64,000 nt of DNA from a virus. Its lineage: Duplodnaviria > Caudoviricetes. The stretch is taken from positions 33,002 through 97,001 of IMG/VR virus record IMGVR_UViG_3300047576_000028. One strand, given 5' to 3'. The position numbers were made by a program, and so were the translations under genes. Below the pieces are notes generated by a model. That model was not told the DNA's origin. It made no database searches and worked only from the letters and a program-made list of their open reading frames with translations. This document shows, piece by piece, positions 1 through 64,000 of the stretch. Positions within the stretch are counted from its first letter, which is position 1, and every line of letters starts with the position of its first letter.

Positions 1-990
1 CAGGCGCACAAAAGCGGCGGTCTTGCCCTGCATCGAGGCATAATTAGTCCACGGGTTGGGTGAACCGGAACTCTGCCCAGGGCTGTTCCCGGCATTCTCT
101 GGATACTGCGGGCTTACTAATAGCGTGCCGTCGCCCGGACCCGCCTCGGCACCCTGCCATGGGGTGCCAGAGACCATTCCGGCAAACGTCTGCCCTAAGG
201 TTTGATTGCCGAGCATATACTCGACATAAACGTTGCGCCCGAACAGACTCCATTGCGTACCTATCCATCCGGTCGCACCAGATACTCCGGGGGTTACCGT
301 GACAGGCTGGCCGCCGTTGAGTACCGTGAACGTGATACTTACGCCAGACACTCGTGACAATGTCGCGACGATGAAGTTACCGTTCAGGCTGGTATACTCG
401 TCAGCAATAGACCCGCCAGGTCCCTCTACTTGATAAATGCGGATCGGAAAGCCAACCTGAATCGCCGGTATATCGTAATGGGACGACACTACCGTTACAA
501 CGTCGTTAGCCCTGGTGATGGAATCGCCACTTGCTAGTTGTATGCGCGTTTGGGCCGGGCTATAGCTGGTGCCACCAATGGCAGGCCATGTGTTAGGGAG
601 AAGGTTGGGGGTTACCGCCGTAGGGTCTATAGACACAACAGCCTGATTGAACAGCATCGTATCGACGCTCAAGACTGGGTGCGCGCAGAGCACAAAAACC
701 ATGTCGAGCATTTGGTTATTGTGACCCCAGTTGTATATGTAGACCAAGGTGCCACCGAGTTTGCCTTGCCCGTAGAGTACATCCCACGTCTTGATCGGGT
801 TGCGTATAGCGCTTCCCGTTCCGGGTTTGCGGTCTCCAGCTATCAGCGTACCTATCCCGCTAGCGGCAAGCCCAATTCCGGCCGATATCATATAGCCGGA
901 TGCCGGGTTAAATTCGCTAGTGAGCGCGCCGACGACGACCAGGCCGATGCCGCCGATTGTTTTGAGAATACCAGTATCTTGGGATGTCAT
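1..990 (-). CDS. Tail tip / central tail fibre (host-specificity J-like) protein, running off the left edge of the window
   Basis: Not in the ORF track. Manual translation from ATG 990 (ATGA overlap with the previous stop) gives MTSQDTGILKTIGGIGLVVVGAL...IRNPIKTWDVLYGQGKLGGTLVY..., typical of siphophage tail tip N-termini. Only the first ~110 codons were read by hand. Confidence 0.65.
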   Translation of the reverse strand, partial: MTSQDTGILKTIGGIGLVVVGALTSEFNPASGYMISAGIGLAASGIGTLIAGDRKPGTGSAIRNPIKTWDVLYGQGKLGGTLVYIYNWGHNNQMLDMVFVLCAHPVLSVDTMLFNQAVVSIDPTAVTPNLLPNTWPAIGGTSYSPAQTRIQLASGDSITRANDVVTVVSSHYDIPAIQVGFPIRIYQVEGPGGSIADEYTSLNGNFIVATLSRVSGVSITFTVLNGGQPVTVTPGVSGATGWIGTQWSLFGRNVYVEYMLGNQTLGQTFAGMVSGTPWQGAEAGPGDGTLLVSPQYPENAGNSPGQSSGSPNPWTNYASMQGKTAAFVRL

Positions 991-1625
991 ACAGCGGTGG
1001 CACCTAGAGCTATCAGCGCGGTCTCGTGGCGAGACGCGAACGACGGGCTATTGGTGGCGTTGGAGTTGGCCGTGGTGCCCCAATTGATCGTAGTCTCTTG
1101 CACAGAATTGACAAAATTGAAGCCGACATCTCCCGGCCAATCCATTTGCTGATCCTGCTGCGTGTACCTGCGGTCCACCGGTACGTTGAGTGTGACTAGC
1201 AGGTTCTCGCAGTTGATGTCTATGGTGGCGCTCGTTGCGGATAGTCGTACGTTAGGTTGATCTGTTACGCCAGACCACAACAGTACCGGACTGTTTACTG
1301 GCGCCCCGCCAGACATGGCAGCTAGCCAGATTTGCACCGGCAGCCCTAGTTGCAGATCATTGAGAGACTCGCTCAGCAGCGTTGGGTCGATGCCGCTAAG
1401 CGATATAATTACGCCGCGCGCCTCTACCGTAGAGCCTTCCTCAATTTGTTGCCCAAGCGACAGGAAACTTCCCATGCCGGTCCATGTCAACGAATTCCAG
1501 CTTACCGGCCCCGCTCCGGTCCACATGTTAGCGGTGCCGGTCGAGAACGTCATTTGGACAAATATGGCTGGCTCGAAAGACGCGGAGATAGCTGCCAGCA
1601 TCGCGCTGGTCATGCTACGGGGCAT
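987..1625 (-). CDS. Minor tail protein
   Basis: Part of ORF 987..1691, likely start MPRSMTS at 1625. The C-terminal RRYTQQDQQ..PGDVGFNFV motif is typical of this tail-gene class. Lies after the distal tail gene. Confidence 0.65.
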   Translation of the reverse strand: MPRSMTSAMLAAISASFEPAIFVQMTFSTGTANMWTGAGPVSWNSLTWTGMGSFLSLGQQIEEGSTVEARGVIISLSGIDPTLLSESLNDLQLGLPVQIWLAAMSGGAPVNSPVLLWSGVTDQPNVRLSATSATIDINCENLLVTLNVPVDRRYTQQDQQMDWPGDVGFNFVNSVQETTINWGTTANSNATNSPSFASRHETALIALGATAV

Positions 1626-1810
1626 TGTGGCCTTCCATATACTCTTCCAGGTCTCCCCACGGCCCATTGCCGCACTTCTGGCATGCGCCATCTACGATTG
1701 CCACACCGCATGAGCGGCAGATAGGCCCGAGACGCGCGCGCGGACGCACAAGGCAGTAAGCCAAGTGCGCAACTCCACACACAGCCGGAAGTATGAGCCA
1801 GAAACGCAAA

Positions 1811-2434
1811 TCAGTAAGCCTCGCGCGCGTCGATTGAGATACCGTACATTTTGGTCTCGCGGACACTGTGCTTCCCGGAATTTTCTTTAAGCCGCCACAG
1901 GCCGGTAGTATTAGACACAATCACGGTATCACCATTGTTAGGAGACACGCGCAGGCTAGGATACAGTCCGAGTGTGCCGCCGCTCAAAGAGGTGACGCGG
2001 TAAAGGTATCCAATCGACATGCTCGGGACGTTTACCTGTATCCAGTCCGCAACCCGCAACCCGCTACCGCCAGAGGTAATGAGCGAGAAGCCTGTCTGAT
2101 TAGCGCCGTTAACTATGTACGTTCCTGTGATCGTTCCCTGCGTCGATGTGTTGAGCGGGTCGCCAAGCTGAAAGAGGTTCAGAATGCCCTGTAGCGATTC
2201 CATCCACGCGACGAATGCCAGCGCTTGCGCGTTACTCATCGATTGAAACGTGAATGATACCTCACGAGGACCAGCTCCCCAATATTGCGTCTGTTGCTGT
2301 CCGGTGAAGGGATTCGTTAACTCTCCGACGATATCGTTCCTCATCCATTCCATCGTTCGCGGCACTATCGCGTGTCCATTGGCGATGACGGATGGAAGAT
2401 TAAGTACGGTCCCGCCAAGATAGGTTGTAGGCAT
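1811..2434 (-). CDS. Distal tail-like protein
   Basis: Directly downstream of the tape measure gene; NPFTGQQQTQYW motif; 207 aa. Confidence 0.6.
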   Translation of the reverse strand: MPTTYLGGTVLNLPSVIANGHAIVPRTMEWMRNDIVGELTNPFTGQQQTQYWGAGPREVSFTFQSMSNAQALAFVAWMESLQGILNLFQLGDPLNTSTQGTITGTYIVNGANQTGFSLITSGGSGLRVADWIQVNVPSMSIGYLYRVTSLSGGTLGLYPSLRVSPNNGDTVIVSNTTGLWRLKENSGKHSVRETKMYGISIDAREAY

Positions 2435-2438
2435 TTAT

Positions 2439-4859
2439 CTATCTGCGAGGCATGCGGCGAGACCGCTCAGTAGTGGCGGACACGGCGCTCGCGATTGCGG
2501 AGTTCTGGACGCCAGACATCAATGCGCGCACGCGCCCTTCAACGCCAATATCCGCGCCGCGAAGATCTAGATTCCAGACGTGCGTATCGCCCCCCATTTT
2601 CGATGCTGGAATAACGGTTCCAGAGGTGCGCGGCGTAAAATACTCCTGTCCAGATTCCTGCCAGCCGTAAATCTTGCCGGGGACTACGTCGCCGCCAGAA
2701 GCCATCCAGCCGCCCACTTCAGAGTCGCCCATTTCAGAAGAGAAGCCAACTCCAGAAGCGGCACTCGTGCCTGTAGAAGAAGCGGAAGTTCCTAAAGCGG
2801 CACTCGCGCCTGTAGAAGAAGCGGAAGTTCCTGCGCCCTGTAATAGGCGTCGGAAGAATTGCAAGAATTTCAAGTCGATTGAGGTACCGTACAATTGCGT
2901 ACTGCCACCCGCGCTAGACGCTTCTGAAGTCCACGGCGATGCACTTACCGTCGGGCCGCCTGAACCTTGAGCATTCACAAGCTCCACATACAACGCCGTG
3001 GGCCGTGATTGCCCGGTACGATTTAGCTTAATGCCTAATGCCGTGCCTACCCTACCAAGACCTTGCTGCGCAAGAGATTTGACGCTGCTCGTGACCATCG
3101 ATTCGCCAATACCTTCAAACGTCTTTCCAAACGTCTTTCCGACATCGCCTTTCTTAATCTGTCCAGTAAGCAGCTTGCCAAGATCCTCAGATACGCGGTC
3201 CAACGCGGAATGCATCGCCTGATAGAAGATCTCACCGGCCTCCTCCGAATTGTGCTGCATGTCCATAAAGAACGATTTGACATTGTGCTGGGCGGGATTC
3301 AGTTCGGCGACCTGTTTCGCCATCTCTATATTCAATTTCAGGATTGCGTGATCGCGCGTGTCGATGGCTAATTTGGTTTCGAGTACCGTATTCCACTCAT
3401 GCATTTGCTCATAATAACGAGCCATAATGGCCGCGTATTCAACGTCCTGCTGCTTCGCTAACGTACCGGTTTTGTCGCTGGGATTGCCCGCAATCCCAAT
3501 CATATGAACATCAGCGGCGGTCCTGTCCTGTTTGGCTTCCTTGTTGATACGATTTATTTCATCGGCTACCTTCGTCGCTTGCTTGCCCCACTCTTCCGTC
3601 AAGTGCAAGCCTTCGCGGACCTGCACATTGATGTACTTCAAGAGGCCCTCTCTATCTTGAAGAGCGATTTTCTCTTGAAGCTCGTAACTCTCATTCATCA
3701 GCTTGCGGCTTTGTTCGGCTTCGGTATTCAGGACATTCTCGCGCTTGATCCGATACTCCTCGGCTATTCTCTCTACCAGTATTCCGTGATAATTTCCCTC
3801 TGTCTTCAGGTCCGCAATCCTTTGCTTTTCAGCCGCATCCACCGCTTGCATAGCGGTCAGTTGCTTCTCTTGAGCTTTGGCAATTTCGTCGTCCGCTTGC
3901 TTGACGGATTCCTTGTATTTCTTGGCGGCAGAGGCTCCGGCCTCTAGTCCGGCCGTTTCTGCATCTTTCTTCGCTGCCGCTGTTTGGAGGTTGATTAAAT
4001 CCCGCATCCGGTCTATGGCGGTGTTCGTGGCCTGCAACGCGCGAAGCGATTTCGTTTCGTCTATTCCTGGCCGCATGAAGGTGCCCTCAGCCGGAGATAA
4101 CGGAGACGCTGACATCGACACGCTAGTCGGTTTAGCCAGGCGGTTGGCTGTTTGGATCATGTCCTTTACCACAGCACTCGCCTGATTCAGAATTACCAGT
4201 TGATCTGCTGGATTGTTCGTACCGCCAAGAGCCTCTCTGATCTTCTGGAGATATTCATCAAGTTCGTCGGTGCCCCCAACTCCTAAAAGCTGCTTAAACC
4301 ACCCGACGCTTTCCTTCTTAATGACCTCATCCACCTTGCTTATGTCCTTATCCAGTTCCTCTCCTAACTTTTTCCCTGCCGCCACTGCCTCATCCAACTG
4401 TAACTTAAACACGTTCTCGTGCTTGCCGAGCAACTTGGCGATCTGGTTATCAAGCTTATCGTTGTGAACTTGCAAATCCGCTACAGACAATTCCATCGGC
4501 GCGGTAACTTCCCGAAAGGCGTCGGCTGCTTTCCTGGCGCTCTCCTCGGTCTTTTTGAAAAAGTCCACCACCTTGCCAGCCAGGCTAACAATCATGCCGG
4601 CGAAGGCGATACCGCCGATCAGCGGGAATGCGGCTTGCAGTGCTGGTCCAAGGTGAAGCGTCTGTGCAAGGAAACGGGCTACGCCGCGCGTATTGTTCCC
4701 AAGGTTGCCTTCCAACTCACGCAACGCTACGGTAGTAGGAGCCATCGCGCCTGCACCGCTGGCGCCAAAAGAACGCAATGCGCCCTTGCACTGTTCCAGC
4801 TGGGCATTCATTTTTGCAGTCCCGGCGGTTATATCGATACTGATCGTAGCTGCGCGCAT
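2439..4859 (-). CDS. Tail tape measure protein
   Basis: 806 aa, helical and Ala/Lys/Glu-rich, C-terminal ASGGDV..GKIY..ESGQEYFTP motif, follows the chaperone genes. Confidence 0.85.
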   Translation of the reverse strand: MRAATISIDITAGTAKMNAQLEQCKGALRSFGASGAGAMAPTTVALRELEGNLGNNTRGVARFLAQTLHLGPALQAAFPLIGGIAFAGMIVSLAGKVVDFFKKTEESARKAADAFREVTAPMELSVADLQVHNDKLDNQIAKLLGKHENVFKLQLDEAVAAGKKLGEELDKDISKVDEVIKKESVGWFKQLLGVGGTDELDEYLQKIREALGGTNNPADQLVILNQASAVVKDMIQTANRLAKPTSVSMSASPLSPAEGTFMRPGIDETKSLRALQATNTAIDRMRDLINLQTAAAKKDAETAGLEAGASAAKKYKESVKQADDEIAKAQEKQLTAMQAVDAAEKQRIADLKTEGNYHGILVERIAEEYRIKRENVLNTEAEQSRKLMNESYELQEKIALQDREGLLKYINVQVREGLHLTEEWGKQATKVADEINRINKEAKQDRTAADVHMIGIAGNPSDKTGTLAKQQDVEYAAIMARYYEQMHEWNTVLETKLAIDTRDHAILKLNIEMAKQVAELNPAQHNVKSFFMDMQHNSEEAGEIFYQAMHSALDRVSEDLGKLLTGQIKKGDVGKTFGKTFEGIGESMVTSSVKSLAQQGLGRVGTALGIKLNRTGQSRPTALYVELVNAQGSGGPTVSASPWTSEASSAGGSTQLYGTSIDLKFLQFFRRLLQGAGTSASSTGASAALGTSASSTGTSAASGVGFSSEMGDSEVGGWMASGGDVVPGKIYGWQESGQEYFTPRTSGTVIPASKMGGDTHVWNLDLRGADIGVEGRVRALMSGVQNSAIASAVSATTERSRRMPRR

Positions 4860-4862
4860 AAC

Positions 4863-5414
4863 TTACGCTACCTTATCAAACTCTGCCGCTACACTCGCCC
4901 AGCTTGTGCCCGTGACTAGCGTCTCTTCGAGTGACCGCACAAATGCCTCGACCGCGTCATCTGCCGACTCGAATGCAGCGGGCCGCATAAATGGATGCGG
5001 AGGGACAATTCCCAACACTTTACCGACGTAGTTTTTCATTCGATCAGCCCACTTGGCGCCGTGTGCGATCATTCGATGACCGTACTCAACGAACCGGGCT
5101 ACATCGCCGTATTTGCCAAAGTTAATCGAGGCTACACCGCCGTCCTCGGCAAAGTAAATATCCGTTCGGATATGAAGTGATAAACTGCCGGGATAGGCAA
5201 ACATCCCAGCCGGATATTCAGCGACCGGCGTCCATCTCTCCAAAGCATTAAAGACAGGTACGGCGGCCGCTACTAGGGCGCGGGCGAATCCAATCTTTCG
5301 TACGTCTCCAGGCACGCGATCCAGCATCGCACACGCCTCCTCAATGCCGCTAATCTGGATGCCAAATCCCTCATTCTCGCCAATGACCGCGCCGGTTCCC
5401 GTTAGGTATGGCAT
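4863..5414 (-). CDS. HK97 gp10-like tail/neck protein
   Basis: ARFVEYGH...PPHPFMRPAAF motif. Confidence 0.75.
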   Translation of the reverse strand: MPYLTGTGAVIGENEGFGIQISGIEEACAMLDRVPGDVRKIGFARALVAAAVPVFNALERWTPVAEYPAGMFAYPGSLSLHIRTDIYFAEDGGVASINFGKYGDVARFVEYGHRMIAHGAKWADRMKNYVGKVLGIVPPHPFMRPAAFESADDAVEAFVRSLEETLVTGTSWASVAAEFDKVA

Positions 5415-5752
5415 TATCCTTCCGCCTTTGGATTCACCGTGACAATCGGGGAATTCGGCTGCTTCCTCATCTCGTCAACCCAAGCGCGCACGTCCCGCTC
5501 TACCTGCTTGCGATTGATGCGGTCGCGTTTACCGCGCTCGGATGGTTCCTTGTCATCGTTGCCGCGTCCCAACATATCATTCGGCGTCAACTGTTTCTTT
5601 GGAGCGTGAAAACTCCAGTTGGCAACGGTTGCTGCGATCAGCCCGGTCAGGAATTCCTGATGCTCAACCATTTCGGCATATGTATCGATCAGGACGTAGA
5701 ACTGGTGGGGCGTCAACTCCAAGAATTCCGCGTCCGTTAACCGCAGCAGCAC
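5414..5752 (-). CDS. Tail assembly chaperone, T part (probably reached by a -1 frameshift)
   Basis: EFLELTPHQF motif; this reading frame stays open upstream to about 5880, overlapping the end of chaperone G. Confidence 0.65.
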   Translation of the reverse strand: MLLRLTDAEFLELTPHQFYVLIDTYAEMVEHQEFLTGLIAATVANWSFHAPKKQLTPNDMLGRGNDDKEPSERGKRDRINRKQVERDVRAWVDEMRKQPNSPIVTVNPKAEG

Positions 5753-5784
5753 GCGCGCCTGCGACCAGAAACGCTCCCATAATT

Positions 5785-6216
5785 CTAGGTGACTGAGGCT
5801 CCGCTGTTTTCGGCCTGCGGATCGGCCTCGGGAGGGACCGTTTTCTCGAATGAGACCCCGTAGGAAGTGAGCAAGGCTTCATGGATACCTCCAGCCGCCC
5901 CCTCGGCCATCGCTATCTCCAGGAGGTTGCCCGCTTCCTCAAGTGTAATGCCGGGGATTAACTTGCCCTTATCGTCGCGAGTTGGGCCGTGCGCTTTTTG
6001 GAGTGCAGCATACAGCAGTGCGCGAAACTGGGATGCTGACATGTCTCCCACGATCGCCGCTTTCATCCCGCCCAAAAGGTTTAGGCCGGTTAGTTTTTCC
6101 GCTTCCGATATGGCATTGAATTTGAACGCCAAATCGTAGGACTTCCCGCCGATGACGACCGGCACGAAGTTAACGGCGGGCATCGCGCCGGTTCCTTCAA
6201 CTGTCCGTTTGCTCAT
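5785..6216 (-). CDS. Tail assembly chaperone G
   Basis: Likely start MSKRTVEG at 6216; GKSYDLAFKFNAISEAEKLTG motif; follows the tail tube gene. Confidence 0.7.
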   Translation of the reverse strand: MSKRTVEGTGAMPAVNFVPVVIGGKSYDLAFKFNAISEAEKLTGLNLLGGMKAAIVGDMSASQFRALLYAALQKAHGPTRDDKGKLIPGITLEEAGNLLEIAMAEGAAGGIHEALLTSYGVSFEKTVPPEADPQAENSGASVT

Positions 6217-6221
6217 GGGTT

Positions 6222-6704
6222 TTAGGTACCTAGCGCCTCTACTATGGGTCCGCTGATCTTTAGCGAGTACTGCGTTTTGATCGTTTTGTCTGGCTTGATA
6301 TTGCCGATGTTGTTGAACTCCTCGACCATGGCGTAAAAAAACAACTGGTCTCCAGTTGTGCTCTGCCACGCAGCGATTGGCATCCTGACATTGTAAAGCA
6401 CTACGGTTGGCGGGACGCCATTGAATGACGCCTTGACGAGAACCTGACCGGCATCATTCGATACGCGATTCATGACTCCGCTCATCTTTCCTGGCGTAAG
6501 AATCGTAGGGATGAACTCTTCCGCCGTCGATTGCAGGTTCGTGGCGTCATCCGATTTGTTTTGGACTCCCTGTTGAGTGAAGTCGGATACTTCACCGACT
6601 AACGTGAACGATGCCGAGGAGCTTGAGCTTGTTACCAACAGGCTGTTGGCTATCAATACGAGCGTTTGGTTTCCACTCTGCGCTTTAGTCTTTAGGTAAG
6701 ACAT
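6222..6704 (-). CDS. Major tail (tube) protein
   Basis: 160 aa; DDATNLQSTAEEFIPTILTPG and C-terminal LKISG motifs; gene position. Confidence 0.75.
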   Translation of the reverse strand: MSYLKTKAQSGNQTLVLIANSLLVTSSSSSASFTLVGEVSDFTQQGVQNKSDDATNLQSTAEEFIPTILTPGKMSGVMNRVSNDAGQVLVKASFNGVPPTVVLYNVRMPIAAWQSTTGDQLFFYAMVEEFNNIGNIKPDKTIKTQYSLKISGPIVEALGT

Positions 6705-6731
6705 CTGATATCACCTCTGTGTGGTTTAGAA

Positions 6732-7451
6732 CTAGACGTGTACTAATCGTGGATCGCATGGCAGTTCCGTCCATTGCGGTCCAATACTGAAACGACAACT
6801 TGAGTTACCACTGTGGTTGGATGCGACAACGTACTCTTCGCCATCAACGGCAACCGCTTCACCTGCGGCTAACGCTTCCGCCCAGAATGCATCGTCCTCG
6901 GAATTCTGAATAGCAGGGAAAGGGTGCCGCCGCCACCAGTCGCGGCGATAGCACTGTGTCAAGCCGGGGGCATAATCGTGTGGACCTTGCCATCTAAACC
7001 ACTGCGACATCGGCTTGCTGCGCCCAGACTGATCGGTCGGATTACGGCGCGGCATGTAGGTTTCCGTAACCACGCGCATAGGTCTATCTTCATGGGCCAG
7101 CATTGCGTGGTAGCCAGTTACCGATTTGCCGCTGGCTTCGAGCGTATCAATCTGATGAGCGATGCGGCGCGGACTGGAGATATCGTCTGAGTCAAAATGA
7201 ACAATATAGACGCCGTGCGCAAGAGCGCAAGCTAGATTCCTCTTTTCTCCGACCGTAGTATGCTTCAGCGACAAATACGTCGCCCCGTCCAGTCCTTCGT
7301 CGTGGCGCGGAAAACTGGGGTCGTCAAGATCATCAACCACTACCAACTCCGTGTTGGGCCACGTACTCTCATGGAACGACTCGACCGCCCGGCGCGCCAT
7401 CTCCAGCCTGCCTTTGGTGGGAATAATCGCGGTTACTAAGGGACAGTTCAT
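6732..7451 (-). CDS. Glycosyltransferase family 2
   Basis: VTAIIPT, ELVVVDD, GEKRN, HFDSDD (DxD) and ED motifs. Confidence 0.85.
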   Translation of the reverse strand: MNCPLVTAIIPTKGRLEMARRAVESFHESTWPNTELVVVDDLDDPSFPRHDEGLDGATYLSLKHTTVGEKRNLACALAHGVYIVHFDSDDISSPRRIAHQIDTLEASGKSVTGYHAMLAHEDRPMRVVTETYMPRRNPTDQSGRSKPMSQWFRWQGPHDYAPGLTQCYRRDWWRRHPFPAIQNSEDDAFWAEALAAGEAVAVDGEEYVVASNHSGNSSCRFSIGPQWTELPCDPRLVHV

Positions 7452-7606
7452 TGAGGTCTACGGGGAGGTTGCGCGATCTCGCAGGGCTGGCGAAACTCCA
7501 AGTTGAGCCGAGCGAAAATCAAGACTAGCTCGCCGTTGCCTGCGCCGCCAGAACGCCATAAACAACTCCCGAACTGTGCGCATTGTCTCCATCGTTTCTC
7601 CTATCT

Positions 7607-8014
7607 TCAGATCTGGCTGTACCGGCATTCATATTCTAAGGATCGGACGTAGGAACGGTTCGCATCTGAATAACCGTCAATGAACGCTTCCTTGCGAAAG
7701 ATGCCCTGCACTACGGTGGCGTCCGTATCGGGAAGGGTACCGGCGAACCCTCCGCGCAATACATTATCTATCGCGTAGGCGAGCGAGATCGCGTTTGCCA
7801 TAGTGTAGCCGTGACAGTCTACTTGAATCTCAAGAACAGTAAGGCCATCCTGTCCCTCAAGTACGTAGGTCGCTTCCGAAATGATAGCCCGCACCGTCCA
7901 TGCCGAGGAGGCTGTAGCGGAAATCTGGTTGGGCGGCAGTTGCACCATGAAGCCAGGAGCCGGTTGCGCTCCTAACCCTTCCTCAATCAGGAGTTGCAGT
8001 CCAGCTTCTATCAC
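7607..8014 (-). CDS. Tail completion/terminator protein (DUF3168-like)
   Basis: IQVDC motif, 135 aa, gene position; its GTG start is the TCAC target motif of the adjacent mini-element. Confidence 0.65.
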   Translation of the reverse strand: MIEAGLQLLIEEGLGAQPAPGFMVQLPPNQISATASSAWTVRAIISEATYVLEGQDGLTVLEIQVDCHGYTMANAISLAYAIDNVLRGGFAGTLPDTDATVVQGIFRKEAFIDGYSDANRSYVRSLEYECRYSQI

Positions 8015-8092
8015 TAAGTTTTCTCCGAGAAGCCCCTGATATTTTGCATGTGGAATCTAAAAGCCCCTGGCTTTAGCCGTGGAGTTGCTTAC
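8015..8092 (+). mobile_element. Family-A IS200/IS605 miniature element (78 bp, internally deleted)
   Basis: Preceded by TCAC; left end aagttttctccgagaagcccctga fused to right end ...aaagcccctggctttagccgtggagttgcTTAC, matching the end of the tnpB at 48.4-49.6 kb. Confidence 0.85.
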
Positions 8093-8301
8093 TTGGTGGC
8101 AATCCTGAAGCCAGCATCGAGTATCAGGAACTCGCAGCCAGTGCGGGCCTTGGCTCCAGCCAAATAGGTCTCAATATCGGACAGTGATTCTTTGTCCAAT
8201 GGTTCCGCGCATTCGATGACGTACACGCCGCCGCGCTTCAACTGTATTGGCTGTTCTCCGGGAGGACCGCGGCGCAGCCAGTCCCACAGACGCTTGCGCA
8301 T
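8089..8301 (-). CDS. Hypothetical protein; stop codon supplied by the element right end
   Basis: 70-aa ORF within the operon; TAA is the complement of the TTA in TTAC. Confidence 0.55.
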   Translation of the reverse strand: MRKRLWDWLRRGPPGEQPIQLKRGGVYVIECAEPLDKESLSDIETYLAGAKARTGCEFLILDAGFRIATK

Positions 8302-8663
8302 TAGGTAGCACCGCCGATAGCGAGACAGGTCAGCCGCGTTATCACATTCACCTCGTGTTCGTTCTCAACAGATTGGACTATCCACTGTCCACTAGGAGTT
8401 TGTAGTCTGCAACCTCCGATGAAGACTGGGTTATACCACATTGTACACTCCATAATCGAAATGGATATGTCTTGCCCTGCTTTCACCAGATCCGTGCCGT
8501 GCATGTATTCCACTTGCGCCATTACCATGGTCGGATTGTCACCAGGTCCCCAAGTGACAACGCCTCCAGATATCGGGTCAGTCCCCGGAATCGCCACTAG
8601 AAGCGTGACAGGAGTGCGAAATTTTCCAGGATTACAAACAGGCCAACTAGTCTTGCGCGGCAT
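8301..8663 (-). CDS. Head-tail adaptor (head closure) protein
   Basis: NPGKFRTPVTL N-terminus of the gp16-like G.LR..ITI type; size and position. Confidence 0.7.
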   Translation of the reverse strand: MPRKTSWPVCNPGKFRTPVTLLVAIPGTDPISGGVVTWGPGDNPTMVMAQVEYMHGTDLVKAGQDISISIMECTMWYNPVFIGGCRLQTPSGQWIVQSVENEHEVNVITRLTCLAIGGAT

Positions 8664-8666
8664 CGG

Positions 8667-9689
8667 CTATATCCACAGGCGATTGCTGCCGAACAAGGCT
8701 GCGACGGCAAATGGCGGCTCTGCCACGAACCTGATGGCGTCATACGGCACCCTGTCCGTGAACCATTGATTGACAAGCAGAGTCATGCCTTGCGCGATAC
8801 TGGTCTTCACTACCGGGGCAGACGCTGTGGTCAGTGCCGTGACATTGAAGGTAGCGCCAGCGCCATATCCGCCAGTCGTGATGTAGGGCGTGCTTATCGA
8901 ATTGACGGCGTACAGCGAACCTGGATCGTATATGCTCCACGTCAATGGGTTACCGACGCTATCCACCGTGAGAAGCTGCAATGTACCACCATATCCTCCA
9001 CCATTAGTCACGCCGTTATCATTGGCATCATACACGCGCTCTGCCGGTGACAGAAATAATAGGTCTCCAACTTGATAACCTCCGGCTCCAGGAGATACCA
9101 ACGTAACTGCCGAGATCCCAGTCTGGACATACCACCAAGGGATGAAACCGCTCAGGAATCCTACATGAATGGCGGATGAGGGCCAGAGGTTAGTCACGGG
9201 CCATCCAGTACTCGGCGGTGAAGGATAGATAATGCCCGGCTCCTTCCACGAGTCCACGATGTAGTCTGGCACTCCACCAGCCGCCACAGAGGCGGGCGTG
9301 CCTTGCACCAGATTGTGCAATACACCGCAAGAATCGTAGTAGTAGGCGTACTGCACAGATACTAGCGGGGCCGGTAGTTGTATGGCGTTGAGGTTGGCCG
9401 GGATATTATTCAGTAGGCGGTAAGCATCGGAGGGCCAGGACCCAAAGTAGGGATTGGCGATTGAGCAAGGGTCGAACATCGGTATACCGGGCCACTGGTC
9501 AATCGCAAGATCCCACTGTTTCAGCGTCATCTGACGCCCATTCCAGATTTCCGCCATCATGCGCGCCGCTACAATCAGACCGCCAATGTATTGATCCTGA
9601 TCCGTTAGCGTCGTGTAGCGTAACTGTGCTTTCGCCTGCGACACTTGAACCGCTTCAACACCTGAATCGGAGATGAGTTTAAGATTCAT
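8667..9689 (-). CDS. Head-tail connector (gp6-like) with a Gly-rich inserted domain
   Basis: N-terminal EAVQVSQAKAQLRY..DQYIGGLIVAAR and C-terminal IAQGMTLLVNQWFTDR motifs; 340 aa, much longer than typical. Confidence 0.7.
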   Translation of the reverse strand: MNLKLISDSGVEAVQVSQAKAQLRYTTLTDQDQYIGGLIVAARMMAEIWNGRQMTLKQWDLAIDQWPGIPMFDPCSIANPYFGSWPSDAYRLLNNIPANLNAIQLPAPLVSVQYAYYYDSCGVLHNLVQGTPASVAAGGVPDYIVDSWKEPGIIYPSPPSTGWPVTNLWPSSAIHVGFLSGFIPWWYVQTGISAVTLVSPGAGGYQVGDLLFLSPAERVYDANDNGVTNGGGYGGTLQLLTVDSVGNPLTWSIYDPGSLYAVNSISTPYITTGGYGAGATFNVTALTTASAPVVKTSIAQGMTLLVNQWFTDRVPYDAIRFVAEPPFAVAALFGSNRLWI

Positions 9690-9697
9690 CCATCAGC

Positions 9698-9997
9698 CTA
9701 CGGTCGCTTATCAGGCGGATACTTCGCGACTCTTTGAGTGACCACGGGCCTCTCGCTCGATGGAATGGAGACCTCGGCTAGAGGTTGAATAGCCTTTTCT
9801 TCAATCGGCGTCGTTGGAGGTGGCGCAATTACCACGGCGACCCCAGCCATCACCAATTGGGCGGCGCGGGCCGCTGGAAATCCAGCCTTCTCGCCTGCAT
9901 TATAAATATCACAGTGACGGAGAAATTCCACCGTTACCACCGGTGAGCCAACTGCCTTCTTGCCTGGCCACGCGAAGGCCATATCTTCACCTGTCAT
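9698..9997 (-). CDS. Small capsid-associated protein
   Basis: VEFLRH..YNAGEKAGFP..RAAQLV..GVA, a domain common after capsid genes. Confidence 0.5.
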   Translation of the reverse strand: MTGEDMAFAWPGKKAVGSPVVTVEFLRHCDIYNAGEKAGFPAARAAQLVMAGVAVVIAPPPTTPIEEKAIQPLAEVSIPSSERPVVTQRVAKYPPDKRP

Positions 9998-11508
9998 GCC
10001 GCCTCCTTGATGTCGTCAATTATCTTGGCCCAAATAGTCGTTCCCGGAATCACGACAACTCCTTCTAACTCTTCCTGGACTGCCTGGGCTACGCCGGGAA
10101 ACTGAATGTCATGCCCGCATATTAAAAACTTCGCCTTGTGTTTCCACGCGCGTATATCCGTAAGCACCTCTGGATAAGTATGGCCCCCGTCGATAAACAC
10201 CATGTCTACATCGGGAACGTCCTGCTCGGGTAGTCCGCTGGCCGCCTCGATACTTGACTTCTTCACGATATGAAGGTTTTCGAAGGAACCTACATTATTG
10301 AGAAACTGCCCAAAGACATCCCCAGTGACCGCCTCCTTGTGCGATGTATTTCGTTCGTCTTCGGACCCCAGCCAATGATCCACGGCGTAGACCGGCCCAT
10401 CGCAATTAGAGAGAAGAGCGAATGTCGAGCGCCCCTTCCAGCATCCGATCTCCGCTATGGAATGAACCTGTCGCGCGGCTCCGGCCAGAAAGTCAAGTTC
10501 CGGCTTCGACATCCACCCCTCAATCTGGGCGGCATCCGTGATGTAACCGTTCTGCTTGGCTACCAGGGGAGCGTCGTCAGCGCCCGTGCCGTACATCAGG
10601 TTGTTGGTCCCATAGACCCACGGACAAATTTGCAAGTCGGTGCAAGGCGTCACAGGCGTAGGAATTATCGCCTCTGGTTTCTCAGCCACTAAAATGGTCT
10701 TTACATCGCCGTAATAGCGGTACTGTCCGTGATGAGCTAACTTAATCTGCGGGTCTATCCAGACCTTCCCCCCGATGCGCTGCCATAGCCTGGAGAATCC
10801 CCAATCCTCCGACAGGTAATTGCGCTCCGTAGAGCGGGCGCACAGGATCTTGAGAGCCGCTTCCATGTTGGTAAATACGGACGAAGACCACAAGGGAACC
10901 CGGCCAACCCTATCATCTTCGCCATCGATGAAGCAGTCGAACAGCAGATATTCGAATGGCGCTTCGTTCTCAGGTCGCGAACTGCGCAATTTGCAGCGGC
11001 GCTCTGGATAAGCCAGCATCATCTTGACGATGGCGGATCTTCGGACCATCAGGAATCCGGTAGGGGCGTCCTGGACCTCCAGGTAACCGGTAGCCGGATG
11101 CTGGTTTACGTGCTTGTCGGACCCTGGCGGGAAATTGACATTGAACTCGATTGGGAGCCCCTTCTTGGGGTAGATGCCGCCAGCCACCTCGATATCCTCG
11201 TGCTGAGTGGCGGCCAAGAGCCGCAAGGCGCTTTCAGATTCAAACTCGATATCCCCGTCAATGAAGAATAGGTGCGTGTAGGGGCCTGCCATGAAGCTGG
11301 CTACCATGGCATTGCGGGCGCGGGTGATTAGGCTATCGCCGGGGACAAAAGCGGGGGTATGTTTGATGCCACCGAGCGCCAGCACGTTGGATAAACGTAA
11401 CAGCGAGTGGTTATAGGCCGTGTGGGTTTGCCCGCCATAGGCCGGGGTGGCAATGAATAGGTTTGTTGCTGGATCGATTGTCATGATGGTAAAGCAAGCG
11501 GAAGTCAA
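9994..11508 (-). CDS. Glycosyltransferase-like domain fused to a class I SAM methyltransferase (Methyltransf_24-like)
   Basis: IATPAYGG, SLITRARN, FFIDGDI and YLSEDWGF motifs, then EIGCWKGRST, VFIDGGHTY and ICGHD. Confidence 0.8.
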   Translation of the reverse strand: MTSACFTIMTIDPATNLFIATPAYGGQTHTAYNHSLLRLSNVLALGGIKHTPAFVPGDSLITRARNAMVASFMAGPYTHLFFIDGDIEFESESALRLLAATQHEDIEVAGGIYPKKGLPIEFNVNFPPGSDKHVNQHPATGYLEVQDAPTGFLMVRRSAIVKMMLAYPERRCKLRSSRPENEAPFEYLLFDCFIDGEDDRVGRVPLWSSSVFTNMEAALKILCARSTERNYLSEDWGFSRLWQRIGGKVWIDPQIKLAHHGQYRYYGDVKTILVAEKPEAIIPTPVTPCTDLQICPWVYGTNNLMYGTGADDAPLVAKQNGYITDAAQIEGWMSKPELDFLAGAARQVHSIAEIGCWKGRSTFALLSNCDGPVYAVDHWLGSEDERNTSHKEAVTGDVFGQFLNNVGSFENLHIVKKSSIEAASGLPEQDVPDVDMVFIDGGHTYPEVLTDIRAWKHKAKFLICGHDIQFPGVAQAVQEELEGVVVIPGTTIWAKIIDDIKEAA

Positions 11509-11541
11509 GGGCCGAGCGTTACTTAACCCGGCCCTGAACCA

Positions 11542-12099
11542 TTAGTACACTATGGGATTGGGAGCGAAGTGAGGGCTTGGTGCGGGTCCCGTTGCCGGGA
11601 CGACCGCCTGTGCCGCGAGGGGCGCGGAGCTTACTCCGGCAGGAGGCAGTTCCGCCTGACCTCCGAATATCATGACGACCGGAAACACGTTGGCAGTATC
11701 GGTTCCGGCTCCAGACATCGTTGGCAGGTATGCCACCCGTAGAAATTGCTGGGCGCTGTCAATAGCCACGTCTAGTTGCGCAGAGCCGTAAGCTGCTGCC
11801 GCCGTACCTGTCGCAACCAATATAGAAGCGGTATTGCCGACGTTGACCCACGAAGAGGCGTTACTATAATTCGAGGTCGTCTGGAGAACCGCCGCGATAG
11901 TCAGCGTATTACCGTTGACCTGATTTTGCGCGAAAGGGAAGACCACGGCGACGGATAGAGGCCCCCCCATGGCGTTGAGGTCAATGGAGGTCCCATTGAC
12001 AAGTGCGTTATTGCCCGACCCGCCTGCGGTCACGTTCGTCGATACTCCAGCGACCGCCGTGGCGATATAGGCGCCAATGTTAGTTCTTGTGCTGGTCAT
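11542..12099 (-). CDS. Putative head decoration protein
   Basis: Directly after the capsid gene; beta-rich, Ala/Gly/Thr-rich. Confidence 0.5.
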   Translation of the reverse strand: MTSTRTNIGAYIATAVAGVSTNVTAGGSGNNALVNGTSIDLNAMGGPLSVAVVFPFAQNQVNGNTLTIAAVLQTTSNYSNASSWVNVGNTASILVATGTAAAAYGSAQLDVAIDSAQQFLRVAYLPTMSGAGTDTANVFPVVMIFGGQAELPPAGVSSAPLAAQAVVPATGPAPSPHFAPNPIVY

Positions 12100-12136
12100 G
12101 TTATCTTTTTTCTCCTTGTTTGTTTTTGGACGCTGG

Positions 12137-13513
12137 TTAGTAGTTCACCGCCTGAGCGACGGCAATGGACTGGTCGTACCGCATGACGAAGTCGTTCTCC
12201 TCGATCACGCGAATCACGGTCTGGTCTTGCGCGAAGGCGGATACGGTATTCCCGCCCGCGTCCACGTAGGCCGCTTCGGTCGAGACATCGAGCACCAGGT
12301 TAGCGCCTTCACCAATGACGGCATCTGGCATGTTGACGAAGTACCACTCGGAGGCCGATGTGCCGGAAGTGCCGGTCGCTCCAGCCGTAGCGCCGGACAG
12401 ATTGATGGGGATCTGCGAGGTATACGAGAATCCATAACCAAGCAGGTTAGCGGATGCCGGGTCCAAAGACATTTCCGGGAAAGCGTACTGCCCGGTCGTG
12501 GGGTTACGCAGGGTCTTCAGGTAAATCATTGAGCGGGGTGAAAAGAACCAGTGCCCAGTATTCAGGGTTACCTGAACGTTGGCGGCCAAGAGCAAGCCGA
12601 TAGCGTTGCCCAGATCTGAGGTGATGTGGGTAATGTCGAGGGTCGTGGTCGAACTGACCGGATTGATGAAATTCCCCGGTACTGCCCAGTTGCGCATGCC
12701 CTTTGGGGCGTATTGGGTGCCAGCGCCGCGCAGGAAGTTGTAGTCTTCGGTTTGCGCTACGGCCCGGATCAAGTCGGCCCTAATGACGGCGTCGGTATTG
12801 GGATTGGCATAGCGGATCAGGTCGTTCGAAATCGGAATCAGCGCTGCCAGTTTCTTGGCGGTCAGCTTAACGTTGCCCAACTGCTGCTGGGTAGCCGGAA
12901 TGTTCGTGTTCTCACCGATGTAGGAAGCGCTCGCACCGCCAGTAATTTTGGGCAGCGAAAGGTTTCCATTCGGCAAGGGCAGAACGCGCGGTTCGGCAGC
13001 CCGGACTACGCTGGCAGGACGCAGGAATTCGATAAACTCCTCCGACAGCATAGTAGGGACCGCGAAACCGCCCCCAGTGGCGATGGAGACCGAAAGGGCG
13101 CGGGCAACCTCAGGGTCATGGAGGGTTTGCTCTGCCCATTCGGCAGCGGCGCGTCGATCCCGGCTGAAGCCGATGGCGCGCACGCAGTTGATGAAGCCTT
13201 GGCCTTTGGCGCGTTTCGCCACCTGTCCCGCTACTTCGACATGGTGACCATCGCCGAGGGCCTGTTGGTTGGTTACGGCGAGTTCGGCATCCGCCTTCAT
13301 CTGCCGTTCCTCGCGTTCGACACGGGCAAGCAAACTTGCGGCTTCGGTATGCTTACGGTCGTAAATGGTTTGCTCACCAGGTATAACCGTACCGTCGGCG
13401 GCTTTGGTGTCTAGCGTGAAGTCGCGGTTAACGGCTTCCGCCGTGTCAATCATTGCACGGGCTTCCTTGATAAGCGCAGCCCGCTGTTGCCGTAAAACAA
13501 TTGTATTCGGCAT
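12137..13513 (-). CDS. Major capsid protein, HK97 family
   Basis: N-terminal coiled-coil delta domain; GGFAVP, YIGEN, KKLAALIPISNDL and FLRGAG..PKG motifs. Confidence 0.95.
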   Translation of the reverse strand: MPNTIVLRQQRAALIKEARAMIDTAEAVNRDFTLDTKAADGTVIPGEQTIYDRKHTEAASLLARVEREERQMKADAELAVTNQQALGDGHHVEVAGQVAKRAKGQGFINCVRAIGFSRDRRAAAEWAEQTLHDPEVARALSVSIATGGGFAVPTMLSEEFIEFLRPASVVRAAEPRVLPLPNGNLSLPKITGGASASYIGENTNIPATQQQLGNVKLTAKKLAALIPISNDLIRYANPNTDAVIRADLIRAVAQTEDYNFLRGAGTQYAPKGMRNWAVPGNFINPVSSTTTLDITHITSDLGNAIGLLLAANVQVTLNTGHWFFSPRSMIYLKTLRNPTTGQYAFPEMSLDPASANLLGYGFSYTSQIPINLSGATAGATGTSGTSASEWYFVNMPDAVIGEGANLVLDVSTEAAYVDAGGNTVSAFAQDQTVIRVIEENDFVMRYDQSIAVAQAVNY

Positions 13514-13669
13514 TCGGTCCTATTCCTTTTGGATTTAGATTCCGCCGTTTGTAGCAGGCGGGCCGCATGGTGACGTTCTAGGGAAAAGCCCCAGATTTGG
13601 AGGCAGGGTCCATCCGACCCTGTTTGATGCAGGAACTTGTATTATACTACGCCCAAACGCCGAAATCAT

Positions 13670-13712
13670 ATCAGTTCGCGAGAGAAACCGCTGGCTTTAG
13701 CCATGCGGAGGG
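13670..13712 (+). mobile_element. Family-B IS605 left-end remnant
   Basis: gaaaccgctggctttagccatgcggaggg is identical to the left end at about 37422-37450; TCAT at 13666-13669. Confidence 0.7.
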
Positions 13713-13762
13713 CCCACCGTAAACGGAGGGATTGCTCGGCGTTATCGTTCAAGTTCTACCCG

Positions 13763-15433
13763 TTAGTTCTCCAACTCCATCTGCCTCAGCCGGAGACGCC
13801 GGAACCGGTGGGGGCTAATTTTGCTTGCCTCTACTCCTGTCAACTGGTCACCAGAACGGACCTCCACGCTGGTTCCAACGTATGCCGGATCGGACACCAC
13901 GCTCAACCGGCGCACGAGAATTTTGGTCAGCGTGCGGACCTGTTGGCCGTTAGCGTCAGTTGAGATCTGCTGTCCGTCAGGCAACACGCGAAAGCTGAAA
14001 CTGCCTTGCGTCACGTCGCCGCGCTCCATCGAGATACGCAGGTCCTTGTACCACTGAGCGTCTTCAGGCGGGTTGGCGTCCATGAGCACGCCACGGTCGT
14101 CGATGGATGCCTTGAGGGTACCGGCAGCAACACGGCCTAGTATATGATCCGAATTGTGGTTGTAGTCGGCCCTGAGATCCACGTCGAAAGTAATGGCTCC
14201 CGGTGCAATGATCTCGCGGAAGGTCGAAGCGCCCCTGGTATCGCCGCCCATTTCCAATGAAAACTCCCCAAAGCGAATCGGGTAGCCGACAATATGCCCG
14301 TCCCCAGCCGCCCGAAACTCGCACTTGAATGATCGCGTCTCGTCCCCGGCGCGCCGGTCTGTTCGCGCCTCTTCCCCTTCGGTCTGGCCCTTAAGGGCTG
14401 TCGCCATTGAGGCGCAGTGGTCCGCGCAGCGCGTTGCAACGTCGCCGCAAGCCCGAATCATCTCATGCCCGTGGTCGCCGCCACAAGTGCCCGCCAATGC
14501 GCGGCACGCCGATGCTGTAAGGCCATGCGCCTCCGCCGTCAGCGGAGAACCACGCTGGGACAGGTCTCCGCACAGCCCTACGGTCCCCATAGCATCGCGC
14601 AACGAACTGTGGAGGTTCTTGGGCATCGTAGAATCGCCGTACATCGTGTCTGCGTACTCGCCAGCCCCCCTACACGCCCCGTAGCAGCGCCGCAACTCAC
14701 GGTAGGTCTGCTCTACCCCAGGAGCCTCGTTCGGGTCCTTCGCTACCATAGCCCGCTCAATGAAGTCCCTATGCAATCGCAGCATGGCCCGAAGTTCAGC
14801 CCGCGCCGGGGGCATGGAGCGCTCTGCCTGGATCGGGCACTTCTTGCAGTTCGGGTCGTCGCAGCCCTTGCCGGTACAGACATCGCAGTTGCCCTCCATG
14901 CAGTTCTGGCAACCGCATGAGCAACCTACGCCAGCATCGGATGAGTCGGTCGCCGCCCGCTTATGATCCTTTGCCGGGTTCGACCGGCCGGCCTGAATCG
15001 GGCAATCATCGCAATTAGGGTCATTGCATTCGGTATTGCAGCATGACCCGCACAACCCCATTAAACAAGGCGCGCAGTCACAATTACAGGACCCCTCGCT
15101 CCGCTTGGAAGAGGCGATGTAGGTGACGCCTTTGTCCTGCCAACGATATTCCCAGTCTCCGTCGGCATTCTTCGATTCGGAAGGCAGATCCCATGCTTGG
15201 GCGGCATAGATTTTCTTCAGTTTGGCAAGGGCCTCCGCTTTTGAGGGACCCGCGTATTTGTTGCCACGATATCCATTAGTCAAAGCCGCGAACGCCGCGC
15301 CGCACAGTCGATGGTCTGGATTGCCAGATGCATCGGTATATGGAAGATGAGTTTTACCGTCGCTATCGGTGACCAAAAACTTCACCGCGCGCTCCTCGGA
15401 AGGCGACTTCCTGCCGATGTCTAATACTGCCAT
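13763..15433 (-). CDS. HK97-type prohead protease with a long N-terminal extension containing Cys-rich repeats and a Cys four-helix-bundle-like segment
   Basis: C-terminal FREIIAPGA, YNHNSDHILGR, QGSFSF and LSVVSDPAY (peptidase S78); two ~33-aa Cys-rich repeats upstream. Confidence 0.85.
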   Translation of the reverse strand: MAVLDIGRKSPSEERAVKFLVTDSDGKTHLPYTDASGNPDHRLCGAAFAALTNGYRGNKYAGPSKAEALAKLKKIYAAQAWDLPSESKNADGDWEYRWQDKGVTYIASSKRSEGSCNCDCAPCLMGLCGSCCNTECNDPNCDDCPIQAGRSNPAKDHKRAATDSSDAGVGCSCGCQNCMEGNCDVCTGKGCDDPNCKKCPIQAERSMPPARAELRAMLRLHRDFIERAMVAKDPNEAPGVEQTYRELRRCYGACRGAGEYADTMYGDSTMPKNLHSSLRDAMGTVGLCGDLSQRGSPLTAEAHGLTASACRALAGTCGGDHGHEMIRACGDVATRCADHCASMATALKGQTEGEEARTDRRAGDETRSFKCEFRAAGDGHIVGYPIRFGEFSLEMGGDTRGASTFREIIAPGAITFDVDLRADYNHNSDHILGRVAAGTLKASIDDRGVLMDANPPEDAQWYKDLRISMERGDVTQGSFSFRVLPDGQQISTDANGQQVRTLTKILVRRLSVVSDPAYVGTSVEVRSGDQLTGVEASKISPHRFRRLRLRQMELEN

Positions 15434-15468
15434 CTTGTTCTCCTTTTAAGCCCTAACTCCGCACGCCG

Positions 15469-15936
15469 TTAGCGCGTTATCTTTGCAGAAATGTACTCCG
15501 GCTCTCCGATAGACGTAAGCAGCCGAATCTGCTGTTCCAGCCATCCAATGCGCTCCTCAGAATCCTTGAGCAGATGTTCGAAAAGATTGCGCGTCGTATC
15601 ATCCCGCGCATTCACCGCTACCTGAACAGCATCCTCGGAAGGGTCCTTGAACGCCATCTCAGCCGCTAACTCCGCAGTAAAGATGTCCCCGATAGTATTG
15701 CGCTGAACAATAGGGCCGATGACGGTGTCTATGGTGCCTCCAAGCAATAGAAGCCGCTTCTTGAACTCCGCCATCCATTCGTGGGTGTCATCGCCGAACT
15801 TGCCAATGTGCTTTGCCACTCTCTTGATCCCCATGAACTGAAGGACCGATCTGTCGGCGCGATACTGCACGTGCAGTTGCGTGGCTGACTTCAGCGCTAC
15901 TTGAAGTGTTGCTATTACCGATGGGTTGCCCTGCAT
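15469..15936 (-). CDS. bfr: Bacterioferritin-like protein with a degenerate ferroxidase centre
   Basis: MQGNPSVIATL..QY..RLLLLGG..D.TTRNLFEHLLKDSEERIGWLEQQ.RLL..IG..EY follows the Bfr pattern over the whole 155 aa. Confidence 0.75.
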   Translation of the reverse strand: MQGNPSVIATLQVALKSATQLHVQYRADRSVLQFMGIKRVAKHIGKFGDDTHEWMAEFKKRLLLLGGTIDTVIGPIVQRNTIGDIFTAELAAEMAFKDPSEDAVQVAVNARDDTTRNLFEHLLKDSEERIGWLEQQIRLLTSIGEPEYISAKITR

Positions 15937-15992
15937 TTGACGGCTCCTTGTGGGGTTATTGCCCAGCGGTTGCGGGGCAGTTGTTTGCCGGT

Positions 15993-17492
15993 TCAGTTAG
16001 TACTCATTGGACCTTTGCCATGTCCGGTATCATACGGCGGAGTTTTCTTTACCTTAACTGGGTGGCTTCCGTTTTGCGCTACAACAACCGGATCGTCGGA
16101 CACGGGAGCGTCAACCGTCTTTGGCGTTGGCTTCTTGCCATTGTTGGTGGGGGCTGCATTTGGGGGAGTTTTGCCATCCTCTCCCTCGTCTTCGCCCTGC
16201 GGCGGCATGACCTTCCCGCCCATGCCGTTCTCAAAGATGTACTTAACGGTCGCCATCGCTCCGTTCATATACTTACCGTCCATCTCTGGGTCTGGGTCTG
16301 GATTGAATCCGTCTATACTTCGCGCTTCATTTGGACTGATCTCACCGCACGCTATCAAGGTTTGGTTGCGCCGTGACATACTCAACACATCTCCCCGCAG
16401 TAGGGCGGATAGATCATGACGGCAGGTGATGGCGTCATTATTGCCGAGCACCGTTATGTTACATTTCTGCTCAATACGCTCCATTGCGGGAGCGATGGTG
16501 TGCTTGGCGAAGTAAATATCGCCCTGCTCTGCCGAAGCGTAGGTAGCGGTACCAGGGGCCGCCATCATGAATGCGGGCATGTCGAACACACGGCACAACT
16601 CAAGGACTTGAAAATTCCGTCCCTCGATAAACTGGGCATCTTCGGGCGACATTTTCATCTCGTGGAGTTTCATGCCGCCGTACATCAATGCGACCTTCCC
16701 GGCTTCGTCGAGCGCTCCAGTGTTTTCGCGCCATGTCGCCATGAACTTGTCGCGGTCGTCGATCATGCCGGGTATTTCGATCCAATAAGGCGGCTTTCCA
16801 CCGTGCTTCAGGAAGCGCCCGAAGTACTCTTCCTGGCCTAGCCCCAGGCCGACAGCCTGCCGCATGAGCGTTATCGGAGAGAAGCCCATTAAGCCATCGA
16901 AGCCGAGATAGGGGATATGGAGGATGTCCTGCCATGGGTAAATTCCAGGCCGCACCGGCACGCTGTACGGATTGTGCGGAAAGTATCTGTAGACCAATTC
17001 TCCACCAATAGCAGTTCGCAATACTTGTACATACCCCGGCTCAAGCGGCCAGATATTCCGTAACCTGCCTGCCCCATCCCACTCCAGATAGTTGTAGGAG
17101 TTCCCCCAGAGCAACAAACTTGCCACCATTTGTTCGCGCCATTGGAAGCTGGACATCTCGCTATTTGGCTCTTCCTTCAGCATTCGATAGCGGTAGTCGT
17201 TTATGGCTGGGGTTTTGGTATCGCTGTTCTTGCCGGTGTTGATAAAGGTAATCAAGGGGCACGAGGCTACCGCTTTGGCGATCTTGGACACACAGCCATA
17301 CACCGTAGCCATCGTCATGGCTGTGGCGGGACTGACAGGACGCCCGGTATACGTGGACGCTCCTGTACTTAGCAGGTTGTAGATCGCGCTGCCAATCTTG
17401 GCGTTGCCGAAGTCGCGGCGTTCGAACACAGGTGGTCCGTTAAGGATGTCGTGTCCGTTACGCTGTGTTAGCGTGCCCAACGTTTCAATCAT
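15993..17492 (-). CDS. Portal protein, HK97 family
   Basis: VYGCVSKIA, EPNSEMS, LLWGNSY, GFSPI, DAQFIE.R and ISPNEAR motifs. Confidence 0.95.
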   Translation of the reverse strand: MIETLGTLTQRNGHDILNGPPVFERRDFGNAKIGSAIYNLLSTGASTYTGRPVSPATAMTMATVYGCVSKIAKAVASCPLITFINTGKNSDTKTPAINDYRYRMLKEEPNSEMSSFQWREQMVASLLLWGNSYNYLEWDGAGRLRNIWPLEPGYVQVLRTAIGGELVYRYFPHNPYSVPVRPGIYPWQDILHIPYLGFDGLMGFSPITLMRQAVGLGLGQEEYFGRFLKHGGKPPYWIEIPGMIDDRDKFMATWRENTGALDEAGKVALMYGGMKLHEMKMSPEDAQFIEGRNFQVLELCRVFDMPAFMMAAPGTATYASAEQGDIYFAKHTIAPAMERIEQKCNITVLGNNDAITCRHDLSALLRGDVLSMSRRNQTLIACGEISPNEARSIDGFNPDPDPEMDGKYMNGAMATVKYIFENGMGGKVMPPQGEDEGEDGKTPPNAAPTNNGKKPTPKTVDAPVSDDPVVVAQNGSHPVKVKKTPPYDTGHGKGPMSTN

Positions 17493-17503
17493 GTTTCCCT
17501 AAT

Positions 17504-18199
17504 CTAGAGCGGTACCGACATCAGTCCCCATTTTGGCGTGGGGATAGAAGCCTGAAGCCGGCGCAGCGCGATGATAGTCGCGACCACACCATCGATCCGT
17601 TTGCTGCTTTTCTGGCGGTTAGGTTTTACCGGCTTGATATTCGCCGCCGATTCGTCTTGGGCTATTGCTGTACAGTCCACATTCCACCGCAGGACTTGAT
17701 GCCCACTGTGAACCAACTTGCCGGACAGCACCAAAGACTCAAAATACTTGCTTGGGGCGCTCAGTGAAATGTAGCCCTGGCCCACGTCAACTACTTCGAT
17801 ATCAACGTTAGCCAAATCCGATACGGTGTCGCGCGCGCCGTGGCGATCAAAACCGATTTGCTTGATGTCGAATATCTTATCCAGTTCCTTGATGCGCTCA
17901 CGGCAGTATCCCCAATCGGTAACCGGCCCAGGGGTCAGTTCTACAAGTCCTTGCTTGGCCCATAGGTCATACCGTACATTGTCTTTCTTGGACCGTTCCA
18001 GCAAGCCGTCTTCCGGTATCCAAAACCATACATGCACGTAGACCGATTGTTTGATGAGCCAGACTAACGAGAACGCAGTGAGATCGGAGACGGCGGCTAA
18101 ATCGAGGCCCCCGTAACATGGATATTTAACCAGTTGCTCGCAGAACTTCTGCCCGTCCGGATCTCTAGTGATTAGCGGAGTTGCTGCTGGTGCGGCCAT
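17504..18199 (-). CDS. terL: Terminase large subunit, C-terminal nuclease half
   Basis: CYGGLDLA, IGFDR, VGQG and KRIDGVVA motifs. Confidence 0.85.
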   Translation of the reverse strand: MAAPAATPLITRDPDGQKFCEQLVKYPCYGGLDLAAVSDLTAFSLVWLIKQSVYVHVWFWIPEDGLLERSKKDNVRYDLWAKQGLVELTPGPVTDWGYCRERIKELDKIFDIKQIGFDRHGARDTVSDLANVDIEVVDVGQGYISLSAPSKYFESLVLSGKLVHSGHQVLRWNVDCTAIAQDESAANIKPVKPNRQKSSKRIDGVVATIIALRRLQASIPTPKWGLMSVPL

Positions 18200-18255
18200 T
18201 AACTTGTTGTTTGCGCAGAGCCTTCACTTTGGCCTTCCTGCGCTTTGTGCGTCCC

Positions 18256-19236
18256 TTACCCATTTGACGCCGCGATGGGTTGCCCGTCCCACTTACAGGC
18301 ATCCCAGTCTATCATGGGTATCCAACAGGAAGCACTGTTAACCCACTGCGACAAATGTAGTTGTTGAAAGTCGCGTTGCAGGCGCGGGGTCCTAACCGCC
18401 CGTTCAAACTCTTCCTCCAGGATCTCCATATTGACAGTAATCCCAAGGGCCGGATTCGCCAACGGCCACAGGGACTTGTCTGTCCAGTCTGCTTCCCTGG
18501 GGACCTCGTAGATCATCGGAAGGTAAGTGGGGTCTTCAAACACTGCAGGCACGAACTTCCCATCTTTATCCCTTGTCGGCGTGATGTTCTTAGCGTAAAG
18601 ATATTCCTGCCCGCACATCGTCTCTTCGTCCACACCAGCCGTGGTTATGTATACCTCAAGCGGTTGCCTACGTGCGCCGCGTCCGGTAGTTAGTGCCTTG
18701 CGAAGGTCTTCTTCCCGAGCACCCCACACATGGAATTCGTCGTAGAGGATAGTGCTTGGATTCGAGCCGTGCTTGGCCTTTCCCTCAGACGACAAAGCCT
18801 TAAACATACCCTTGTTCTTGCGATGTCGAATCTCCTTCCGATATGGGATCACTTGTAGTAGATCCGGCAATTCCTCGTGCGCCATCACCATCTCGGAAGC
18901 CGCTTCATACAGCTTGCTACTTTGCTCTGAGGTTTTGGCGGCTGCGTATATCTCCTGATAAGGTTCCGGGTCCATGACTAGTAGGTCTAAGCCAAGTGCT
19001 GCGCATGACTGCGTTTTGGAATTTTTCCTGCCCACAGATAAGAAAGCCGTTCTGTATAGTCGCGTGCCATCCGCGCGCTTCCACCCTAACAGGTTTCCGA
19101 TCAACTTCTTTTGAAATGGCATCAGCCGAAACGGCTCCGGCTTGCCGCTCTGCGTGGACTTAGTAAGGGTTAGCGACTCGATAAAGGCGAAGTCCAGCAG
19201 CACGCTGGTGTCGAAGTATATGCCGTCGATGTCCAT
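18256..19236 (-). CDS. terL: Terminase large subunit, N-terminal ATPase half
   Basis: LMPFQK, Walker A VGRKNSKT, Walker B LYDEFH, YITTAG and W..ANPALG motifs. Confidence 0.9.
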   Translation of the reverse strand: MDIDGIYFDTSVLLDFAFIESLTLTKSTQSGKPEPFRLMPFQKKLIGNLLGWKRADGTRLYRTAFLSVGRKNSKTQSCAALGLDLLVMDPEPYQEIYAAAKTSEQSSKLYEAASEMVMAHEELPDLLQVIPYRKEIRHRKNKGMFKALSSEGKAKHGSNPSTILYDEFHVWGAREEDLRKALTTGRGARRQPLEVYITTAGVDEETMCGQEYLYAKNITPTRDKDGKFVPAVFEDPTYLPMIYEVPREADWTDKSLWPLANPALGITVNMEILEEEFERAVRTPRLQRDFQQLHLSQWVNSASCWIPMIDWDACKWDGQPIAASNG

Positions 19237-19492
19237 TAGGCTACCTGGTACTCGTTGGTAGCGCTTAGGCTACCCTTTCAGCGCCAGCAACTAAAGCTAC
19301 GCGCTTGATCTAGAGATATCAAGCCGCTACGCAAGGCGCAACGGATTTCTTCGTTTATTTCATCCACGAGATGTGGCGGTACCCAATAGCCTCCATCAGG
19401 TCTGGCCGTTGTGGAAACTGGCTGGTCTACGGCTTTTATTGCTGGGGCGGCCAATAGATACGCGCAGAAAGAACGCCGGGTGTTTTTCATGG

Positions 19493-19657
19493 GTAAGCAA
19501 CTCCACGGCTAAAGCCGGGGGCTTTTAGATTCCACATGCAAAATCTCAAAACATTTCGCTGCGGTTCGAGTCGGCTTACTCCGGCCATGCCGGACGACCG
19601 CGCCGATTCTCCCGTCCTCCCCATGACTGGAGTCAGGGGCTTCTCGGAGAAAACTTG
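19493..19657 (-). mobile_element. Family-A miniature element (165 bp)
   Basis: Near-identical to 41925-42089 and 63041-63205; TCAC target motif (gtga at 19658-19661) and TTAC end. Confidence 0.9.
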
Positions 19658-19676
19658 GTGATTTACTGGGGAATTA

Positions 19677-19754
19677 AGCATTAGATGCGCTGGGGATCAG
19701 TGCTGCGGGCCTTGTGCCTTCAGAATGTGTACGGTAGTTATGTATATAAGTCCC
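19677..19754 (-). repeat. 78-bp inverted repeat of 26355-26432, ending in an IS1595-like terminal repeat
   Basis: Exact reverse complement of 26355-26432; begins GGGACTTATATACATAACTACC. Confidence 0.8.
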
Positions 19755-19756
19755 AT

Positions 19757-20194
19757 TTACTGATTCCACTGGAATACGAGACTAGCGACCGCGCCCGACG
19801 CACTGGCGTTAAGAAACACGCCGCCCACAAATGCGATGCATGTACTCGATATTGGGTAAGTCACCGGCGCGGCGCTGGCACCCAATACGCCGCTGTAGAC
19901 CGTGTGCCCGTTTCCATCGGTCAGCGTGATGGTCTGACCGGTGCCAATCAGCAGGCCGCCGCACACGTAGATGGTGCTGTCTGGGACATATGCCGGGGGA
20001 GCCGCCGTCGTAGCCTGTGCTACTGTCTGGCTGCATCCCGATCCTGGGCCGATCAAACAAGGCGCTGTTCCGGCCGTCGAAACGGCTTGCAGTCGCATCT
20101 CGGCAGAGTGGTTGAAGGTATTGGCGCGGGTAGTGATGGTTTGCGCGGGAAGGCTCAGCGCGAACGCTAGGCCGGTCAAAATTCGCAGTCTCAT
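19757..20194 (-). CDS. Secreted protein with signal peptide
   Basis: Likely start MRLRILTGLAFALSLPAQ at 20194 (ATGA overlap with the GT2 stop). Confidence 0.55.
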   Translation of the reverse strand: MRLRILTGLAFALSLPAQTITTRANTFNHSAEMRLQAVSTAGTAPCLIGPGSGCSQTVAQATTAAPPAYVPDSTIYVCGGLLIGTGQTITLTDGNGHTVYSGVLGASAAPVTYPISSTCIAFVGGVFLNASASGAVASLVFQWNQ

Positions 20195-20964
20195 GTTTGA
20201 AATACTCCGGCGAACGAACGACGATTTTGGAGGGGAGCAAGCCGAATGCGTGCGCGTGGTGGGCGCGCCATGAGAAGCGCCACGTTTCGCTCGGCCCCTG
20301 AACTCATGTCGGAACAGGCAGATTGGTTGTAGTACATGATGCATTCAGAAATATGCGCCGCCCGCTGCGTACCGCTCATTTCGAGCATGGGCCACATGAG
20401 CGCGCGGTCTTCCGCTACGCGGAAATACTGACCGTAATCGTCGCGTAAATCCATGTCCTCAACGAGACTGTAGAGCCACCGCTTCCATGTCCGTACCGCC
20501 GTGCCTAGCCAGCGATATTGGCGGAAATGCGTCAGGCCGTCAGGGTAAGCGGGCCAACCGCCCTCACCCCATGGGGCACCAGGTTTTGAATACCAACTTC
20601 CATAGGTCATCCAGCAGGCGCGCGATGCATAGGTATCCGCGATTATTTGAAGTGCGTCCGGGCGGCAAAACCAATCGTCGCCGTCAAGCGACACAATAAC
20701 GTCCTCCGGGTCGTCTCCGCAACGCTTAATCGCCGCGATCTGGTTGTACAGCGAATACTTCCTATGCTGGTTAGCCGTTACATGCACACGCGATGCAAGG
20801 GCTGGCGCGGAGGCGGCAATAATGGCCTCTTCGTATGCGCCGTCTCCGCATGGATCTATCGTAACCCAAGCGTCCCAATCGCGATATGTCTGCGTCGCAA
20901 GAGATTCAAGGCACAGTCCGATGACATGCGCGCACGGGCCGCCGTTGACGATAATCCTAAGCAT
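20191..20964 (-). CDS. Glycosyltransferase family 2
   Basis: CLESLATQTY.DW, VSLDGDD and AEDRAL motifs. Confidence 0.85.
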   Translation of the reverse strand: MLRIIVNGGPCAHVIGLCLESLATQTYRDWDAWVTIDPCGDGAYEEAIIAASAPALASRVHVTANQHRKYSLYNQIAAIKRCGDDPEDVIVSLDGDDWFCRPDALQIIADTYASRACWMTYGSWYSKPGAPWGEGGWPAYPDGLTHFRQYRWLGTAVRTWKRWLYSLVEDMDLRDDYGQYFRVAEDRALMWPMLEMSGTQRAAHISECIMYYNQSACSDMSSGAERNVALLMARPPRARIRLAPLQNRRSFAGVFQT

Positions 20965-20973
20965 TGTGTCTCG

Positions 20974-21129
20974 TTATCTGAAAAGCCCACAGAGGTAGCA
21001 GATCAACACGATGATTAGAATAGTCCCGAGTCCCACGCCGACACCACCTTGCGGTCCCCACTGCCCATTTCCATACCAGCCGCCAAAGCCGCCGAACAAA
21101 ATAATCAACAAAAGGATTAACAGGATCAT
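20974..21129 (-). CDS. Small membrane protein, DUF3309-like
   Basis: Manual translation MILLILLLIILFGGFGGWYGNGQWGPQGGVGVGLGTILIIVLICYLCGLFR. Confidence 0.7.
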   Translation of the reverse strand: MILLILLLIILFGGFGGWYGNGQWGPQGGVGVGLGTILIIVLICYLCGLFR

Positions 21130-21190
21130 ATCAGTTCCTTAACGGCCCGCGAAACAGCCCGTAGCCGCTTCTGGATGGACAAGACGGCCG

Positions 21191-21343
21191 TCACAAACCA
21201 ACAACAATGCCGATCAGGACCATCACGAATATGGTCCACGCGCCGCTGCGCCGTGGATATGGCTGGGAAGGCGTATACCAGTGCCAAAGGCCAAAGAACA
21301 GCCCGGCAACGTAGAACAGCCAGAACCACATTGGCAGCGTCAT
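21191..21343 (-). CDS. Small two-TM membrane protein
   Basis: Manual translation MTLPMWFWLFYVAGLFFGLWHWYTPSQPYPRRSGAWTIFVMVLIGIVVGL; AGGAGA RBS. Confidence 0.55.
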   Translation of the reverse strand: MTLPMWFWLFYVAGLFFGLWHWYTPSQPYPRRSGAWTIFVMVLIGIVVGL

Positions 21344-21436
21344 GTTTGTCTCCTTTCTAATTTTGTCTCTCCTGTTTATCCGAATCGCATAAACGCGGCG
21401 ACTTGTTCTGCCGCCGCGTTAGTGACGTACGGACCA

Positions 21437-21607
21437 CTACTTCGTAGTGAACACTTGGTGGTCGGTGACCGCCACCACTGTACCATCGTTCGCTACTGGT
21501 TTGCCGTTCGATTTCAGAGCCGCCGGATGCCCCGCTAGGGTATACAACACCGCTCCGGTTGTCTGGCCCTCAACTGTCTTTGCAACGCCGTCTATTGTGA
21601 TCGTCAT
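21437..21607 (-). CDS. Small ubiquitin-like (multiubiquitin/ThiS-like) protein
   Basis: Manual translation MTITIDGVAKTVEGQTTGAVLYTLAGHP...HQVFTTK; follows repeated leader copy 1. Confidence 0.45.
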   Translation of the reverse strand: MTITIDGVAKTVEGQTTGAVLYTLAGHPAALKSNGKPVANDGTVVAVTDHQVFTTK

Positions 21608-21620
21608 GGATTCAACCTTT

Positions 21621-21729
21621 GGTAGTGGGTCTTAGCTTGACCCTCGTTTATCCTTAAGGGAGTTGAATGTCGTTTGCTCATGGCTGTCTGTTCAACAGTT
21701 TCCAAAGGCCCCTACCGGGCCTGCCCGTC
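21621..21729 (-). ncRNA. Repeated structured 5' leader / candidate ncRNA, copy 1
   Basis: Near-identical to 27885-28023 and 31146-31285; TATAAT just upstream on the minus strand. Confidence 0.55.
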
Positions 21730-22304
21730 AATTCCAATTATAGCGCGCCCATTTCAGGGGAGTTTTCTTGAAGTGACCGGATTCACGGCAGACGGAGCAC
21801 TTGCGGGTTGACCATGGGCGCAGTAATGGCGTATTCGTCCCCAGCCCTTAACATCGCACTATGGTAGCGCATCAATTCGTAGCCGCGTTCCAAAGATCCT
21901 GTTGAAATTCGCCAGTTCCATGACTTCAGGCGGTTCAGTTCCGGCTCTTTGCCCGCCGTCAGCTTTGCGTTGAACTGAACCCCAAACAGGACCGCCCTGG
22001 ATTCACTTCGCGCGGATGTGCCCGGCGTACTTGTTGCGTGAGCAGACCCAGGCGCGTGGACTATATCGTGCTGGCGCAAAATCCGTCTTTCGCGTCATGC
22101 GAACGCCGCAGTCTTCGCACTTATCTCGCTTTCAGCTAGTCGTCGAATTCGCTCATCGCGTCCTCCGTGTCGATTGCGCGCGATCTGCATCTCAAGAGAC
22201 GTGCGTTGTTCCGCGAGGTCGGATGGCGTTCCTGCCGTTCCGCTCCAGTTCCCTCCATGCGATGTCGCAACCACGAATTCTTCTCTCGTCATTGGGATAT
22301 TATA

Positions 22305-22326
22305 CTTTAGCCGTGGAGTTGCTTAC
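22305..22326 (+). mobile_element. Family-A right-end remnant
   Basis: ctttagccgtggagttgcttac is an exact 22-bp match to the element end. Confidence 0.7.
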
Positions 22327-22344
22327 AAGTCCCTTTACCTTCCA

Positions 22345-22779
22345 TCAAACCGCGTCCGCTAACTGCTGGCGACCGTGGCACTCTTCGCAGATCGCACCGC
22401 GCATCTGCTTCTGGCAGCATCCGCAGAATAACCCAGCCGGTCGCTTTGCGGCTTCAGCCCGCATAAAAAGCGGGTCAGTCAAACGATAAGCCCTCCGAGA
22501 ACCAATTCCAGCAGAGATAATCTCGACATGCTTTCGCGCGGCTAAGCGTTGAACGAGTTGGCGGAAGTATCGCCGCGAGAAGCCGGCGGATTCCGCTAAT
22601 AGCCGTTCTCCGGTTCGCACCATCCCGCCGTGGCGTTCGTAAGCCGCTAGAACCCCGTAAATCCTTACGTCTAAGTGCTTTAGCATTTTGTCGCTAAGCA
22701 CAGACCAAGGGATTCGCGAGTAATTAGCAGATACGTTGGTCGCGGACTTTTTAAACCCTTTAGTTCTGCGGTTAGCCAT
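22345..22779 (-). CDS. Winged helix-turn-helix protein with a C-terminal Zn-ribbon
   Basis: VRIYGVL..ERLLAESAGFSRRYFRQLVQRL and CGCC..CEEC. Confidence 0.55.
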   Translation of the reverse strand: MANRRTKGFKKSATNVSANYSRIPWSVLSDKMLKHLDVRIYGVLAAYERHGGMVRTGERLLAESAGFSRRYFRQLVQRLAARKHVEIISAGIGSRRAYRLTDPLFMRAEAAKRPAGLFCGCCQKQMRGAICEECHGRQQLADAV

Positions 22780-23175
22780 AACTTTCTGTAGCGCCCTCGG
22801 CCAGTGCTTTTGTGTGCCAAAAAAAGTACCACGTAGAATCAACACGTTACGAAAGAAGTGGGCGCTACATTAACGCCCACTTTTCTTAAAACATGCGCCC
22901 ACGTACAAATAAATACTGGGGTCATCCGGTGCATCGCCTGTGACGCTCAATCGCTTGGTCCGCGTCGTATTCCGCGCGCCGCGCCATTGCGTAGAGGTAG
23001 AATGCTTCTGAGCGTGATGGTGGATCGTCCCGGCAATCTTCGCACACACGGCTGTACATTCTAAACATTACATTCACCCGATGGCACTTCCGGCACGCCC
23101 GCCTCTTGCGCAGTTTTGTTTCGCCGTTCGCAGCCGCTATTGTGTCGATCAGGTACATGGTATTAGTACGATACC

Positions 23176-23712
23176 TTACGCGCCCCTCGCGTTCTTTGCC
23201 GCAATCAGCTTCGCAACCGTCCCCAATTCCTTCGCCGCTGCCTGCCGTATCCCCATGCGCGCTCTAGCAACCGGTGTTGCTCCAATCTTATCCAGCCACT
23301 TCTCGCAGTTCCGTTGATGGATCTGCGTTCGCTGCATGATTGTGTATTTTGCCTTGGCTTTAGCCGCAGCTTCGGAAGAGGACGCCAAAACCAGTTCACC
23401 CTCAATCGCCAACTCCTCAATAGCGCCCAGACTATAGGCCGCCATTGCGACCGCGTGCGCATCTGCCCTGCGCAGAACAACACCAGCCGTAGTGATGTCG
23501 GCCACTAGAGTGTGCCACACGTCTTCCGCCGCTGGGCTGAGCCATCCTGGACAAATCAGTTCGCCATCCGAAGGCTTAGCCGTTACGATGTGCCCAGCCG
23601 TATCGCGCTTGATCGCATCTATTCCGACAACAGACGCAAGCTGAGCCTCATGTCGGGCTTCCCGCTCACCGCGTACCGATGTGGGATCGCGAATTGGTCC
23701 TCTCTGTCCCAT
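23176..23712 (-). CDS. terS: Terminase small subunit (P27 family-like)
   Basis: MGQRGP start, CPGWLSPAAEDVW and IGATPVARARM motifs. Confidence 0.8.
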   Translation of the reverse strand: MGQRGPIRDPTSVRGEREARHEAQLASVVGIDAIKRDTAGHIVTAKPSDGELICPGWLSPAAEDVWHTLVADITTAGVVLRRADAHAVAMAAYSLGAIEELAIEGELVLASSSEAAAKAKAKYTIMQRTQIHQRNCEKWLDKIGATPVARARMGIRQAAAKELGTVAKLIAAKNARGA

Positions 23713-23715
23713 CTT

Positions 23716-23762
23716 TTCAGCCAACTACTACAACTGTAATTCAGCCAACTACTACAACTGTA
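23716..23762. repeat. 23-bp direct repeat (2 copies) immediately upstream of terS
   Basis: ttcagccaactactacaactgta at 23716 and 23740. Confidence 0.8.
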
Positions 23763-23866
23763 GCATGTTACGTAACATGGTCACACACGAACAAGTGTAA
23801 TCTGAAAATAGTTGGCACGGATTGACGCATGGCGGGTTATGATCCTAAGCGGAGGTGGTTTGAATA

Positions 23867-24367
23867 ATGAAACTGACCGAATGGCTCACTAATAACGGCT
23901 ACGCATACTCAGCATATCCACTCGACGACACCTTGATCCAGCTGGACGGAGATTGGATCTCCCCGCATCAGTATGAAGTATTTGTCTCCGACGCGGACAT
24001 CGAGGCCGCCCCCAACGCCGACCCCGAGGTGTCCGGCGCGTATAAGATCACTGATAGCCAGCATGGCACGTATCGCCTAGAGGAGTTTGCGGGAAACGGG
24101 GCCAATGGCATGATCGCCGATTGGCAGGAGTGGGTAGAGTCCCACGATTTGTCGCGCCTGTCCTACGCCCAGGCCGTTGCGCTGGTCGGGGCGGAGACCG
24201 TCAAGGCCGTCGCTGACGAGCAGTGCGATTACAGCGGGCGGCTCATGTCGGACAACTCGGAGCGAGTAGAGTTTACGGCGTCGGTGCCATGCCTGGATGG
24301 CCCGACGAGCCGAAGCCGTCCGCTCCCCCAGCGATACAGGGGCACGAGGAGGAAACGAAAATTATGA
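23867..24367 (+). CDS. Hypothetical acidic protein
   Basis: GGAGG RBS; 166 aa. Confidence 0.55.
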   Translation: MKLTEWLTNNGYAYSAYPLDDTLIQLDGDWISPHQYEVFVSDADIEAAPNADPEVSGAYKITDSQHGTYRLEEFAGNGANGMIADWQEWVESHDLSRLSYAQAVALVGAETVKAVADEQCDYSGRLMSDNSERVEFTASVPCLDGPTSRSRPLPQRYRGTRRKRKL

Positions 24368-24705
24368 AATACGAATTGATTGGAACGCCCCGCCGCATCG
24401 AGTCGGACAGCGATGAGCATGAAACAGTAATGGTGATCGACCTGCGCCGCGAAGACGGCGCAACGGGAGATGTCTGGATAGCGGCCGGCGTCCCGGACTA
24501 CCTGCGCGGTGCGGCGCAGGCCGCTGGATCTCAGCACGGCTTGCTTGATGTGCGCGTGTTTGGCGATGCCGTAGATATGTGGTGCCCAGAGTCCTTTCAG
24601 ATCGCCGATGAGGACGGGGGGTATAGTGGCGTAGCGGCTGATATTATCGCTGCCTGCGGAGATGCTGCGCTCACGGCTCACCGCGCAGCTATGGCTGACC
24701 TATGA
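24364..24705 (+). CDS. Hypothetical protein
   Basis: Start MKYELIG after a GAGGAGG RBS. Confidence 0.55.
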   Translation: MKYELIGTPRRIESDSDEHETVMVIDLRREDGATGDVWIAAGVPDYLRGAAQAAGSQHGLLDVRVFGDAVDMWCPESFQIADEDGGYSGVAADIIAACGDAALTAHRAAMADL

Positions 24706-24980
24706 GCTGCCCGCACTGCGGCCTGGCCCTGACGGGCCAGGAAATCCGGGACCTATATACTGCGCGCGCACCGTTCGCGGAAACCGACCTGACAGGCCAG
24801 CGCATAAACTCCTGGACCGTTTTGCGCCGCTTGGGGAAGACTCCCGCCGGCCATCAGCTATGGCTATGTCGCTGCGATTGCGGCGCGGAGCGTACCATCA
24901 GTACTAATAAGCTCACGCGCACAGACGGCCATCAAAGCCGCCGATGCCGGGAATGCTGGAGAACTGAAAAGGAGAAATAG
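24702..24980 (+). CDS. Zn-binding protein resembling the N-terminal domain of HNH/AP2 homing endonucleases
   Basis: DLTGQRINSWTV...WLCRCDCG motif. Confidence 0.55.
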   Translation: MSCPHCGLALTGQEIRDLYTARAPFAETDLTGQRINSWTVLRRLGKTPAGHQLWLCRCDCGAERTISTNKLTRTDGHQSRRCRECWRTEKEK

Positions 24981-25298
24981 AAATGAAGAAGAATTACGCG
25001 CCCATCGCGCTCCCGGGACTCCTCGGTGGCTACGCTGCCGCCGCTATGTCGAGGGATGGCGGACTTACGCGGCATGATTCTTTGGCGGCAGCGCTCGCCG
25101 CCAGACCGCTGCTGCTGATTACGCAGCACGGGGTATATTACATGGAGTCGGTCGCGCATGGCCGCACACGGGGCCAAGCTGCGCGATTGCTGCGGAGTTC
25201 GCTTGCCTGACCCGGACTGGTAAGCTTTCGATTGGCCCGACCAGCCGAGGAGGTCCGCTTCCCCCAGCGACTTTAAGGGGTACGAGGAGGAAACGAAA

Positions 25299-25610
25299 AT
25301 GAAGGATATACGGACTGCCGACTACGAGGTAATAGCGCGGCGGCGCGCAAGGCTAGCGGTCGGGTGGGGCTGGACCGGCGTCTACAGGGCGCCTTGCATG
25401 GCAAAAGCAAAAACGGTGGTCGGCTACAAGGAGCAATTTGTCTTTATCCCACTGGGGTGCGCGGTGGGTGCCGCTGGGTCTACCAGCGAGCGCGCCGCCG
25501 CCCGCATTATAGGCCCTGGGCAAATTGCATTCGAGAATGCTTGCGTTGAGTCGGCCCGCAGTTTCGCGGCCACGGAGCCTCAGTCAACCTCACTTGGCTC
25601 CGGCCAATGA
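25299..25610 (+). CDS. Hypothetical protein
   Basis: Same leader and RBS motif as the gene at 24364. Confidence 0.5.
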   Translation: MKDIRTADYEVIARRRARLAVGWGWTGVYRAPCMAKAKTVVGYKEQFVFIPLGCAVGAAGSTSERAAARIIGPGQIAFENACVESARSFAATEPQSTSLGSGQ

Positions 25611-26354
25611 GACAACCAGATCCAGTTCTGTTCCCGTCCGCGTCCAAAGTGGCGCTGGACGAGCACTACAGGCCCATTGAGCCATACATGCCCGGTTGAC
25701 TCCGCAAGGGGTTGACCGGGCTTTTGCTTTTGGAGGGATACAAAATGCTGATAACCGATAAAGATCTAAGCTCGGGGATACCGTTCCCCTGTCCGCGCGA
25801 AGTCCGCGAGTGGGCAGCGATGGCCGCGCATGTGGCACTGTGGCTTGCTCTGCTGTTCGCCTGCGGGGCGATAGTCTGGATTGCCATGTGGATACCGGAT
25901 TGAGGCGCACTAAGCCCGTGGGGCGTTCGGTCGCCTGGAGGCCCTGATAGCGCGCGCCGGCCGACGCGTGGCCGGCCAAAACACAGAGGCATGGTTAGGT
26001 TATGAGACTTACGCATGTAAAGCCTTAAGAATCAATGCTTCAGACACATAAAGTACTTTGGTACTACGATGAAAGGGCGAAAATGGCAGTACGGTATCAA
26101 TTTCCGGCTCGCTGCAAGCCATTGATTCTAAATGCGCGCTGCGTGCCACGAGAAGTCCGTTGTTTTCATTCATGTACGCCATGTGTTACAACGTTAAAAC
26201 GTCACAGGTAACATTTAACCGGAGGGGTACCGGAGGGGTTATTACAGGTCTCATGTACTGGTATTGGAGCGAAAAACGATTTCTGGATTTCGGTTTTTGT
26301 TCAGAACACCAAATTAGGAGGGTAGGGCCAGAGATGCTTCTCTACAAGCGCTTT

Positions 26355-26432
26355 GGGACTTATATACATAACTACCGTACACATTCTGAAGGCACAAGGC
26401 CCGCAGCACTGATCCCCAGCGCATCTAATGCT
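26355..26432 (+). mobile_element. IS1595-like end fragment (partner of 19677-19754)
   Basis: GGGACTTATATACATAACTACC terminus shared with several other sites. Confidence 0.55.
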
Positions 26433-26647
26433 AACTGCTTGATATTGATTCCGGCGTTATGGTCCGGCCAGAGTCGATCTCTTCTTCAAGTCGCCTGACG
26501 CGCCTGCCGATATCGGCGTCGGCCAACCACCACTTTGCCCACTACACTCCCAATTGGAGCAACAACCATTCCTCCGAGGCAGGTCAAAACTGCGAAGCCC
26601 GCCGATCCGAAGATGAATGTTAAAGGGTTTCTGGCGCACTACACTAA

Positions 26648-27535
26648 CTAGCCGATAGCGATTGCCGTGACTCCCGACTGTGCGTTGTACTGCGCCACGA
26701 GCTGCTGGACTTCGGTCAGGGTAATCGTCGGCTGCAAGTCCGTTCGGGCCACCATCCACGTCGTGGATTGAAATGGAGTGACTGGGGTCACCGACACGAA
26801 CCGCTCATTCGGCAGTAATGCGCGGATCGGGATTGCCAGCGTCACCGCGTTTGCGGGCGCGGCTGTAACCTGTTGATCTTGCACCCAGGACGGCAGCATC
26901 GTAGGGGGGGTTCCGTAATTGGAAACCGCCATCCAATGTCCAGGTGCTCCGACGCCATCGGCATTCTGGATTACGATTAACGTCTCCGCGAAATCGATGA
27001 CGATGGAGCCGTAAGGCCCTGCCCCAGATATTGTGATGCCCCACATCCGCCGTGTCTCGGTCCCGTAGTTCACGCCGACCATGCCCTGGGGAGTGTTATC
27101 GACTACGGTCAGGGTTGCGCCCGGATACAGCGGGGCGAGTGCGTTCGCTAGCGTCTGCGCATCGGCTTGCATGCAGAGCTCGCCAACGGGCACCGGGCCA
27201 AGAGGGCCGTATGGACCCTGCTGCTCTGCGACCGTAGGCACCGACACATAGGCGGGGTAGTTGTATGCGCCCGGCAAGTTGACGGCCCCCGCCGCCGGTG
27301 CCGGCACAGCCAACTCGACCGTGTAAGCGGGGGGCGCTGCCGCATCGAACATCAAGTACGGCTGGCCGCTAGGCGCCGGATCGGCCCACCCCTTGATTGG
27401 CAAAGCCGGATTGAACGGCGGAGCTTGGTTGCCTGTAGACGCCATATAAGCAGATCGGGAGGCATAATTCGTAAACAAGTACAGGTCGGAAATCGGATAC
27501 TGCAGCAAGTTGGGCTGCGGCGGTGTCGTTAACAT
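26648..27535 (-). CDS. Hypothetical Pro-rich protein
   Basis: 295-aa ORF with AGGAGA RBS. Confidence 0.6.
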   Translation of the reverse strand: MLTTPPQPNLLQYPISDLYLFTNYASRSAYMASTGNQAPPFNPALPIKGWADPAPSGQPYLMFDAAAPPAYTVELAVPAPAAGAVNLPGAYNYPAYVSVPTVAEQQGPYGPLGPVPVGELCMQADAQTLANALAPLYPGATLTVVDNTPQGMVGVNYGTETRRMWGITISGAGPYGSIVIDFAETLIVIQNADGVGAPGHWMAVSNYGTPPTMLPSWVQDQQVTAAPANAVTLAIPIRALLPNERFVSVTPVTPFQSTTWMVARTDLQPTITLTEVQQLVAQYNAQSGVTAIAIG

Positions 27536-27649
27536 AAGAGTCTCTCCTTTTTGTTTGTTTTCTCAAGCGGGTTGCCAAGGTATCCGCGCCCCGCGGTGCC
27601 GGGGTGTTGCGGAATTGAGGAATTATATACCTGACTACCCCGGCTGAAT

Positions 27650-27862
27650 CTACGCTGTTGCCTCTTGACGGCCCCCGCCGCCGGTGACTCCAAACAAATA
27701 GACAAATCTCGCTTGTCCGTTGGTCTGTCCGGGGCTTGGATTCTGTAACGCTACTGCCCCTGTATCGGGGCCATTCACGAAAATCAGGCCGCGTTTCCCA
27801 GCCTCTGCGTTGATCACCTCCGTCAGTTCCTTGATTTTATGGTGCATGTTGCCTTTGTGCAT
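27650..27862 (-). CDS. Hypothetical protein
   Basis: Purine-rich RBS; follows leader copy 2. Confidence 0.5.
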   Translation of the reverse strand: MHKGNMHHKIKELTEVINAEAGKRGLIFVNGPDTGAVALQNPSPGQTNGQARFVYLFGVTGGGGRQEATA

Positions 27863-27884
27863 GTTTTTCCTTTCCTCAAACCAG

Positions 27885-28023
27885 GGTAGTGGGTCTTAGC
27901 TTGACCCTCGTTTATCTTAAGGGAGTTGAATGTCGTTTGCTCATGGCTGTCTGTTCAACAGTTTCCAAAGGCCCCTACCGGGCCTGCCCTTCTGCCTTTA
28001 CGGCATTGGCTACAGCATATTAG
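27885..28023 (-). ncRNA. Repeated leader / candidate ncRNA, copy 2
   Basis: Near-identical to copies 1 and 3. Confidence 0.55.
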
Positions 28024-28054
28024 GATTCGGGTAGTTTACGTATGTAATCCCCCA

Positions 28055-28384
28055 TCAGAACCCACGCCGGGTTAGCGCGCTATGACACGGGCTGCACAAC
28101 GATTGCAAATTCTTCTCGTCGAACCGCAGGTCTGGCCGCACTTTTAACTTTTCCTTGTGGTGAACTTCGGTCGCCGCTACGATCAAGCCTTTATCCTGAC
28201 AGATAGAGCACAGGGGATTCTTCCACAACCACGCCAGCCGGAACTTCCGCCACGCTCCGCCGTAACCACGCGCTGCCGTTTTCTCTCTCTGCGGTGCATC
28301 CTTCCTGTGTGCTTCGCAATAACCAGATTCCACTAACTCAGGACAGAACGGGTAGGCGCACGGACGCTTTGGCCTTATTGCCAC
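28055..28384 (-). CDS. HNH endonuclease (terminase-associated type)
   Basis: RGYGGAW, NPLCSIC, ATEVHH and NLQSLCSPCH motifs. Confidence 0.9.
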   Translation of the reverse strand: MAIRPKRPCAYPFCPELVESGYCEAHRKDAPQREKTAARGYGGAWRKFRLAWLWKNPLCSICQDKGLIVAATEVHHKEKLKVRPDLRFDEKNLQSLCSPCHSALTRRGF

Positions 28385-28423
28385 GTATCGGTTGGTACGG
28401 GGATCGGCATTGTTGTTGCTCCT

Positions 28424-30526
28424 TTAATTAACTATAAAATAGCTCACACACAACGGGTTCGTGGCGATTGTCCCATTGTACGTGACGGTGAAGCTCGTGG
28501 CCGCGGTACGCGCAGTAACGGCCATTCCACCTACCAGAGTCGCGAGTGTGCTGTTGCAGGTCACGCCGAGTTTGGTTCCGAGCGAATCGTCCGAGAGTAA
28601 GAAAATCTGGCTGTTGGCGGTGACTGCGGTAGTGTTGACGGTTAGCGTCACATTAGTGACGCCGGTGGGGATGGCAACGCTTCCAGCAGCAGCGCGGACA
28701 CAGATGGCTGGAGACGCACTGCTGGAGCAGTTGGTATTTGTATTGTATGTCCCAGCGTTCATCGCACCCCCCCCCGAGCCGTCGATCATCAGACTACCTG
28801 TACCCGTGTTCGCGTTGCTCATATGTGTGTTGCCAGAACCGTCTTGATAGATTATCCCTGTAGTACCGCCAGGGTTAAACATTTGTAAACCGTAGCTGCT
28901 AAAACTAGCAAAGACTGTCGATGCATCCTTTGATTCAAACACCGTTGCATCGGCGTTCAAATAGTTGGACAGATTACTTAGACCCGTAATCGCGCCACTA
29001 GTCACCGACCATGTAGCTACGTAGCCGGACGGACGATACTGGAACCCGGATATGGATGTTGGGTTAGAAACTTCGTTGTAACACTCAGTCTGACCGTTGT
29101 TGTTAGTGGTGCTATATACAGCTTCACAATTCATCAACAGCAAGCGGGGCATAGTCGACAGTTCGCCGCTAGCGTTGCTTCCCAATCCGACGCCGCAGTC
29201 GTCGACCCATCCGCCATCATACACACAATTGGCAAACAGAGACAAAGGGCCATTCTTTGGATCGACCGGCTGCAATAACAGCATCTCCCCAATTCCACCA
29301 GCGGCTATGATCGGTCCTTGGTGTATGACCGCACCTGGGGCTAAATTAGTACTATATAAACCCTTGCTGAGATCCGAGGTAGGCGCGAGAGTTCCAGGAT
29401 AGGCCACGTTCCCCTGCACATTCAGCGCCGCCCCGCAGGCCACATTGGCTTCCCACCCCAACGTCGTCAGATTCCCGCCCGCCGTCACGAGATAGATATC
29501 CGCCGTGGTACCCGATGGCGCGGACGCGCACGCTGGGGCTGTCACGATATCGTAGTTCGTGCCGTTGACCGTCGCGGCACTCGTCGTCGTGGTGGCCGTT
29601 GTACTGCATGCGGAGTTCGGCCCGTTCACGTTGACGAGACGCAGCGCCGCGCAATACCCGTGCGTGGTGCTGCCCGCCGTGCCGTGTGTGGAGAGCGTGG
29701 GCGCGGTTGGCGCGGCGGTGGACGTGACGTACTGGAAGTTGGAGGCGTCGGGCGTCTGCGAACCTTGCGAACCGCTGCCGGTCATCACAGCGCCGCTGCC
29801 AAGAGAAGCCGCGCTTGTCACTACGGTCGCTGGCAAATCCCCGACAACCAGAGGGCATGGCGCGAAAGATGTAGCCGAACCGCACGTGCCGATGACTTGA
29901 TGCGAAGTCTGGCCGACAGTGGCGCTGAGAACGAGCGACGGCGTCGTGGTGGTGCTGCCGAAGTTGCACGTCAGCCACGATGCGCCGAAGCTGCCGCAGG
30001 TCACGCTGGTAACCGTACCTCCGCCTGAGGCGGCTGGAGGCGTCTGCAATTCCCAATTCGTGCCGTCGTAGATGAGCAGGTACTGCGCGTTCGCCCGAAT
30101 GTCGTTTACGGCGATGGCGGATTGGTTACCAGCTTGCCGGATCGGCGATGCGCCCTGCCCATCGACGTTCAGCGTTTGATTCGCGCCGGATGCATGCGTG
30201 GACGTGAATAATATGGGATATGGCACTTGACCCGTGAAACCGCCCGCGCCGGTCAAGCAGGCCCAATTGATGCTGGCTGTACTCGCGCACGCCTGCGCCG
30301 CTGCTACCACGCCGCCGTCGATAGACATGATTGCGCTGGTGGCCGATCCCGGCCCCGTCGCCGTCACGTCGCCGGTGAGCGCGGTGATACCGGAGCCGCC
30401 CCCGGAAGATGGCGGAAAGGTTTGACCTTGAGCGCGTGCGCCGTCGTACCCCAGCACTCCGACTACGGATGAGCACATCAGGCACCAGAAGAATTGGCGC
30501 AGCAGAAACAGTAGAATTCTACGCAT
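28424..30526 (-). CDS. Large secreted or fibre-like Ser/Thr/Gly-rich protein
   Basis: Signal-peptide-like start, GITALTGDVTATG motif, mosaic beta-rich domains; 700 aa. Confidence 0.6.
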   Translation of the reverse strand: MRRILLFLLRQFFWCLMCSSVVGVLGYDGARAQGQTFPPSSGGGSGITALTGDVTATGPGSATSAIMSIDGGVVAAAQACASTASINWACLTGAGGFTGQVPYPILFTSTHASGANQTLNVDGQGASPIRQAGNQSAIAVNDIRANAQYLLIYDGTNWELQTPPAASGGGTVTSVTCGSFGASWLTCNFGSTTTTPSLVLSATVGQTSHQVIGTCGSATSFAPCPLVVGDLPATVVTSAASLGSGAVMTGSGSQGSQTPDASNFQYVTSTAAPTAPTLSTHGTAGSTTHGYCAALRLVNVNGPNSACSTTATTTTSAATVNGTNYDIVTAPACASAPSGTTADIYLVTAGGNLTTLGWEANVACGAALNVQGNVAYPGTLAPTSDLSKGLYSTNLAPGAVIHQGPIIAAGGIGEMLLLQPVDPKNGPLSLFANCVYDGGWVDDCGVGLGSNASGELSTMPRLLLMNCEAVYSTTNNNGQTECYNEVSNPTSISGFQYRPSGYVATWSVTSGAITGLSNLSNYLNADATVFESKDASTVFASFSSYGLQMFNPGGTTGIIYQDGSGNTHMSNANTGTGSLMIDGSGGGAMNAGTYNTNTNCSSSASPAICVRAAAGSVAIPTGVTNVTLTVNTTAVTANSQIFLLSDDSLGTKLGVTCNSTLATLVGGMAVTARTAATSFTVTYNGTIATNPLCVSYFIVN

Positions 30527-31145
30527 GGATTATGCCTGATTACAACGCGACTACTGGTAGGATGCGAACCTGTCCTGCGAAACATCCTGAAGTGTTTGTA
30601 AACTCATGATAACACGGCAGAACCGGTACACACGTCCTATTCACGACCCCACGCCGCAATACCTGGCAACCGCTCACCGTTGCTCAACATCGAAGGTTGC
30701 GGGTACGTGAGAAAACCTTCCAATCCTTCGCCATGGCCGAGGTTGCGGTAGCCAGCGCCACCCGTATCCGGCCATGCTGGAAGCATAGCCAGCCGGTCAG
30801 CTAGGCTTGGGCCGTGATGCAGGGAAATACCAGCTTGCGCCGGGCGCGCAGCGCGATGAAAGCAGAACACGATCTGCCCATGCGAGTGGCGTCCCCAATT
30901 GACAACGCGAAATTCGCCTGCTCCTTTAGCGTAGAGCGCGTCTACGCGCTTCTTTTTCATCCAGGATTCGACGCCATCGGCGTCAAGAATGCGTACTGTT
31001 CTTTGGGCCATGCGTAGTTGGAGCGGTGGGAGGATTGTCCGCTGGCATTTCGCCAGCACGTGCGGGCGACCGGGAGTTGTACCGGTTAAAACGCTGAGGG
31101 TTGGCAGGGGCGGCGCAGGACCGCCCGATTCGCCTCACCCTTCTT

Positions 31146-31285
31146 GGTAGTGGGTCTTAAGCTTGACCCTCGTTTATCTTAAGGGAGTCGAATGTCGTTT
31201 GCTCATGGCTGTCTGTTCAACAGTTTCCAAAGGCCCCTACCGGGCCTGCCCGTCTGCCTTTACGGCATTGGCTACAGCATATTAG
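31146..31285 (-). ncRNA. Repeated leader / candidate ncRNA, copy 3
   Basis: Near-identical to the other copies; TTGACA-N18-TATGCT promoter at about 31277-31306 on the minus strand. Confidence 0.55.
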
Positions 31286-31512
31286 AAATCGTGGGGCAAT
31301 GTCAAGCACAACTTTTGGCGGGCAGCGGCCAAGGAACGCTGGGGCAAGGTAAAGATGCAAAAGGCGCGTGTTCTTGTGCCTGGGGAAAATGCCAGCCTAA
31401 CCCACGAAGATTCCATGGATGTATCTGAAAACAAAGACATTCCATCTGCTAGGTGGCCCGGAGTTTTGACCCGCGGTTTCGCCTTTCCTACGCTTTTATT
31501 TTAGCAAATGGC

Positions 31513-31541
31513 TTGACGTTGTTTGTACCATCGGCTATGCT
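31513..31541 (+). promoter_or_regulatory. Sigma70-like promoter, divergent from the leader copy 3 promoter
   Basis: TTGACG-N17-TATGCT. Confidence 0.55.
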
Positions 31542-31619
31542 AGGATCAGATCGCGGCAATGAGTGCGATCCGCTCCCCCAGGGCGATAAACGAGGGTCAA
31601 GCTAAGACCCACTACCAAC

Positions 31620-32045
31620 ATGACTGATAAGCAAGCCTACAGGCTAACCATGCGCAAACTCCTACGCGTAGACTTCGCAGTTGCCAGACTCCGCACCGGA
31701 TTCACCGTAGAACTCACAACGAATATGGGGTCCTGCCAATGTGGCAGCCACAGCGGAGATATCACTGTAGTTAATGGTGTAGTGATGGCCTGCTGCAAGG
31801 GGCTGTTTGACTGGCAGAATTACAATGGACCCGCCGTCAAATGCAACATATCGTACGGATGGGGCGCAACAGCAATAACCATCGCGCAAGCCTACTACGG
31901 CGAGTGGAACGTGCTGGATGGCGAAGATGATCTCCCGTATGCGTTTTCCCAAGGCACCGGATTTTGCGGTTCCACTTTGACGGACTGGAAGAGACTCCGG
32001 CAAACAAACCTCAATGCGAACCTGAAGCGCCGTCATCTGGAGTAG
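31620..32045 (+). CDS. Hypothetical protein
   Basis: Follows the promoter and a partial leader copy (31585-31618). Confidence 0.5.
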   Translation: MTDKQAYRLTMRKLLRVDFAVARLRTGFTVELTTNMGSCQCGSHSGDITVVNGVVMACCKGLFDWQNYNGPAVKCNISYGWGATAITIAQAYYGEWNVLDGEDDLPYAFSQGTGFCGSTLTDWKRLRQTNLNANLKRRHLE

Positions 32046-32057
32046 AGGGGCAGCCGG

Positions 32058-32201
32058 ATGCGTAAGCTCACCACCCGCCATGCGCGCGCGATGGCGGCGC
32101 TGCGCAAGACCAACGGCGGCGGCCGCCCGCGCAAGCCCACCGCCTGCCCGAAGTGCGGCGCAGAGTGCGAGAGCGCGCGGAAAGCCCAAGCGCACTGCTG
32201 A
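32058..32201 (+). CDS. Small basic AT-hook-like / Zn-finger peptide
   Basis: Manual translation MRKLTTRHARAMAALRKTNGGGRPRKPTACPKCGAECESARKAQAHC. Confidence 0.5.
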   Translation: MRKLTTRHARAMAALRKTNGGGRPRKPTACPKCGAECESARKAQAHC

Positions 32202-32802
32202 TTACGCCTAGCATGACACAACCACGAGGTTGTAGCTACTGAGGGTAGAAGGAAAGGAAAAACCACAATGACAAACTATACCCGGTGCAACGAATGCGGA
32301 GGAACTTTCGAGAAAGGCTGGAGCGATGACGAAGCTAACGCTGAGGCTCAACAAAACTTCGGGAATACGGGCAATGACCCAGGCATGGCCGTGTTCTGCG
32401 ATCCCTGCTATCGGGCAATCGTGGGCAGAATCGCCGCCAAGATGCTTTATAAGACGGCGGAAACGCTAACCCTGCCGCCAGGAATCCGCGCATGCTTTCA
32501 TGGGGCGATGCGCGCGGGAAACCTGATGGAGGCCAAGTGCCTGATTTGGCCGTATGTCCCGGTGCCCTCATTCTTTCCTTGGAAGTGTCCAATTATGGCA
32601 TTGGGGCTAAGCTTAGTCATATTGTTTTGGTCTCCCTCCGCCACGGGTTTTGTGGCCTTTTTTAAACTGGCCACTTCTATTTTTCTTCATTTCTCGTCTG
32701 GCTGATTCAACTTTTTCAGCTTCTTTCAATAGCTGTTCGTTTGTCTTTGGAATTGTGTATTTAGACTCAATCATTTTTCCTTCCCTCGCCAGGCGACCGG
32801 CG

Positions 32803-33462
32803 CTAGGTGCTTGTTTTCCTGCCGCTTATCCTCTTGCGTATCTCTTGCTTTGCCCGATGGTGCGCCGTCTTCACTCCCGGCATCGTCATCCCGAGGTCCT
32901 CGCCGATTTGCCGCAATGTTTCTCCCTGCGCCCAGCGCAGCAGGATTTTCCGGTCACGGTCGCTCAGCCACGCCAGCGCATCGGAAAGCAGCGCCAACTG
33001 CTCATCTCGAATGACGTTGCGCTCCGGGGTATTGTGGTCAACCGGCTCCAGAACTTTATTCAAGCCTATCGTGCGCGCGTGACGGAGCCACTGATACTTT
33101 ATATTTCGCTGAACCGTGCCGGCGAATGAGAGGATCGCCGCCGGGTTACGGATCTCACCAGAACGAATAGCTTGCCAGCACTTCACTACCGCCTGCTGCG
33201 CCAGGTCTTCCGCATCCGCTTCGTCGATGTTTCGTGAATGCCGGTATTTCCAAACGGTGTTGAATAGCGCAGTTTCCGCTTCGGGGTTGCGGGATTGGAC
33301 GCCGGATACGATTTGGGTAGAAGTCACTTGTCGGCCGCCGCCCCTTCCCGCCAGCGCATTACGTAGCAGAACAGCATTACGTCCCAGCCTTCCCGCTCTT
33401 GATCCACAATTCGAGCGCTTCTTTGTGTGCGCGCCACAAAACAGTGCCACGTTTTCGCGCAA
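32803..33462 (-). CDS. ECF-type sigma-70 factor (true start probably near 33328)
   Basis: ADAEDLAQQAVVKCW (region 2) and LSDRDRKILLRWAQGETLRQIGEDLGMTMPGVKTAHHRAK (region 4). Confidence 0.8.
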   Translation of the reverse strand: MRENVALFCGAHTKKRSNCGSRAGRLGRNAVLLRNALAGRGGGRQVTSTQIVSGVQSRNPEAETALFNTVWKYRHSRNIDEADAEDLAQQAVVKCWQAIRSGEIRNPAAILSFAGTVQRNIKYQWLRHARTIGLNKVLEPVDHNTPERNVIRDEQLALLSDALAWLSDRDRKILLRWAQGETLRQIGEDLGMTMPGVKTAHHRAKQEIRKRISGRKTST

Positions 33463-33550
33463 CCGCTCGGAAACGCCACCATACAGTCGATGGCGTGAAT
33501 ACGCTGGTATTGGCCCTTGGGAGACGTTCGGCTTCGGATTTCTCGTTCAT
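33377..33550 (-). CDS. Small ribbon-helix-helix-like protein
   Basis: Manual translation MNEKSEAERLPRANTSVFTPSTVWWRFRAVARKRGTVLWRAHKEALELWIKSGKAGT; its ATG is the TCAT target motif. Confidence 0.5.
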   Translation of the reverse strand: MNEKSEAERLPRANTSVFTPSTVWWRFRAVARKRGTVLWRAHKEALELWIKSGKAGT

Positions 33551-33600
33551 AAAGTCCTTTCGCGCGGGAAGCCGCTGGCTTCAGCCATGCGGTTGCTTAC
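33551..33600 (+). mobile_element. Family-B miniature element (50 bp)
   Basis: TCAT followed by aaagtcctttcgcgcgggaagccgctggcttcagccatgcgg and ttgcTTAC. Confidence 0.7.
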
Positions 33601-34200
33601 TCAAACACCGATACAATCCCGCCGCCGTTCGGGGCCTACGAGCACCGGCAATGCAATCCGTAAGAAAGTGCGCCGGACGGATATAGGTTGAATCATGGAC
33701 TCGTGCACGCAATCTGGCGAAAACAGATAGCCTATATTTGGGCGCAAGATCTCTCCGCCACATAAATCCAAGTCCGAGAGGTCACCGTCACTGCCGGGCT
33801 GTGCGTCGAATTGCCCGCGCCATGCGCGGCAACCCACGACGCTCGAAGCGACGATCACTGGCATTCGGCCAAACTCCTTCAACGGAACATTATTGCAGGT
33901 ATGCGACCAGCCGGGGTCGGGGTGCCCCCAACGGGCGTGCCCCTGCATAAAACACCCGTCCACGTGCGGCTTTGGCCTCCGCTGGGACATCCCGGAAAAC
34001 ACCACCTTTTCGTCTACGGTCATGTGGGCTACGCCCACTTTCGCGCCCGCAGCATCGCACAGCGCGCTCACAGGATCGAGGTAATCTTCGAACCCTCCGG
34101 GCATCGCGGGTCTCGCCAAATCGAATGTGTGCATGTACTTCTGGCGATCCGCATAGGGAAGCGTCACCGCGCAAAGCTCGCGATAGTCGCTGTTCAACAT
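33601..34200 (-). CDS. Putative 2OG-Fe(II)-like / cupin enzyme
   Basis: RRPKPHVDG (HxD) ... VHES ... RTFLRI. Confidence 0.45.
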   Translation of the reverse strand: MLNSDYRELCAVTLPYADRQKYMHTFDLARPAMPGGFEDYLDPVSALCDAAGAKVGVAHMTVDEKVVFSGMSQRRPKPHVDGCFMQGHARWGHPDPGWSHTCNNVPLKEFGRMPVIVASSVVGCRAWRGQFDAQPGSDGDLSDLDLCGGEILRPNIGYLFSPDCVHESMIQPISVRRTFLRIALPVLVGPERRRDCIGV

Positions 34201-34631
34201 GGGTTACTCCTGAGCTTGTAGTGAATCATTGGACTGACGGGTTACCGATACTTGTTTTTAGTAACTCAAGTTGCACGCGAGTGAATTCAGCCTGATACGC
34301 CATTAGGTCTAATTCCTTATGATCTTCGAGCGCGCCAAGCAGCACAAACAGTACAGAGGCGACGGCCAGAGCGCCATCGGCCTCCGCTTGTTCTGCGGCG
34401 GTCGTTAGCCGGGCAATCCACTTCGCGCGTAAGTCCGGGGTCACGCAAGCCTCCAGGCCGCGAGGGTGAGCACCCACAGCGCTCCCAGGATCGCGGTAGC
34501 CCAGGCAAATCTCTGCTTCGCGCGGGCCAGACGCGCGTACTTCGCCTTCAATGCCGCATGCTCTCGGGAGAGACTGATTGCGCCCGCAAGCGCCCCGTCA
34601 AGCAGTCTAGCTATGTGCTCAGAGAGATCGC

Positions 34632-35108
34632 TCATATGTTTGTGTCTTCCGCAGTCTTGAGTACGGCGGCGCACAACCGCACTTGCTCCTCGGTGAGGCT
34701 GTAGATGTTCCAAAACGTGTCCAACGGCAGGCAATTCTGGACTACTTCATGGCCGACCCAAGCCGGAGCGGCAAACAAGGCACTGAGCGCAATGCCTCTA
34801 TCCAGAATTGCCTGCCGTTGGCGTTCCCGCTCTTGGCGCTCATCGGCTTCGCGGCGTTTATCGGCTTCCCATTCGCGCACTTCTTCGGCGGTCGCGCGAA
34901 AATTCAGGTGCGTGCGGAAGTCAGCGAAACGGCAACAGCCTGTAACGATTGAGAACGTCTCGCTTCTCAGTCCGCCACCCACTAATACAAGCGCCGGCGT
35001 CAATCGGAGGACGGTAGTCAATCGCTTGCGGTCGTCCCCATACAGCGATATCCACACCCTGTCTCCAGGTTTCAGTGCCGCACGTTCGGCGGCAGTAAGT
35101 TTAGGCAT
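34632..35108 (-). CDS. Hypothetical protein (SH3-like N-terminus)
   Basis: LKPGDRVWI motif; coupled in operon. Confidence 0.45.
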   Translation of the reverse strand: MPKLTAAERAALKPGDRVWISLYGDDRKRLTTVLRLTPALVLVGGGLRSETFSIVTGCCRFADFRTHLNFRATAEEVREWEADKRREADERQERERQRQAILDRGIALSALFAAPAWVGHEVVQNCLPLDTFWNIYSLTEEQVRLCAAVLKTAEDTNI

Positions 35109-35402
35109 CAGATTTCCTCCACTAGCGCGCGCGCCGCGTCAAGCAATCCCTGAAGGCCGGAGATTGCAGCAGCGTATAGCGTTTTAACGTATTCCGGGTC
35201 TTCGCTGAGGTCTCGTGGCAGCCGAGTATTGCCAACTAATCCGATTGCGTTGATCGCTTCGCACGCGGCCATAGCCTGCTTCATCCGCCGTAGCCACTCG
35301 GAGCGTTCGGCGTGGCGACAGTTTCGGCCATCCCTATCTCTCCGCGATAGTACCGGTCCAAGGCGTTCAGGAATAGGCGTTTCGAGTCGTTCCATGCTTT
35401 GA

Positions 35403-35431
35403 AGTATAAGCGAGTGCGGGGCCGGGTGTCA
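35403..35431 (-). promoter_or_regulatory. Sigma70 promoter for a leaderless ORF (35108..35395)
   Basis: TTGACA-N17-TATACT-N7-ATG. Confidence 0.65.
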
Positions 35432-35469
35432 AGCAAAATCTTTGAGAGGAAAGAAAATGTTTGACCAGA

Positions 35470-35539
35470 GTAAGCAACTCCACGGCTAAAGCCGGGGGCT
35501 TTTAGATTCCACATGCAAAATATCAAAACATTTCGCTGC
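35470..35539 (-). mobile_element. Family-A right-end fragment (70 bp)
   Basis: Matches the last 70 bp of the element. Confidence 0.8.
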
Positions 35540-37081
35540 AGGAGATTGCGATGCCGCTGGCAAGCCAGCCAGCAAGCCGAAGGCGGTGAAGGCAGCGATC
35601 CACTCAGTGAAGGATGGGTAGTGCGCTATTTGTGTGTGCCCGGCGTCGCATCCTCATGAGACAGAGCGTGGCCCCGTAGGGGCTGTTAAGGCTTTAACTC
35701 CAAATGCCCCGCAGAATCCAATTCGGCACAGGCACTTTCCGCGTCCGCTAGGGTCTTGGCTGCTAGTGTTCCTGCGTGGCAGGCGTCCGCTATCCGTTCC
35801 AGCCTCTTGTCCATTTCTAGCAGTTTTGTGCGTAGCCTAAGTGGTTCTGATTTGCCCGGTTGCAAGATCGCACGGTAGAGGTAGTTTGAAATCGCTATCG
35901 TCCTCTCGGTGGTTTCGACATCGTATTTATCGAGCTGCAATTTTACGGAGCCGTGCCGTTTGCCTTGTAGTTTGGCGATGTCAATATCGAGTTTGTCGTT
36001 CTTCACCCGCAGATTGTCGTTCTCCAACTGCAATTGAAGGTTCAGATCCCTGAAGTCGTGGCGCGTTTGGGCGTCCCGTTCTTCCTGGGAAACACAGCCG
36101 ACAAGGATGATGATAGCCCCGAACAGGGCCAATGGTAGATGCGCTTTCATCTGCTTTTTCGGGAATCCATCATAGCAGGCGGGCTTGCCAGCGGCATCGC
36201 AATCTCCTGCGTGTGCGCACATCGTTCAAAGCACCCCGCTCTATTCAAAGCCGACCACCAATCCTTCTCTGGCTCATCCCTTACGTCAGAATACATCTCG
36301 GCGATTCCGAGTAAAGCGTGACGGGCCTCGGACAATTCCTTTTGCAAACGGGCGTTCTCTGCAGCAAGCGCCGCGCACTTGTCGCTCGTGGTTGGGGTAA
36401 CGCCGGCTATGGTATTGATTTCGATTCCGGTGAGAGATGACTTTTCCGTTTCGTAGCGTTTAGCGTCAACAAAGAACGGATACTTGTGTTTTTGCTCACT
36501 GTCAGGTTCGCTCATGAGGTCCTCGTTTTCTGTGTCTATAGCCTTCCCTAGCTTCAATTTCCTTAGTTTCCATCTCGGCTTCAAATGCCTTTTTGACGAG
36601 GAGCCATCCAAGATGGCGGGCTTGGGTGGGCGAGAAAATAATATGCCCAACGCCATCGGCATCTGGCTGGAGATCGGGATGGATGATTACTACCTCCCCT
36701 GCACCGTTAGTTCCGATTTCTAAAGAGCCGGGTTTCACTGGTTCCATTAGTCTCTGTAACCTCCTTGAGATTTCTGTTTTTCCGAGGCCGAGGCCGGTGG
36801 TTCTAGCAGGCTCCCCTTCTATCCACGACCGTAGCGCCCACGATCCAATGGCGAAATTGCTTTAGCGTTGGAAACACCAACCGGGACTTTCCATTACGCA
36901 ACCGCTCCCGGATTCGGATGTAAGTCCCGGCAGCGCCGGGGTGCGGCACGGCGATACTCAATTGGTCTACCTCGCGAAAGACGTTGCCCTTGTTGAATTG
37001 TTCGCCGAGTTGCGGACAATATACCGCTGCGTCATCTGGAGTTATGGGTGGCGTTGTTAGGTGTGCGTGAACCGGCGCATC

Positions 37082-37186
37082 TTGAAGTGCGGCGTTGTAT
37101 GTTTCCGCGTTATCATTCAGGATGCATGTGAGCGCAGTCACTTGCGTGGCATTCGGCATCAGTCGGAATTGGAAGGTTCTCAGCAC
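37082..37186 (-). pseudogene. tnpB: N-terminal fragment of a third TnpB (HTH_OrfB_IS605)
   Basis: VLRTFQFRLMPNATQVTAL...TYNAALQ followed by unrelated sequence. Confidence 0.65.
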
Positions 37187-37317
37187 TTCTTGCTTGCCCA
37201 CCGCGCATTCGCTGCGGCTCTGGCCGATGCGCTGCGCTCTTCGTCGGTCATGGTCTTTAACCGAGCCTTGCCGCCCTTTCGGCCAAGAGCCACCGCAGCC
37301 GCGTTCTTTCGCTTCAC
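37180..37317 (-). CDS. Small basic ALGRKGGKAR protein
   Basis: Manual translation MKRKNAAAVALGRKGGKARLKTMTDEERSASARAAANARWASKKC; TTGACA-N17-TAAACT upstream. Confidence 0.7.
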   Translation of the reverse strand: MKRKNAAAVALGRKGGKARLKTMTDEERSASARAAANARWASKKC

Positions 37318-37355
37318 GCTTTTAGTTTATACGAAGCGCTTGGGAATGTCAAGAC

Positions 37356-37377
37356 GGTAGTCATCTATATAATTCCC
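37356..37377 (-). mobile_element. IS1595-like terminal repeat
   Basis: ggtagtcatctatataattccc, identical to 46656-46677. Confidence 0.55.
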
Positions 37378-37404
37378 AAGTATTTCCAGTTGCCGTGCCG
37401 TCAT

Positions 37405-38671
37405 CGGTTCCTTTCGCGCGGGAAACCGCTGGCTTTAGCCATGCGGAGGGATAGCGCGGCGGCTTGAAAGCCGCCTGTTCCCGCTTGCTATCGTGGTTGT
37501 GGAGCGGTAAACTCCATAGTAGTGAAATTGACGCTCCAATTGCAAGTATTGCCGGACGCCGCGCAGACTGCGCGACTGCTGGAAACCATGGAGCGCGTAA
37601 ACGAAGCCGCAACCTTTGCGGCCCGATGTGGATTCGCTGCTGGCGTCTTCTCCCAACCGTCCATCCACAAACTCGCGTATCGGGAGATTCGAGATCGATT
37701 TGGCCTTTCGGCGCAGATGGCTGTGCGTGCGATTGGCAAGGCTGTTGAGTGCTTTCGGCGCGACAAGAAGATCTGCCCCGCATTCAAGTCCCATGGAGCC
37801 ATCACCTACGATGAGCGGATCTTTAGTTTCAAGGGAGTCGATAGGGTGAGCCTGTGGGCGCTCCCGGAGGGCCGGTCGGTTATTCCGCTGGTGTATGGGG
37901 AGTATCAGAAGCAGCGTTTCGACCGCATCAAAGGGCAAGCCGATCTGGTCTACCGCAAGGGGAAGTTCTACCTGTACTGCACCGTCGATCTTCCCGACAC
38001 GGCCCCGGTCGATCCCACCGACTTCCTCGGAGTGGATCTGGGCGTGGCGCAGATCGCCGCCGATTCGGACGGCAGAAGTTACTCCGGGTCCGAACTCAAG
38101 TCCGTTCGCTTCCGCCATCGCCGGTTGCGCACCAAACTTCAGAAGATACAAACGCGGGCGGCACAACGCCGCCTGAAGCGGTTGGCTGGAAGCGAGCGCA
38201 GGTTCGCCACCCACGTCAACCATTGCATTTCCAAGCAGATCGTTGCGGAAGCTAAACGCACAGGCCGCGCTATCGCCGTCGAAGACTTGACGGGGATACG
38301 TGACCGAGTTAAGGCCAGGCGTACGCAGCGTGCGGTTCTGCATTCTTGGGCGTTCGGACAACTTCTCGCGTTCCTGTCGTACAAGGCCGCGTTGGCTGCC
38401 GTCCTGTTGGCCGTGGTCGATCCACGCAACAGTAGCCGCGAGTGTTCCGTTTGCGGGCACACCGAAAAGGCCAACCGCCAAACCCAAGATCGCTTTCACT
38501 GTCGGGCTTGTGGCTTCGCCGCCAATGCCGACATCAACGCTGCCGTGAACCTTCGGGAACGCGGTAGGGGTGCTGTAAACCACCCGAGGGCATCTGCCCA
38601 GCTTAGCGAGTTGTGTGAATCGTCGCATGACTCAGCTAAAAACCGCCGCCTTTAGGCGCGCGGTAGTTTAC
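37405..38671 (+). mobile_element. IS200/IS605-family (IS1341-type, tnpB-only) element, family B
   Basis: TCAT target motif, left-end hairpin ccgctggctttagccatgcgg, right-end hairpin ccgccgcctttaggcgcgcgg, terminal TTAC. Confidence 0.85.
37522..38655 (+). CDS. tnpB: RNA-guided endonuclease TnpB (catalytic motifs intact)
   Basis: RuvC motifs LGVDLG, AVEDL and NADINAA; Zn finger CSVC..CRAC. Confidence 0.95.
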   Translation: MKLTLQLQVLPDAAQTARLLETMERVNEAATFAARCGFAAGVFSQPSIHKLAYREIRDRFGLSAQMAVRAIGKAVECFRRDKKICPAFKSHGAITYDERIFSFKGVDRVSLWALPEGRSVIPLVYGEYQKQRFDRIKGQADLVYRKGKFYLYCTVDLPDTAPVDPTDFLGVDLGVAQIAADSDGRSYSGSELKSVRFRHRRLRTKLQKIQTRAAQRRLKRLAGSERRFATHVNHCISKQIVAEAKRTGRAIAVEDLTGIRDRVKARRTQRAVLHSWAFGQLLAFLSYKAALAAVLLAVVDPRNSSRECSVCGHTEKANRQTQDRFHCRACGFAANADINAAVNLRERGRGAVNHPRASAQLSELCESSHDSAKNRRL

Positions 38672-39087
38672 ACCACCTCCCCTAGCAATTGCGGCGATAA
38701 TCTCGCCAACGCTTCCCCTTCGAGGCGCTTAAGTTCGTCTGCCGGGATACCTCCATGCGTGCGAGTGTAGTGCCGGTCTATCTCGCGCGCTTCGTGATCC
38801 TCCGGGCGATAGCCGATAATTCCGCAGTCCGTCCGCAGTCCGTCCGCTGGCATGTACCGCGTCGAAAGCAGTCCGCGAAGGTCCGCTGCTCCGGGCCATT
38901 GCCCAACTTTGTTGACCACTTCCGAAACCAGCCATTCGAGGGCTTCTTTGTGTGGGCAGATAAGCACAAGAAACTCCATCAGCGCGCCCCGCGCATTCCC
39001 ATCGGACGGGAAAAACTTTACCAATAGCATCCGGTTGACGGCGTTAAGCAAGTCGTTTTGATTGAACTGTAGGCCTTGATTTTGCAA
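38668..39087 (-). CDS. Protein downstream of the replication initiator (possible helicase loader or inhibitor); stop supplied by the element end
   Basis: Gene position; TAA comes from the TTAC motif. Confidence 0.45.
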   Translation of the reverse strand: MQNQGLQFNQNDLLNAVNRMLLVKFFPSDGNARGALMEFLVLICPHKEALEWLVSEVVNKVGQWPGAADLRGLLSTRYMPADGLRTDCGIIGYRPEDHEAREIDRHYTRTHGGIPADELKRLEGEALARLSPQLLGEVV

Positions 39088-39946
39088 TTCGATCCTCCAT
39101 TAGATCGTGAAATACTTCAATTGCTTGATCTTGTTTTGTCTGCTGTGCCCGCGCCGGTTTTTGCGGGCGAAACCAGTACCTCCCCTTCAGGTATGTGCCT
39201 GGCAGCGGGATGTACTTTGGGTCCAAATACTCGCCGGAAGAGACGCGCTTCGGAACATCCCGAACGGCAGCGAGGCGTTGTTCAAAGTCAAGCCTCTGCC
39301 ATTCAAAACGCGCGCTTACTATATCCCCCGGAGCCATTGACATTCCGGCTTTGGAAGCGACAAGGCAAAACTTCTCAAAATCATCAATCAAAGAAGTTTT
39401 GGTGCTTTCTTTTATTCTTTCTACTTCCGGGTCTTCTTCTATTTCTATTTCACTGTGAGCACGCGCAGGCGCGCCCGCGCGCACACGCGAGGATTCAGGC
39501 TCAGCAAATTCTAAATTATGCTCCTCATTTGGTGGAGCTTTGCTGCCATTTTGCTCAGCAAACTTGCCTGCCGAAACAAGCGGAGAGCGGGCCATTCCCG
39601 CCCTTCTTCTGGTTTCCGACAACTCGGTATCGCGGACCATGCGACGACTAAATATCACACCAGAATCGTCGTGGCTAAAAGTGCCAACATGGCGCATTTC
39701 ATCCAACAACTTAACCACGTTCTTGACTGTTACTCCGAGAAGGCGCGCTAACTCCTCGTTAGTGAACACTGCACCGCTGGAATGCTCCATAAACCCCCGA
39801 CGCGGAGCCTCATGCATTTTTAGAAGCATTCGTGTCCATAGCGCCTGTGCTGGCACGGAAAGTTTTTGGAGTTCACGCTCTAAGTCACCTACATACAGAT
39901 AAAATCCAGGAGTCTTCCCAGACGGTTCATCTGAAGACCGCTTCAC
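39044..39946 (-). CDS. Phage replication initiator-like protein
   Basis: PGFYLYVGD..LSVPAQALW, SRRMVRD and C-terminal KYIPLPGTYL...W motifs. Confidence 0.7.
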   Translation of the reverse strand: MKRSSDEPSGKTPGFYLYVGDLERELQKLSVPAQALWTRMLLKMHEAPRRGFMEHSSGAVFTNEELARLLGVTVKNVVKLLDEMRHVGTFSHDDSGVIFSRRMVRDTELSETRRRAGMARSPLVSAGKFAEQNGSKAPPNEEHNLEFAEPESSRVRAGAPARAHSEIEIEEDPEVERIKESTKTSLIDDFEKFCLVASKAGMSMAPGDIVSARFEWQRLDFEQRLAAVRDVPKRVSSGEYLDPKYIPLPGTYLKGRYWFRPQKPARAQQTKQDQAIEVFHDLMEDRIAKSRPTVQSKRLA

Positions 39947-40190
39947 TCGGCGCGCCCCGCCGCTTCAAAAAGGCGTGCTGTGTCGAATTGTGTTTGATTT
40001 TCCACTAAGCCTCCACGAAGGCGTCCGGGTAGCGGGCGGTGTGGCCGCCCGCCGCTGAATCCCGTACTGGAGCTAGGGGATCAATCCCAGCCCTGTTTCC
40101 ACTCCCTAGACTAGCACAATTCCCACTCCATTTTGCAAACCGTCATCTGCGAATGCGCCCCTCATTGTGTGGACAGCCTACTTCGTGCCA

Positions 40191-41357
40191 CTATTCGGTT
40201 GGATGAAAGCGGCATCCGGAATCCAGCATGAAGCGGTCCTGTCCGTAGCGTTCAATTAAAGCGCGTCTCACTTCAGCGTTGCTCTCGGCGAGAATAGCGG
40301 ATGACGTTACTTCCTGGCAGTAATACTTCCAAGACATCCGAATGCCATGCCATGCATAAACTCCCCAACCATCGCCATAGGAAATGGCCGCTTCCGTAGC
40401 ATGATGCAACCGCCCGCGCTCATCAAGATGCAAGGCTGCCGGTTTCTCGGTAGCTAGCACCATATGCTTAAATGGCCACCACCATCCACAGTGACGGGCC
40501 TGCTCAAACAGCCCGTCTAGTTTCTCGCACGCTTTAAGGCCACAGACGTCGAGGAAATAGGAATAGAATGATAGCACTCCTGCATCGTGAGATCCATACA
40601 CGCTGGCCCACACGCTGGCCCACACGCTGGCCCCCACGCTGTCCCACACGCTGGCCCCCACGCTGGCCCCCACGCTGTCCACCACGCTGTCCACCACGCT
40701 GGCCCCCACGCTGTCCCCCACGCTGTCCCACACGCTGGCCCACACGCTGGCCCTCACGCTGGCCATCACGCTGGCCCTCACGCTGTCCCCCACGCTGGCC
40801 CTCACGCTGGCCCTCACGCTGTCCCCCACGCTGGCCCACATGCTGGCCCTCACGCTGGCCCCCACGCTGGCCACCACGCTGTCCACCACGCTGGCCCCCA
40901 CGCTGGCCCCCACGCTGGCCCCCACGCTGGCCCACACGCTGGCCCCCACGCTGGCCCCCACGCTGGCCCCCACGCTGTCCCACACGCTGGCCCACACGCT
41001 GTCCCTCACGCTGTCCCCCACGCTGTCCCTCACGCTGGCCCCCACGTTGGCCCCCACGCTGTCCCACACGCTGTCCCACAGGCTGGCCACCACGCTGGCC
41101 ACCACGCTGGCCCCGATCTTGCGGTTGTCACGCAAATTCGTAACAACCGTGTAGGCTAGAGCGCCAGCTAATGGCGACTTGAACCAAACGATTCGCTTAG
41201 GCGCAGCCATGCCAGCCTTCTCATAACACAGATGGATAGCTGCCTCTGCCTTTGCGTGGTCCGTAGGCTCAACGGAAAGCCCGATAGCCTTCCACTGGGC
41301 TACGACTTCTGGGAAACGTGCTATCTGTTCAGGCGTTAGGGACTCAATTCGTGCCAT
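40191..41357 (-). CDS. DUF6745-like protein with ~43 tetrapeptide V-x-(A/D)-S repeats; C-terminus truncated
   Basis: IESLTPEQ N-terminus; GWWWPF, GRLHH, YAWHG and ESNAEVRR motifs. Confidence 0.75.
   Translation of the reverse strand: MARIESLTPEQIARFPEVVAQWKAIGLSVEPTDHAKAEAAIHLCYEKAGMAAPKRIVWFKSPLAGALAYTVVTNLRDNRKIGASVVASVVASLWDSVWDSVGANVGASVRDSVGDSVRDSVWASVWDSVGASVGASVGASVWASVGASVGASVGASVVDSVVASVGASVRASMWASVGDSVRASVRASVGDSVRASVMASVRASVWASVWDSVGDSVGASVVDSVVDSVGASVGASVWDSVGASVWASVWASVYGSHDAGVLSFYSYFLDVCGLKACEKLDGLFEQARHCGWWWPFKHMVLATEKPAALHLDERGRLHHATEAAISYGDGWGVYAWHGIRMSWKYYCQEVTSSAILAESNAEVRRALIERYGQDRFMLDSGCRFHPTE
40598..41113 (-). repeat. 12-bp tandem repeat array, consensus AGCGTG(G/T/A)GGG(C/A)C
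   Basis: Directly visible; about 43 in-frame units. Confidence 0.95.
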
Positions 41358-41583
41358 CGGCGTTCTCTCCAGTCAATCCGCCATTGTCTCGCAAATTCGC
41401 CTCACCAGCGCTCCGTAGGCGTCCGCATGCGCCGCGTGATCCTGAGCCATCGGCACCACGGACACAACGGGTCAAACACGTAGTTGCCGGGACCACTAGA
41501 CCAGTGAGTAAACGCATAAACTTTCCATACCCAATTTCGCGCGAACCAGCGATGGATCATAGTGTTTGGTAATCCCTATTAAC

Positions 41584-41650
41584 GGGACCTATATACATAA
41601 GTCCCCCGCAATCTGTAACAGCCTCCGGGGGAGTCACGTATATAATTCCC
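41584..41650. mobile_element. 67-bp MITE with IS1595-like TIRs
   Basis: gggacctatatacataagtcccccg ... cgggggagtcacgtatataattccc. Confidence 0.6.
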
Positions 41651-41924
41651 TTATTTAAACCGGCACAGCGCGAAAGAACCTAGATCCACGCTCATGCTCA
41701 TTGCAATCCTTTTGTCCGGGAAACAGTAACTGAAATTGTCGATCCCAGTCTTTGCGGCTCGTCTTAGAAATTAACTGTACTTCGTTCTGGAGAAGCCAGC
41801 CCCCCCACAATAAAGTCGTCGCTCCAATATTCAGCGGCGAGCACCCCGGCTCAGTGGGATACAGTCCTATGACGATATAGCCGCGCATAGCAATACACTT
41901 GGCAAAACCTTCTTTGGAGGTCAC

Positions 41925-42089
41925 CAAGTTTTCTCCGAGAAGCCCCTGACTCCAGTCATGGGGAGGACGGGAGAATCGGCGCGGTCGTCCGGCATGGCCG
42001 GAGTAAGCCGACTCGAACCGCAGCGAAATGTTTTGATATTTTGCATGTGGAATCTAAAAGCCCCCGGCTTTAGCCGTGGAGTTGCTTAC
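41925..42089 (+). mobile_element. Family-A miniature element (165 bp)
   Basis: TCAC at 41921-41924; same left-end/right-end junction as the 19493 and 63041 copies; ends TTAC. Confidence 0.9.
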
Positions 42090-42236
42090 TCGCGGTTCCC
42101 GCGCTTCCGCTTTGCGCCTTCTCTTGAGGCTATCGCTCAGCAGAAGTCTCACCAAGTCCTGTAGTAACATCCCTTCGCACACCGCCTGCATCTTCAATTC
42201 GCGGTGCAGGACAGCGTCAATCTTGATAGCGGTCAT
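42054..42236 (-). CDS. Ribbon-helix-helix protein reading into the mini-element
   Basis: TAIKIDAVLHRELKMQAVCEGMLLQDLVRLLL. Confidence 0.6.
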   Translation of the reverse strand: MTAIKIDAVLHRELKMQAVCEGMLLQDLVRLLLSDSLKRRRKAEAREPRVSNSTAKAGGF

Positions 42237-42245
42237 GCGCGCTCC

Positions 42246-43085
42246 TTAAGCGACCGCGCTACTCGCCGATTCGCCGTTCAGCACGTCTAACAAATACGCG
42301 CAGAACGTCTCGGTATCCGTTCCGGCCAAGATCCCAGCCGGGTACGTGCCATTGTTGACGGCGGTCTCTAGGATCGCGCGGATGCATGCCAACCGATTCT
42401 CGCGTTTCGGCGTCACGGGGGCATCCGGGGCCGGATCTGCCTTGGCGTCCTTGGCAGTAAACTTGCCATCGCCCTTGGCCTTGATACGCTTGCGTTGCAC
42501 GTCCTTATTGAGCTTAGCAAAATGAGCGGCGGCGGGCAGCTTCATGCGACCATCGACGACCGCCTGCGCCGCTTCGGGAACGAGATCGAGGAGGGCCACC
42601 CTGGATTCCACCCACTTCACGTCCTGCCGATAGAGCTTTGCTATCTCTTCGTGGGTCATATTCCAAGTTTCCATCTTGGCGATATTGTGAGCATCGTCTA
42701 ATGGCTGAACCGGGTTGCGTACGATGTTCTCGTGGATACCGGCGATGAATCCTTTGGCGTCGTCGGCTCTGAGGTATACGCACCGCAGTTTGAATGGGGC
42801 AGGAGTAAGCTTTTGCCTATTGATCTCAATAGCTGAGCGCCAACGCGAGAATCCCGCCCGCAGGACCGCCTTTCCGTCCTCCGCGCTGACCACTACTGGC
42901 TGAAGCTGGCCGACTTGGATGAAGCTGTCTATCATCCATTCAATGTCTGGCAACTCGTGGCGGCCATTAAGTTCTGGCTTAACGGTAATGTCTTCCGGGA
43001 GTATCAGGTATTCCGATGTCCGGGTGTGTGCAACCTTAAATTCTACAGCCAATTTGGTTAATCCTCCTGTTGTGAAAGTTAACAC
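42246..43085 (-). CDS. ParB/Srx N-terminal domain protein
   Basis: GQLQPVVV, LRAGFSRW and HENIVR motifs; GGAGG RBS suggests a start near 43050. Confidence 0.8.
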   Translation of the reverse strand: MLTFTTGGLTKLAVEFKVAHTRTSEYLILPEDITVKPELNGRHELPDIEWMIDSFIQVGQLQPVVVSAEDGKAVLRAGFSRWRSAIEINRQKLTPAPFKLRCVYLRADDAKGFIAGIHENIVRNPVQPLDDAHNIAKMETWNMTHEEIAKLYRQDVKWVESRVALLDLVPEAAQAVVDGRMKLPAAAHFAKLNKDVQRKRIKAKGDGKFTAKDAKADPAPDAPVTPKRENRLACIRAILETAVNNGTYPAGILAGTDTETFCAYLLDVLNGESASSAVA

Positions 43086-43128
43086 GCACCAGTTAACTTG
43101 TCAACAAGAAACTTACAATACCGCGCAT

Positions 43129-43425
43129 CTAGTTGATTTCATGAACAACTCTATAGTATCCTTCGATTGAGAGAAAGCGCCCCGTGTACGGGTGCCTGCG
43201 GTCTCGAGCCATGTTGAACTCAGGCGGACATTCCAGCAGCATGTGGGGCCGGTAGTCTAGCTTGTCCCCCATGTGGTGTACGTGGAATCCTTCGCGTACT
43301 GGCCTGCCAGCCACCAATGCAAATACCACGCGATGCACGAACTGTTTGCGATACGGGCCGGAGTGAAATTTCGGGTAGCCCTTGGGGTTAGTGCTCCAGT
43401 TGCCGAGCGGGTGCACACCACTCAT
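43129..43425 (-). CDS. HNH endonuclease-like protein
   Basis: KGYP..FVHRVV..GFHVHH motifs. Confidence 0.6.
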   Translation of the reverse strand: MSGVHPLGNWSTNPKGYPKFHSGPYRKQFVHRVVFALVAGRPVREGFHVHHMGDKLDYRPHMLLECPPEFNMARDRRHPYTGRFLSIEGYYRVVHEIN

Positions 43426-43967
43426 TAGATCTCTGTAAATTCCCGTGCGTCAAGCGAATTGCCAGTTACCGTTCCCTCGCTGTCCACTTCGGTCACGGTG
43501 ATAACACAACCCGTACTTGATTCCGCTTTGTTTTCGGCTCTCACGATCCCCAGTCCCCGGCATGTCGCACAATCACGGGTCTGGTGGTGCCGTAATACCC
43601 CGTCGATCATTAAGTTAATCCGACCGTCTCCGTGGCAATCCGTGCAAACCGTATACTCGCGTTCTACATCAAGGTCGTTAGTTGATTCCAATTGGTTTTC
43701 GGCTCTTAGCGCCCGGTTACGCCATTCTGTCACTTGATCCTCAGTCTGGCGCAACGCCATCAGCAGGCCGCGTTCGTCTCCAGCCTTGATGAGGCAACCG
43801 GCCTTCGCTTCCGGCGTAGCGCCGAAGTGGTCTCGCGCTGAGCCGGGCGTCGTGAACGTCTCTCCGCAGTGGTAACACGTCCATCCGTGTTTCGGTTGGC
43901 GGTAAGTGGCTTCGCTAGTCTCAATCGTTCTGTTAGGCATGTACACTCGCTTCGCGTAACTCTTCAA
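43425..43967 (-). CDS. Zn-finger protein
   Basis: WTCYHCGETF..ARDHFG and CTDCHG..CATCRG. Confidence 0.5.
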   Translation of the reverse strand: MKSYAKRVYMPNRTIETSEATYRQPKHGWTCYHCGETFTTPGSARDHFGATPEAKAGCLIKAGDERGLLMALRQTEDQVTEWRNRALRAENQLESTNDLDVEREYTVCTDCHGDGRINLMIDGVLRHHQTRDCATCRGLGIVRAENKAESSTGCVITVTEVDSEGTVTGNSLDAREFTEI

Positions 43968-44526
43968 ACGCTACAATCGTGCCATAGGTGCCTAAACCTT
44001 CGCGCACGTCTCCACGCGCCGCACAGAATACTGTTACCGTAGCGTATGTTTCGTCTATAGCAACGATCTCCCCGACTTGGAACCCTCTCAGGATCGGAAA
44101 GTTTACCATCGCGCCGATAGCATATGGGCATTTGACGCGTTCCCGAAAGGCCCACGCGGACACAGCTTCCTTATGTTCGCGTTTTGCATCAAGATCGTTG
44201 AGAAATTCGACGATAGGAAAGGTTATCTTCCAGCCGTGAGACTCCCAGTCCTTTGCGCGCACATACCCATCTTCCCATATGTTGCGTAGAGATCGCTTCA
44301 GCATCTCCAGTTCGCAAGAATAACCAAAAGTGCGCTCAAAGCGTACCAGGGCACGCCTAGCCGCCGCATCAATCACAGATTCGTCATTTTCCTTTGGCCG
44401 ATTCGTCATCGCTCCCTACTCCTATTGGACTGGCGGGCAGGCTTCAACCCCTACCCGCCAGCATCGGGACCACGCCGCGTTACAAGCCTCCCCAGGCCCG
44501 TTTATTTAGCGCGGCCACGAAATCCG

Positions 44527-45081
44527 TTAGCTCCCGCTCACTCCTCCCTCAAACAGAACGCCAATGGAGGTCGCAATACCTGGAACTGCCGCCGTAACCG
44601 TGATGGTATCGGTCAGCGTCTCGCCCGCGCTGCCATCGGCATTCGTGACCGTGGCCGTGACTGTCACTGGGCCACCCACCGCTACCGGCGTGACCGCGCC
44701 CGAAGCCACTGAGGGAACGCCCTCCGCATCCGGTACCGCAGGCGCGTCCGGCGTGAAACTGACAATGGTTGTGTCGCTGGAAGCGACCGCGATGGTTTGG
44801 CCGGCGGCCAACTGCGCCCCCGCTTCCCCGCTCGCGTCCGTTCCAATGATGAAATACTTCTCGTTCTTCGTGTTCAACGGCAAACTCAACATACGTTTTT
44901 CTCCTGTTTTCTGAAATACAAACCTAAACGACGTTGCATGTTTCGGTTTTAGCGATACAAACCTTAACGACATTGCAGGTTTCGGTTTTAGCAATTCCCG
45001 CAATAACTCCTCAATCCGTTCGAGCGTTTCCAACATCTTGCTGGTCTGCCATCGCTCCATGGCATCTACCTCTTGGGACAT
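44527..45081 (-). CDS. Hypothetical protein with an Ig-like C-terminal domain
   Basis: VASSDTTIV..GPVTVTATV..DTITVT. Confidence 0.5.
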   Translation of the reverse strand: MSQEVDAMERWQTSKMLETLERIEELLRELLKPKPAMSLRFVSLKPKHATSFRFVFQKTGEKRMLSLPLNTKNEKYFIIGTDASGEAGAQLAAGQTIAVASSDTTIVSFTPDAPAVPDAEGVPSVASGAVTPVAVGGPVTVTATVTNADGSAGETLTDTITVTAAVPGIATSIGVLFEGGVSGS

Positions 45082-45538
45082 AGGGCCTCTCCAGCGTCAA
45101 TAGCCGCTCTCACTAACTCGTAACGGCCAAGCAGCCATTCATCCTCGGACGGTCTCCGGTCAATCCCGTGCACCGCCCGCCGCCCAGGGCGCACTTCAGC
45201 GCCTCGACGCAGAAGTCGAGCTCGAGCGTTAGCGATAACCTCCTGTAACCGTCTGCTGTCCACCAAGTAGTTCATCGCACGCTTGGCTTCCACCAGCGCC
45301 GCGTGCTGCTGGCGGCACTGTGCCACCAAGGCAACGCGCTGGCGCTTACAGGAGTTTAAGTCAACCCCTTTCGCGGTGCTGTCGTAATCCGCCTCACGCG
45401 CAGCCTGTTTCAGCAGCGCGCGGGTTTCAACCAGCATGATGGGCACGTCATCGGGCATCTTCATCCTCTGTGGCGATGCTACTGCGCGTCCGCTGCCATG
45501 CAGCTTGCCGCCGGGGCCGTCATAGATTCCGCCGTCAA

Positions 45539-45712
45539 TCATCTTTCCCTCCCTGCACCGACTCGCTCCAGGGCGCGCTTCAGTAGCTTTGACATGTACG
45601 CGCTGAACGACATTCCAATAGCTTCGGCGCGCGCGCGACCTGCCGCCAGAATAGTCTTGGGAATACTGACCGTTATCGGCATCGGTGGATCTACACTTCC
45701 TGGTCTGCCCAT
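45539..45712 (-). CDS. CopG/RHH-like protein (second copy at about 57128-57301)
   Basis: Manual translation MGRPGSVDPPMPITVSIPKTILAAGRARAEAIGMSFSAYMSKLLKRALE...; TTGACA promoter upstream. Confidence 0.6.
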   Translation of the reverse strand: MGRPGSVDPPMPITVSIPKTILAAGRARAEAIGMSFSAYMSKLLKRALERVGAGRER

Positions 45713-45774
45713 GTGATTTATTTAATCATAAAACTACCGAAAGTGTCAAGCGTTATTGTGGGGCTGATTGGCCG

Positions 45775-46290
45775 TCACAAACTCCGAACCTCAATGACCG
45801 CTCCGGGCGTATCCATCTCGAACAGACGAAGTTTCCTGTCGCAGCTAAGCGCCTCGTGATCGGTAGAACGCGGGAATCCCCATGGCCTAGGGAATACCTT
45901 CCATATTTCATGGCGCACAAACAGCGCATCGTCTCTGATAACCCCTGCGTCTGTCAGCGCATCCTCAGTTGACCGGATCGCCTTGCTCAAGTCCGGTTTA
46001 TGATCTGGCCATAGGCGCTTCTTGGGCGCTGTTTTTGGCCGAGGCAATGTAAAGACTACCGTGAGGCTTAGTGGGCTTGTCAAAGGCCACAATGACGGCC
46101 CCTTAGAAACAACCTCATCCTCTTGGCGCTGCAATGCCTGCATCTTTTCTCGCGCCGCATAGACTACTGAATCGCGCCAAGTTGCAGTACCCTTCGTGCT
46201 CTCATAGATGTGTGCTCGACCACCCCGCACTGAGATACGCTTGTTTCCGCCGGCCTTTGGCTCTCCGTAGACAGTGAAGCGGATGGTCAT
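45775..46290 (-). CDS. rusA: RusA-family Holliday junction resolvase
   Basis: MTIRFTVYGEP, LPRPK, KPDLSKAIRSTEDALT..VIRDDA motifs; ATG 46290 coincides with the TCAT target of a left-end remnant. Confidence 0.85.
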   Translation of the reverse strand: MTIRFTVYGEPKAGGNKRISVRGGRAHIYESTKGTATWRDSVVYAAREKMQALQRQEDEVVSKGPSLWPLTSPLSLTVVFTLPRPKTAPKKRLWPDHKPDLSKAIRSTEDALTDAGVIRDDALFVRHEIWKVFPRPWGFPRSTDHEALSCDRKLRLFEMDTPGAVIEVRSL

Positions 46291-46307
46291 AAGGGCCTTT
46301 CGCGCGG
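46291..46307 (+). mobile_element. Family-B left-end remnant
   Basis: TCAT followed by aagggcctttcgcgcgg, as at 50839 and 60360. Confidence 0.6.
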
Positions 46308-46873
46308 AAGTTTTTCTTTGCCTAATTGGTCCGTTGATACGACTTCTAGGACCTTGTGGCAAATAGGGCAGGACCATTGGTTACGCATTTAATTCTTGCT
46401 CATAACTTTCCTAAGTAACGGGTGCTCAAGGCTGCTTTTGGAACCTCTTGTTTGGAGTTCGTCACAAGCTTCGAGAAAATCAACTAGGAACAATTTGTCG
46501 TCATAACTGTTCCTAGGATTTTCAATAAAATCTCCAAGCAGGCTCTTGTTTATTTTGAACATGATATTGTTAGGGGAGTTGAGAAATGTCGTAATAAGAT
46601 CTTTCAGATCTTCTGAACAATTCTGGAATCGTTCTGCTAGACGTCTTTCATGTGAGGTAGTCATCTATATAATTCCCCAAAATCTGGTGGGCCGATCATC
46701 GCTCGTAGCTTTCGCGCATAAGGGCCATTCCTCTCGGTAGGCTTGCCTATAAACGGCTACTCACTCGTAGCTCCCGGCCCATAAACTCACTTTCCGCGCC
46801 ACTCACACGCGGCATACACCAGCGCGGCTGCACCAGCGCACATCACAATGACCATAAACGCGGTGGCGATCAC

Positions 46874-47203
46874 TTACGGCTCCGCTCGACTCGCTCCAGG
46901 GCGCGCTTCAGTAGCTTTGACATGTACGCGCTGAACGACATTCCGATAGCTTCGGCGCGCGCGCGACCTGCCGCCAGAAGAGTCTTGCGACTCCTTGAGG
47001 TGTTTGATCTCACGGTCCAGATACCAGCGGGCCTTCTCCAGATCGACGACGGTTGCGCCCTTCTTCCCGCCGCGAAGCACATACTTCACTACATTCCCGA
47101 GACAAAAACTAAGCGCGAAATCTTCGATCACACGCATTATGTAATCTCCCTGGCAATACGCCGGATTTACTGAATCTGCCTGCATGTTCTTGGGTGACCT
47201 CAT
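46874..47203 (-). CDS. DUF3310 (T7 gp1.7-like) protein with a chimeric 3' end
   Basis: VNPAY..FCLGNVVKYVLR.GKK....DLEKARWYLDREI. Confidence 0.75.
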   Translation of the reverse strand: MRSPKNMQADSVNPAYCQGDYIMRVIEDFALSFCLGNVVKYVLRGGKKGATVVDLEKARWYLDREIKHLKESQDSSGGRSRARRSYRNVVQRVHVKATEARPGASRAEP

Positions 47204-47769
47204 TCACTCCCGCCTTTTACGCCCCACAATGTGGCTACCAGCAGTAGGCCCGCCATCCAAGTCCCAGGTTCGGGAGTCTGCGAGATGGGCGGATCGGCCA
47301 CGTAGGACGCGCCGCCTTGATCCGATACGTAAGCTTCTGCCGAGAAGCTGTAACTCCCAGGCGCTAGATCCTCGTTGATGAAGTACGTTCCGCTCTGCGT
47401 GTAGTACTCCGCAACGCCTCCCAATTGCAGCGAAACATAGCTGTACGGCCCGTCGATATCTACCGACACAACCCATGCGAGTGCGGTGTCTACGTCCAAG
47501 TCTAGGTTGAAATCGGCATACGAGTAGGCGGATGGACAGCAACTCAGGGTCGAGTCTACGGACACATCGCCCGATAGATAGCCGGGCATCGCCGTACCGT
47601 CCGCGCTCGACATCTGCACATTCTGAATCTGCGCGGCGCAAGAGGCCGACGATGGGTCCGTTTGCGTCTGTGTATCGTTGTTAACGATGCAGGTAACAGT
47701 TATCGTGCCAGCGAAGGCTGGAAGGCAAGCCGCTATAAGTAGCGACGCCGCGAGTAACCGATTAGTCAT
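47200..47769 (-). CDS. PEP-CTERM sorting-domain surface protein
   Basis: Signal peptide MTNRLLAASLLIAACLPAFA; C-terminal TPEPGTWMAGLLLVATLWGVK. Confidence 0.75.
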   Translation of the reverse strand: MTNRLLAASLLIAACLPAFAGTITVTCIVNNDTQTQTDPSSASCAAQIQNVQMSSADGTAMPGYLSGDVSVDSTLSCCPSAYSYADFNLDLDVDTALAWVVSVDIDGPYSYVSLQLGGVAEYYTQSGTYFINEDLAPGSYSFSAEAYVSDQGGASYVADPPISQTPEPGTWMAGLLLVATLWGVKGGSE

Positions 47770-47783
47770 CCCAAAGCCTCCAT

Positions 47784-48032
47784 TCATAGGGATAGCACCC
47801 GTTTTAGAAGTTCCGCGCTTACGTTGCGCTTGCCATGCGAAACGTCGCTCAGATACGCAGGACTGAAGCCGAGGTCCTTGGCGGCGCTCCGCAAAGATCC
47901 ACGCTGAGATAAGTAGCGCCACACTCTGCCGCACAAGCGGCGTTCCCGCGACTCCAGGTCAGCGGTATAGCGCGCCCTGAATATAGCCAGAGCCGCTGCC
48001 GATCTGTGGATATACTTCTGTTCTTCATCCAT
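47784..48032 (-). CDS. XRE-type HTH regulator
   Basis: SLRSAAKDLGFSPAYLSDVSHGKR. Confidence 0.7.
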   Translation of the reverse strand: MDEEQKYIHRSAAALAIFRARYTADLESRERRLCGRVWRYLSQRGSLRSAAKDLGFSPAYLSDVSHGKRNVSAELLKRVLSL

Positions 48033-48346
48033 ACAGTCCGAGTGTATGCTGCCGTGCGCTCACATGTCAAGCAGTCGTTTCACGCGGCGCGGCCAATAGA
48101 CCCCTGCACTCCAGACGCATTTCGGCAGCATAATCGAGCATTCCAAGAAGCTGACAGCCAAGTGAATCCATATCGCACGCGCCGCGATGGACGATGCGCC
48201 CGTATCGGTCGGTGATGTGGTTGCCCATGACGCACCACCGGGTCTCAATCCATACATCTGCGAGTTTCAGAAATTCGCGCTCCCAGTGGGTCATGCTTCG
48301 ACCTCATCGGCAACGTCTTCTTCCGTGACTGGCTCGAAGTCCATCG

Positions 48347-49582
48347 CTGACTCCAGTCATGGGGAGGACGGGAGAATCGGCGCGGAGCACCGACTGCATT
48401 TCTCCCGTTATCGTGATATAATTGTCACTATGAGCAAGCGGGCAATTCGGTGTAAGCTGTCGCCTACTCCCACGATGACCGCTTCTCTTTCCGAAACGTG
48501 CGCCGCCTTCGCCGACGCCTGCAATGCAATTCTGGCCGTTGCTGTTAAAACTGGGGTTTCTAACAACGTTGCACTCCAACGGCTGACATATCGCAACGCC
48601 AGGAACGACTTCAAATTGTCCGCCAACCTTGCGGTTCGCGCGGTTCGTCGTGTCTCGCAGTCCATGACTGCCTGGAAGGTCCGTGGTGGTAAACCGAAAG
48701 AGTTCCGTCCGACCAGCATCGACTATGACGCCCGCATCTTCGATTACCGGGCCAAGGATGAAACTGTTTCGCTGACTGTTATAGGCGGACGCATTCATGT
48801 CCCGCTGATCTTGGGTGATTATCAGAGAGATGCATTGACGGGGAAGAAGCCTACTGCTGCCGTTGTGGTCCGGGCCGGAAGCGCTTGGCAGATCAACATC
48901 GTTGTCGAAGACAAAGACCCCCCGCCTGCCGATGGACCGCCCATGGGCGTTGACCTCGGCATCCGAAATACTGCCGCGACCTCTCACGGCACGCTGTATA
49001 GCGGGTCCAGCAGGCAGAAGTTCAAGAACGGGCGCAACAAAGTTCGCGCATCCCTCCAGTCCAGAAACAACCGCTGTGCCCGCAAGGTACTGCGCAGACT
49101 CTCTGGGCGGGAGCGCCGCCATATTACGTGGTCGAACCACAATCTCAGCAAGGCCATCGTTGCCGAAGCCAAAGACACGCAATCCGGGATTATTCGGATG
49201 GAACGGCTCAAAGATATTCGGCAGCGGTGCAAGATCCGCAACAGGCACACCAACCGGATGATGTCCGGCTGGTCGTTTGGGCAACTGCAAGCCTTCGTTG
49301 CCTATAAAGCTGCGCGTTGCGGAATCAAGATCGAGTACGTTGACCCTGCATATACTAGTCAGACGTGCGCCCAATGCGGCGCGCTCGGCAAGCGCAGGGG
49401 CGACGTGTTCTCGTGTACAACCTGTGGCACTGCTCATGCGGATATTCAAGCCGCCATGAACATTGCAGCAGGCGGAGTCGTCCGGCATGGCCGGAGTAAG
49501 CCGACTCGAACCGCAGCGAAATGTTTTGATATTTCGCATGTGGAATCTAAAAGCCCCCGGCTTTAGCCGTGGAGTTGCTTAC
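48347..49582 (+). mobile_element. IS200/IS605-family tnpB-only element, family A (outer left end missing)
   Basis: Partial left end ctgactccagtcatggggaggacgggagaatcggcgcgg, right-end hairpin and TTAC. Confidence 0.85.
48430..49566 (+). CDS. tnpB: RNA-guided endonuclease TnpB (catalytic motifs intact)
   Basis: Start MSKRAIRCKL 7 nt after TATAAT; MGVDLG, RMERL and HADIQAA motifs; CAQC..CTTC. Confidence 0.95.
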   Translation: MSKRAIRCKLSPTPTMTASLSETCAAFADACNAILAVAVKTGVSNNVALQRLTYRNARNDFKLSANLAVRAVRRVSQSMTAWKVRGGKPKEFRPTSIDYDARIFDYRAKDETVSLTVIGGRIHVPLILGDYQRDALTGKKPTAAVVVRAGSAWQINIVVEDKDPPPADGPPMGVDLGIRNTAATSHGTLYSGSSRQKFKNGRNKVRASLQSRNNRCARKVLRRLSGRERRHITWSNHNLSKAIVAEAKDTQSGIIRMERLKDIRQRCKIRNRHTNRMMSGWSFGQLQAFVAYKAARCGIKIEYVDPAYTSQTCAQCGALGKRRGDVFSCTTCGTAHADIQAAMNIAAGGVVRHGRSKPTRTAAKCFDISHVESKSPRL

Positions 49583-50389
49583 CGACATACTGTGCCGCGC
49601 CTGCTCCTCAGTAACGAAGCGGCGCGGCGGTAATGGCTGTCCATCGAGTCCGCGCCGTGGCTTCGTCGTCGGGTCGCTACACAGCCAAGAATGTCGAACG
49701 TAGAAATCCTCTAGGCTAAGCGTTGCTCGCGCGCCAGGATAGTAGCGGATTGGGTCGTTTGGCGTCCCAACTCCCTCACGTAATGCCTGTTTCGTTTCTT
49801 CCATAGTTATACGCTCATTACCTTTGCCGCCTGCCGATTGCTCCGCCGCGATACCTCTCGGCAGTGCGCCGGGCATAGCTGCCTTCCACGATGCAAACCC
49901 CAACCGAGGGCTAATAACTGGCGCTGCGCATCGTTGTGGTCATCTCCAAATGCCTGTACCATCTTCGCGCAATTGCGGCCTTCGCAGGTAAGTTGCACGC
50001 GCGTTCTGCCGCCAATGATGGCTTCGTGGTACATTAGTTTACGTCTCCCTTGCTTCTGCCGCCGCGCGCCGAAAGACGCGCACGTACTCCGCAAACGCCC
50101 GCGCCTGCCACTTCCAGAAAGCGCGCGTGGCGACGGAATGAGCGACTAGCGTTTGAGCCGCCCAGAGAGACAGGTCCGGGACGAGCGCCACGATAGAGAC
50201 CGCCAACAGCAAGAGCGTTGCGGAGCCGGTGAATAGATCGCGATAGTTCATGCGCGGCCTGCCTTCACTCCGCAACCTTGCGGCAGACTGACTTTAACGG
50301 TGCGCCTTCTTCGTCATCGGCGATCTTTCCGCAACCATCGCAACGCGGACACTTCTCATCGTTTGTCATGAAATAGGCTCCCTTGGTAA

Positions 50390-50728
50390 TTATAATCCAC
50401 GTGTGATCCCTGGTTGCTTCATTCTTTCAGGGTGGTCCTTGCGGAATACATAGAAGGCGTCGATACGGTTCTGAATGCCACGCATTTGAAAATCGGTGCA
50501 TCCTTCCTCGCCGCATTCGGTGCGGTATGGAATAAGCGCGCCGACCAGGGCGATATTATCCCTTGCACGAAAGAGGCACAACGGCTCATCTTCGGGTATC
50601 GGCTGAGCGGTAGAGTTCTTCACCACGCGGAGTTTCCCGTCAATGACGGCCATGCCATACTTGGGATCTATGGGCGTAATCTCGATACGCGGCAGTATCG
50701 GTAATCTTATTTGTTTGTCGTCTGTCAT
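50390..50728 (-). CDS. Hypothetical phage protein
   Basis: IPEDEPLCLFRARD motif. Confidence 0.55.
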   Translation of the reverse strand: MTDDKQIRLPILPRIEITPIDPKYGMAVIDGKLRVVKNSTAQPIPEDEPLCLFRARDNIALVGALIPYRTECGEEGCTDFQMRGIQNRIDAFYVFRKDHPERMKQPGITRGL

Positions 50729-50838
50729 AATAGGCTCCGTTGCCCCGCATTCTCTCCCTGTGCGGCTTTCGGGGCGTCGGCAGGGCGGTCATTACCGACG
50801 CCGAAGGCAGAAGCGGTGAATAGATCGCGGTAGTTCAT

Positions 50839-50876
50839 AAGGGCCTTTCGCGCGGGAAACCGCTGCCTTCAGCCAT
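50839..50876 (+). mobile_element. Family-B left-end remnant
   Basis: TCAT followed by aagggcctttcgcgcgggaaaccgctgccttcagccat. Confidence 0.75.
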
Positions 50877-51892
50877 ATCTGTATCAATTACAGAAGCGCC
50901 GGAATCCAGCATGAAGCGGTCCTGTCCGTAGCGTTCGATTAAGGCGCGTCTCACTTCAGCGTTGCTCTCGGCGAGAATAGCGGATGACGTTACTTCCTGG
51001 CAGTAATACTTCCAAGACATCCGAATGCCATGCCATGCATAAACTCCCCAACCATCGCCATAGGAAATGGCCGCTTCCGTAGCATGATGCAACCGCCCGC
51101 GCTCATCAAGATGCAAGGCTGCCGGTTTCTCGGTAGCTAGCACCATATGCTTAAATGGCCACCACCATCCACAGTGACGGGCCTGCTCAAACAGCCCGTC
51201 TAGTTTCTCGCACGCTTTAAGGCCACAGACGTCGAGGAAATAGGAATAGAATGATAGCACTCCTGCATCGTGAGATCCATACACGCTGGCCCCCACGCTG
51301 GCCACGCTGGCCCCCACGCTGGCCCACGCTGGCCCCCACGCTGGCCCGCACGCTGGCCCACACGCTGGCCCACACGCTGTCCCACCCTGGCCCACACGCT
51401 GTCCCGCACGCCCACCACGCTGTCCCCCACGCTGGCCCCCACGCTGTCCGCTGGCCCACACGCTGTCCCTCACGCTGTCCCCCACGCTGTCCCTCACGCT
51501 GGCCCCCACGTTGGCCCCCACGCTGTCCCACACGCTGTCCCACAGGCTGGCCACCACGCTGGCCACCACGCTGGCCCGCACGCTGTCCCGCACGCTGTCC
51601 CGCACGCCCCCACGCTGGCCCACACGCTGGCCCACACGCTGGCCCACACGATCTTGCGGTTGTCACGCAAATTCGTAACAACCGTGTAGGCTAGAGCGCC
51701 AGCTAATGGCGACTTGAACCACACGATTCGCTTAGGCGCGGCCATGCCAGCCTTCTCATAACACAGATGGATAGCTGCCTCTGCCTTTGCGTGGTCCGTA
51801 GGCTCAACGGAAAGCCCGATAGCCTTCCACCGGGCTACGACTTCTGGGAAACGTGCTATCTGTTCAGGCGTTAGGGACTCAATTCGTGCCAT
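50877..51892 (-). pseudogene. Second DUF6745-like allele, frameshifted within the 12-bp repeats
   Basis: Flanking domains are near-identical to 40216-41357; partial repeat units break the frame. Confidence 0.75.
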
Positions 51893-52264
51893 CGGCGTTC
51901 TCTCCAGTCAATCCGCCACGGAGCGGATCTCTTCCCTCTCATTGCTCCGTGCCTAACAGCTATTCCTGCGTGCCTTCTAGCGAAGGCGCGGGAAGCGGAG
52001 GTTCGGCAGTATCGCCGATACCGGCATCTTGTTCGGCAGCGCGCGTCAGTTGTGCGTTTCCTGCCTCGTGATAGGCGCAATGCCACGTGAGTCTCCAGTC
52101 GTGGGGACCGTACTCCTTTGGCTCGGGGTCCGCATCGCATTCGATACAAGCCCCATCTTCTTCGAACCACTCGAATACTACGGTGAATTGGCCGCTATGC
52201 TTGCCGGACACCGTTACGATGCTACCAGCGGAAGTACGATAGGTGCCATTAGAGAGTCCCATTG

Positions 52265-53461
52265 TTACTCCTTTCGCCCCCTTGGATGCGCTTTCGCCGC
52301 TTCCATCTGACGCCGAAGCTCATCCATCGTAGGTGGCCGCGTCCCGCCATTGCTCGCTTCCCGCTCTTGGGCGGCTTCAGGTGCAATCGGAGGCGCGTCC
52401 GGCGTAGTTTCGGTGCTGGGCGGCTCCGCTCCTACTGGCGCTCCTGGCGTTACCAGGGGAGCGGCGGCTTCTGGCACAGTTTCGCTCCCCGTGTCGGCCT
52501 GAACTTCTGGCGGCGGCTCGCCCGTGTCTTCGTCCTGTTGCGCCGCATTGATGGCATCCGCTTCCGTTGCGCGGGCTAGGAGTTCATCGTACAGTGCCTT
52601 GCCCATCGCCTTTTTTGCCGGGGTATTGAGAGAAGCGCAGAATGCTTTGTAGGCCGTAACTCCCTCTTCAGCAGCGGCACGGGCGCGCTTGCGGGTTTGT
52701 TCCCATTGGTCAGCTTGCGGAGCACGTTCGTTCCATATGCGGATCGCTTCTCCATCGGCTTTAGATAGTAGTTTTTTGCCAGGGAATACGTGGGCTAGCA
52801 TCTTCGGGACCTTGACCGGATTCGCGAGGTGCGTATCGGCGTCTAGCCGGAATGAAATTAATGCCTCAAAAACCAGATTTTTCTCTGTATCCGCAACGGT
52901 ACCGAGCGGGATGAACTCCGTCTTTTCGTAGCGTTCTTGGCCATCGTTAGAGATAAGGTCACCAGCCTTAACTGGCTTCATCTTCTCGTGCGCGCGCAGC
53001 AGGAAGAAAATACTCATGCGGGAAGATAGGCAATAATTCACGAATTTCTTGTGCTCTATCTTGGCCTTGGCCCAATTGGCCATCCCCCCCAATTTGTTCT
53101 TCTCCGCTATTTCGCACGCTCCGTCTGTTCCAGACCACTCATGCGAGGTAGAATCTATGAGACATACGGTGACTCCAGCCTTTTCCATGGCGGTCAACGC
53201 TTCGATGTAACGAGACGGACTGTATGGTGCCGAAAGGTCGAGAACTTTATAATGCCCTCCAGGCATGGCGGCACATATGTCCGGGTCGTCAGAATAAAGA
53301 GACCCTCTCCGTGCTTCAGTATCTATCATTCCGACTACGCCATCCGGGCCAGCCAAACCAGCGGCCAGTAATAATCCGCTGAACGTTTTCCCGCCGCCAG
53401 TAGGCCCGTATATTGCGGCCAGTATAGGTATGCGCTTCCTGATCGCGTCAGTCACCGTCAT
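52265..53461 (-). CDS. AAA ATPase (Sak4-like / AAA_24 recombination protein)
   Basis: GPTGGGKT, IDTE and LIDSTSHEW motifs; adjacent to the exonuclease. Confidence 0.8.
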   Translation of the reverse strand: MTVTDAIRKRIPILAAIYGPTGGGKTFSGLLLAAGLAGPDGVVGMIDTEARRGSLYSDDPDICAAMPGGHYKVLDLSAPYSPSRYIEALTAMEKAGVTVCLIDSTSHEWSGTDGACEIAEKNKLGGMANWAKAKIEHKKFVNYCLSSRMSIFFLLRAHEKMKPVKAGDLISNDGQERYEKTEFIPLGTVADTEKNLVFEALISFRLDADTHLANPVKVPKMLAHVFPGKKLLSKADGEAIRIWNERAPQADQWEQTRKRARAAAEEGVTAYKAFCASLNTPAKKAMGKALYDELLARATEADAINAAQQDEDTGEPPPEVQADTGSETVPEAAAPLVTPGAPVGAEPPSTETTPDAPPIAPEAAQEREASNGGTRPPTMDELRRQMEAAKAHPRGRKE

Positions 53462-53592
53462 CGACTATTCCCCCACCGCTTCGCCGCGCCCTGCTTGCCA
53501 ATCTCAGATAACTGCTCCGGCGTGAGGTTGCGCTTGCGCGCCTTCCCGCCTTTTCTGCCAAGAGCTACGGCTGCTGGATTCTTACGTTTCAT
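53458..53592 (-). CDS. Small basic ALGRKGGKAR protein, copy 2
   Basis: Manual translation MKRKNPAAVALGRKGGKARKRNLTPEQLSEIGKQGAAKRWGNSR; ATGA overlap with the ATPase. Confidence 0.7.
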   Translation of the reverse strand: MKRKNPAAVALGRKGGKARKRNLTPEQLSEIGKQGAAKRWGNSR

Positions 53593-53597
53593 CTGTA

Positions 53598-53627
53598 ATT
53601 ATATACCTAGCGATAGGTACTTGTCAA
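53598..53627 (-). promoter_or_regulatory. Consensus promoter with a palindromic operator in the spacer
   Basis: TTGACA-agTACCTAtcgcTAGGTA-TATAAT; leaderless. Confidence 0.7.
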
Positions 53628-53631
53628 GCGG

Positions 53632-54603
53632 CTAGTTCCAAGCTATCTGCTTAATGTCCATGTCTTCCAATGGTTCAATCCCGCGCGGCTCACGCCACGG
53701 TTTATCGCCGTAACGCTTGACGCAAGCGCAATACAGGTCCAGTAAGTCGCATACCTGTTTCCGCGCCATAATCCAATAGAGCGTCGCCTGCCCCCCGACC
53801 TTCGGCCCGAGCAATCGCAACCGTACTTCGTGGGGTTCTTCCGACTCCACGAAGCAAAGAACCGGCAAGGCCCCAACTTCACCGGCTAACTCACGGATCA
53901 TTGTGTATAGGTACATTTTACCCAGATAATTTTCGTACCAAATGGCATCGTTTACGGTCTTGTCGATTGACTTATTGCTTCGCTTGACCGAGAACGTCTT
54001 TAGATCCGGCGTGTAATGCGCCGTAACCGCGTCCATCCGGGCCTTCAGTACTATACCGCGCTCTTTGTCTTTGACCTCGTAGAACTCTTCTACACGCGCG
54101 CCCTTCAGGAGTTCTTGCATCTTCGGCTCCGCATTCAAAGCCTCCGCGCAAGCGATGATGCGAAGCCAATCGTCCTTGGCGAATTGAACTTTTCCGGTAT
54201 TCTCCTGACGGTGCGCCTCGCACATCAAATCCCAGATTAGCGGCGGATCTTCCCCGGCATGTTTTTGTTCAAATGTCGCTCGCACTTGAGATACAAGATC
54301 TGCCTTAAGTGTTCCTTTTGGGTTTTTACCCCTATCGCGTAGCCACTGCCGAAGGTTATCATTGGTGACCAGTAACCCATCGAAATCGGATTGAGATAAG
54401 GAACAAGCGTACCTGTCGTTGAATTGCTCTGGCTCTAGCACTGCGCAGTGTAATGCCGAGCCGAAAGTCATCTCCGGAGATGTCCTGGATGGAGGTCTGT
54501 CGGGGTCTACATTCCTAGCCCAGAATCTAAAGGGAGACACCGCTAGGTCTTTCAGCGAAGACCAAGACACTCCTGGCATCTCGGCATATTGCTCATGAGT
54601 CAT
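53632..54603 (-). CDS. PD-(D/E)XK exonuclease (RecE / exonuclease VIII, DUF3799-like)
   Basis: VSWSSLK, FGSALHCAVLEP, LKARMD and DLKT motifs. Confidence 0.85.
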   Translation of the reverse strand: MTHEQYAEMPGVSWSSLKDLAVSPFRFWARNVDPDRPPSRTSPEMTFGSALHCAVLEPEQFNDRYACSLSQSDFDGLLVTNDNLRQWLRDRGKNPKGTLKADLVSQVRATFEQKHAGEDPPLIWDLMCEAHRQENTGKVQFAKDDWLRIIACAEALNAEPKMQELLKGARVEEFYEVKDKERGIVLKARMDAVTAHYTPDLKTFSVKRSNKSIDKTVNDAIWYENYLGKMYLYTMIRELAGEVGALPVLCFVESEEPHEVRLRLLGPKVGGQATLYWIMARKQVCDLLDLYCACVKRYGDKPWREPRGIEPLEDMDIKQIAWN

Positions 54604-54945
54604 GGAGCATCCTATTCGGCCTTAACTAAAAACGGAGTCAATAAAGCCCGTTCCGTAGTCCATCCAAGCATAGATCCGCACTTACAATGCAGCATTTGAG
54701 GTTCACTAGGCGGAGTCTTACGTAGAACTTTCATGACTGTATCCCCCACACTGCTTCAATGGCTTGCGCTGCTTGCGTAAGCGTAGCGAACACTCCTAGA
54801 AAGCCGGTGCCGAACTCTGTTCGCGGAAAGCGGCCATCGTATGCGCGGTACTGATGTGGATCTTGACGTGGCTCGGGCTTCACGAATCCCCAGTGCCCTT
54901 TGTAATAAGCTTCGTATTCGCCTTCGTTAAGAAACCAGTGCAGTG

Positions 54946-55092
54946 TCATGTGATTAGCCTATTATAGGTGAGACGCTTACCTACGCACCCGGCAACGAAG
55001 CTATTGAGCCGCGCCGTGGTGTGGTTGCGGACGTTACCCTCGTTCAGTCGGAAGGTGAACTCATCGACGTAGCGATGCAGGTGCTTTTTGCT
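54946..55092 (-). pseudogene. IS1595-family transposase C-terminal fragment (second copy at 58074-58220)
   Basis: SKKHLHRYVDEFTFRLN...GKRLTY motif. Confidence 0.75.
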
Positions 55093-55251
55093 ACCGCTCT
55101 CGGGTACTTCGCATACAACTTCATCAAGATTCATTCGACTCTCCGCACGACTCCTGCGATGGCCGCTGGAGTGACTGATCGCCTCTGGGAGGTATCGGAT
55201 TTAGTTGCCGCGTGGGAAGCGGACGAACGGCGCGAAGAGATAGCCGCATAA
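55088..55251 (+). pseudogene. IS1-like DDE transposase C-terminal fragment (second copy at about 58216-58379)
   Basis: YNFIKIHSTLRTTPAMAAGVTDRLW motif. Confidence 0.7.
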
Positions 55252-55281
55252 AGCGCCGAACCTAGACTAATCAGACGAACG

Positions 55282-55860
55282 ATGACAATCGATCCCAGCG
55301 CCAGAAATAAGAAGCAAGATCGTTTCCATCGGCTCTTCGGTTGGGATTCACCTAAGGCCGTCGCAATCGTCCACCTTGTTTTTGAGTGGCTAGAAACAGT
55401 ATCGCTGGCGTTGGCTATTGGTCTGGTTACCCAGCAGACATTCGCGGGTAGGGACTGGTACTCAATGCCGGATTTGCAAAACGTGGTTGCAGGCTGCGCT
55501 CTGGCAGATTGGCTCAACGCTAACAGCATCGCCACGGCCATTAGCGCAATACACAACCGGCCAGCAGATAGCGTAGTGGTGGTTAATGTAGGCCCAAAAC
55601 CAACAACGCTAGGAATGTTGAATGAGTTGAGATCACAGGGAAACTGGAACTTCTGGCGTAGCCAAGAGCGCGCTCCGTTATATAGACCGATAGCGGCAGA
55701 AGATGTTAAATCACTCCGTCTCTTGCTGGAAAAGATCGGTGGAGGAGACACAGCCTTCTTGCAATTTATGGGCGTGGCGCGTGTCGAGGATATCCTGCAA
55801 TACGATTTCCCAAAAGCCGTGAATGCCCTGAGGGGTAAACTGCGCGGGATGGGGCAATAA
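55282..55860 (+). CDS. Hypothetical protein (second copy 58410..58988)
   Basis: 192-aa ORF after the transposase fragment; possibly chimeric. Confidence 0.45.
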   Translation: MTIDPSARNKKQDRFHRLFGWDSPKAVAIVHLVFEWLETVSLALAIGLVTQQTFAGRDWYSMPDLQNVVAGCALADWLNANSIATAISAIHNRPADSVVVVNVGPKPTTLGMLNELRSQGNWNFWRSQERAPLYRPIAAEDVKSLRLLLEKIGGGDTAFLQFMGVARVEDILQYDFPKAVNALRGKLRGMGQ

Positions 55861-57437
55861 CGCCAAAGTAGCCCACTACCGGAGTTTTCATCGCACCACA
55901 TGGCCGCTATGCGAATGGCTTCCTCTCGCCGTATTTTGGCATGTTCAAATACGCCGTGCCTGCGTAGTGTTTCTACCTCGTCTGGTTCGATGCTAGACGG
56001 AAGCAGGGAACCGTCTTTCGAGATATAGAGCACGCTGTCGTAACTCTCATCTTTGATAGCGCCGCGCATCTCCACGATGTCATCCGATGCGCCAAAGATA
56101 ACCAGAAGACCGTTAGTCTTAGCGGCTAGTTCCTCGGTAGCTAGAAGTTCCTCGCCGTATTCACGTCCGTTCAGAGTAGAAGCTAAAGATTCTTTCGTCA
56201 TTGATTCGCGACCTGTCGCGGCACCGAATTTATGATCCATTCCGACTTCTCGGTAATGGTCTTCCATGGCGCTGTGTTCTCGCTGCGCATCTTCCCATTC
56301 GACCTCCACCCCTTTGCCCGCTGGTCCGCTTCATTCACGGGATTGTCCGCGTGCCAACCTCTGCCTCTAAGTTGCGCTCTACCTTTATGTCGTCCATAAA
56401 GATATGTTCGCTTGGCTTCGGAGTTTGTGAGCCTTCGCCAATACCTGAGAAAATACCATATGGGCTGCACATTAGCGCTGCCGAAGCCTCCGTTTGGAAT
56501 CGGATAGCTTTATGAGGATCGTCCGTCCAAATCGGATTATCGTAATCAAACCCCGCAAGCCAGCGCGGAAACTGATGACGTTCTGCAAACCAGCAAATTG
56601 CGTCCGGCGTGAAACTGACAATGGTTGTGTCGCTGGAAGCGACCGCGATGGTTTGGCCGGCGGCCAACTGCGCCCCCGCTTCCCCGCTCGCGTCCGTTCC
56701 AATGATGAAATACTTCTCGTTCTTCGTGTTCAACGGCAAACTCAACATACGTTTTTCTCCTGTTTTCTGAAATACAAACCTAAACGACGTTGCATGTTTC
56801 GGTTTTAGCGATACAAACCTTAACGACATTGCAGGTTTCGGTTTTAGCAATTCCCGCAATAACTCCTCAATCCGTTCGAGCGTTTCCAACATCTTGCTGG
56901 TCTGCCATCGCTCCATGGCATCTATAGGCATGGGTCTTCCACCTCCAAGTCAACCCCTTTCGCGGTGCTGTCGTAATCCGCCTCACGCGCAGCCTGTTTC
57001 AGCAGCGCGCGGGTTTCAACCAGCATGATGGGCACGTCATCGGGCATCTTCATCCTCTGTGGCGATGCTACTGCGCGTCCGCTGCCATGCAGCTTGCCGC
57101 CGGGGCCGTCATAGATTCCGCCGTCAATCATCTTTCCCTCCCTGCACCGACTCGCTCCAGGGCGCGCTTCAGTAGCTTTGACATGTACGCGCTGAACGAC
57201 ATTCCAATAGCTTCGGCGCGCGCGCGACCTGCCGCCAGAAGAGTCTTGGGAATACTGACCGTTATCGGCATCGGTGGATCTACACTTCCTGGTCTGCCCA
57301 TGTGATTTATTTAATCATAAAACTACCGAAAGTGTCAAGCGTTAGTGGGCTTGTCAAAGGCCACAATGACGGCCCCTTAGAAACAACCTCATCCTCTTGG
57401 CACTGCAATGCCTGCATCTTTTCTCGCGCCGCATAGA

Positions 57438-57731
57438 CTACTGAATCGCGCCAAGTTGCAGTACCCTTCGGTTCGCGCGGAACGTGAACAGGTTCGTCAC
57501 TACCATTCGTTTAAATCCCCAGCGCTGCGCAAAACCCCTGCACTTACGAAATTGCTCTGGCTCTAGCACTGCGCAGTGTAATGCCGAGCCGAAAGTCATC
57601 TCCGGAGATGTCCTGGATGGAGGTCTGTTGGGGTCTACATTCCTAGCCCAGAATCTAAAGGGAGACACCGCTAGGTCTTTCAGCGAAGACCAAGACACTC
57701 CTGGCATCTCGGCATATTGCTCATGAGTCAT
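57438..57731 (-). pseudogene. Chimera of the exonuclease N-terminus and a DUF1643-like fragment
   Basis: First ~61 aa nearly identical to 53632..54603, then RKCRGFAQRWGFKRMVVTNLFTFRA. Confidence 0.6.
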
Positions 57732-60359
57732 GGAGCATCCTATTCGGCCTTAACTAAAAACGGAGTCAATAAAGCCCGTTCCGTAGTCCATCCAAGCATA
57801 GATCCGCACTTACAATGCAGCATTTGAGGTTCACTAGGCGGAGTCTTACGTAGAACTTTCATGACTGTATCCCCCACACTGCTTCAATGGCTTGCGCTGC
57901 TTGCGTAAGCGTAGCGAACACTCCTAGAAAGCCGGTGCCGAACTCTGTTCGCGGAAAGCGGCCATCGTATGCGCGGTACTGATGTGGATCTTGACGTGGC
58001 TCGGGCTTCACGAATCCCCAGTGCCCTTTGTAATAAGCTTCGTATTCGCCTTCGTTAAGAAACCAGTGCAGTGTCATGTGATTAGCCTATTATAGGTGAG
58101 ACGCTTACCTACGCACCCGGCAACGAAGCTATTGAGCCGCGCCGTGGTGTGGTTGCGGACGTTACCCTCGTTCAGTCGGAAGGTGAACTCATCGACGTAG
58201 CGATGCAGGTGCTTTTTGCTACCGCTCTCGGGTACTTCGCATACAACTTCATCAAGATTCATTCGACTCTCCGCACGACTCCTGCGATGGCCGCTGGAGT
58301 GACTGATCGCCTCTGGGAGGTATCGGATTTAGTTGCCGCGTGGGAAGCGGACGAACGGCGCGAAGAGATAGCCGCATAAAGCGCCGAACCTAGACTAATC
58401 AGACGAACGATGACAATCGATCCCAGCGCCAGAAATAAGAAGCAAGATCGTTTCCATCGGCTCTTCGGTTGGGATTCACCTAAGGCCGTCGCAATCGTCC
58501 ACCTTGTTTTTGAGTGGCTAGAAACAGTATCGCTGGCGTTGGCTATTGGTCTGGTTACCCAGCAGACATTCGCGGGTAGGGACTGGTACTCAATGCCGGA
58601 TTTGCAAAACGTGGTTGCAGGCTGCGCTCTGGCAGATTGGCTCAACGCTAACAGCATCGCCACGGCCATTAGCGCAATACACAACCGGCCAGCAGATAGC
58701 GTAGTGGTGGTTAATGTAGGCCCAAAACCAACAACGCTAGGAATGTTGAATGAGTTGAGATCACAGGGAAACTGGAACTTCTGGCGTAGCCAAGAGCGCG
58801 CTCCGTTATATAGACCGATAGCGGCAGAAGATGTTAAATCACTCCGTCTCTTGCTGGAAAAGATCGGTGGAGGAGACACAGCCTTCTTGCAATTTATGGG
58901 CGTGGCGCGTGTCGAGGATATCCTGCAATACGATTTCCCAAAAGCCGTGAATGCCCTGAGGGGTAAACTGCGCGGGATGGGGCAATAACGCCAAAGTAGC
59001 CCACTACCGGAGTTTTCATCGCACCACATGGCCGCTATGCGAATGGCTTCCTCTCGCCGTATTTTGGCATGTTCAAATACGCCGTGCCTGCGTAGTGTTT
59101 CTACCTCGTCTGGTTCGATGCTAGACGGAAGCAGGGAACCGTCTTTCGAGATATAGAGCACGCTGTCGTAACTCTCATCTTTGATAGCGCCGCGCATCTC
59201 CACGATGTCATCCGATGCGCCAAAGATAACCAGAAGACCGTTAGTCTTAGCGGCTAGTTCCTCGGTAGCTAGAAGTTCCTCGCCGTATTCACGTCCGTTC
59301 AGAGTAGAAGCTAAAGATTCTTTCGTCATTGATTCGCGACCTGTCGCGGCACCGAATTTATGATCCATTCCGACTTCTCGGTAATGGTCTTCCATGGCGC
59401 TGTGTTCTCGCTGCGCATCTTCCCATTCGACCTCCACCCCTTTGCCCGCTGGTCCGCTTCATTCACGGGATTGTCCGCGTGCCAACCTCTGCCTCTAAGT
59501 TGCGCTCTACCTTTATGTCGTCCATAAAGATATGTTCGCTTGGCTTCGGAGTTTGTGAGCCTTCGCCAATACCTGAGAAAATACCATATGGGCTGCACAT
59601 TAGCGCTGCCGAAGCCTCCGTTTGGAATCGGATAGCTTTATGAGGATCGTCCGTCCAAATCGGATTATCGTAATCAAACCCCGCAAGCCAGCGCGGAAAC
59701 TGATGACGTTCTGCAAACCAGCAAATTGCGTCGTTCATGGCTGCCTCTTTCTTGCCAATACTAAATCGTTTGGATCGCCGTCCAGAATGCCTATTATGTG
59801 GCTTATACTTCCGTCCCGCGCTCGGCACTCATCACCGCCATCAATCATATCAAGCAGTTCAGCCGTTGCCAGATAGACGCGCTCTTCGCAAGCCTTCTTA
59901 AGTTTGGCGCAGCTTTCAAATCTATCCCTTAAAACAGCAACGGCCATCGTGCTAGGGCATTCATTGCGTAGCTTCTGCCAGCCTTCTTCGCCCTCTGCAA
60001 TATGCTCGCATGCTTTGACACGGAGCATTTCAGCATCGCATTTTGTACAACTGATCGCCATATCCTCTCTCCCGCCACACTTGCCGCCTCTGCGACCATC
60101 CCGGCGTCATCGTTTCGGACAACGACTTGCCAGTCCGCAAGTCTTCGCGCTCTTGCGCCGCTATTACAAGCTCTTGCCAGCGGTAGAAATCACGTGCAGC
60201 CGCTTGCAGAAATCCGCGTGACATTGAACAGCAGCCATCGGTCATTCGATACGCGCCGCTATTGCCAGTAGTGTCAACTACTGGGATGGGTTCCGGGGAA
60301 TTCGAGTACTCCTGCCGCGTGGCCGCGCACTGATGGCAGCGGATGTCTGTTTCGTTCAT

Positions 60360-60391
60360 AAGGGCCTTTCGCGCGGCGTGCGGTAGTTTAC
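60360..60391 (+). mobile_element. Family-B miniature remnant (32 bp, left and right ends fused)
   Basis: TCAT, then aagggcctttcgcgcg, then gcgtgcggtagtTTAC. Confidence 0.7.
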
Positions 60392-60727
60392 TGACCGCTC
60401 CGATTAGTAAGTTCCCTTAGCCTTTGGATGCAGCACGTTGTCGCCTCCGCTTCTCGGCCGTTTGGCCGCTTTTTCCTTCTTCGATGAATCGCTCCGGATT
60501 CCTCGCCCGGTAAAGACGTGCGCGATGGTTGAGTTTGTCTACCATCGCCTGATTGCACTTGACGATCACGGCTTCCGCATCGCGTAGCAGCTTGCGCGAC
60601 ACGCGGTACTCCGTCCATTTGCGTGCCATGGCGGGCGTTTGAAAGCAGAATATGTACCCTAATATTATCCCGCCGACGAATCCAAGCGCTACGCCGACCA
60701 GGACCAGTGCGGCAGCGGACGCGCCGG

Positions 60728-60892
60728 TCATCGGCGCGCCTTTTCCGCATCTCGCAACCACGGCTTAATCGCGTCCAACACAATCGCGTTGGCTGTAGTC
60801 CCCTGCTGCGCCGCCAGAATCTTCACGCGCCGCCAGGTGCTCTCTGGGCATTTCAGCCTAATCACGATGTTGCCTTCAGCAGCGGTAGCCAT
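60728..60892 (-). CDS. Ribbon-helix-helix regulator
   Basis: Manual translation MATAAEGNIVIRLKCPESTWRRVKILAAQQGTTANAIVLDAIKPWLRDAEKARR; upstream promoter with a GTACACC..GGTGTAC palindrome. Confidence 0.65.
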   Translation of the reverse strand: MATAAEGNIVIRLKCPESTWRRVKILAAQQGTTANAIVLDAIKPWLRDAEKARR

Positions 60893-60971
60893 TGCAAGTA
60901 CTGTACACCATGTATGCGGTGTACGTCAAGAACTTTATTTCACGCCGAATCAATGATTTGCAGCCAGAAAT

Positions 60972-61000
60972 AAAAAAGCCCCGGCGTTTCTGCCGGGGCC
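60972..61000 (-). terminator. Rho-independent terminator
   Basis: gccccggc-gtttct-gccggggc stem with an A6 run on the left side (U-tail on the minus strand). Confidence 0.7.
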
Positions 61001-61121
61001 GTCGCTTGCACTTCAGCGGGCTGCCGTAAAACGCAGAAAAGGCCCCGCTACCGTCCCAAGCTTGTCAAGGGCAAAGACGGCGGCGGGGCCTTATCTCAGA
61101 GATTCAAAGGGATTCGGCTAA

Positions 61122-61919
61122 GTAAGCAACTCCACGGCTAAAGCCGGGGGCTTTTAGATTCCACATGCGAAATATCAAAACATTTCGCTGCGGTTCGAGT
61201 CGGCTTACTCCGGCCATGCCGGACGACTCCGCCTGCTGCAATGTTCATGGCGGCTTGAATATCCGCATGAGCAGTGCCACAGGTTGTACACGAGAACACG
61301 TCGCCCCTGCGCTTGCCGAGCGCGCCGCATTGGGCGCACGTCTGACTAGTATATGCAGGGTCTACGTACTCGATCTTGATTCCGCAACGCGCAGCTTTAT
61401 AGGCAACGAAGGCTTGCAGTTGCCCAAACGACCAGCCGGACATCATCCGGTTGGTGTGCCTGTTGCGGATCTTGCACCGCTGCCGAATATCTTTGAGCCG
61501 TTCCATCCGAATAATCCCGGATTGCGTGTCTTTGGCTTCGGCAACGATGGCCTTGCTGAGATTGTGGTTCGACCACGTAATATGGCGGCGCTCCCGCCCA
61601 GAGAGTCTGCGCAGTACCTTGCGGGCACAGCGGTTGTTTCTGGACTGGAGGGATGCGCGAACTTTGTTGCGCCCGTTCTTAAACTTCTGCCTGCTGGACC
61701 CGCTATACAGCGTGCCGTGAGAGGTCGCGGCAGTATTTCGGATGCCGAGGTCAACGCCCATGGGCGGTCCATCGGCAGGCGGGGGGTCTTTGTCTTCGAC
61801 AACGATGTTGATCTGCCAAGCGCTTCCGGCCCGGACCACAACGGCAGCAGTAGGCTTCTTCCCCGTCAATGCATCTCTCTGATAATCACCCAAGATCAGC
61901 GGGACATGAATGCGTCCGC
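61122..61919 (-). pseudogene. tnpB: 5'-truncated inverted copy of family-A tnpB with its right end
   Basis: Reverse complement of 48785-49582 (798 bp, a few SNPs); N-terminal ~118 codons missing. Confidence 0.9.
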
Positions 61920-62302
61920 AACCCGGAAGGCGCGCGCTGATGCGCGCTGAGAAGTACAGCAGCGCGCGCCGTGGTGGACCACATTTGACGCTGGGAGTAG
62001 GCGTCTAGGCACAATTCCATTGTGCCACGGTTTTCCCGCCTTGTCTACCCAAAACATATTACCACTAAACAACTGAAACGATGTACCTTGGTCAAGAGGC
62101 ACAGAAACCGGATTGGCTACTCAAAGATCTGCAAGAGAATAGCGCACACTTTCAAGTAACGCCCGCACACGTCACACCCGCACCACCAGCCAGTAGTCGC
62201 GGCGTGATCCATTAGAAATTGGAATTGCTCCCATAGCACGTCCGCCTGTTGCGCCTTTTCTGGGATTCGCGGTAGCTCTATCGGCGCTGGTGCCATCGAC
62301 CG

Positions 62303-62713
62303 TTACCCCAACGTAGATCCAATTCTCACCGACAGTTCGGACGTAGGTCGCGCGAACTTCTCGAAGATTCGATTCCAGCGCTCGTTTTGTTCGGCGGCTC
62401 TTTGTCCCGGCAGTTTGGGTATTATCCCCGGCTTTGCTTTCGGCGCTGCCAGAGTAGGAGGTGGCGGCTTTGAGACATGCTTCCGCACTTCCCGAATCTC
62501 AATTTCGCCGCGTTCGAACAAAACGGCCAAACGCACCGCCATATTGCCGCTCTGCGTCATGCGTGAGTAGACCTGGTTCGACAACGTAACCCTAACTGAC
62601 CCTTCGGCAATTCCAAGAATAGCCCCCACCTCGCGAGAGGTTTTCCCTTGAGCGGTCAGGCGTATAATGGCGTATTGACGCGGCGTAACTGACAGCATTC
62701 GAGCGCCGGTCAA
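62303..62713 (-). CDS. LuxR-type HTH protein
   Basis: VTPRQYAIIRLTAQGKTSREVGAILGIAEGSVRVTL. Confidence 0.75.
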   Translation of the reverse strand: MTGARMLSVTPRQYAIIRLTAQGKTSREVGAILGIAEGSVRVTLSNQVYSRMTQSGNMAVRLAVLFERGEIEIREVRKHVSKPPPPTLAAPKAKPGIIPKLPGQRAAEQNERWNRIFEKFARPTSELSVRIGSTLG

Positions 62714-63040
62714 TCGGTCGGCTTATCCAAATTGCGGATCTCTTCCGCTATCGTGCTGCCGAGCGAGATCCAATGATTGTCCGCAATGGCGGCGCACTCT
62801 ACGCGCGCCTTCACGATTGCCTCTCTAACCAATTGCCGCGCCGCAAGCCGGTGCTCGGGATCGGTAAAGGCCATGTGTTGATGGACAGCTTCCTCCATCA
62901 ACTCCTCAACCTTTCGGCGCGTTCGCGGATCGTCGCCTTTTCGGAACGGCCATGATGTAGCGTTTGGTGTGGGCATATGTGTAATTCTCCTGTGATTCCA
63001 AAGTCATTTCTTCTTGGTTACCCGTAGATCCAATTCTCAC

Positions 63041-63205
63041 CAAGTTTTCTCCGAGAAGCCCCTGACTCCAGTCATGGGGAGGACGGGGGAATCGGCGCGG
63101 TCGTCCGGCATGGCCGGAGTAAGCCGACTCGAACCGCAGCGAAATGTTTTGATCTTTCGCATGTGGAATCTAAAAGCCCCCGGCTTTAGCCGTGGAGTTG
63201 CTTAC
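63041..63205 (+). mobile_element. Family-A miniature element (165 bp)
   Basis: TCAC at 63037-63040; ends TTAC at 63202-63205. Confidence 0.9.
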
Positions 63206-63510
63206 TTCTTCTTGCGCTCCAAGCCATCCTCTTCCGCCTGTCGAACCTTCAATTCGGTTGAAGTAATGATCTGCTGTGTTCTCACATCATCCACGCGCAC
63301 TTCCAATAGTTTGATTTCGGTGCGAACTTCAGTCAGCGTGACGGCGTATTGATCTAGTTTGGTACTCATCGCGCCCCACGCAATAGCGCCCGCAATGACG
63401 AGAGCAACGATAGTAATGATGTGGCCTATATCGATCTTCCACTCTATTGTAGGCATTTCCATTTCTCCAACTGTTCCGCTCCGGGGCGCGCCTATCGCTT
63501 GAACAGCCAT
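63202..63510 (-). CDS. Single-TM coiled-coil protein (possible lysis-module protein); stop supplied by the element
   Basis: IDIGHIITIVALVIAGAIAW followed by a coiled coil. Confidence 0.55.
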   Translation of the reverse strand: MAVQAIGAPRSGTVGEMEMPTIEWKIDIGHIITIVALVIAGAIAWGAMSTKLDQYAVTLTEVRTEIKLLEVRVDDVRTQQIITSTELKVRQAEEDGLERKKK

Positions 63511-63965
63511 TGACCGATAAAGGACACCAGCATAGCTACGGCGGCCGCAACAATCGCCTGCCGCCCCTGTTGGTTGGCCCTGTAATCCCTCAATTCCGCG
63601 AGACTACTGTTCATGTCGTTGAATCGTCCGTCGCACCATGTTCGCATTTCCTTCAGCCCGGCCTCCGAAAGATTGCGGGTCTGCGCAACGTTTGCCTCCG
63701 CCACTTCACGCGGCCAATATGTGGCTTGCATGAGGTGCAGCTTTCCCGCCCCTCCATTCAAGAGGTCAAGCCGCCTGCCCACTTCTTTATTGTTGATTTC
63801 TCGTGCGGCGGCGTCCGCCTTGAACTGTAGATCAATCTGCGTTCTCAGTTCCGTCAGGCGAATTTCTAATTTATGGACGGATTGCTCAATTTCGCGGCCT
63901 CCGAGACGAACTTGGATTGCATGGACGGCCTGTTGCAGTTCTCTTAACGTGGCGTCGGTAGGCAT
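63492..63965 (-). CDS. Coiled-coil protein with a C-terminal TM helix
   Basis: 157 aa; AIVAAAVAMLVSFIGQWLF. Confidence 0.55.
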   Translation of the reverse strand: MPTDATLRELQQAVHAIQVRLGGREIEQSVHKLEIRLTELRTQIDLQFKADAAAREINNKEVGRRLDLLNGGAGKLHLMQATYWPREVAEANVAQTRNLSEAGLKEMRTWCDGRFNDMNSSLAELRDYRANQQGRQAIVAAAVAMLVSFIGQWLFKR

Positions 63966-64000
63966 ATTTTCACCAAGTACTCTGCGTTGATACCACTGCT

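What the first reader, a model, noticed from the sequence alone, without database searches (positions are those of the whole stretch)
8011..63205. Gene-sparing insertion logic: target motifs are GTGA/ATGA stop-start overlaps and the TTAC end restores the stop codon
Seen: family A inserts after TCAC (GTGA on the minus strand) and family B after TCAT (ATGA); both end in TTAC (GTAA). Insertion at an (A/G)TGA overlap therefore turns the upstream TGA into TAA in the same frame and leaves the downstream start intact. Element-supplied stops occur for ORFs 8089..8301, 38668..39087 and 63202..63510. The target motif coincides with a start codon at 8014 (tail completion), 33550, 37404, 46290 (rusA), 50838 and 60359. 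Counter-example: at 41925 the insertion appears to split an in-frame ORF. Inference: this motif pairing makes coupled junctions of a dense phage genome safe harbours, even within the essential tail operon. Purifying selection alone could also produce the pattern.
Basis: partly seen in the sequence, partly recalled or inferred. Interest (0 to 1): 0.72.

Follow-up and report, generated by a model that had tools for sequence, protein, structure and literature searches.

The report
Mini-transposons parked at gene junctions
A 97-kb phage genome carries about twenty tiny IS200/IS605-type jumping elements that mostly sit exactly where one gene stops and the next starts, and whose last four bases rebuild the stop codon they split, so both genes stay whole; the pattern is real, but it is explained by the known target rule of this transposon family plus the loss of harmful insertions.

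Summary
The window has two TnpB-bearing IS200/IS605 elements, one truncated copy and eleven protein-less derivatives of 17-165 nt (three of them fragments). They follow TCAC (family A) or TCAT (family B and minis) and end in TTAC. Nearly all lie antisense to the genes.

On the gene strand the target reads GTGA/ATGA and the element end reads GTAA. An insertion at a 4-nt stop-start overlap therefore keeps the start codon and changes TGA to TAA.

- Site 8014: nineteen related phages lack the element there, and nine carry the predicted GTGA or ATGA overlap.
- Outside the window, two minis sit between genes of 1694, 1928 and 503 codons.
- Elements with related right ends in other viral and metagenome contigs behave alike (9 of 15 start-like; background 12%).

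Corrections:
- The stop before 60359 is not element-supplied.
- 37404 opens only 25 codons.
- The label "tail completion" has no HMM support.

The adaptive "logic" is not shown. TCAC, NTGA and TTCAT targets, and target-like right ends, are already published for this family. Enrichment over all TCAY sites is huge. Enrichment over harmless sites alone is not robust (p 0.0003-0.67).

Other first-stage notes on this genome describe the same pattern.

The parts
8015..8092 (+). A1, a 78-nt family-A mini-element. Target TCAC at 8011-8014 is the GTG start of 7607..8014. Its TTAC end supplies TAA for 8089..8301.
13670..13759 (+). B5, a TCAT-type left end; the right boundary is uncertain. Target TCAT at 13666-13669; the complementary ATG opens 44 codons that are not an IMG gene call.
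19493..19657 (-). A4, a 165-nt family-A element in sense orientation, lying in an intergenic gap. Its target GTGA is at 19658-19661 on the + strand.
22293..22326 (+). A9, a 34-nt remnant after TCAT (22289-22292), ending in GCTTAC. Together with the flank it forms a sigma-70-like TTGTAA-18-TATAAT site on the minus strand.
33551..33600 (+). B2, a 50-nt single-hairpin mini. Target TCAT is the ATG of the called 57-aa ORF 33377..33550. The upstream gene keeps its own TGA at 33601.
35470..35539 (-). A7, a 70-nt right-end fragment of family A.
37405..38671 (+). B1, the full family-B element. TnpB is at 37522..38655. The target is TCAT at 37401-37404. Its TTAC end supplies TAA for 38668..39087.
41925..42089 (+). 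A2, a 165-nt family-A element that splits one open frame (42236..42090 plus 41924..41655).
46291..46307 (+). B7, a 17-nt family-B left-end remnant directly upstream of the rusA ATG at 46290.
48347..49582 (+). A5, family A with TnpB (open frame 48187..49566). The first ~21 nt of the left end are replaced, so it is probably immobile. The right end is intact.
50839..50876 (+). B4, a 38-nt left-end remnant. Target TCAT is the ATG of the called 37-aa ORF 50725..50838. The upstream 270-codon ORF reads through the remnant to the TGA of ATGA.
60360..60391 (+). B3, a 32-nt micro-element lying between the native Shine-Dalgarno sequence (SD, the ribosome-binding site) and the ATG of the called 109-aa ORF 60030..60359.
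61122..61919 (-). A6, a 5'-truncated family-A copy holding the 3' part of tnpB and the right end.
63041..63205 (+). A3, a 165-nt family-A element. Its TTAC end supplies TAA for the called 102-aa ORF 63202..63510. The complementary GTG at 63040 opens 44 codons.

Best explanation
What the repeats are: IS200/IS605-family transposons carrying TnpB only (IS1341-type), together with their protein-less deletion derivatives, called PATEs (palindrome-associated transposable elements).

How they move: a Y1 transposase (TnpA), not encoded on the contig and therefore inferred to act in trans, inserts the single-stranded element 3' of TCAC or TCAT.

Why they sit at junctions (inferred steps):
- The complement of the target is GTGA/ATGA. 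In a 91-96% coding phage genome, the TCAY sites where an insertion does no harm are therefore mostly gene starts and 4-nt stop-start overlaps of genes on the opposite strand.
- Insertions elsewhere are removed by selection. This also explains the antisense orientation bias.

Why the stop is rebuilt (shown from the sequence):
- In this family the right-end motif (TTAC) resembles the target motif, so the new junction on the gene strand reads G-TAA in the same register as the old (A/G)-TGA.
- The upstream protein is unchanged.
- The downstream gene keeps its start codon but loses its native ribosome-binding site and its coupling to the upstream gene.

Internal deletions between the two similar end hairpins then shrink elements to 32-165 nt (inferred, by analogy with PMC3119063).
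For: Family membership:
- TnpB domains OrfB_IS605 and Cas12f1-like TNB are present.
- Imperfect hairpins lie near both ends, and there are no target duplications or terminal inverted repeats.
- The same GCTTAC right end occurs on TnpB and IscB elements in metagenomes.

Junction placement:
- Minis lie exactly between genes of 1694, 1928 and 503 codons. Excision restores ATGA overlaps, with CAA to CAG and CCA to CCG as the only codon changes.
- At site 8014 all 19 relatives are empty. L036 and L043 have a GTGA overlap; L028-L033 and L045 have ATGA. The upstream 70-aa ORF is homologous to the upstream ORFs of L043 and L039.

Census of TCAY sites: 63-72 of 1184 are junction sites, and 41-94 are intergenic.

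Independent loci:
- 9 of 15 insertions with both ends defined are start-like, against a background of 11.9% (p 1e-5).
- 18 of 30 right ends met by a long antisense ORF are in the G|TAA frame (p 0.0025).

Literature:
- Target TCAC for AmaTnpB (PMC10278001).
- NTGA for DtIsrB (PMC9581776).
- Target TTCAT with end TTCAC, and the similarity of target and end motifs, in Geobacillus elements (PMC10055086).
- 52-bp terminal-only PATEs made by deletion between repeats (PMC3119063).
Against: - No TnpA gene lies on the 85%-complete contig, so mobilisation is inferred.
- Empty alleles were obtained for one site only.
- A2 interrupts an open frame. A5 and several external copies extend the antisense ORF by about 11 codons instead of ending it at TAA.
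- All nine TCAT-type copies abut an ATG. If the small ORFs are real, that is more than a pure harmless-site lottery predicts (my own binomial estimate from the counts, no tool run: p 0.009 to 6e-5).
- GC skew would place the element's top strand on the leading-strand template, opposite to the lagging-strand preference I recall (from memory, not checked here) for IS608 and ISDra2 (weak, since skew in phages may reflect transcription).
Confidence: 0.68

Rival explanations
1. Evolved junction specialist. This clade's target/end pair (TCAY/TTAC) and the first bases of its left end have been shaped by selection to colonise stop-start overlaps of compact genomes. The end rebuilds the stop, and the complement of the left end provides a new Shine-Dalgarno sequence (SD, the ribosome-binding site) for the downstream gene.
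For: The complement of the left end carries GGAG, AGGAG or GGAGG 4-8 nt before the start codon in family A, L013, L020, L021, L065 and L072, and AAGGA in B1 and B2. All three antisense frames of the right end close within 12 codons (read from the sequences). All nine TCAT-type copies abut an ATG. Placement recurs in unrelated contigs.
Against: SD strength is no better than random in B3, B4, B6, B7, A9, A11, B5, L011 and L022. Among these are the two cleanest junctions, B6 and A11. The variants are related to one another, so they are not independent trials. Similarity of target and end motifs is a general chemical constraint of the family (PMC10055086). Enrichment over harmless sites is not robust. 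Counter-examples are A2 and A5.
Confidence: 0.17
2. Intrinsic insertion bias. The transposase, or the availability of single-stranded DNA, favours the antisense strand at translation-start regions. This could work through a longer target such as TTCAT, or through low local structure, so that junction placement arises before selection acts.
For: A T precedes TCAT in 10 of the 21 TCAT-type events with a readable left flank (7 of the 14 first tallied). This matches the published pentanucleotide TTCAT (PMC10055086). ATGAA is a common gene start (general knowledge). Placement at starts also occurs in contigs that may be bacterial, where intergenic sites are plentiful.
Against: The fifth base is not fixed; G, C and A also occur. 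No experiment or population data separate insertion from survival. Family A shows one intergenic sense-strand copy (A4) and one in-ORF copy (A2).
Confidence: 0.12
3. The short copies are not transposon insertions. They are conserved start-associated regulatory repeats or recombination boundaries, spread with gene modules by homologous recombination.
For: Several copies are left-end remnants of 17-38 nt placed directly before an ATG (46291, 50839). The genome is mosaic, with internal duplications.
Against: The short copies grade continuously into full TnpB elements with the same ends. Flanks differ at every copy. The relatives' alleles at 8014 are clean empty sites with no trace of the repeat. 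The same minis occur in unrelated contigs.
Confidence: 0.03

Closest known systems
IS200/IS605-family elements with TCAN-type targets: AmaTnpB element (TCAC), DtIsrB (NTGA on the other strand), Geobacillus ISGst5 (target TTCAT, end TTCAC)
   Same: The target tetranucleotide lies 5' of the left end. The right-end motif resembles the target. Hairpins lie near both ends. TnpB or IscB cargo is carried, with the guide RNA region at the right end. Many copies lack TnpA and are mobilised in trans (PMC10278001, PMC9581776, PMC10055086).
   Different: Here the host is a phage genome with about twenty copies, most of them under 170 nt. In the papers I searched and read, placement relative to start and stop codons is not discussed.
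PATEs of Haloquadratum walsbyi, including 52-bp terminal-only forms (PMC3119063)
   Same: They are protein-less IS605 derivatives without inverted terminal repeats or target duplications. They shrink to about 50 bp with a single hairpin by deletion between the two end palindromes. The 47-50-nt minis here (B2, A11, L011, L020, L021) have the same look.
   Different: Those are archaeal and chromosomal. The passages returned by my term search of that paper report no link to stop-start overlaps.
REP elements with RAYT transposases, and IS605-derived stem-loops next to Borrelia lipoprotein genes (PMC2775950)
   Same: They are short IS200/IS605-related hairpin repeats lying just outside, or overlapping, the 3' ends of genes.
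   Different: REPs cluster after stop codons in intergenic space and are tied to a domesticated transposase. Here the copies sit at the start codon of the next gene, and their last bases form the stop of the previous one.
Other gene-sparing strategies of mobile DNA: IStrons and group I introns (PMC3984707), and in-frame Rickettsia palindromic elements (PMC10969869)
   Same: In each case the mobile DNA persists in dense coding sequence without destroying the host gene.
   Different: Those elements work by splicing or by in-frame translation through the element. Here nothing is removed or read through. The element lies between two intact ORFs because of where it cuts and how it ends.

Membership tests
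IS200/IS605 family (IS1341-type, TnpB only) and its PATE derivatives | TnpB/OrfB gene with OrfB_IS605 and zinc-ribbon TNB domains | tested here: met
   Pfam PF01385 and PF07282 match 48187..49566, 37522..38655 and the truncated 61138..61893.
IS200/IS605 family (IS1341-type, TnpB only) and its PATE derivatives | Imperfect hairpins near both ends; no terminal inverted repeats; no target-site duplication | tested here: met
   DNA folds show the hairpins at the left and right ends of A2, B1 and B2. The ends differ from each other, and the flanks carry no duplication.
IS200/IS605 family (IS1341-type, TnpB only) and its PATE derivatives | Conserved 4-5-nt target motif immediately 5' of the left end, and a related motif as the last bases of the right end | tested here: met
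   TCAC or TCAT precedes every intact left end, and TTAC closes every right end. The empty allele at 8014 is TCAC followed by flank, that is GTGA on the gene strand, in L036 and L043.
IS200/IS605 family (IS1341-type, TnpB only) and its PATE derivatives | Y1 (HUH) transposase TnpA available for mobilisation | tested here: not met
   PF01797 has no match in the 97-kb contig, which is 85% complete. An autonomous member would need it. Non-autonomous members, which are common in this family (PMC10055086), do not.
IS200/IS605 family (IS1341-type, TnpB only) and its PATE derivatives | Guide (omega) RNA encoded across the 3' end of tnpB and the right end | tested here: inconclusive
   The 112-nt right-end block is conserved at 96-100% in eight copies. 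No Rfam family matches it. No expression data are available.
REP/RAYT system | Single-copy RAYT (TnpA-like) gene flanked by REPs, with REPs in intergenic clusters | tested here: not met
   No Y1 transposase gene was found. The copies are dispersed singly and grade into TnpB elements.

The most novel reading that the evidence does not exclude
IS200/IS605 elements of the TCAY/TTAC clade may be specialised colonists of stop-start overlaps in compact genomes. On this reading, the target is the overlap itself, the right end rebuilds the stop, and the left end supplies a ribosome-binding site. Phage-borne TnpB, guided by the many right ends, then cuts empty alleles in co-infecting relatives, so the minis spread through phage populations like homing elements at almost no cost.
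Probability: 0.15. Interest if true: 0.72.

Novelty: new member of a known kind. Interest (0 to 1): 0.45.

Why it matters
It gives a simple sequence-level reason why one widespread class of transposons can live inside operons of very dense genomes. Their target, read on the other strand, is the commonest stop-start overlap, and their last bases restore the stop.

This helps annotation. Short hairpin repeats between phage genes, TAA stops supplied by a repeat, and displaced ribosome-binding sites can all be recognised for what they are.

It also bears on TnpB and IscB biology, because natural TCAY/NTGA target motifs coincide with gene boundaries.

I found no statement of this in the papers I searched. 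However, it follows from published motifs and needs no new mechanism.

Tried and rejected
Searches for relatives:
- Close relatives found through single proteins gave one distant locus or none (340-aa ORF, 1928-aa ORF, TnpB A).
- The exact 24-nt right-end pattern, and a degenerate version of it, had no match in viral contigs.
The near-identical IMG contigs seen could therefore not be fetched for presence/absence alleles.
- megablast against GenBank phages found nothing.
- Relatives that share the neck gene have a different capsid gene, so other junctions could not be compared.

Gene finding:
- Self-trained codon and Markov gene finders had little power in the right half of the window.
- Two ad hoc gene maps misplaced starts and were dropped.
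- An objective ORF tiling was used instead.

Ideas tested and set aside:
- A general SD supplied by the left end: inconsistent.
- Elements acting as intrinsic terminators or unusually stable RNA structures on the gene strand: not seen.
- Orphan checks: 41655..41924, 60030..60359 and 60388..60783 have no homologues.
- Rfam: no match.
- Defining left ends in viral loci by comparing copies failed, because most repeats were the same locus in duplicate contigs.


Full report
**Setting**

The window is bases 33002-97001 of a 97,001-bp IMG/VR virus record. The record is linear and estimated 85% complete. Most genes lie on the minus strand.

PHROG matches identify these genes:
- large terminase: 18256..19236 and 17504..18199
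- portal: 15993..17492
- head protease: 13763..15433
- major head protein: 12137..13513
- major tail protein: 6222..6704
- tape measure protein: 2439..4859

RusA is at 45775..46290.

**The elements**

Repeat searches and BLAST of the two long copies against the contig gave one related set of elements.

- Family A. Similarity between copies starts right after TCAC with CAAGTTTTCTCCGAG. It ends with ...GCCGTGGAGTTGCTTAC.
- Family B and the TCAT-type minis. Similarity starts right after TCAT. It ends with ...GCGGTAGTTTAC or ...GCGGTTGCTTAC.

Both long copies carry TnpB on the + strand (Pfam OrfB_IS605 and TNB). A third TnpB copy is 5'-truncated.

Both ends hold imperfect hairpins near the tip. 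The ends are not inverted repeats of each other, and the flanks are not duplicated.

No Y1 transposase is encoded on the contig.

These features define non-autonomous IS200/IS605 elements and their protein-less derivatives, called PATEs. The 32-50-nt single-hairpin forms resemble the 52-bp terminal-only PATEs of Haloquadratum, which arise by deletion between the two end palindromes (PMC3119063).

I count 14 copies in the window and at least five more upstream of it.

**What an insertion does to the genes**

Twelve of the 13 copies with an intact left junction lie antisense to the local genes. On the gene strand the target reads GTGA or ATGA, and the element end reads GTAA.

Removing each element in silico gives these junctions.

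*Start and stop both at the junction*
- A1 at 8014: a 70-aa ORF followed by a 135-aa ORF.
- B6 (outside the window): 1694 followed by 1928 codons.
- A11 (outside the window): 1928 followed by 503 codons.
- In these three cases the restored site is a 4-nt overlap. The upstream protein is unchanged (AAG TGA becomes AAG TAA; CAA becomes CAG; CCA becomes CCG).

*Stop only*
- A3: 63202..63510.
- B1: 38668..39087.

*Start only*
- B2: the upstream gene's own TGA abuts the ATG.
- B3: sits between the native GGAG and the ATG of 60030..60359.
- B4, and B7 at rusA.

*Uncertain*
- A9 and B5, which have small ORFs that are not gene calls.

*Intergenic, sense orientation*
- A4.

*Inside an open frame*
- A2. 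The element is 165 nt and has an in-frame stop at 42054.

IMG's own gene calls, recovered by exact look-up, agree with these starts and stops:
- 33377..33550
- 50725..50838
- 8089..8301
- 38668..39030 and 38668..39087
- 63202..63510
- 60030..60359
- 41655..41924
- 42054..42236

One correction concerns 60388..60783. This ORF also ends on the element's TAA but is probably spurious. It has no relative, not even itself, among the 1.8 billion representative proteins. The overlapping frame 60417..60731 encodes a membrane-type protein that is ATGA-coupled to the called ORF 60728..60892.

**Empty alleles**

The 135-aa protein has 35 homologues of 135-138 aa. In the 24 that were aligned, the N-termini line up from residue 1, so the GTG at 8014 is the true start.

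An alignment-based scan found 19 related loci in IMG/VR. None contains the element. In these loci:
- L036 and L043: the start is GTGA, overlapping the upstream TGA.
- L028-L033 and L045: the start is ATGA, also overlapping.
- The remaining loci: the junction is within a few bases, except L038 (26 nt) and L046 (19 nt).

The upstream ORFs of L043 and L039 are homologues of the 70-aa ORF (E 3e-21 and 1e-28). Their C-terminal tails are 4-7 residues longer.

**Is it more than chance?**

After excising ten elements, I tiled the contig with ORFs by an objective rule. I then classified all 1184 TCAY sites under four stringencies.

- Junction sites (start, stop or both) number 63-72, which is 5-6% of all sites.
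- Harmless intergenic sites number 41-94.

Against all sites, 8-11 junction hits among 13 insertions give p from 1e-7 to 1e-12.

Against harmless sites only, junctions already make up 40-63%. There p ranges from 0.0003 to 0.67, depending on the gene map and on whether the small ORFs are counted.

The pattern is therefore far from random. In this contig, loss of disruptive insertions is enough to produce it.

**Independent contigs**

Right-end patterns found 20 metagenome loci and 38 viral loci. The loci carry:
- TnpB elements;
- IscB elements with the same GCTTAC end (RRXRR and HNH domains);
- PATEs of about 300 nt;
- 38-48-nt minis.

For 15 events with both ends defined, I applied an annotation-free rule. 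A site counts as start-like if the complementary start opens at least 60 codons and has an in-frame stop within 31 codons upstream.
- Nine of the 15 events are start-like.
- The background is 11.9% of all (A/G)TGA sites in the same loci (p 1e-5).

Examples:
- L020: 163-aa ORF, 48-nt mini, 371-aa ORF.
- L050: 134 and 67 codons.
- L051: 671 codons.
- L022: a DUF433 gene. There a TAATG overlap becomes TAG through the element's terminal base.
- L072.

I also examined 30 right ends that are met by a long antisense open frame. Eighteen are in the frame where G plus TAA closes it at once. The other two frames have six each (p 0.0025).

The behaviour therefore belongs to this group of elements with related right ends, not to this phage alone.

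**Why the stop is rebuilt**

In Geobacillus IS200/IS605 elements the target is TTCAT or TTTAT. The right-end motif is TTCAC, differing from the target at only two positions. Both motifs are read by DNA guides inside the element (PMC10055086).

Published target motifs also include TCAC for AmaTnpB (PMC10278001) and NTGA for DtIsrB (PMC9581776).

A right end that mimics the target necessarily recreates, at the new junction, whatever the target spelled on the other strand. GTAA or GTGA then stands in the register of (A/G)TGA. This step is my inference.

It accounts for the motif pairing without invoking selection for gene sparing.

**What is not spared**

The downstream gene loses its native ribosome-binding site and its coupling to the upstream gene. 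I scored the complement of each left end for pairing with the anti-Shine-Dalgarno sequence.
- Good (-6.6 kcal/mol): family A, L013, L020 and L021.
- Moderate: B1 and B2.
- No better than random: B3, B4, B6, B7, A9, A11, B5, L011 and L022.

L065 and L072 were not scored, but their left-end complements carry GGAGG 5 nt before the ATG (read).

A supplied ribosome-binding site is therefore a possibility in some variants, not a rule.

The elements are not terminator-like by the consensus scan. They are not unusually structured as RNA on the gene strand.

**Verdict**

- the stop before 60359 is not element-supplied;
- 37404 opens only 25 codons;
- the gene label at 8014 ('tail completion') has no HMM support.

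The elements are new members of a known family.

The junction rule appears unremarked in the papers I searched, but it follows from published motifs.

Other first-stage notes on this genome describe the same pattern. I did not rely on them.

Noticed in passing
window 17504-19236 (gap 18200-18255): The large terminase is split into two ORFs: the ATPase part 18256..19236 and the nuclease part 17504..18199. A 56-nt spacer separates them. The upstream ORF stops at TAA inside ...AATGG|GTAAGGG. On the + strand the spacer follows CCAT and ends in CCCTTAC, which recalls a PATE with a CCAT target (compare the L065 mini). Simple excision does not restore one frame.
   Followed up: partly
window 22299-22328, minus strand: The A9 remnant plus its flank forms a sigma-70-like site, TTGTAA-18-TATAAT (10 of 12 positions). 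Its -10 box ends 7 nt before the ATG at 22292. This would give a nearly leaderless transcript.
   Followed up: no
window 21619-21729, 27885-28029, 31144-31291, and contig 2249-2350: A fourth repeat family of 110-146 nt (96-98% identical) lies upstream of unrelated small genes. The copy at 28029 is followed by ...GGGTAGTTTAC, which resembles a family-B right end.
   Followed up: no
window 54422-56604 and 57550-59732; 40216-41383 and 50899-51918; 44744-45758 and 56600-57347: There is a 3128-bp tandem duplication (99.95% identical) and several dispersed duplicated gene blocks. One is a gene with a 12-nt tandem repeat array (40491-41100). The right half of the genome is strongly mosaic.
   Followed up: no
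window 50839-50900: The 270-codon ORF 50835..51647 takes its last ~13 residues (MAEGSGFPRERPL) from the complement of the B4 left-end remnant. It ends at the TGA of the ATGA that starts the next gene. Its paralogue 40191..41357 has a different tail.
   Followed up: partly
window 19677-19755 and 26354-26432: A 79-nt perfect inverted repeat pair; one copy lies directly beside element A4.
   Followed up: no
L016 (metagenome Ga0066670_10059806), stored coordinates 405-1769: A 454-aa IscB (RRXRR plus HNH) is encoded antisense next to a right end identical in its last 24 nt to family A. About 270 nt of conserved non-coding sequence lie between them. TnpB and IscB elements therefore share one end type.
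   Followed up: partly
window 48291-48350: The TnpB copy of family A has lost the first ~21 nt of its left end, including part of the hairpin foot. It is probably immobile but still able to supply TnpB to the eight family-A right ends.
   Followed up: no

What the first reader, a model, noticed from the sequence alone, without database searches (positions are those of the whole stretch)
8015..63205. One TnpB, eight right ends: a dispersed multi-guide omega-RNA network on a phage genome
Seen: an intact TnpB (48430-49566) plus seven more copies of its right end. These are three 165-bp mini-elements with an identical internal deletion junction (19493, 41925, 63041), a 78-bp mini (8015), right-end-only fragments (22305, 35470) and a 5'-truncated copy (61122). 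All four copies that keep the outer left end follow TCAC, and all eight end in TTAC. Each has a different 3' flank: ttggtggcaatcctga, ccatgaaaaacacccg, aagtccctttaccttc, tctggtcaaacatttt, tcgcggttcccgcgct, cgacatactgtgccgc, ttagccgaatcccttt, ttcttcttgcgctcca. No tnpA is in the window. Known: the TnpB omega-RNA is the element's 3' end plus about 16 nt of flank used as guide, and it cuts target motif + guide sites (the empty allele). Inference: the minis keep the last ~115 nt of scaffold and were mobilised as a unit in trans. They could load one TnpB with several guides against element-free alleles in related co-infecting phages (multiplexed homing or phage-phage exclusion).
Basis: partly seen in the sequence, partly recalled or inferred. 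Interest (0 to 1): 0.82.

Follow-up and report, generated by a model that had tools for sequence, protein, structure and literature searches.

The report
Gene-less TnpB guide-RNA mini-transposons in phage
A soil phage genome is littered with stripped-down copies of a small jumping element, six or seven of which still carry the full guide-RNA scaffold of one RNA-guided nuclease (TnpB) encoded in the same phage. This arrangement is already known from bacteria and is seen here at unusually high density, and its proposed use against rival phages is untested.

Summary
All eight right ends, their TTAC termini, the TCAC left junctions and the eight distinct flanks are as described. The title is wrong on one point. 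A second intact TnpB of another family lies at 37522-38655, 35% identical, with its own tiny derivatives.

The 97-kb phage record holds further family-A copies: three outside the window and one cut by the contig end at 63975.

The 165-nt minis are 60 nt of left end plus 105 nt of right end. They keep the whole omega-RNA core, meaning the enclosing stem, the pseudoknot GUAAGC/GCUUAC and the terminal hairpin. Covariation in eight other phage tnpB loci supports this core. A model built from those relatives scores six copies as full scaffolds and the rest as fragments.

The minis lack the tnpB promoter, and three of the six are antisense to phage transcription. No empty site was found in about 17 near-identical contigs or in two exact-pattern scans of IMG/VR. 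No guide has a second target.

Published work already describes gene-less, trans-acting omega RNAs and PATEs. It also names homing into co-infecting phages as a concept. This scan noted look-alikes in at least 32 other genomes.

Verdict: a new member of a known kind. The multi-guide weapon reading is possible but unshown.

The parts
48347..49582 (+). Family-A full element. It comprises a partial left end (48347-48429, outer 24 nt and TCAC missing), an extended -10 box TGATATAAT (48414-48422), a leaderless ATG at 48430, tnpB-1 (48430-49566, 378 aa), an omega-RNA core (about 49475-49582) and the guide CGACATACTGTGCCGC (49583-49598).
   Evidence: 60.7 bits; dN/dS 0.11
41925..42089 (+). 165-nt mini (60 nt left end plus 105 nt right end) after TCAC (41921-41924). 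Full scaffold. Guide TCGCGGTTCCCGCGCT. Antisense to the phage genes.
   Evidence: 47.3 bits
63041..63205 (+). 165-nt mini after TCAC. Full scaffold. Guide TTCTTCTTGCGCTCCA. Its terminal TTAC supplies the TAA stop of the 102-aa gene 63202-63510 (-).
   Evidence: 49.9 bits
19493..19657 (-). 165-nt mini, co-directional with the phage genes. Full scaffold. Guide CCATGAAAAACACCCG. It lies just upstream of the terminase region.
   Evidence: 47.3 bits
61122..61919 (-). 5'-truncated family-A copy of 798 nt with 2 differences from the full copy. It carries the C-terminal 251 codons of tnpB plus a full scaffold. Guide TTAGCCGAATCCCTTT. It forms a 798-bp inverted repeat with 48785-49582.
   Evidence: 60.7 bits
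63975..63978 (+). First 4 nt (CAAG) of another 165-nt-type mini after TCAC (63971-63974). The record breaks off here into adapter sequence. The mini is complete in the sister contigs L015 and L017, with guide CTTGCGGAACGCCGCT.
   Evidence: (L015 2836-2953, 49.9 bits)
8015..8092 (+). 78-nt remnant (24 nt left end plus 54 nt right end) after TCAC. It has no left-end hairpin and no pseudoknot strand. Its TTAC gives the TAA stop of the gene 8089-8301 (-).
   Evidence: 33.8 bits, partial
35470..35539 (-). Right-end fragment of 70 nt with an incomplete scaffold.
   Evidence: 34.8 bits
22305..22326 (+). Right-end fragment of 22 nt. It is conserved at the same place in the sister contig L023.
37410..38671 (+). 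Family-B element after TCAT. It has a left-end hairpin, tnpB-2 (37522-38655, 377 aa, intact D-E-D motif) and a right end finishing in GGTAGTTTAC. Its omega-RNA core has the same architecture, with pseudoknot GUAAAC/GUUUAC.
   Evidence: 44.5 bits
33555..33600 (+). Tiny family-B-like mini of about 46 nt after TTCAT, ending in GGTTGCTTAC. It is a hairpin only and has no scaffold. Similar relics lie at 13675-13712, 50844-50876 and about 60370-60401.

Best explanation
This is a colony of IS200/IS605-type single-strand transposons and their decay products in the genome of a tailed soil phage.

Family A consists of:
- one tnpB-only element whose nuclease gene and omega RNA are intact but whose outer left end is lost;
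- one 5'-truncated copy;
- at least five PATE-like minis, each a left-end TnpA module fused to the omega-RNA core;
- several short right-end relics.

A second family (B) has its own TnpB and still smaller relics.

Proposed history and mechanism:
1. (Inferred) The minis arose from one internal deletion.
2. (Inferred) A Y1 TnpA that the phage does not encode, most likely the host's, then inserted them 3' of TCAC sites.
3. (Inferred) Only insertions at gene boundaries survived. Because TCAC and TTAC read GTGA and GTAA on the coding strand, several of them sit on a stop codon and replace it (the stop-codon positions themselves are shown).
4. (Shown by comparative analysis) TnpB-1 with its own omega RNA is under selection.
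5. (Inferred from ISDra2, GstTnpB and published stand-alone omega RNAs) Full-scaffold minis that get transcribed can borrow TnpB-1 in trans. Each would direct cleavage of TCAC plus its own flank, which is its own empty site. This favours retention or re-copying of that mini, and as a by-product would act on a co-infecting relative that lacks it.
6. (My judgement) The arrangement is selfish-element maintenance, not a phage-evolved weapon.
For: - Copies, junctions, and TCAC and TTAC ends.
- The record is a phage. It has an HK97-type capsid, a portal and a prohead protease, and nearly all genes lie on one strand.
- No Y1 TnpA, serine recombinase or integrase is present.
- TnpB-1 is intact and constrained. 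The catalytic D-E-D residues and three of the four zinc-finger cysteines are invariant in 27 homologues, and the fourth cysteine (C329) is at least 90% conserved. dN/dS against the 86%-identical homologue in L028 is 0.11. Synonymous divergence falls from 0.85 to 0.20 where the gene overlaps the RNA core.
- Omega-RNA core: 94% of cells pair, against 31-45% in the slid controls. Ten pairs show compensatory changes. The pseudoknot pairs in 100% of cells, with types AU 5, GC 2 and GU 2 at one position.
- The core's size and layout match the 116-nt ISDra2 scaffold with its pseudoknot (PMC10097598).
- A covariance model built without any sequence of this phage scores six copies at 47-61 bits and the fragments at 35 bits or less.
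- Stand-alone omega RNAs are reported to work in trans (PMC10691335), and PATEs with omega RNAs are described (PMC10055086).
- Stops are supplied by the element end at 8089, at 63202 and at record position 10808.
Against: - No RNA data exist, so neither transcription nor TnpB binding of any mini is shown.
- The minis lack the conserved tnpB promoter, and the consensus scan found no promoter beside the two + strand full-scaffold minis scanned (41925 and 63041).
- Of the full-scaffold copies other than the full element, three are sense and three antisense to the phage genes.
- No TnpA source was identified. The right-end sequence is absent from 185,579 species genomes.
- No empty site was seen, so recent mobility within the phage is inferred only from the shared junction and the different flanks.
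- The record is a metagenomic assembly with internal exact duplications and adapter ends. An independent 51-kb contig from another sample supports the order from 63975 down to about 16191.
Confidence: 0.72

Rival explanations
1. The minis are purely passive relics. They are MITE-like debris that is never loaded into TnpB. The complete scaffold in the 165-nt mini reflects a single chance deletion that later spread by TnpA.
For: - All 165-nt minis descend from one deletion event, so n = 1 for 'scaffold kept'.
- Retained right-end lengths run from 22 to 120 nt with no preference. At least six family-A copies and all family-B derivatives lack a usable scaffold.
- The tnpB promoter is deleted.
- Substitutions among copies include stem-breaking ones.
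- No orientation bias toward phage transcription is seen.
Against: - The deletion end lies within about 3 nt of the 5' edge of the conserved core.
- An independent variant at record 22389-22508 also keeps the whole core.
- Co-directional copies (19493, 61122, record 22389) must be transcribed within phage operons.
- TnpB is reported to load stand-alone omega RNAs in other systems (PMC10691335).
Confidence: 0.2
2. The phage has domesticated an immobilised TnpB plus dispersed guide cassettes as a multiplexed weapon or gene drive. It cuts the mini-free alleles of co-infecting relatives, giving RNA-guided marker exclusion.
For: - The only intact tnpB-1 copy has lost its outer left end, so it is probably fixed in place.
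- There are seven full scaffolds with seven different guides.
- None of the roughly 35 other TnpB-bearing viral loci that match the scaffold model has a second scaffold within 10 kb, and the repeat search on 38 such loci found none, so this density is unusual.
- The closest TnpB relatives (86% and 64% identical) also sit in phage contigs, one of them from an unrelated P22-like phage.
- The minis are fixed in every contig of this phage population.
Against: - No element-free allele was found in about 17 related contigs from several samples, or in the two exact-pattern IMG/VR scans run (the full copy's and the 41925 mini's empty sites).
- The minis have no promoter of their own, and three of six are antisense.
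- Most copies are dead fragments, which fits transposon decay better than a maintained arsenal.
- Each guide matches only its own flank.
Confidence: 0.08

Closest known systems
PATEs and stand-alone omega RNAs of IS200/IS605 (OMEGA) systems (Geobacillus stearothermophilus, PMC10055086; Altae-Tran 2021 as summarised in PMC10691335)
   Same: These are gene-less derivatives that keep both transposon ends and the omega-RNA scaffold. They lie in the same genome as a compatible TnpB, need TnpA and TnpB in trans, and each has its own flank-derived guide.
   Different: - The host replicon is a phage of about 97 kb with no TnpA at all.
- The density is high, with at least 12 family-A copies plus about 7 family-B copies.
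- The minis lack the element's promoter.
- The cognate full element has a truncated left end.
ISDra2 TnpB and its omega RNA (Deinococcus radiodurans; PMC10097598)
   Same: - The nuclease is about 380-400 aa with a RuvC D-E-D triad and a zinc finger.
[quoted passage not shown]
- The core is about 105-116 nt, and its last bases pair with an upstream strand to form a pseudoknot next to stem 1.
- The guide is the 3' flank.
   Different: - The target motif is TCAC rather than TTGAT.
- Similarity to solved TnpB and Cas12f chains covers only the C-terminal RuvC and zinc-finger region (E 1e-18 to 1e-7).
- The mRNA is leaderless, starting from a -10 box 7 nt upstream of the ATG.
- No cognate TnpA is known.
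Free-standing homing endonucleases of T-even phages (SegF, SegG; marker exclusion), and 'transposon non-restorative homing' as tabulated in PMC13565253
   Same: The proposed outcome is the same: cleavage of the element-free allele in a co-infecting relative and copying-in of the element with its flanking markers.
   Different: Recognition here would be RNA-guided and multi-site. Nothing of the kind has been shown for this phage, and no empty alleles were found.

Membership tests
IS200/IS605 family, tnpB-only (IS1341-type) element | TnpB protein with a RuvC D-E-D triad and a C4 zinc finger (Pfam OrfB_IS605 plus the Cas12f1-like TNB domain) | tested here: met
   One search gives PF07282 at 73 bits and PF01385 at 32.5 bits, both over cut-off. 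One search shows D175, E258, D338, C313, C316 and C332 invariant, and C329 conserved in at least 90% of sequences.
IS200/IS605 family, tnpB-only (IS1341-type) element | Asymmetric ends with subterminal imperfect hairpins, insertion 3' of a 4-5-nt target without a target duplication, and a right end finishing in a related tetranucleotide | tested here: met
   The left-end hairpin is CCCCTGAC-TCCA-GTCATGGGG and the right-end hairpin is CCCCCGGC-TTTA-GCCGTGG. TCAC lies on the left of five copies and TTAC ends all copies. No direct repeats flank them.
IS200/IS605 family, tnpB-only (IS1341-type) element | Mobilisation by a Y1 HUH transposase (TnpA) | tested here: not met
   The 97-kb record has no PF01797 match, and neither do five related viral records. 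A trans-acting TnpA is assumed but was not found.
TnpB omega RNA | A structured RNA at the element's 3' end that overlaps the tnpB stop, with a conserved pseudoknot formed by the last bases before the guide | tested here: met
   One search shows covariation (94% paired, 10 compensatory pairs, pseudoknot 100% paired). One search shows that dS drops in the overlap. In one search the model finds exactly one match at the 3' end of tnpB in each of about 35 other viral loci.
PATE / stand-alone omega RNA | No ORF, both transposon ends kept, complete scaffold kept, and several copies at different sites | tested here: met
   Searches cover the three 165-nt minis. One more is in L015 and L017. A variant lies at record 22389-22508.
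PATE / stand-alone omega RNA | Expressed, and loaded by a TnpB in trans | not testable with these tools
   No RNA or binding data exist. The promoter scans were empty, and the tnpB promoter is absent from the minis.
IS607 family | A serine recombinase TnpA next to tnpB | tested here: not met
   The record has no PF00239 match.

The most novel reading that the evidence does not exclude
A lytic soil phage keeps one immobilised but active TnpB and at least six dispersed promoter-less omega-RNA cassettes. Read-through phage transcripts load the single nuclease with about seven guides. Each guide cuts the cassette-free allele of a co-infecting relative. The result would be an RNA-guided, multi-locus version of T-even marker exclusion that drags flanking phage modules through the population.
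Probability: 0.1. Interest if true: 0.75.

Novelty: new member of a known kind. Interest (0 to 1): 0.38.

Why it matters
If the minis are loaded, this phage would be a compact natural case of one TnpB served by about seven dispersed guides. That would make a good test bed for whether OMEGA elements drive super-Mendelian inheritance between co-infecting phages, an idea so far only proposed. Even as selfish debris it shows two things. IS200/IS605 elements can colonise a phage that has no transposase of its own. And only gene-boundary (stop-codon) insertions persist. The covarying, roughly 80-105-nt core defined here also gives a usable omega-RNA model for this TnpB clade.

Tried and rejected
- Rfam: no family matches anywhere in the window.
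- The exact 24-nt right-end pattern had no match in GTDB species genomes or IMG/VR. The only hits were two soil metagenome contigs, where 34-40 nt of the same right end border an IscB gene.
- A TnpB-1 protein scan of species genomes gave only a 26%-identical hit, so no host was identified.
- Exact look-ups of TnpB-1 and of three flanking ORFs failed, probably because the start codons were called differently. Later look-ups with other starts worked.
- The 51-kb sister record could not be searched whole because it is not held.
- Empty-site patterns for the full copy and the 41925 mini found nothing in IMG/VR.
- The search for secondary TCAC-plus-guide targets in the record and in related loci found none.
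- The sigma-70 consensus scans were empty, even at the evident tnpB -10 box, so they say little.
- I considered whether the full copy's upstream TTCTTCC could stand in for the lost outer left-end stem. I rejected it as unproven.
- I considered assembly chimerism as the source of the copy number. I rejected it for the region 16191-63975, which an independent contig supports.
Full report
**What the window is.** The window is bases 33002-97001 of a 97,001-bp IMG/VR virus record. The record encodes an HK97-type capsid protein, a portal and a prohead protease. Almost all of its ORFs lie on the minus strand, and G+C is 56%. Both ends of the record carry a SMART-type adapter, so true sequence stops at window 63978. 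Independent contigs from several other samples are 99-100% identical over long stretches. A 51-kb contig is collinear with the window from 63975 down to about 16191. The layout is therefore not a one-off assembly artefact.

**The observation.** The 17-nt terminus GCCGTGGAGTTGCTTAC occurs exactly eight times, where 0.1 is expected by chance.
- Three copies of 165 nt (19493-19657 minus, 41925-42089, 63041-63205) share the junction ...atcggcgcgg|tcgtccgg... and follow TCAC.
- The other copies are also as described: 8015-8092 (78 nt), 22305-22326 (22 nt), 35470-35539 (70 nt) and the 798-nt truncated copy 61122-61919.

**Four corrections.**
1. A second intact TnpB lies at 37522-38655. It is 377 aa, 35% identical to the first, and has both Pfam domains. 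It has its own ends, a TCAT target and very small derivatives of 32-79 nt.
2. Family A has more copies. They lie at record positions 22389-22508, 7492-7528 and 10765-10811. A further mini begins at window 63975 and is cut by the contig end; it is whole in L015 and L017.
3. The mini is 60 nt of left end plus 105 nt of right end (49478-49582). The seven bases before that only resemble the full copy.
4. The full copy matches the mini's left end only from 48347. Its outer 24 nt, half of the left-end hairpin and the TCAC junction are missing.

**The nuclease.** TnpB-1 has the catalytic D175, E258 and D338 and three of the four zinc-finger cysteines invariant among 27 homologues of 51-86% identity; the fourth cysteine, C329, is conserved in at least 90%. 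Against its closest homologue (86% identical, locus L028) dN/dS is 0.11. Synonymous divergence drops from 0.85 to 0.20 in the last 38 codons, which overlap the RNA. Both the protein and the overlapping RNA have therefore been under selection. Upstream of the ATG lies TGATATAAT followed by 7 nt. Relatives have a -10-like box at the same distance, and one has a full TTGACA-N17-TACACT. This suggests a leaderless mRNA driven from inside the left end. That segment is deleted in the minis.

**The RNA.** The 3' ends of tnpB genes from eight other phage contigs align with this one.
- They share a stem enclosing the motif GUAA(G/A)C, a variable stem-loop, a run of A, a terminal hairpin with a UUUAG loop, and the last six bases G(C/U)UUAC.
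- A structure with the stem, the hairpin and a pseudoknot between GUAAGC and the terminal GCUUAC pairs in 94% of cells. Slid controls pair in 31-45%.
- Ten pairs show compensatory changes. The pseudoknot pairs in all cells, with AU, GC and GU types at one position.
- This matches the published ISDra2 scaffold: a 116-nt core, 5' region dispensable, with bases -5 to -3 pairing far upstream next to stem 1 (PMC10097598).
- The minis keep all of it except the outermost pair of the enclosing stem.
- A covariance model built only from the eight foreign sequences scores six copies of this record at 47-61 bits. These are the full copy, the truncated copy, record 22389, and the minis at 63041, 41925 and 19493. 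TnpB-2's own end scores 44.5 bits, and every fragment scores 35 bits or less.

**Context.**
- Insertions sit at gene boundaries. On the coding strand TCAC reads GTGA and TTAC reads GTAA. The element end provides the stop codon of the downstream gene at 8089, 63202 and record position 10808. Two other genes run 36 nt into the right end to a TAG. I read this as survival of harmless insertions in a tightly packed genome, not as targeting logic.
- Of the full-scaffold copies other than the full element, three are co-directional with the phage genes and three are antisense.
- The record has no Y1 TnpA, no serine recombinase and no tyrosine integrase.
- Five related viral records that carry clade TnpBs also lack TnpA. 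Three of them are 99-100% complete.

**Tests of the proposed function.**
- About 17 near-identical contigs from several samples cover every family-A site. All of them contain the element.
- Exact empty-site patterns for two copies are absent from IMG/VR.
- Each guide matches only its own flank in the record and in the related loci. No other site combines TCAC with a guide-like 12-mer carrying two mismatches or fewer.
- So there is no evidence of element-free alleles and none of secondary targets.
- On the other side, the multiplicity is unusual. In 38 other TnpB-bearing viral loci no second right end lies within 10 kb. The covariance model finds exactly one match per locus, at the tnpB 3' end, in about 35 of them. 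Contigs of this phage population have two or three.

**Literature.** Three papers bear on novelty.
- Stand-alone, mobilised omega RNAs without an effector are stated to function in trans and to 'provide for targeting additional sites' (PMC10691335, citing Altae-Tran 2021).
- PATE-like elements carrying omega RNAs that need TnpB in trans are discussed for Geobacillus (PMC10055086).
- A 2026 review tabulates 'transposon non-restorative homing' into co-infected phages as a type of homing (PMC13565253).

This scan's own index also lists similar phage cases in at least 32 other genomes (unchecked notes).

**Verdict.** The thing is real and well defined. It is an IS200/IS605 tnpB-only element with PATE-type derivatives, here in a phage at high density, with a well-supported omega-RNA core kept in six or seven copies. 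Trans-loading is plausible by analogy. The phage-against-phage weapon reading has no support beyond plausibility and faces missing promoters, mixed orientation and many dead copies. I file it as a new member of a known kind, with moderate interest.

Noticed in passing
window 63979-64000, and record bases 1-26 (L004:1-26): Both ends of the virus record carry the SMART/template-switch primer sequence AAGCAGTGGTATCAACGCAGAGTAC, reverse-complemented at the right end. The last 22 bases of the window are adapter, not phage. The true sequence breaks off inside a mini.
   Followed up: partly
L011:134-210 and L012:1127-1196: Two soil metagenome contigs carry the terminal 34-40 nt of the family-A right end next to a 454-aa IscB-like gene (PLMP motif, HNH) in the opposite orientation. 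TnpB and IscB elements may therefore share one TnpA-recognised end.
   Followed up: partly
L028:7210-8361: The closest TnpB-1 homologue (86% identical) sits antisense in the structural module of an unrelated phage contig with a P22-type coat and portal. It has a different left-end hairpin but the same promoter and RNA core. A 64% homologue (P0013) also lies in a phage-like 185-kb contig.
   Followed up: partly
window 33601-34257 versus L015: The sister contig L015 lacks a 653-bp block, including the 199-aa gene at 33601-34200. The block starts 4 nt after the right end of the tiny mini at 33555-33600. L015 and L025 also show other module rearrangements of this phage.
   Followed up: partly
window 54422-56604 and 57550-59732; 44744-45068 and 56600-56924; 45358-45758 and 56947-57347: An exact 2183-bp direct duplication and several 99-100% identical shorter repeats lie in the right arm. 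The first 5.3 kb of the 51-kb sister contig (L016) runs through the second copy (59732 down to 58730), and the locus L024 from the same contig covers the first copy, so the duplication appears to be present there too, though the stretch between the two loci (58730-56697) was not fetched.
   Followed up: no
window 40491-41114 and 51281-51650: About 55 tandem 12-nt repeats lie inside a 388-aa ORF (40191-41357, -). A paralogous repeat gene lies at 50835-51647. Repeat number varies among the sister contigs.
   Followed up: no
window 17504-19236: The large terminase is called as two ORFs: an ATPase of 326 aa (18256-19236) and a nuclease of 231 aa (17504-18199). The same split appears in the sister contig L023. 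The 165-nt mini at 19493 lies just upstream.
   Followed up: no
window 21619-21729, 27885-28029, 31144-31291: An unrelated repeat family of 110-146 nt, 96-98% identical, has four copies. The fourth is at record 2249-2348. It is not an IS200/IS605 end.
   Followed up: no
window 36803-37201 (-): A 132-aa ORF whose N-terminus weakly matches the HTH_OrfB_IS605 domain (E 0.039, below cut-off). It may be the remnant of a third TnpB, and it lies next to the family-B left end.
   Followed up: partly
window 48785-49582 and 61122-61919: The full and the truncated tnpB-1 copies form a 798-bp inverted repeat, 99.7% identical, around an 11.5-kb segment. Recombination between them would invert that segment. 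The contigs examined show only the one orientation.
   Followed up: partly
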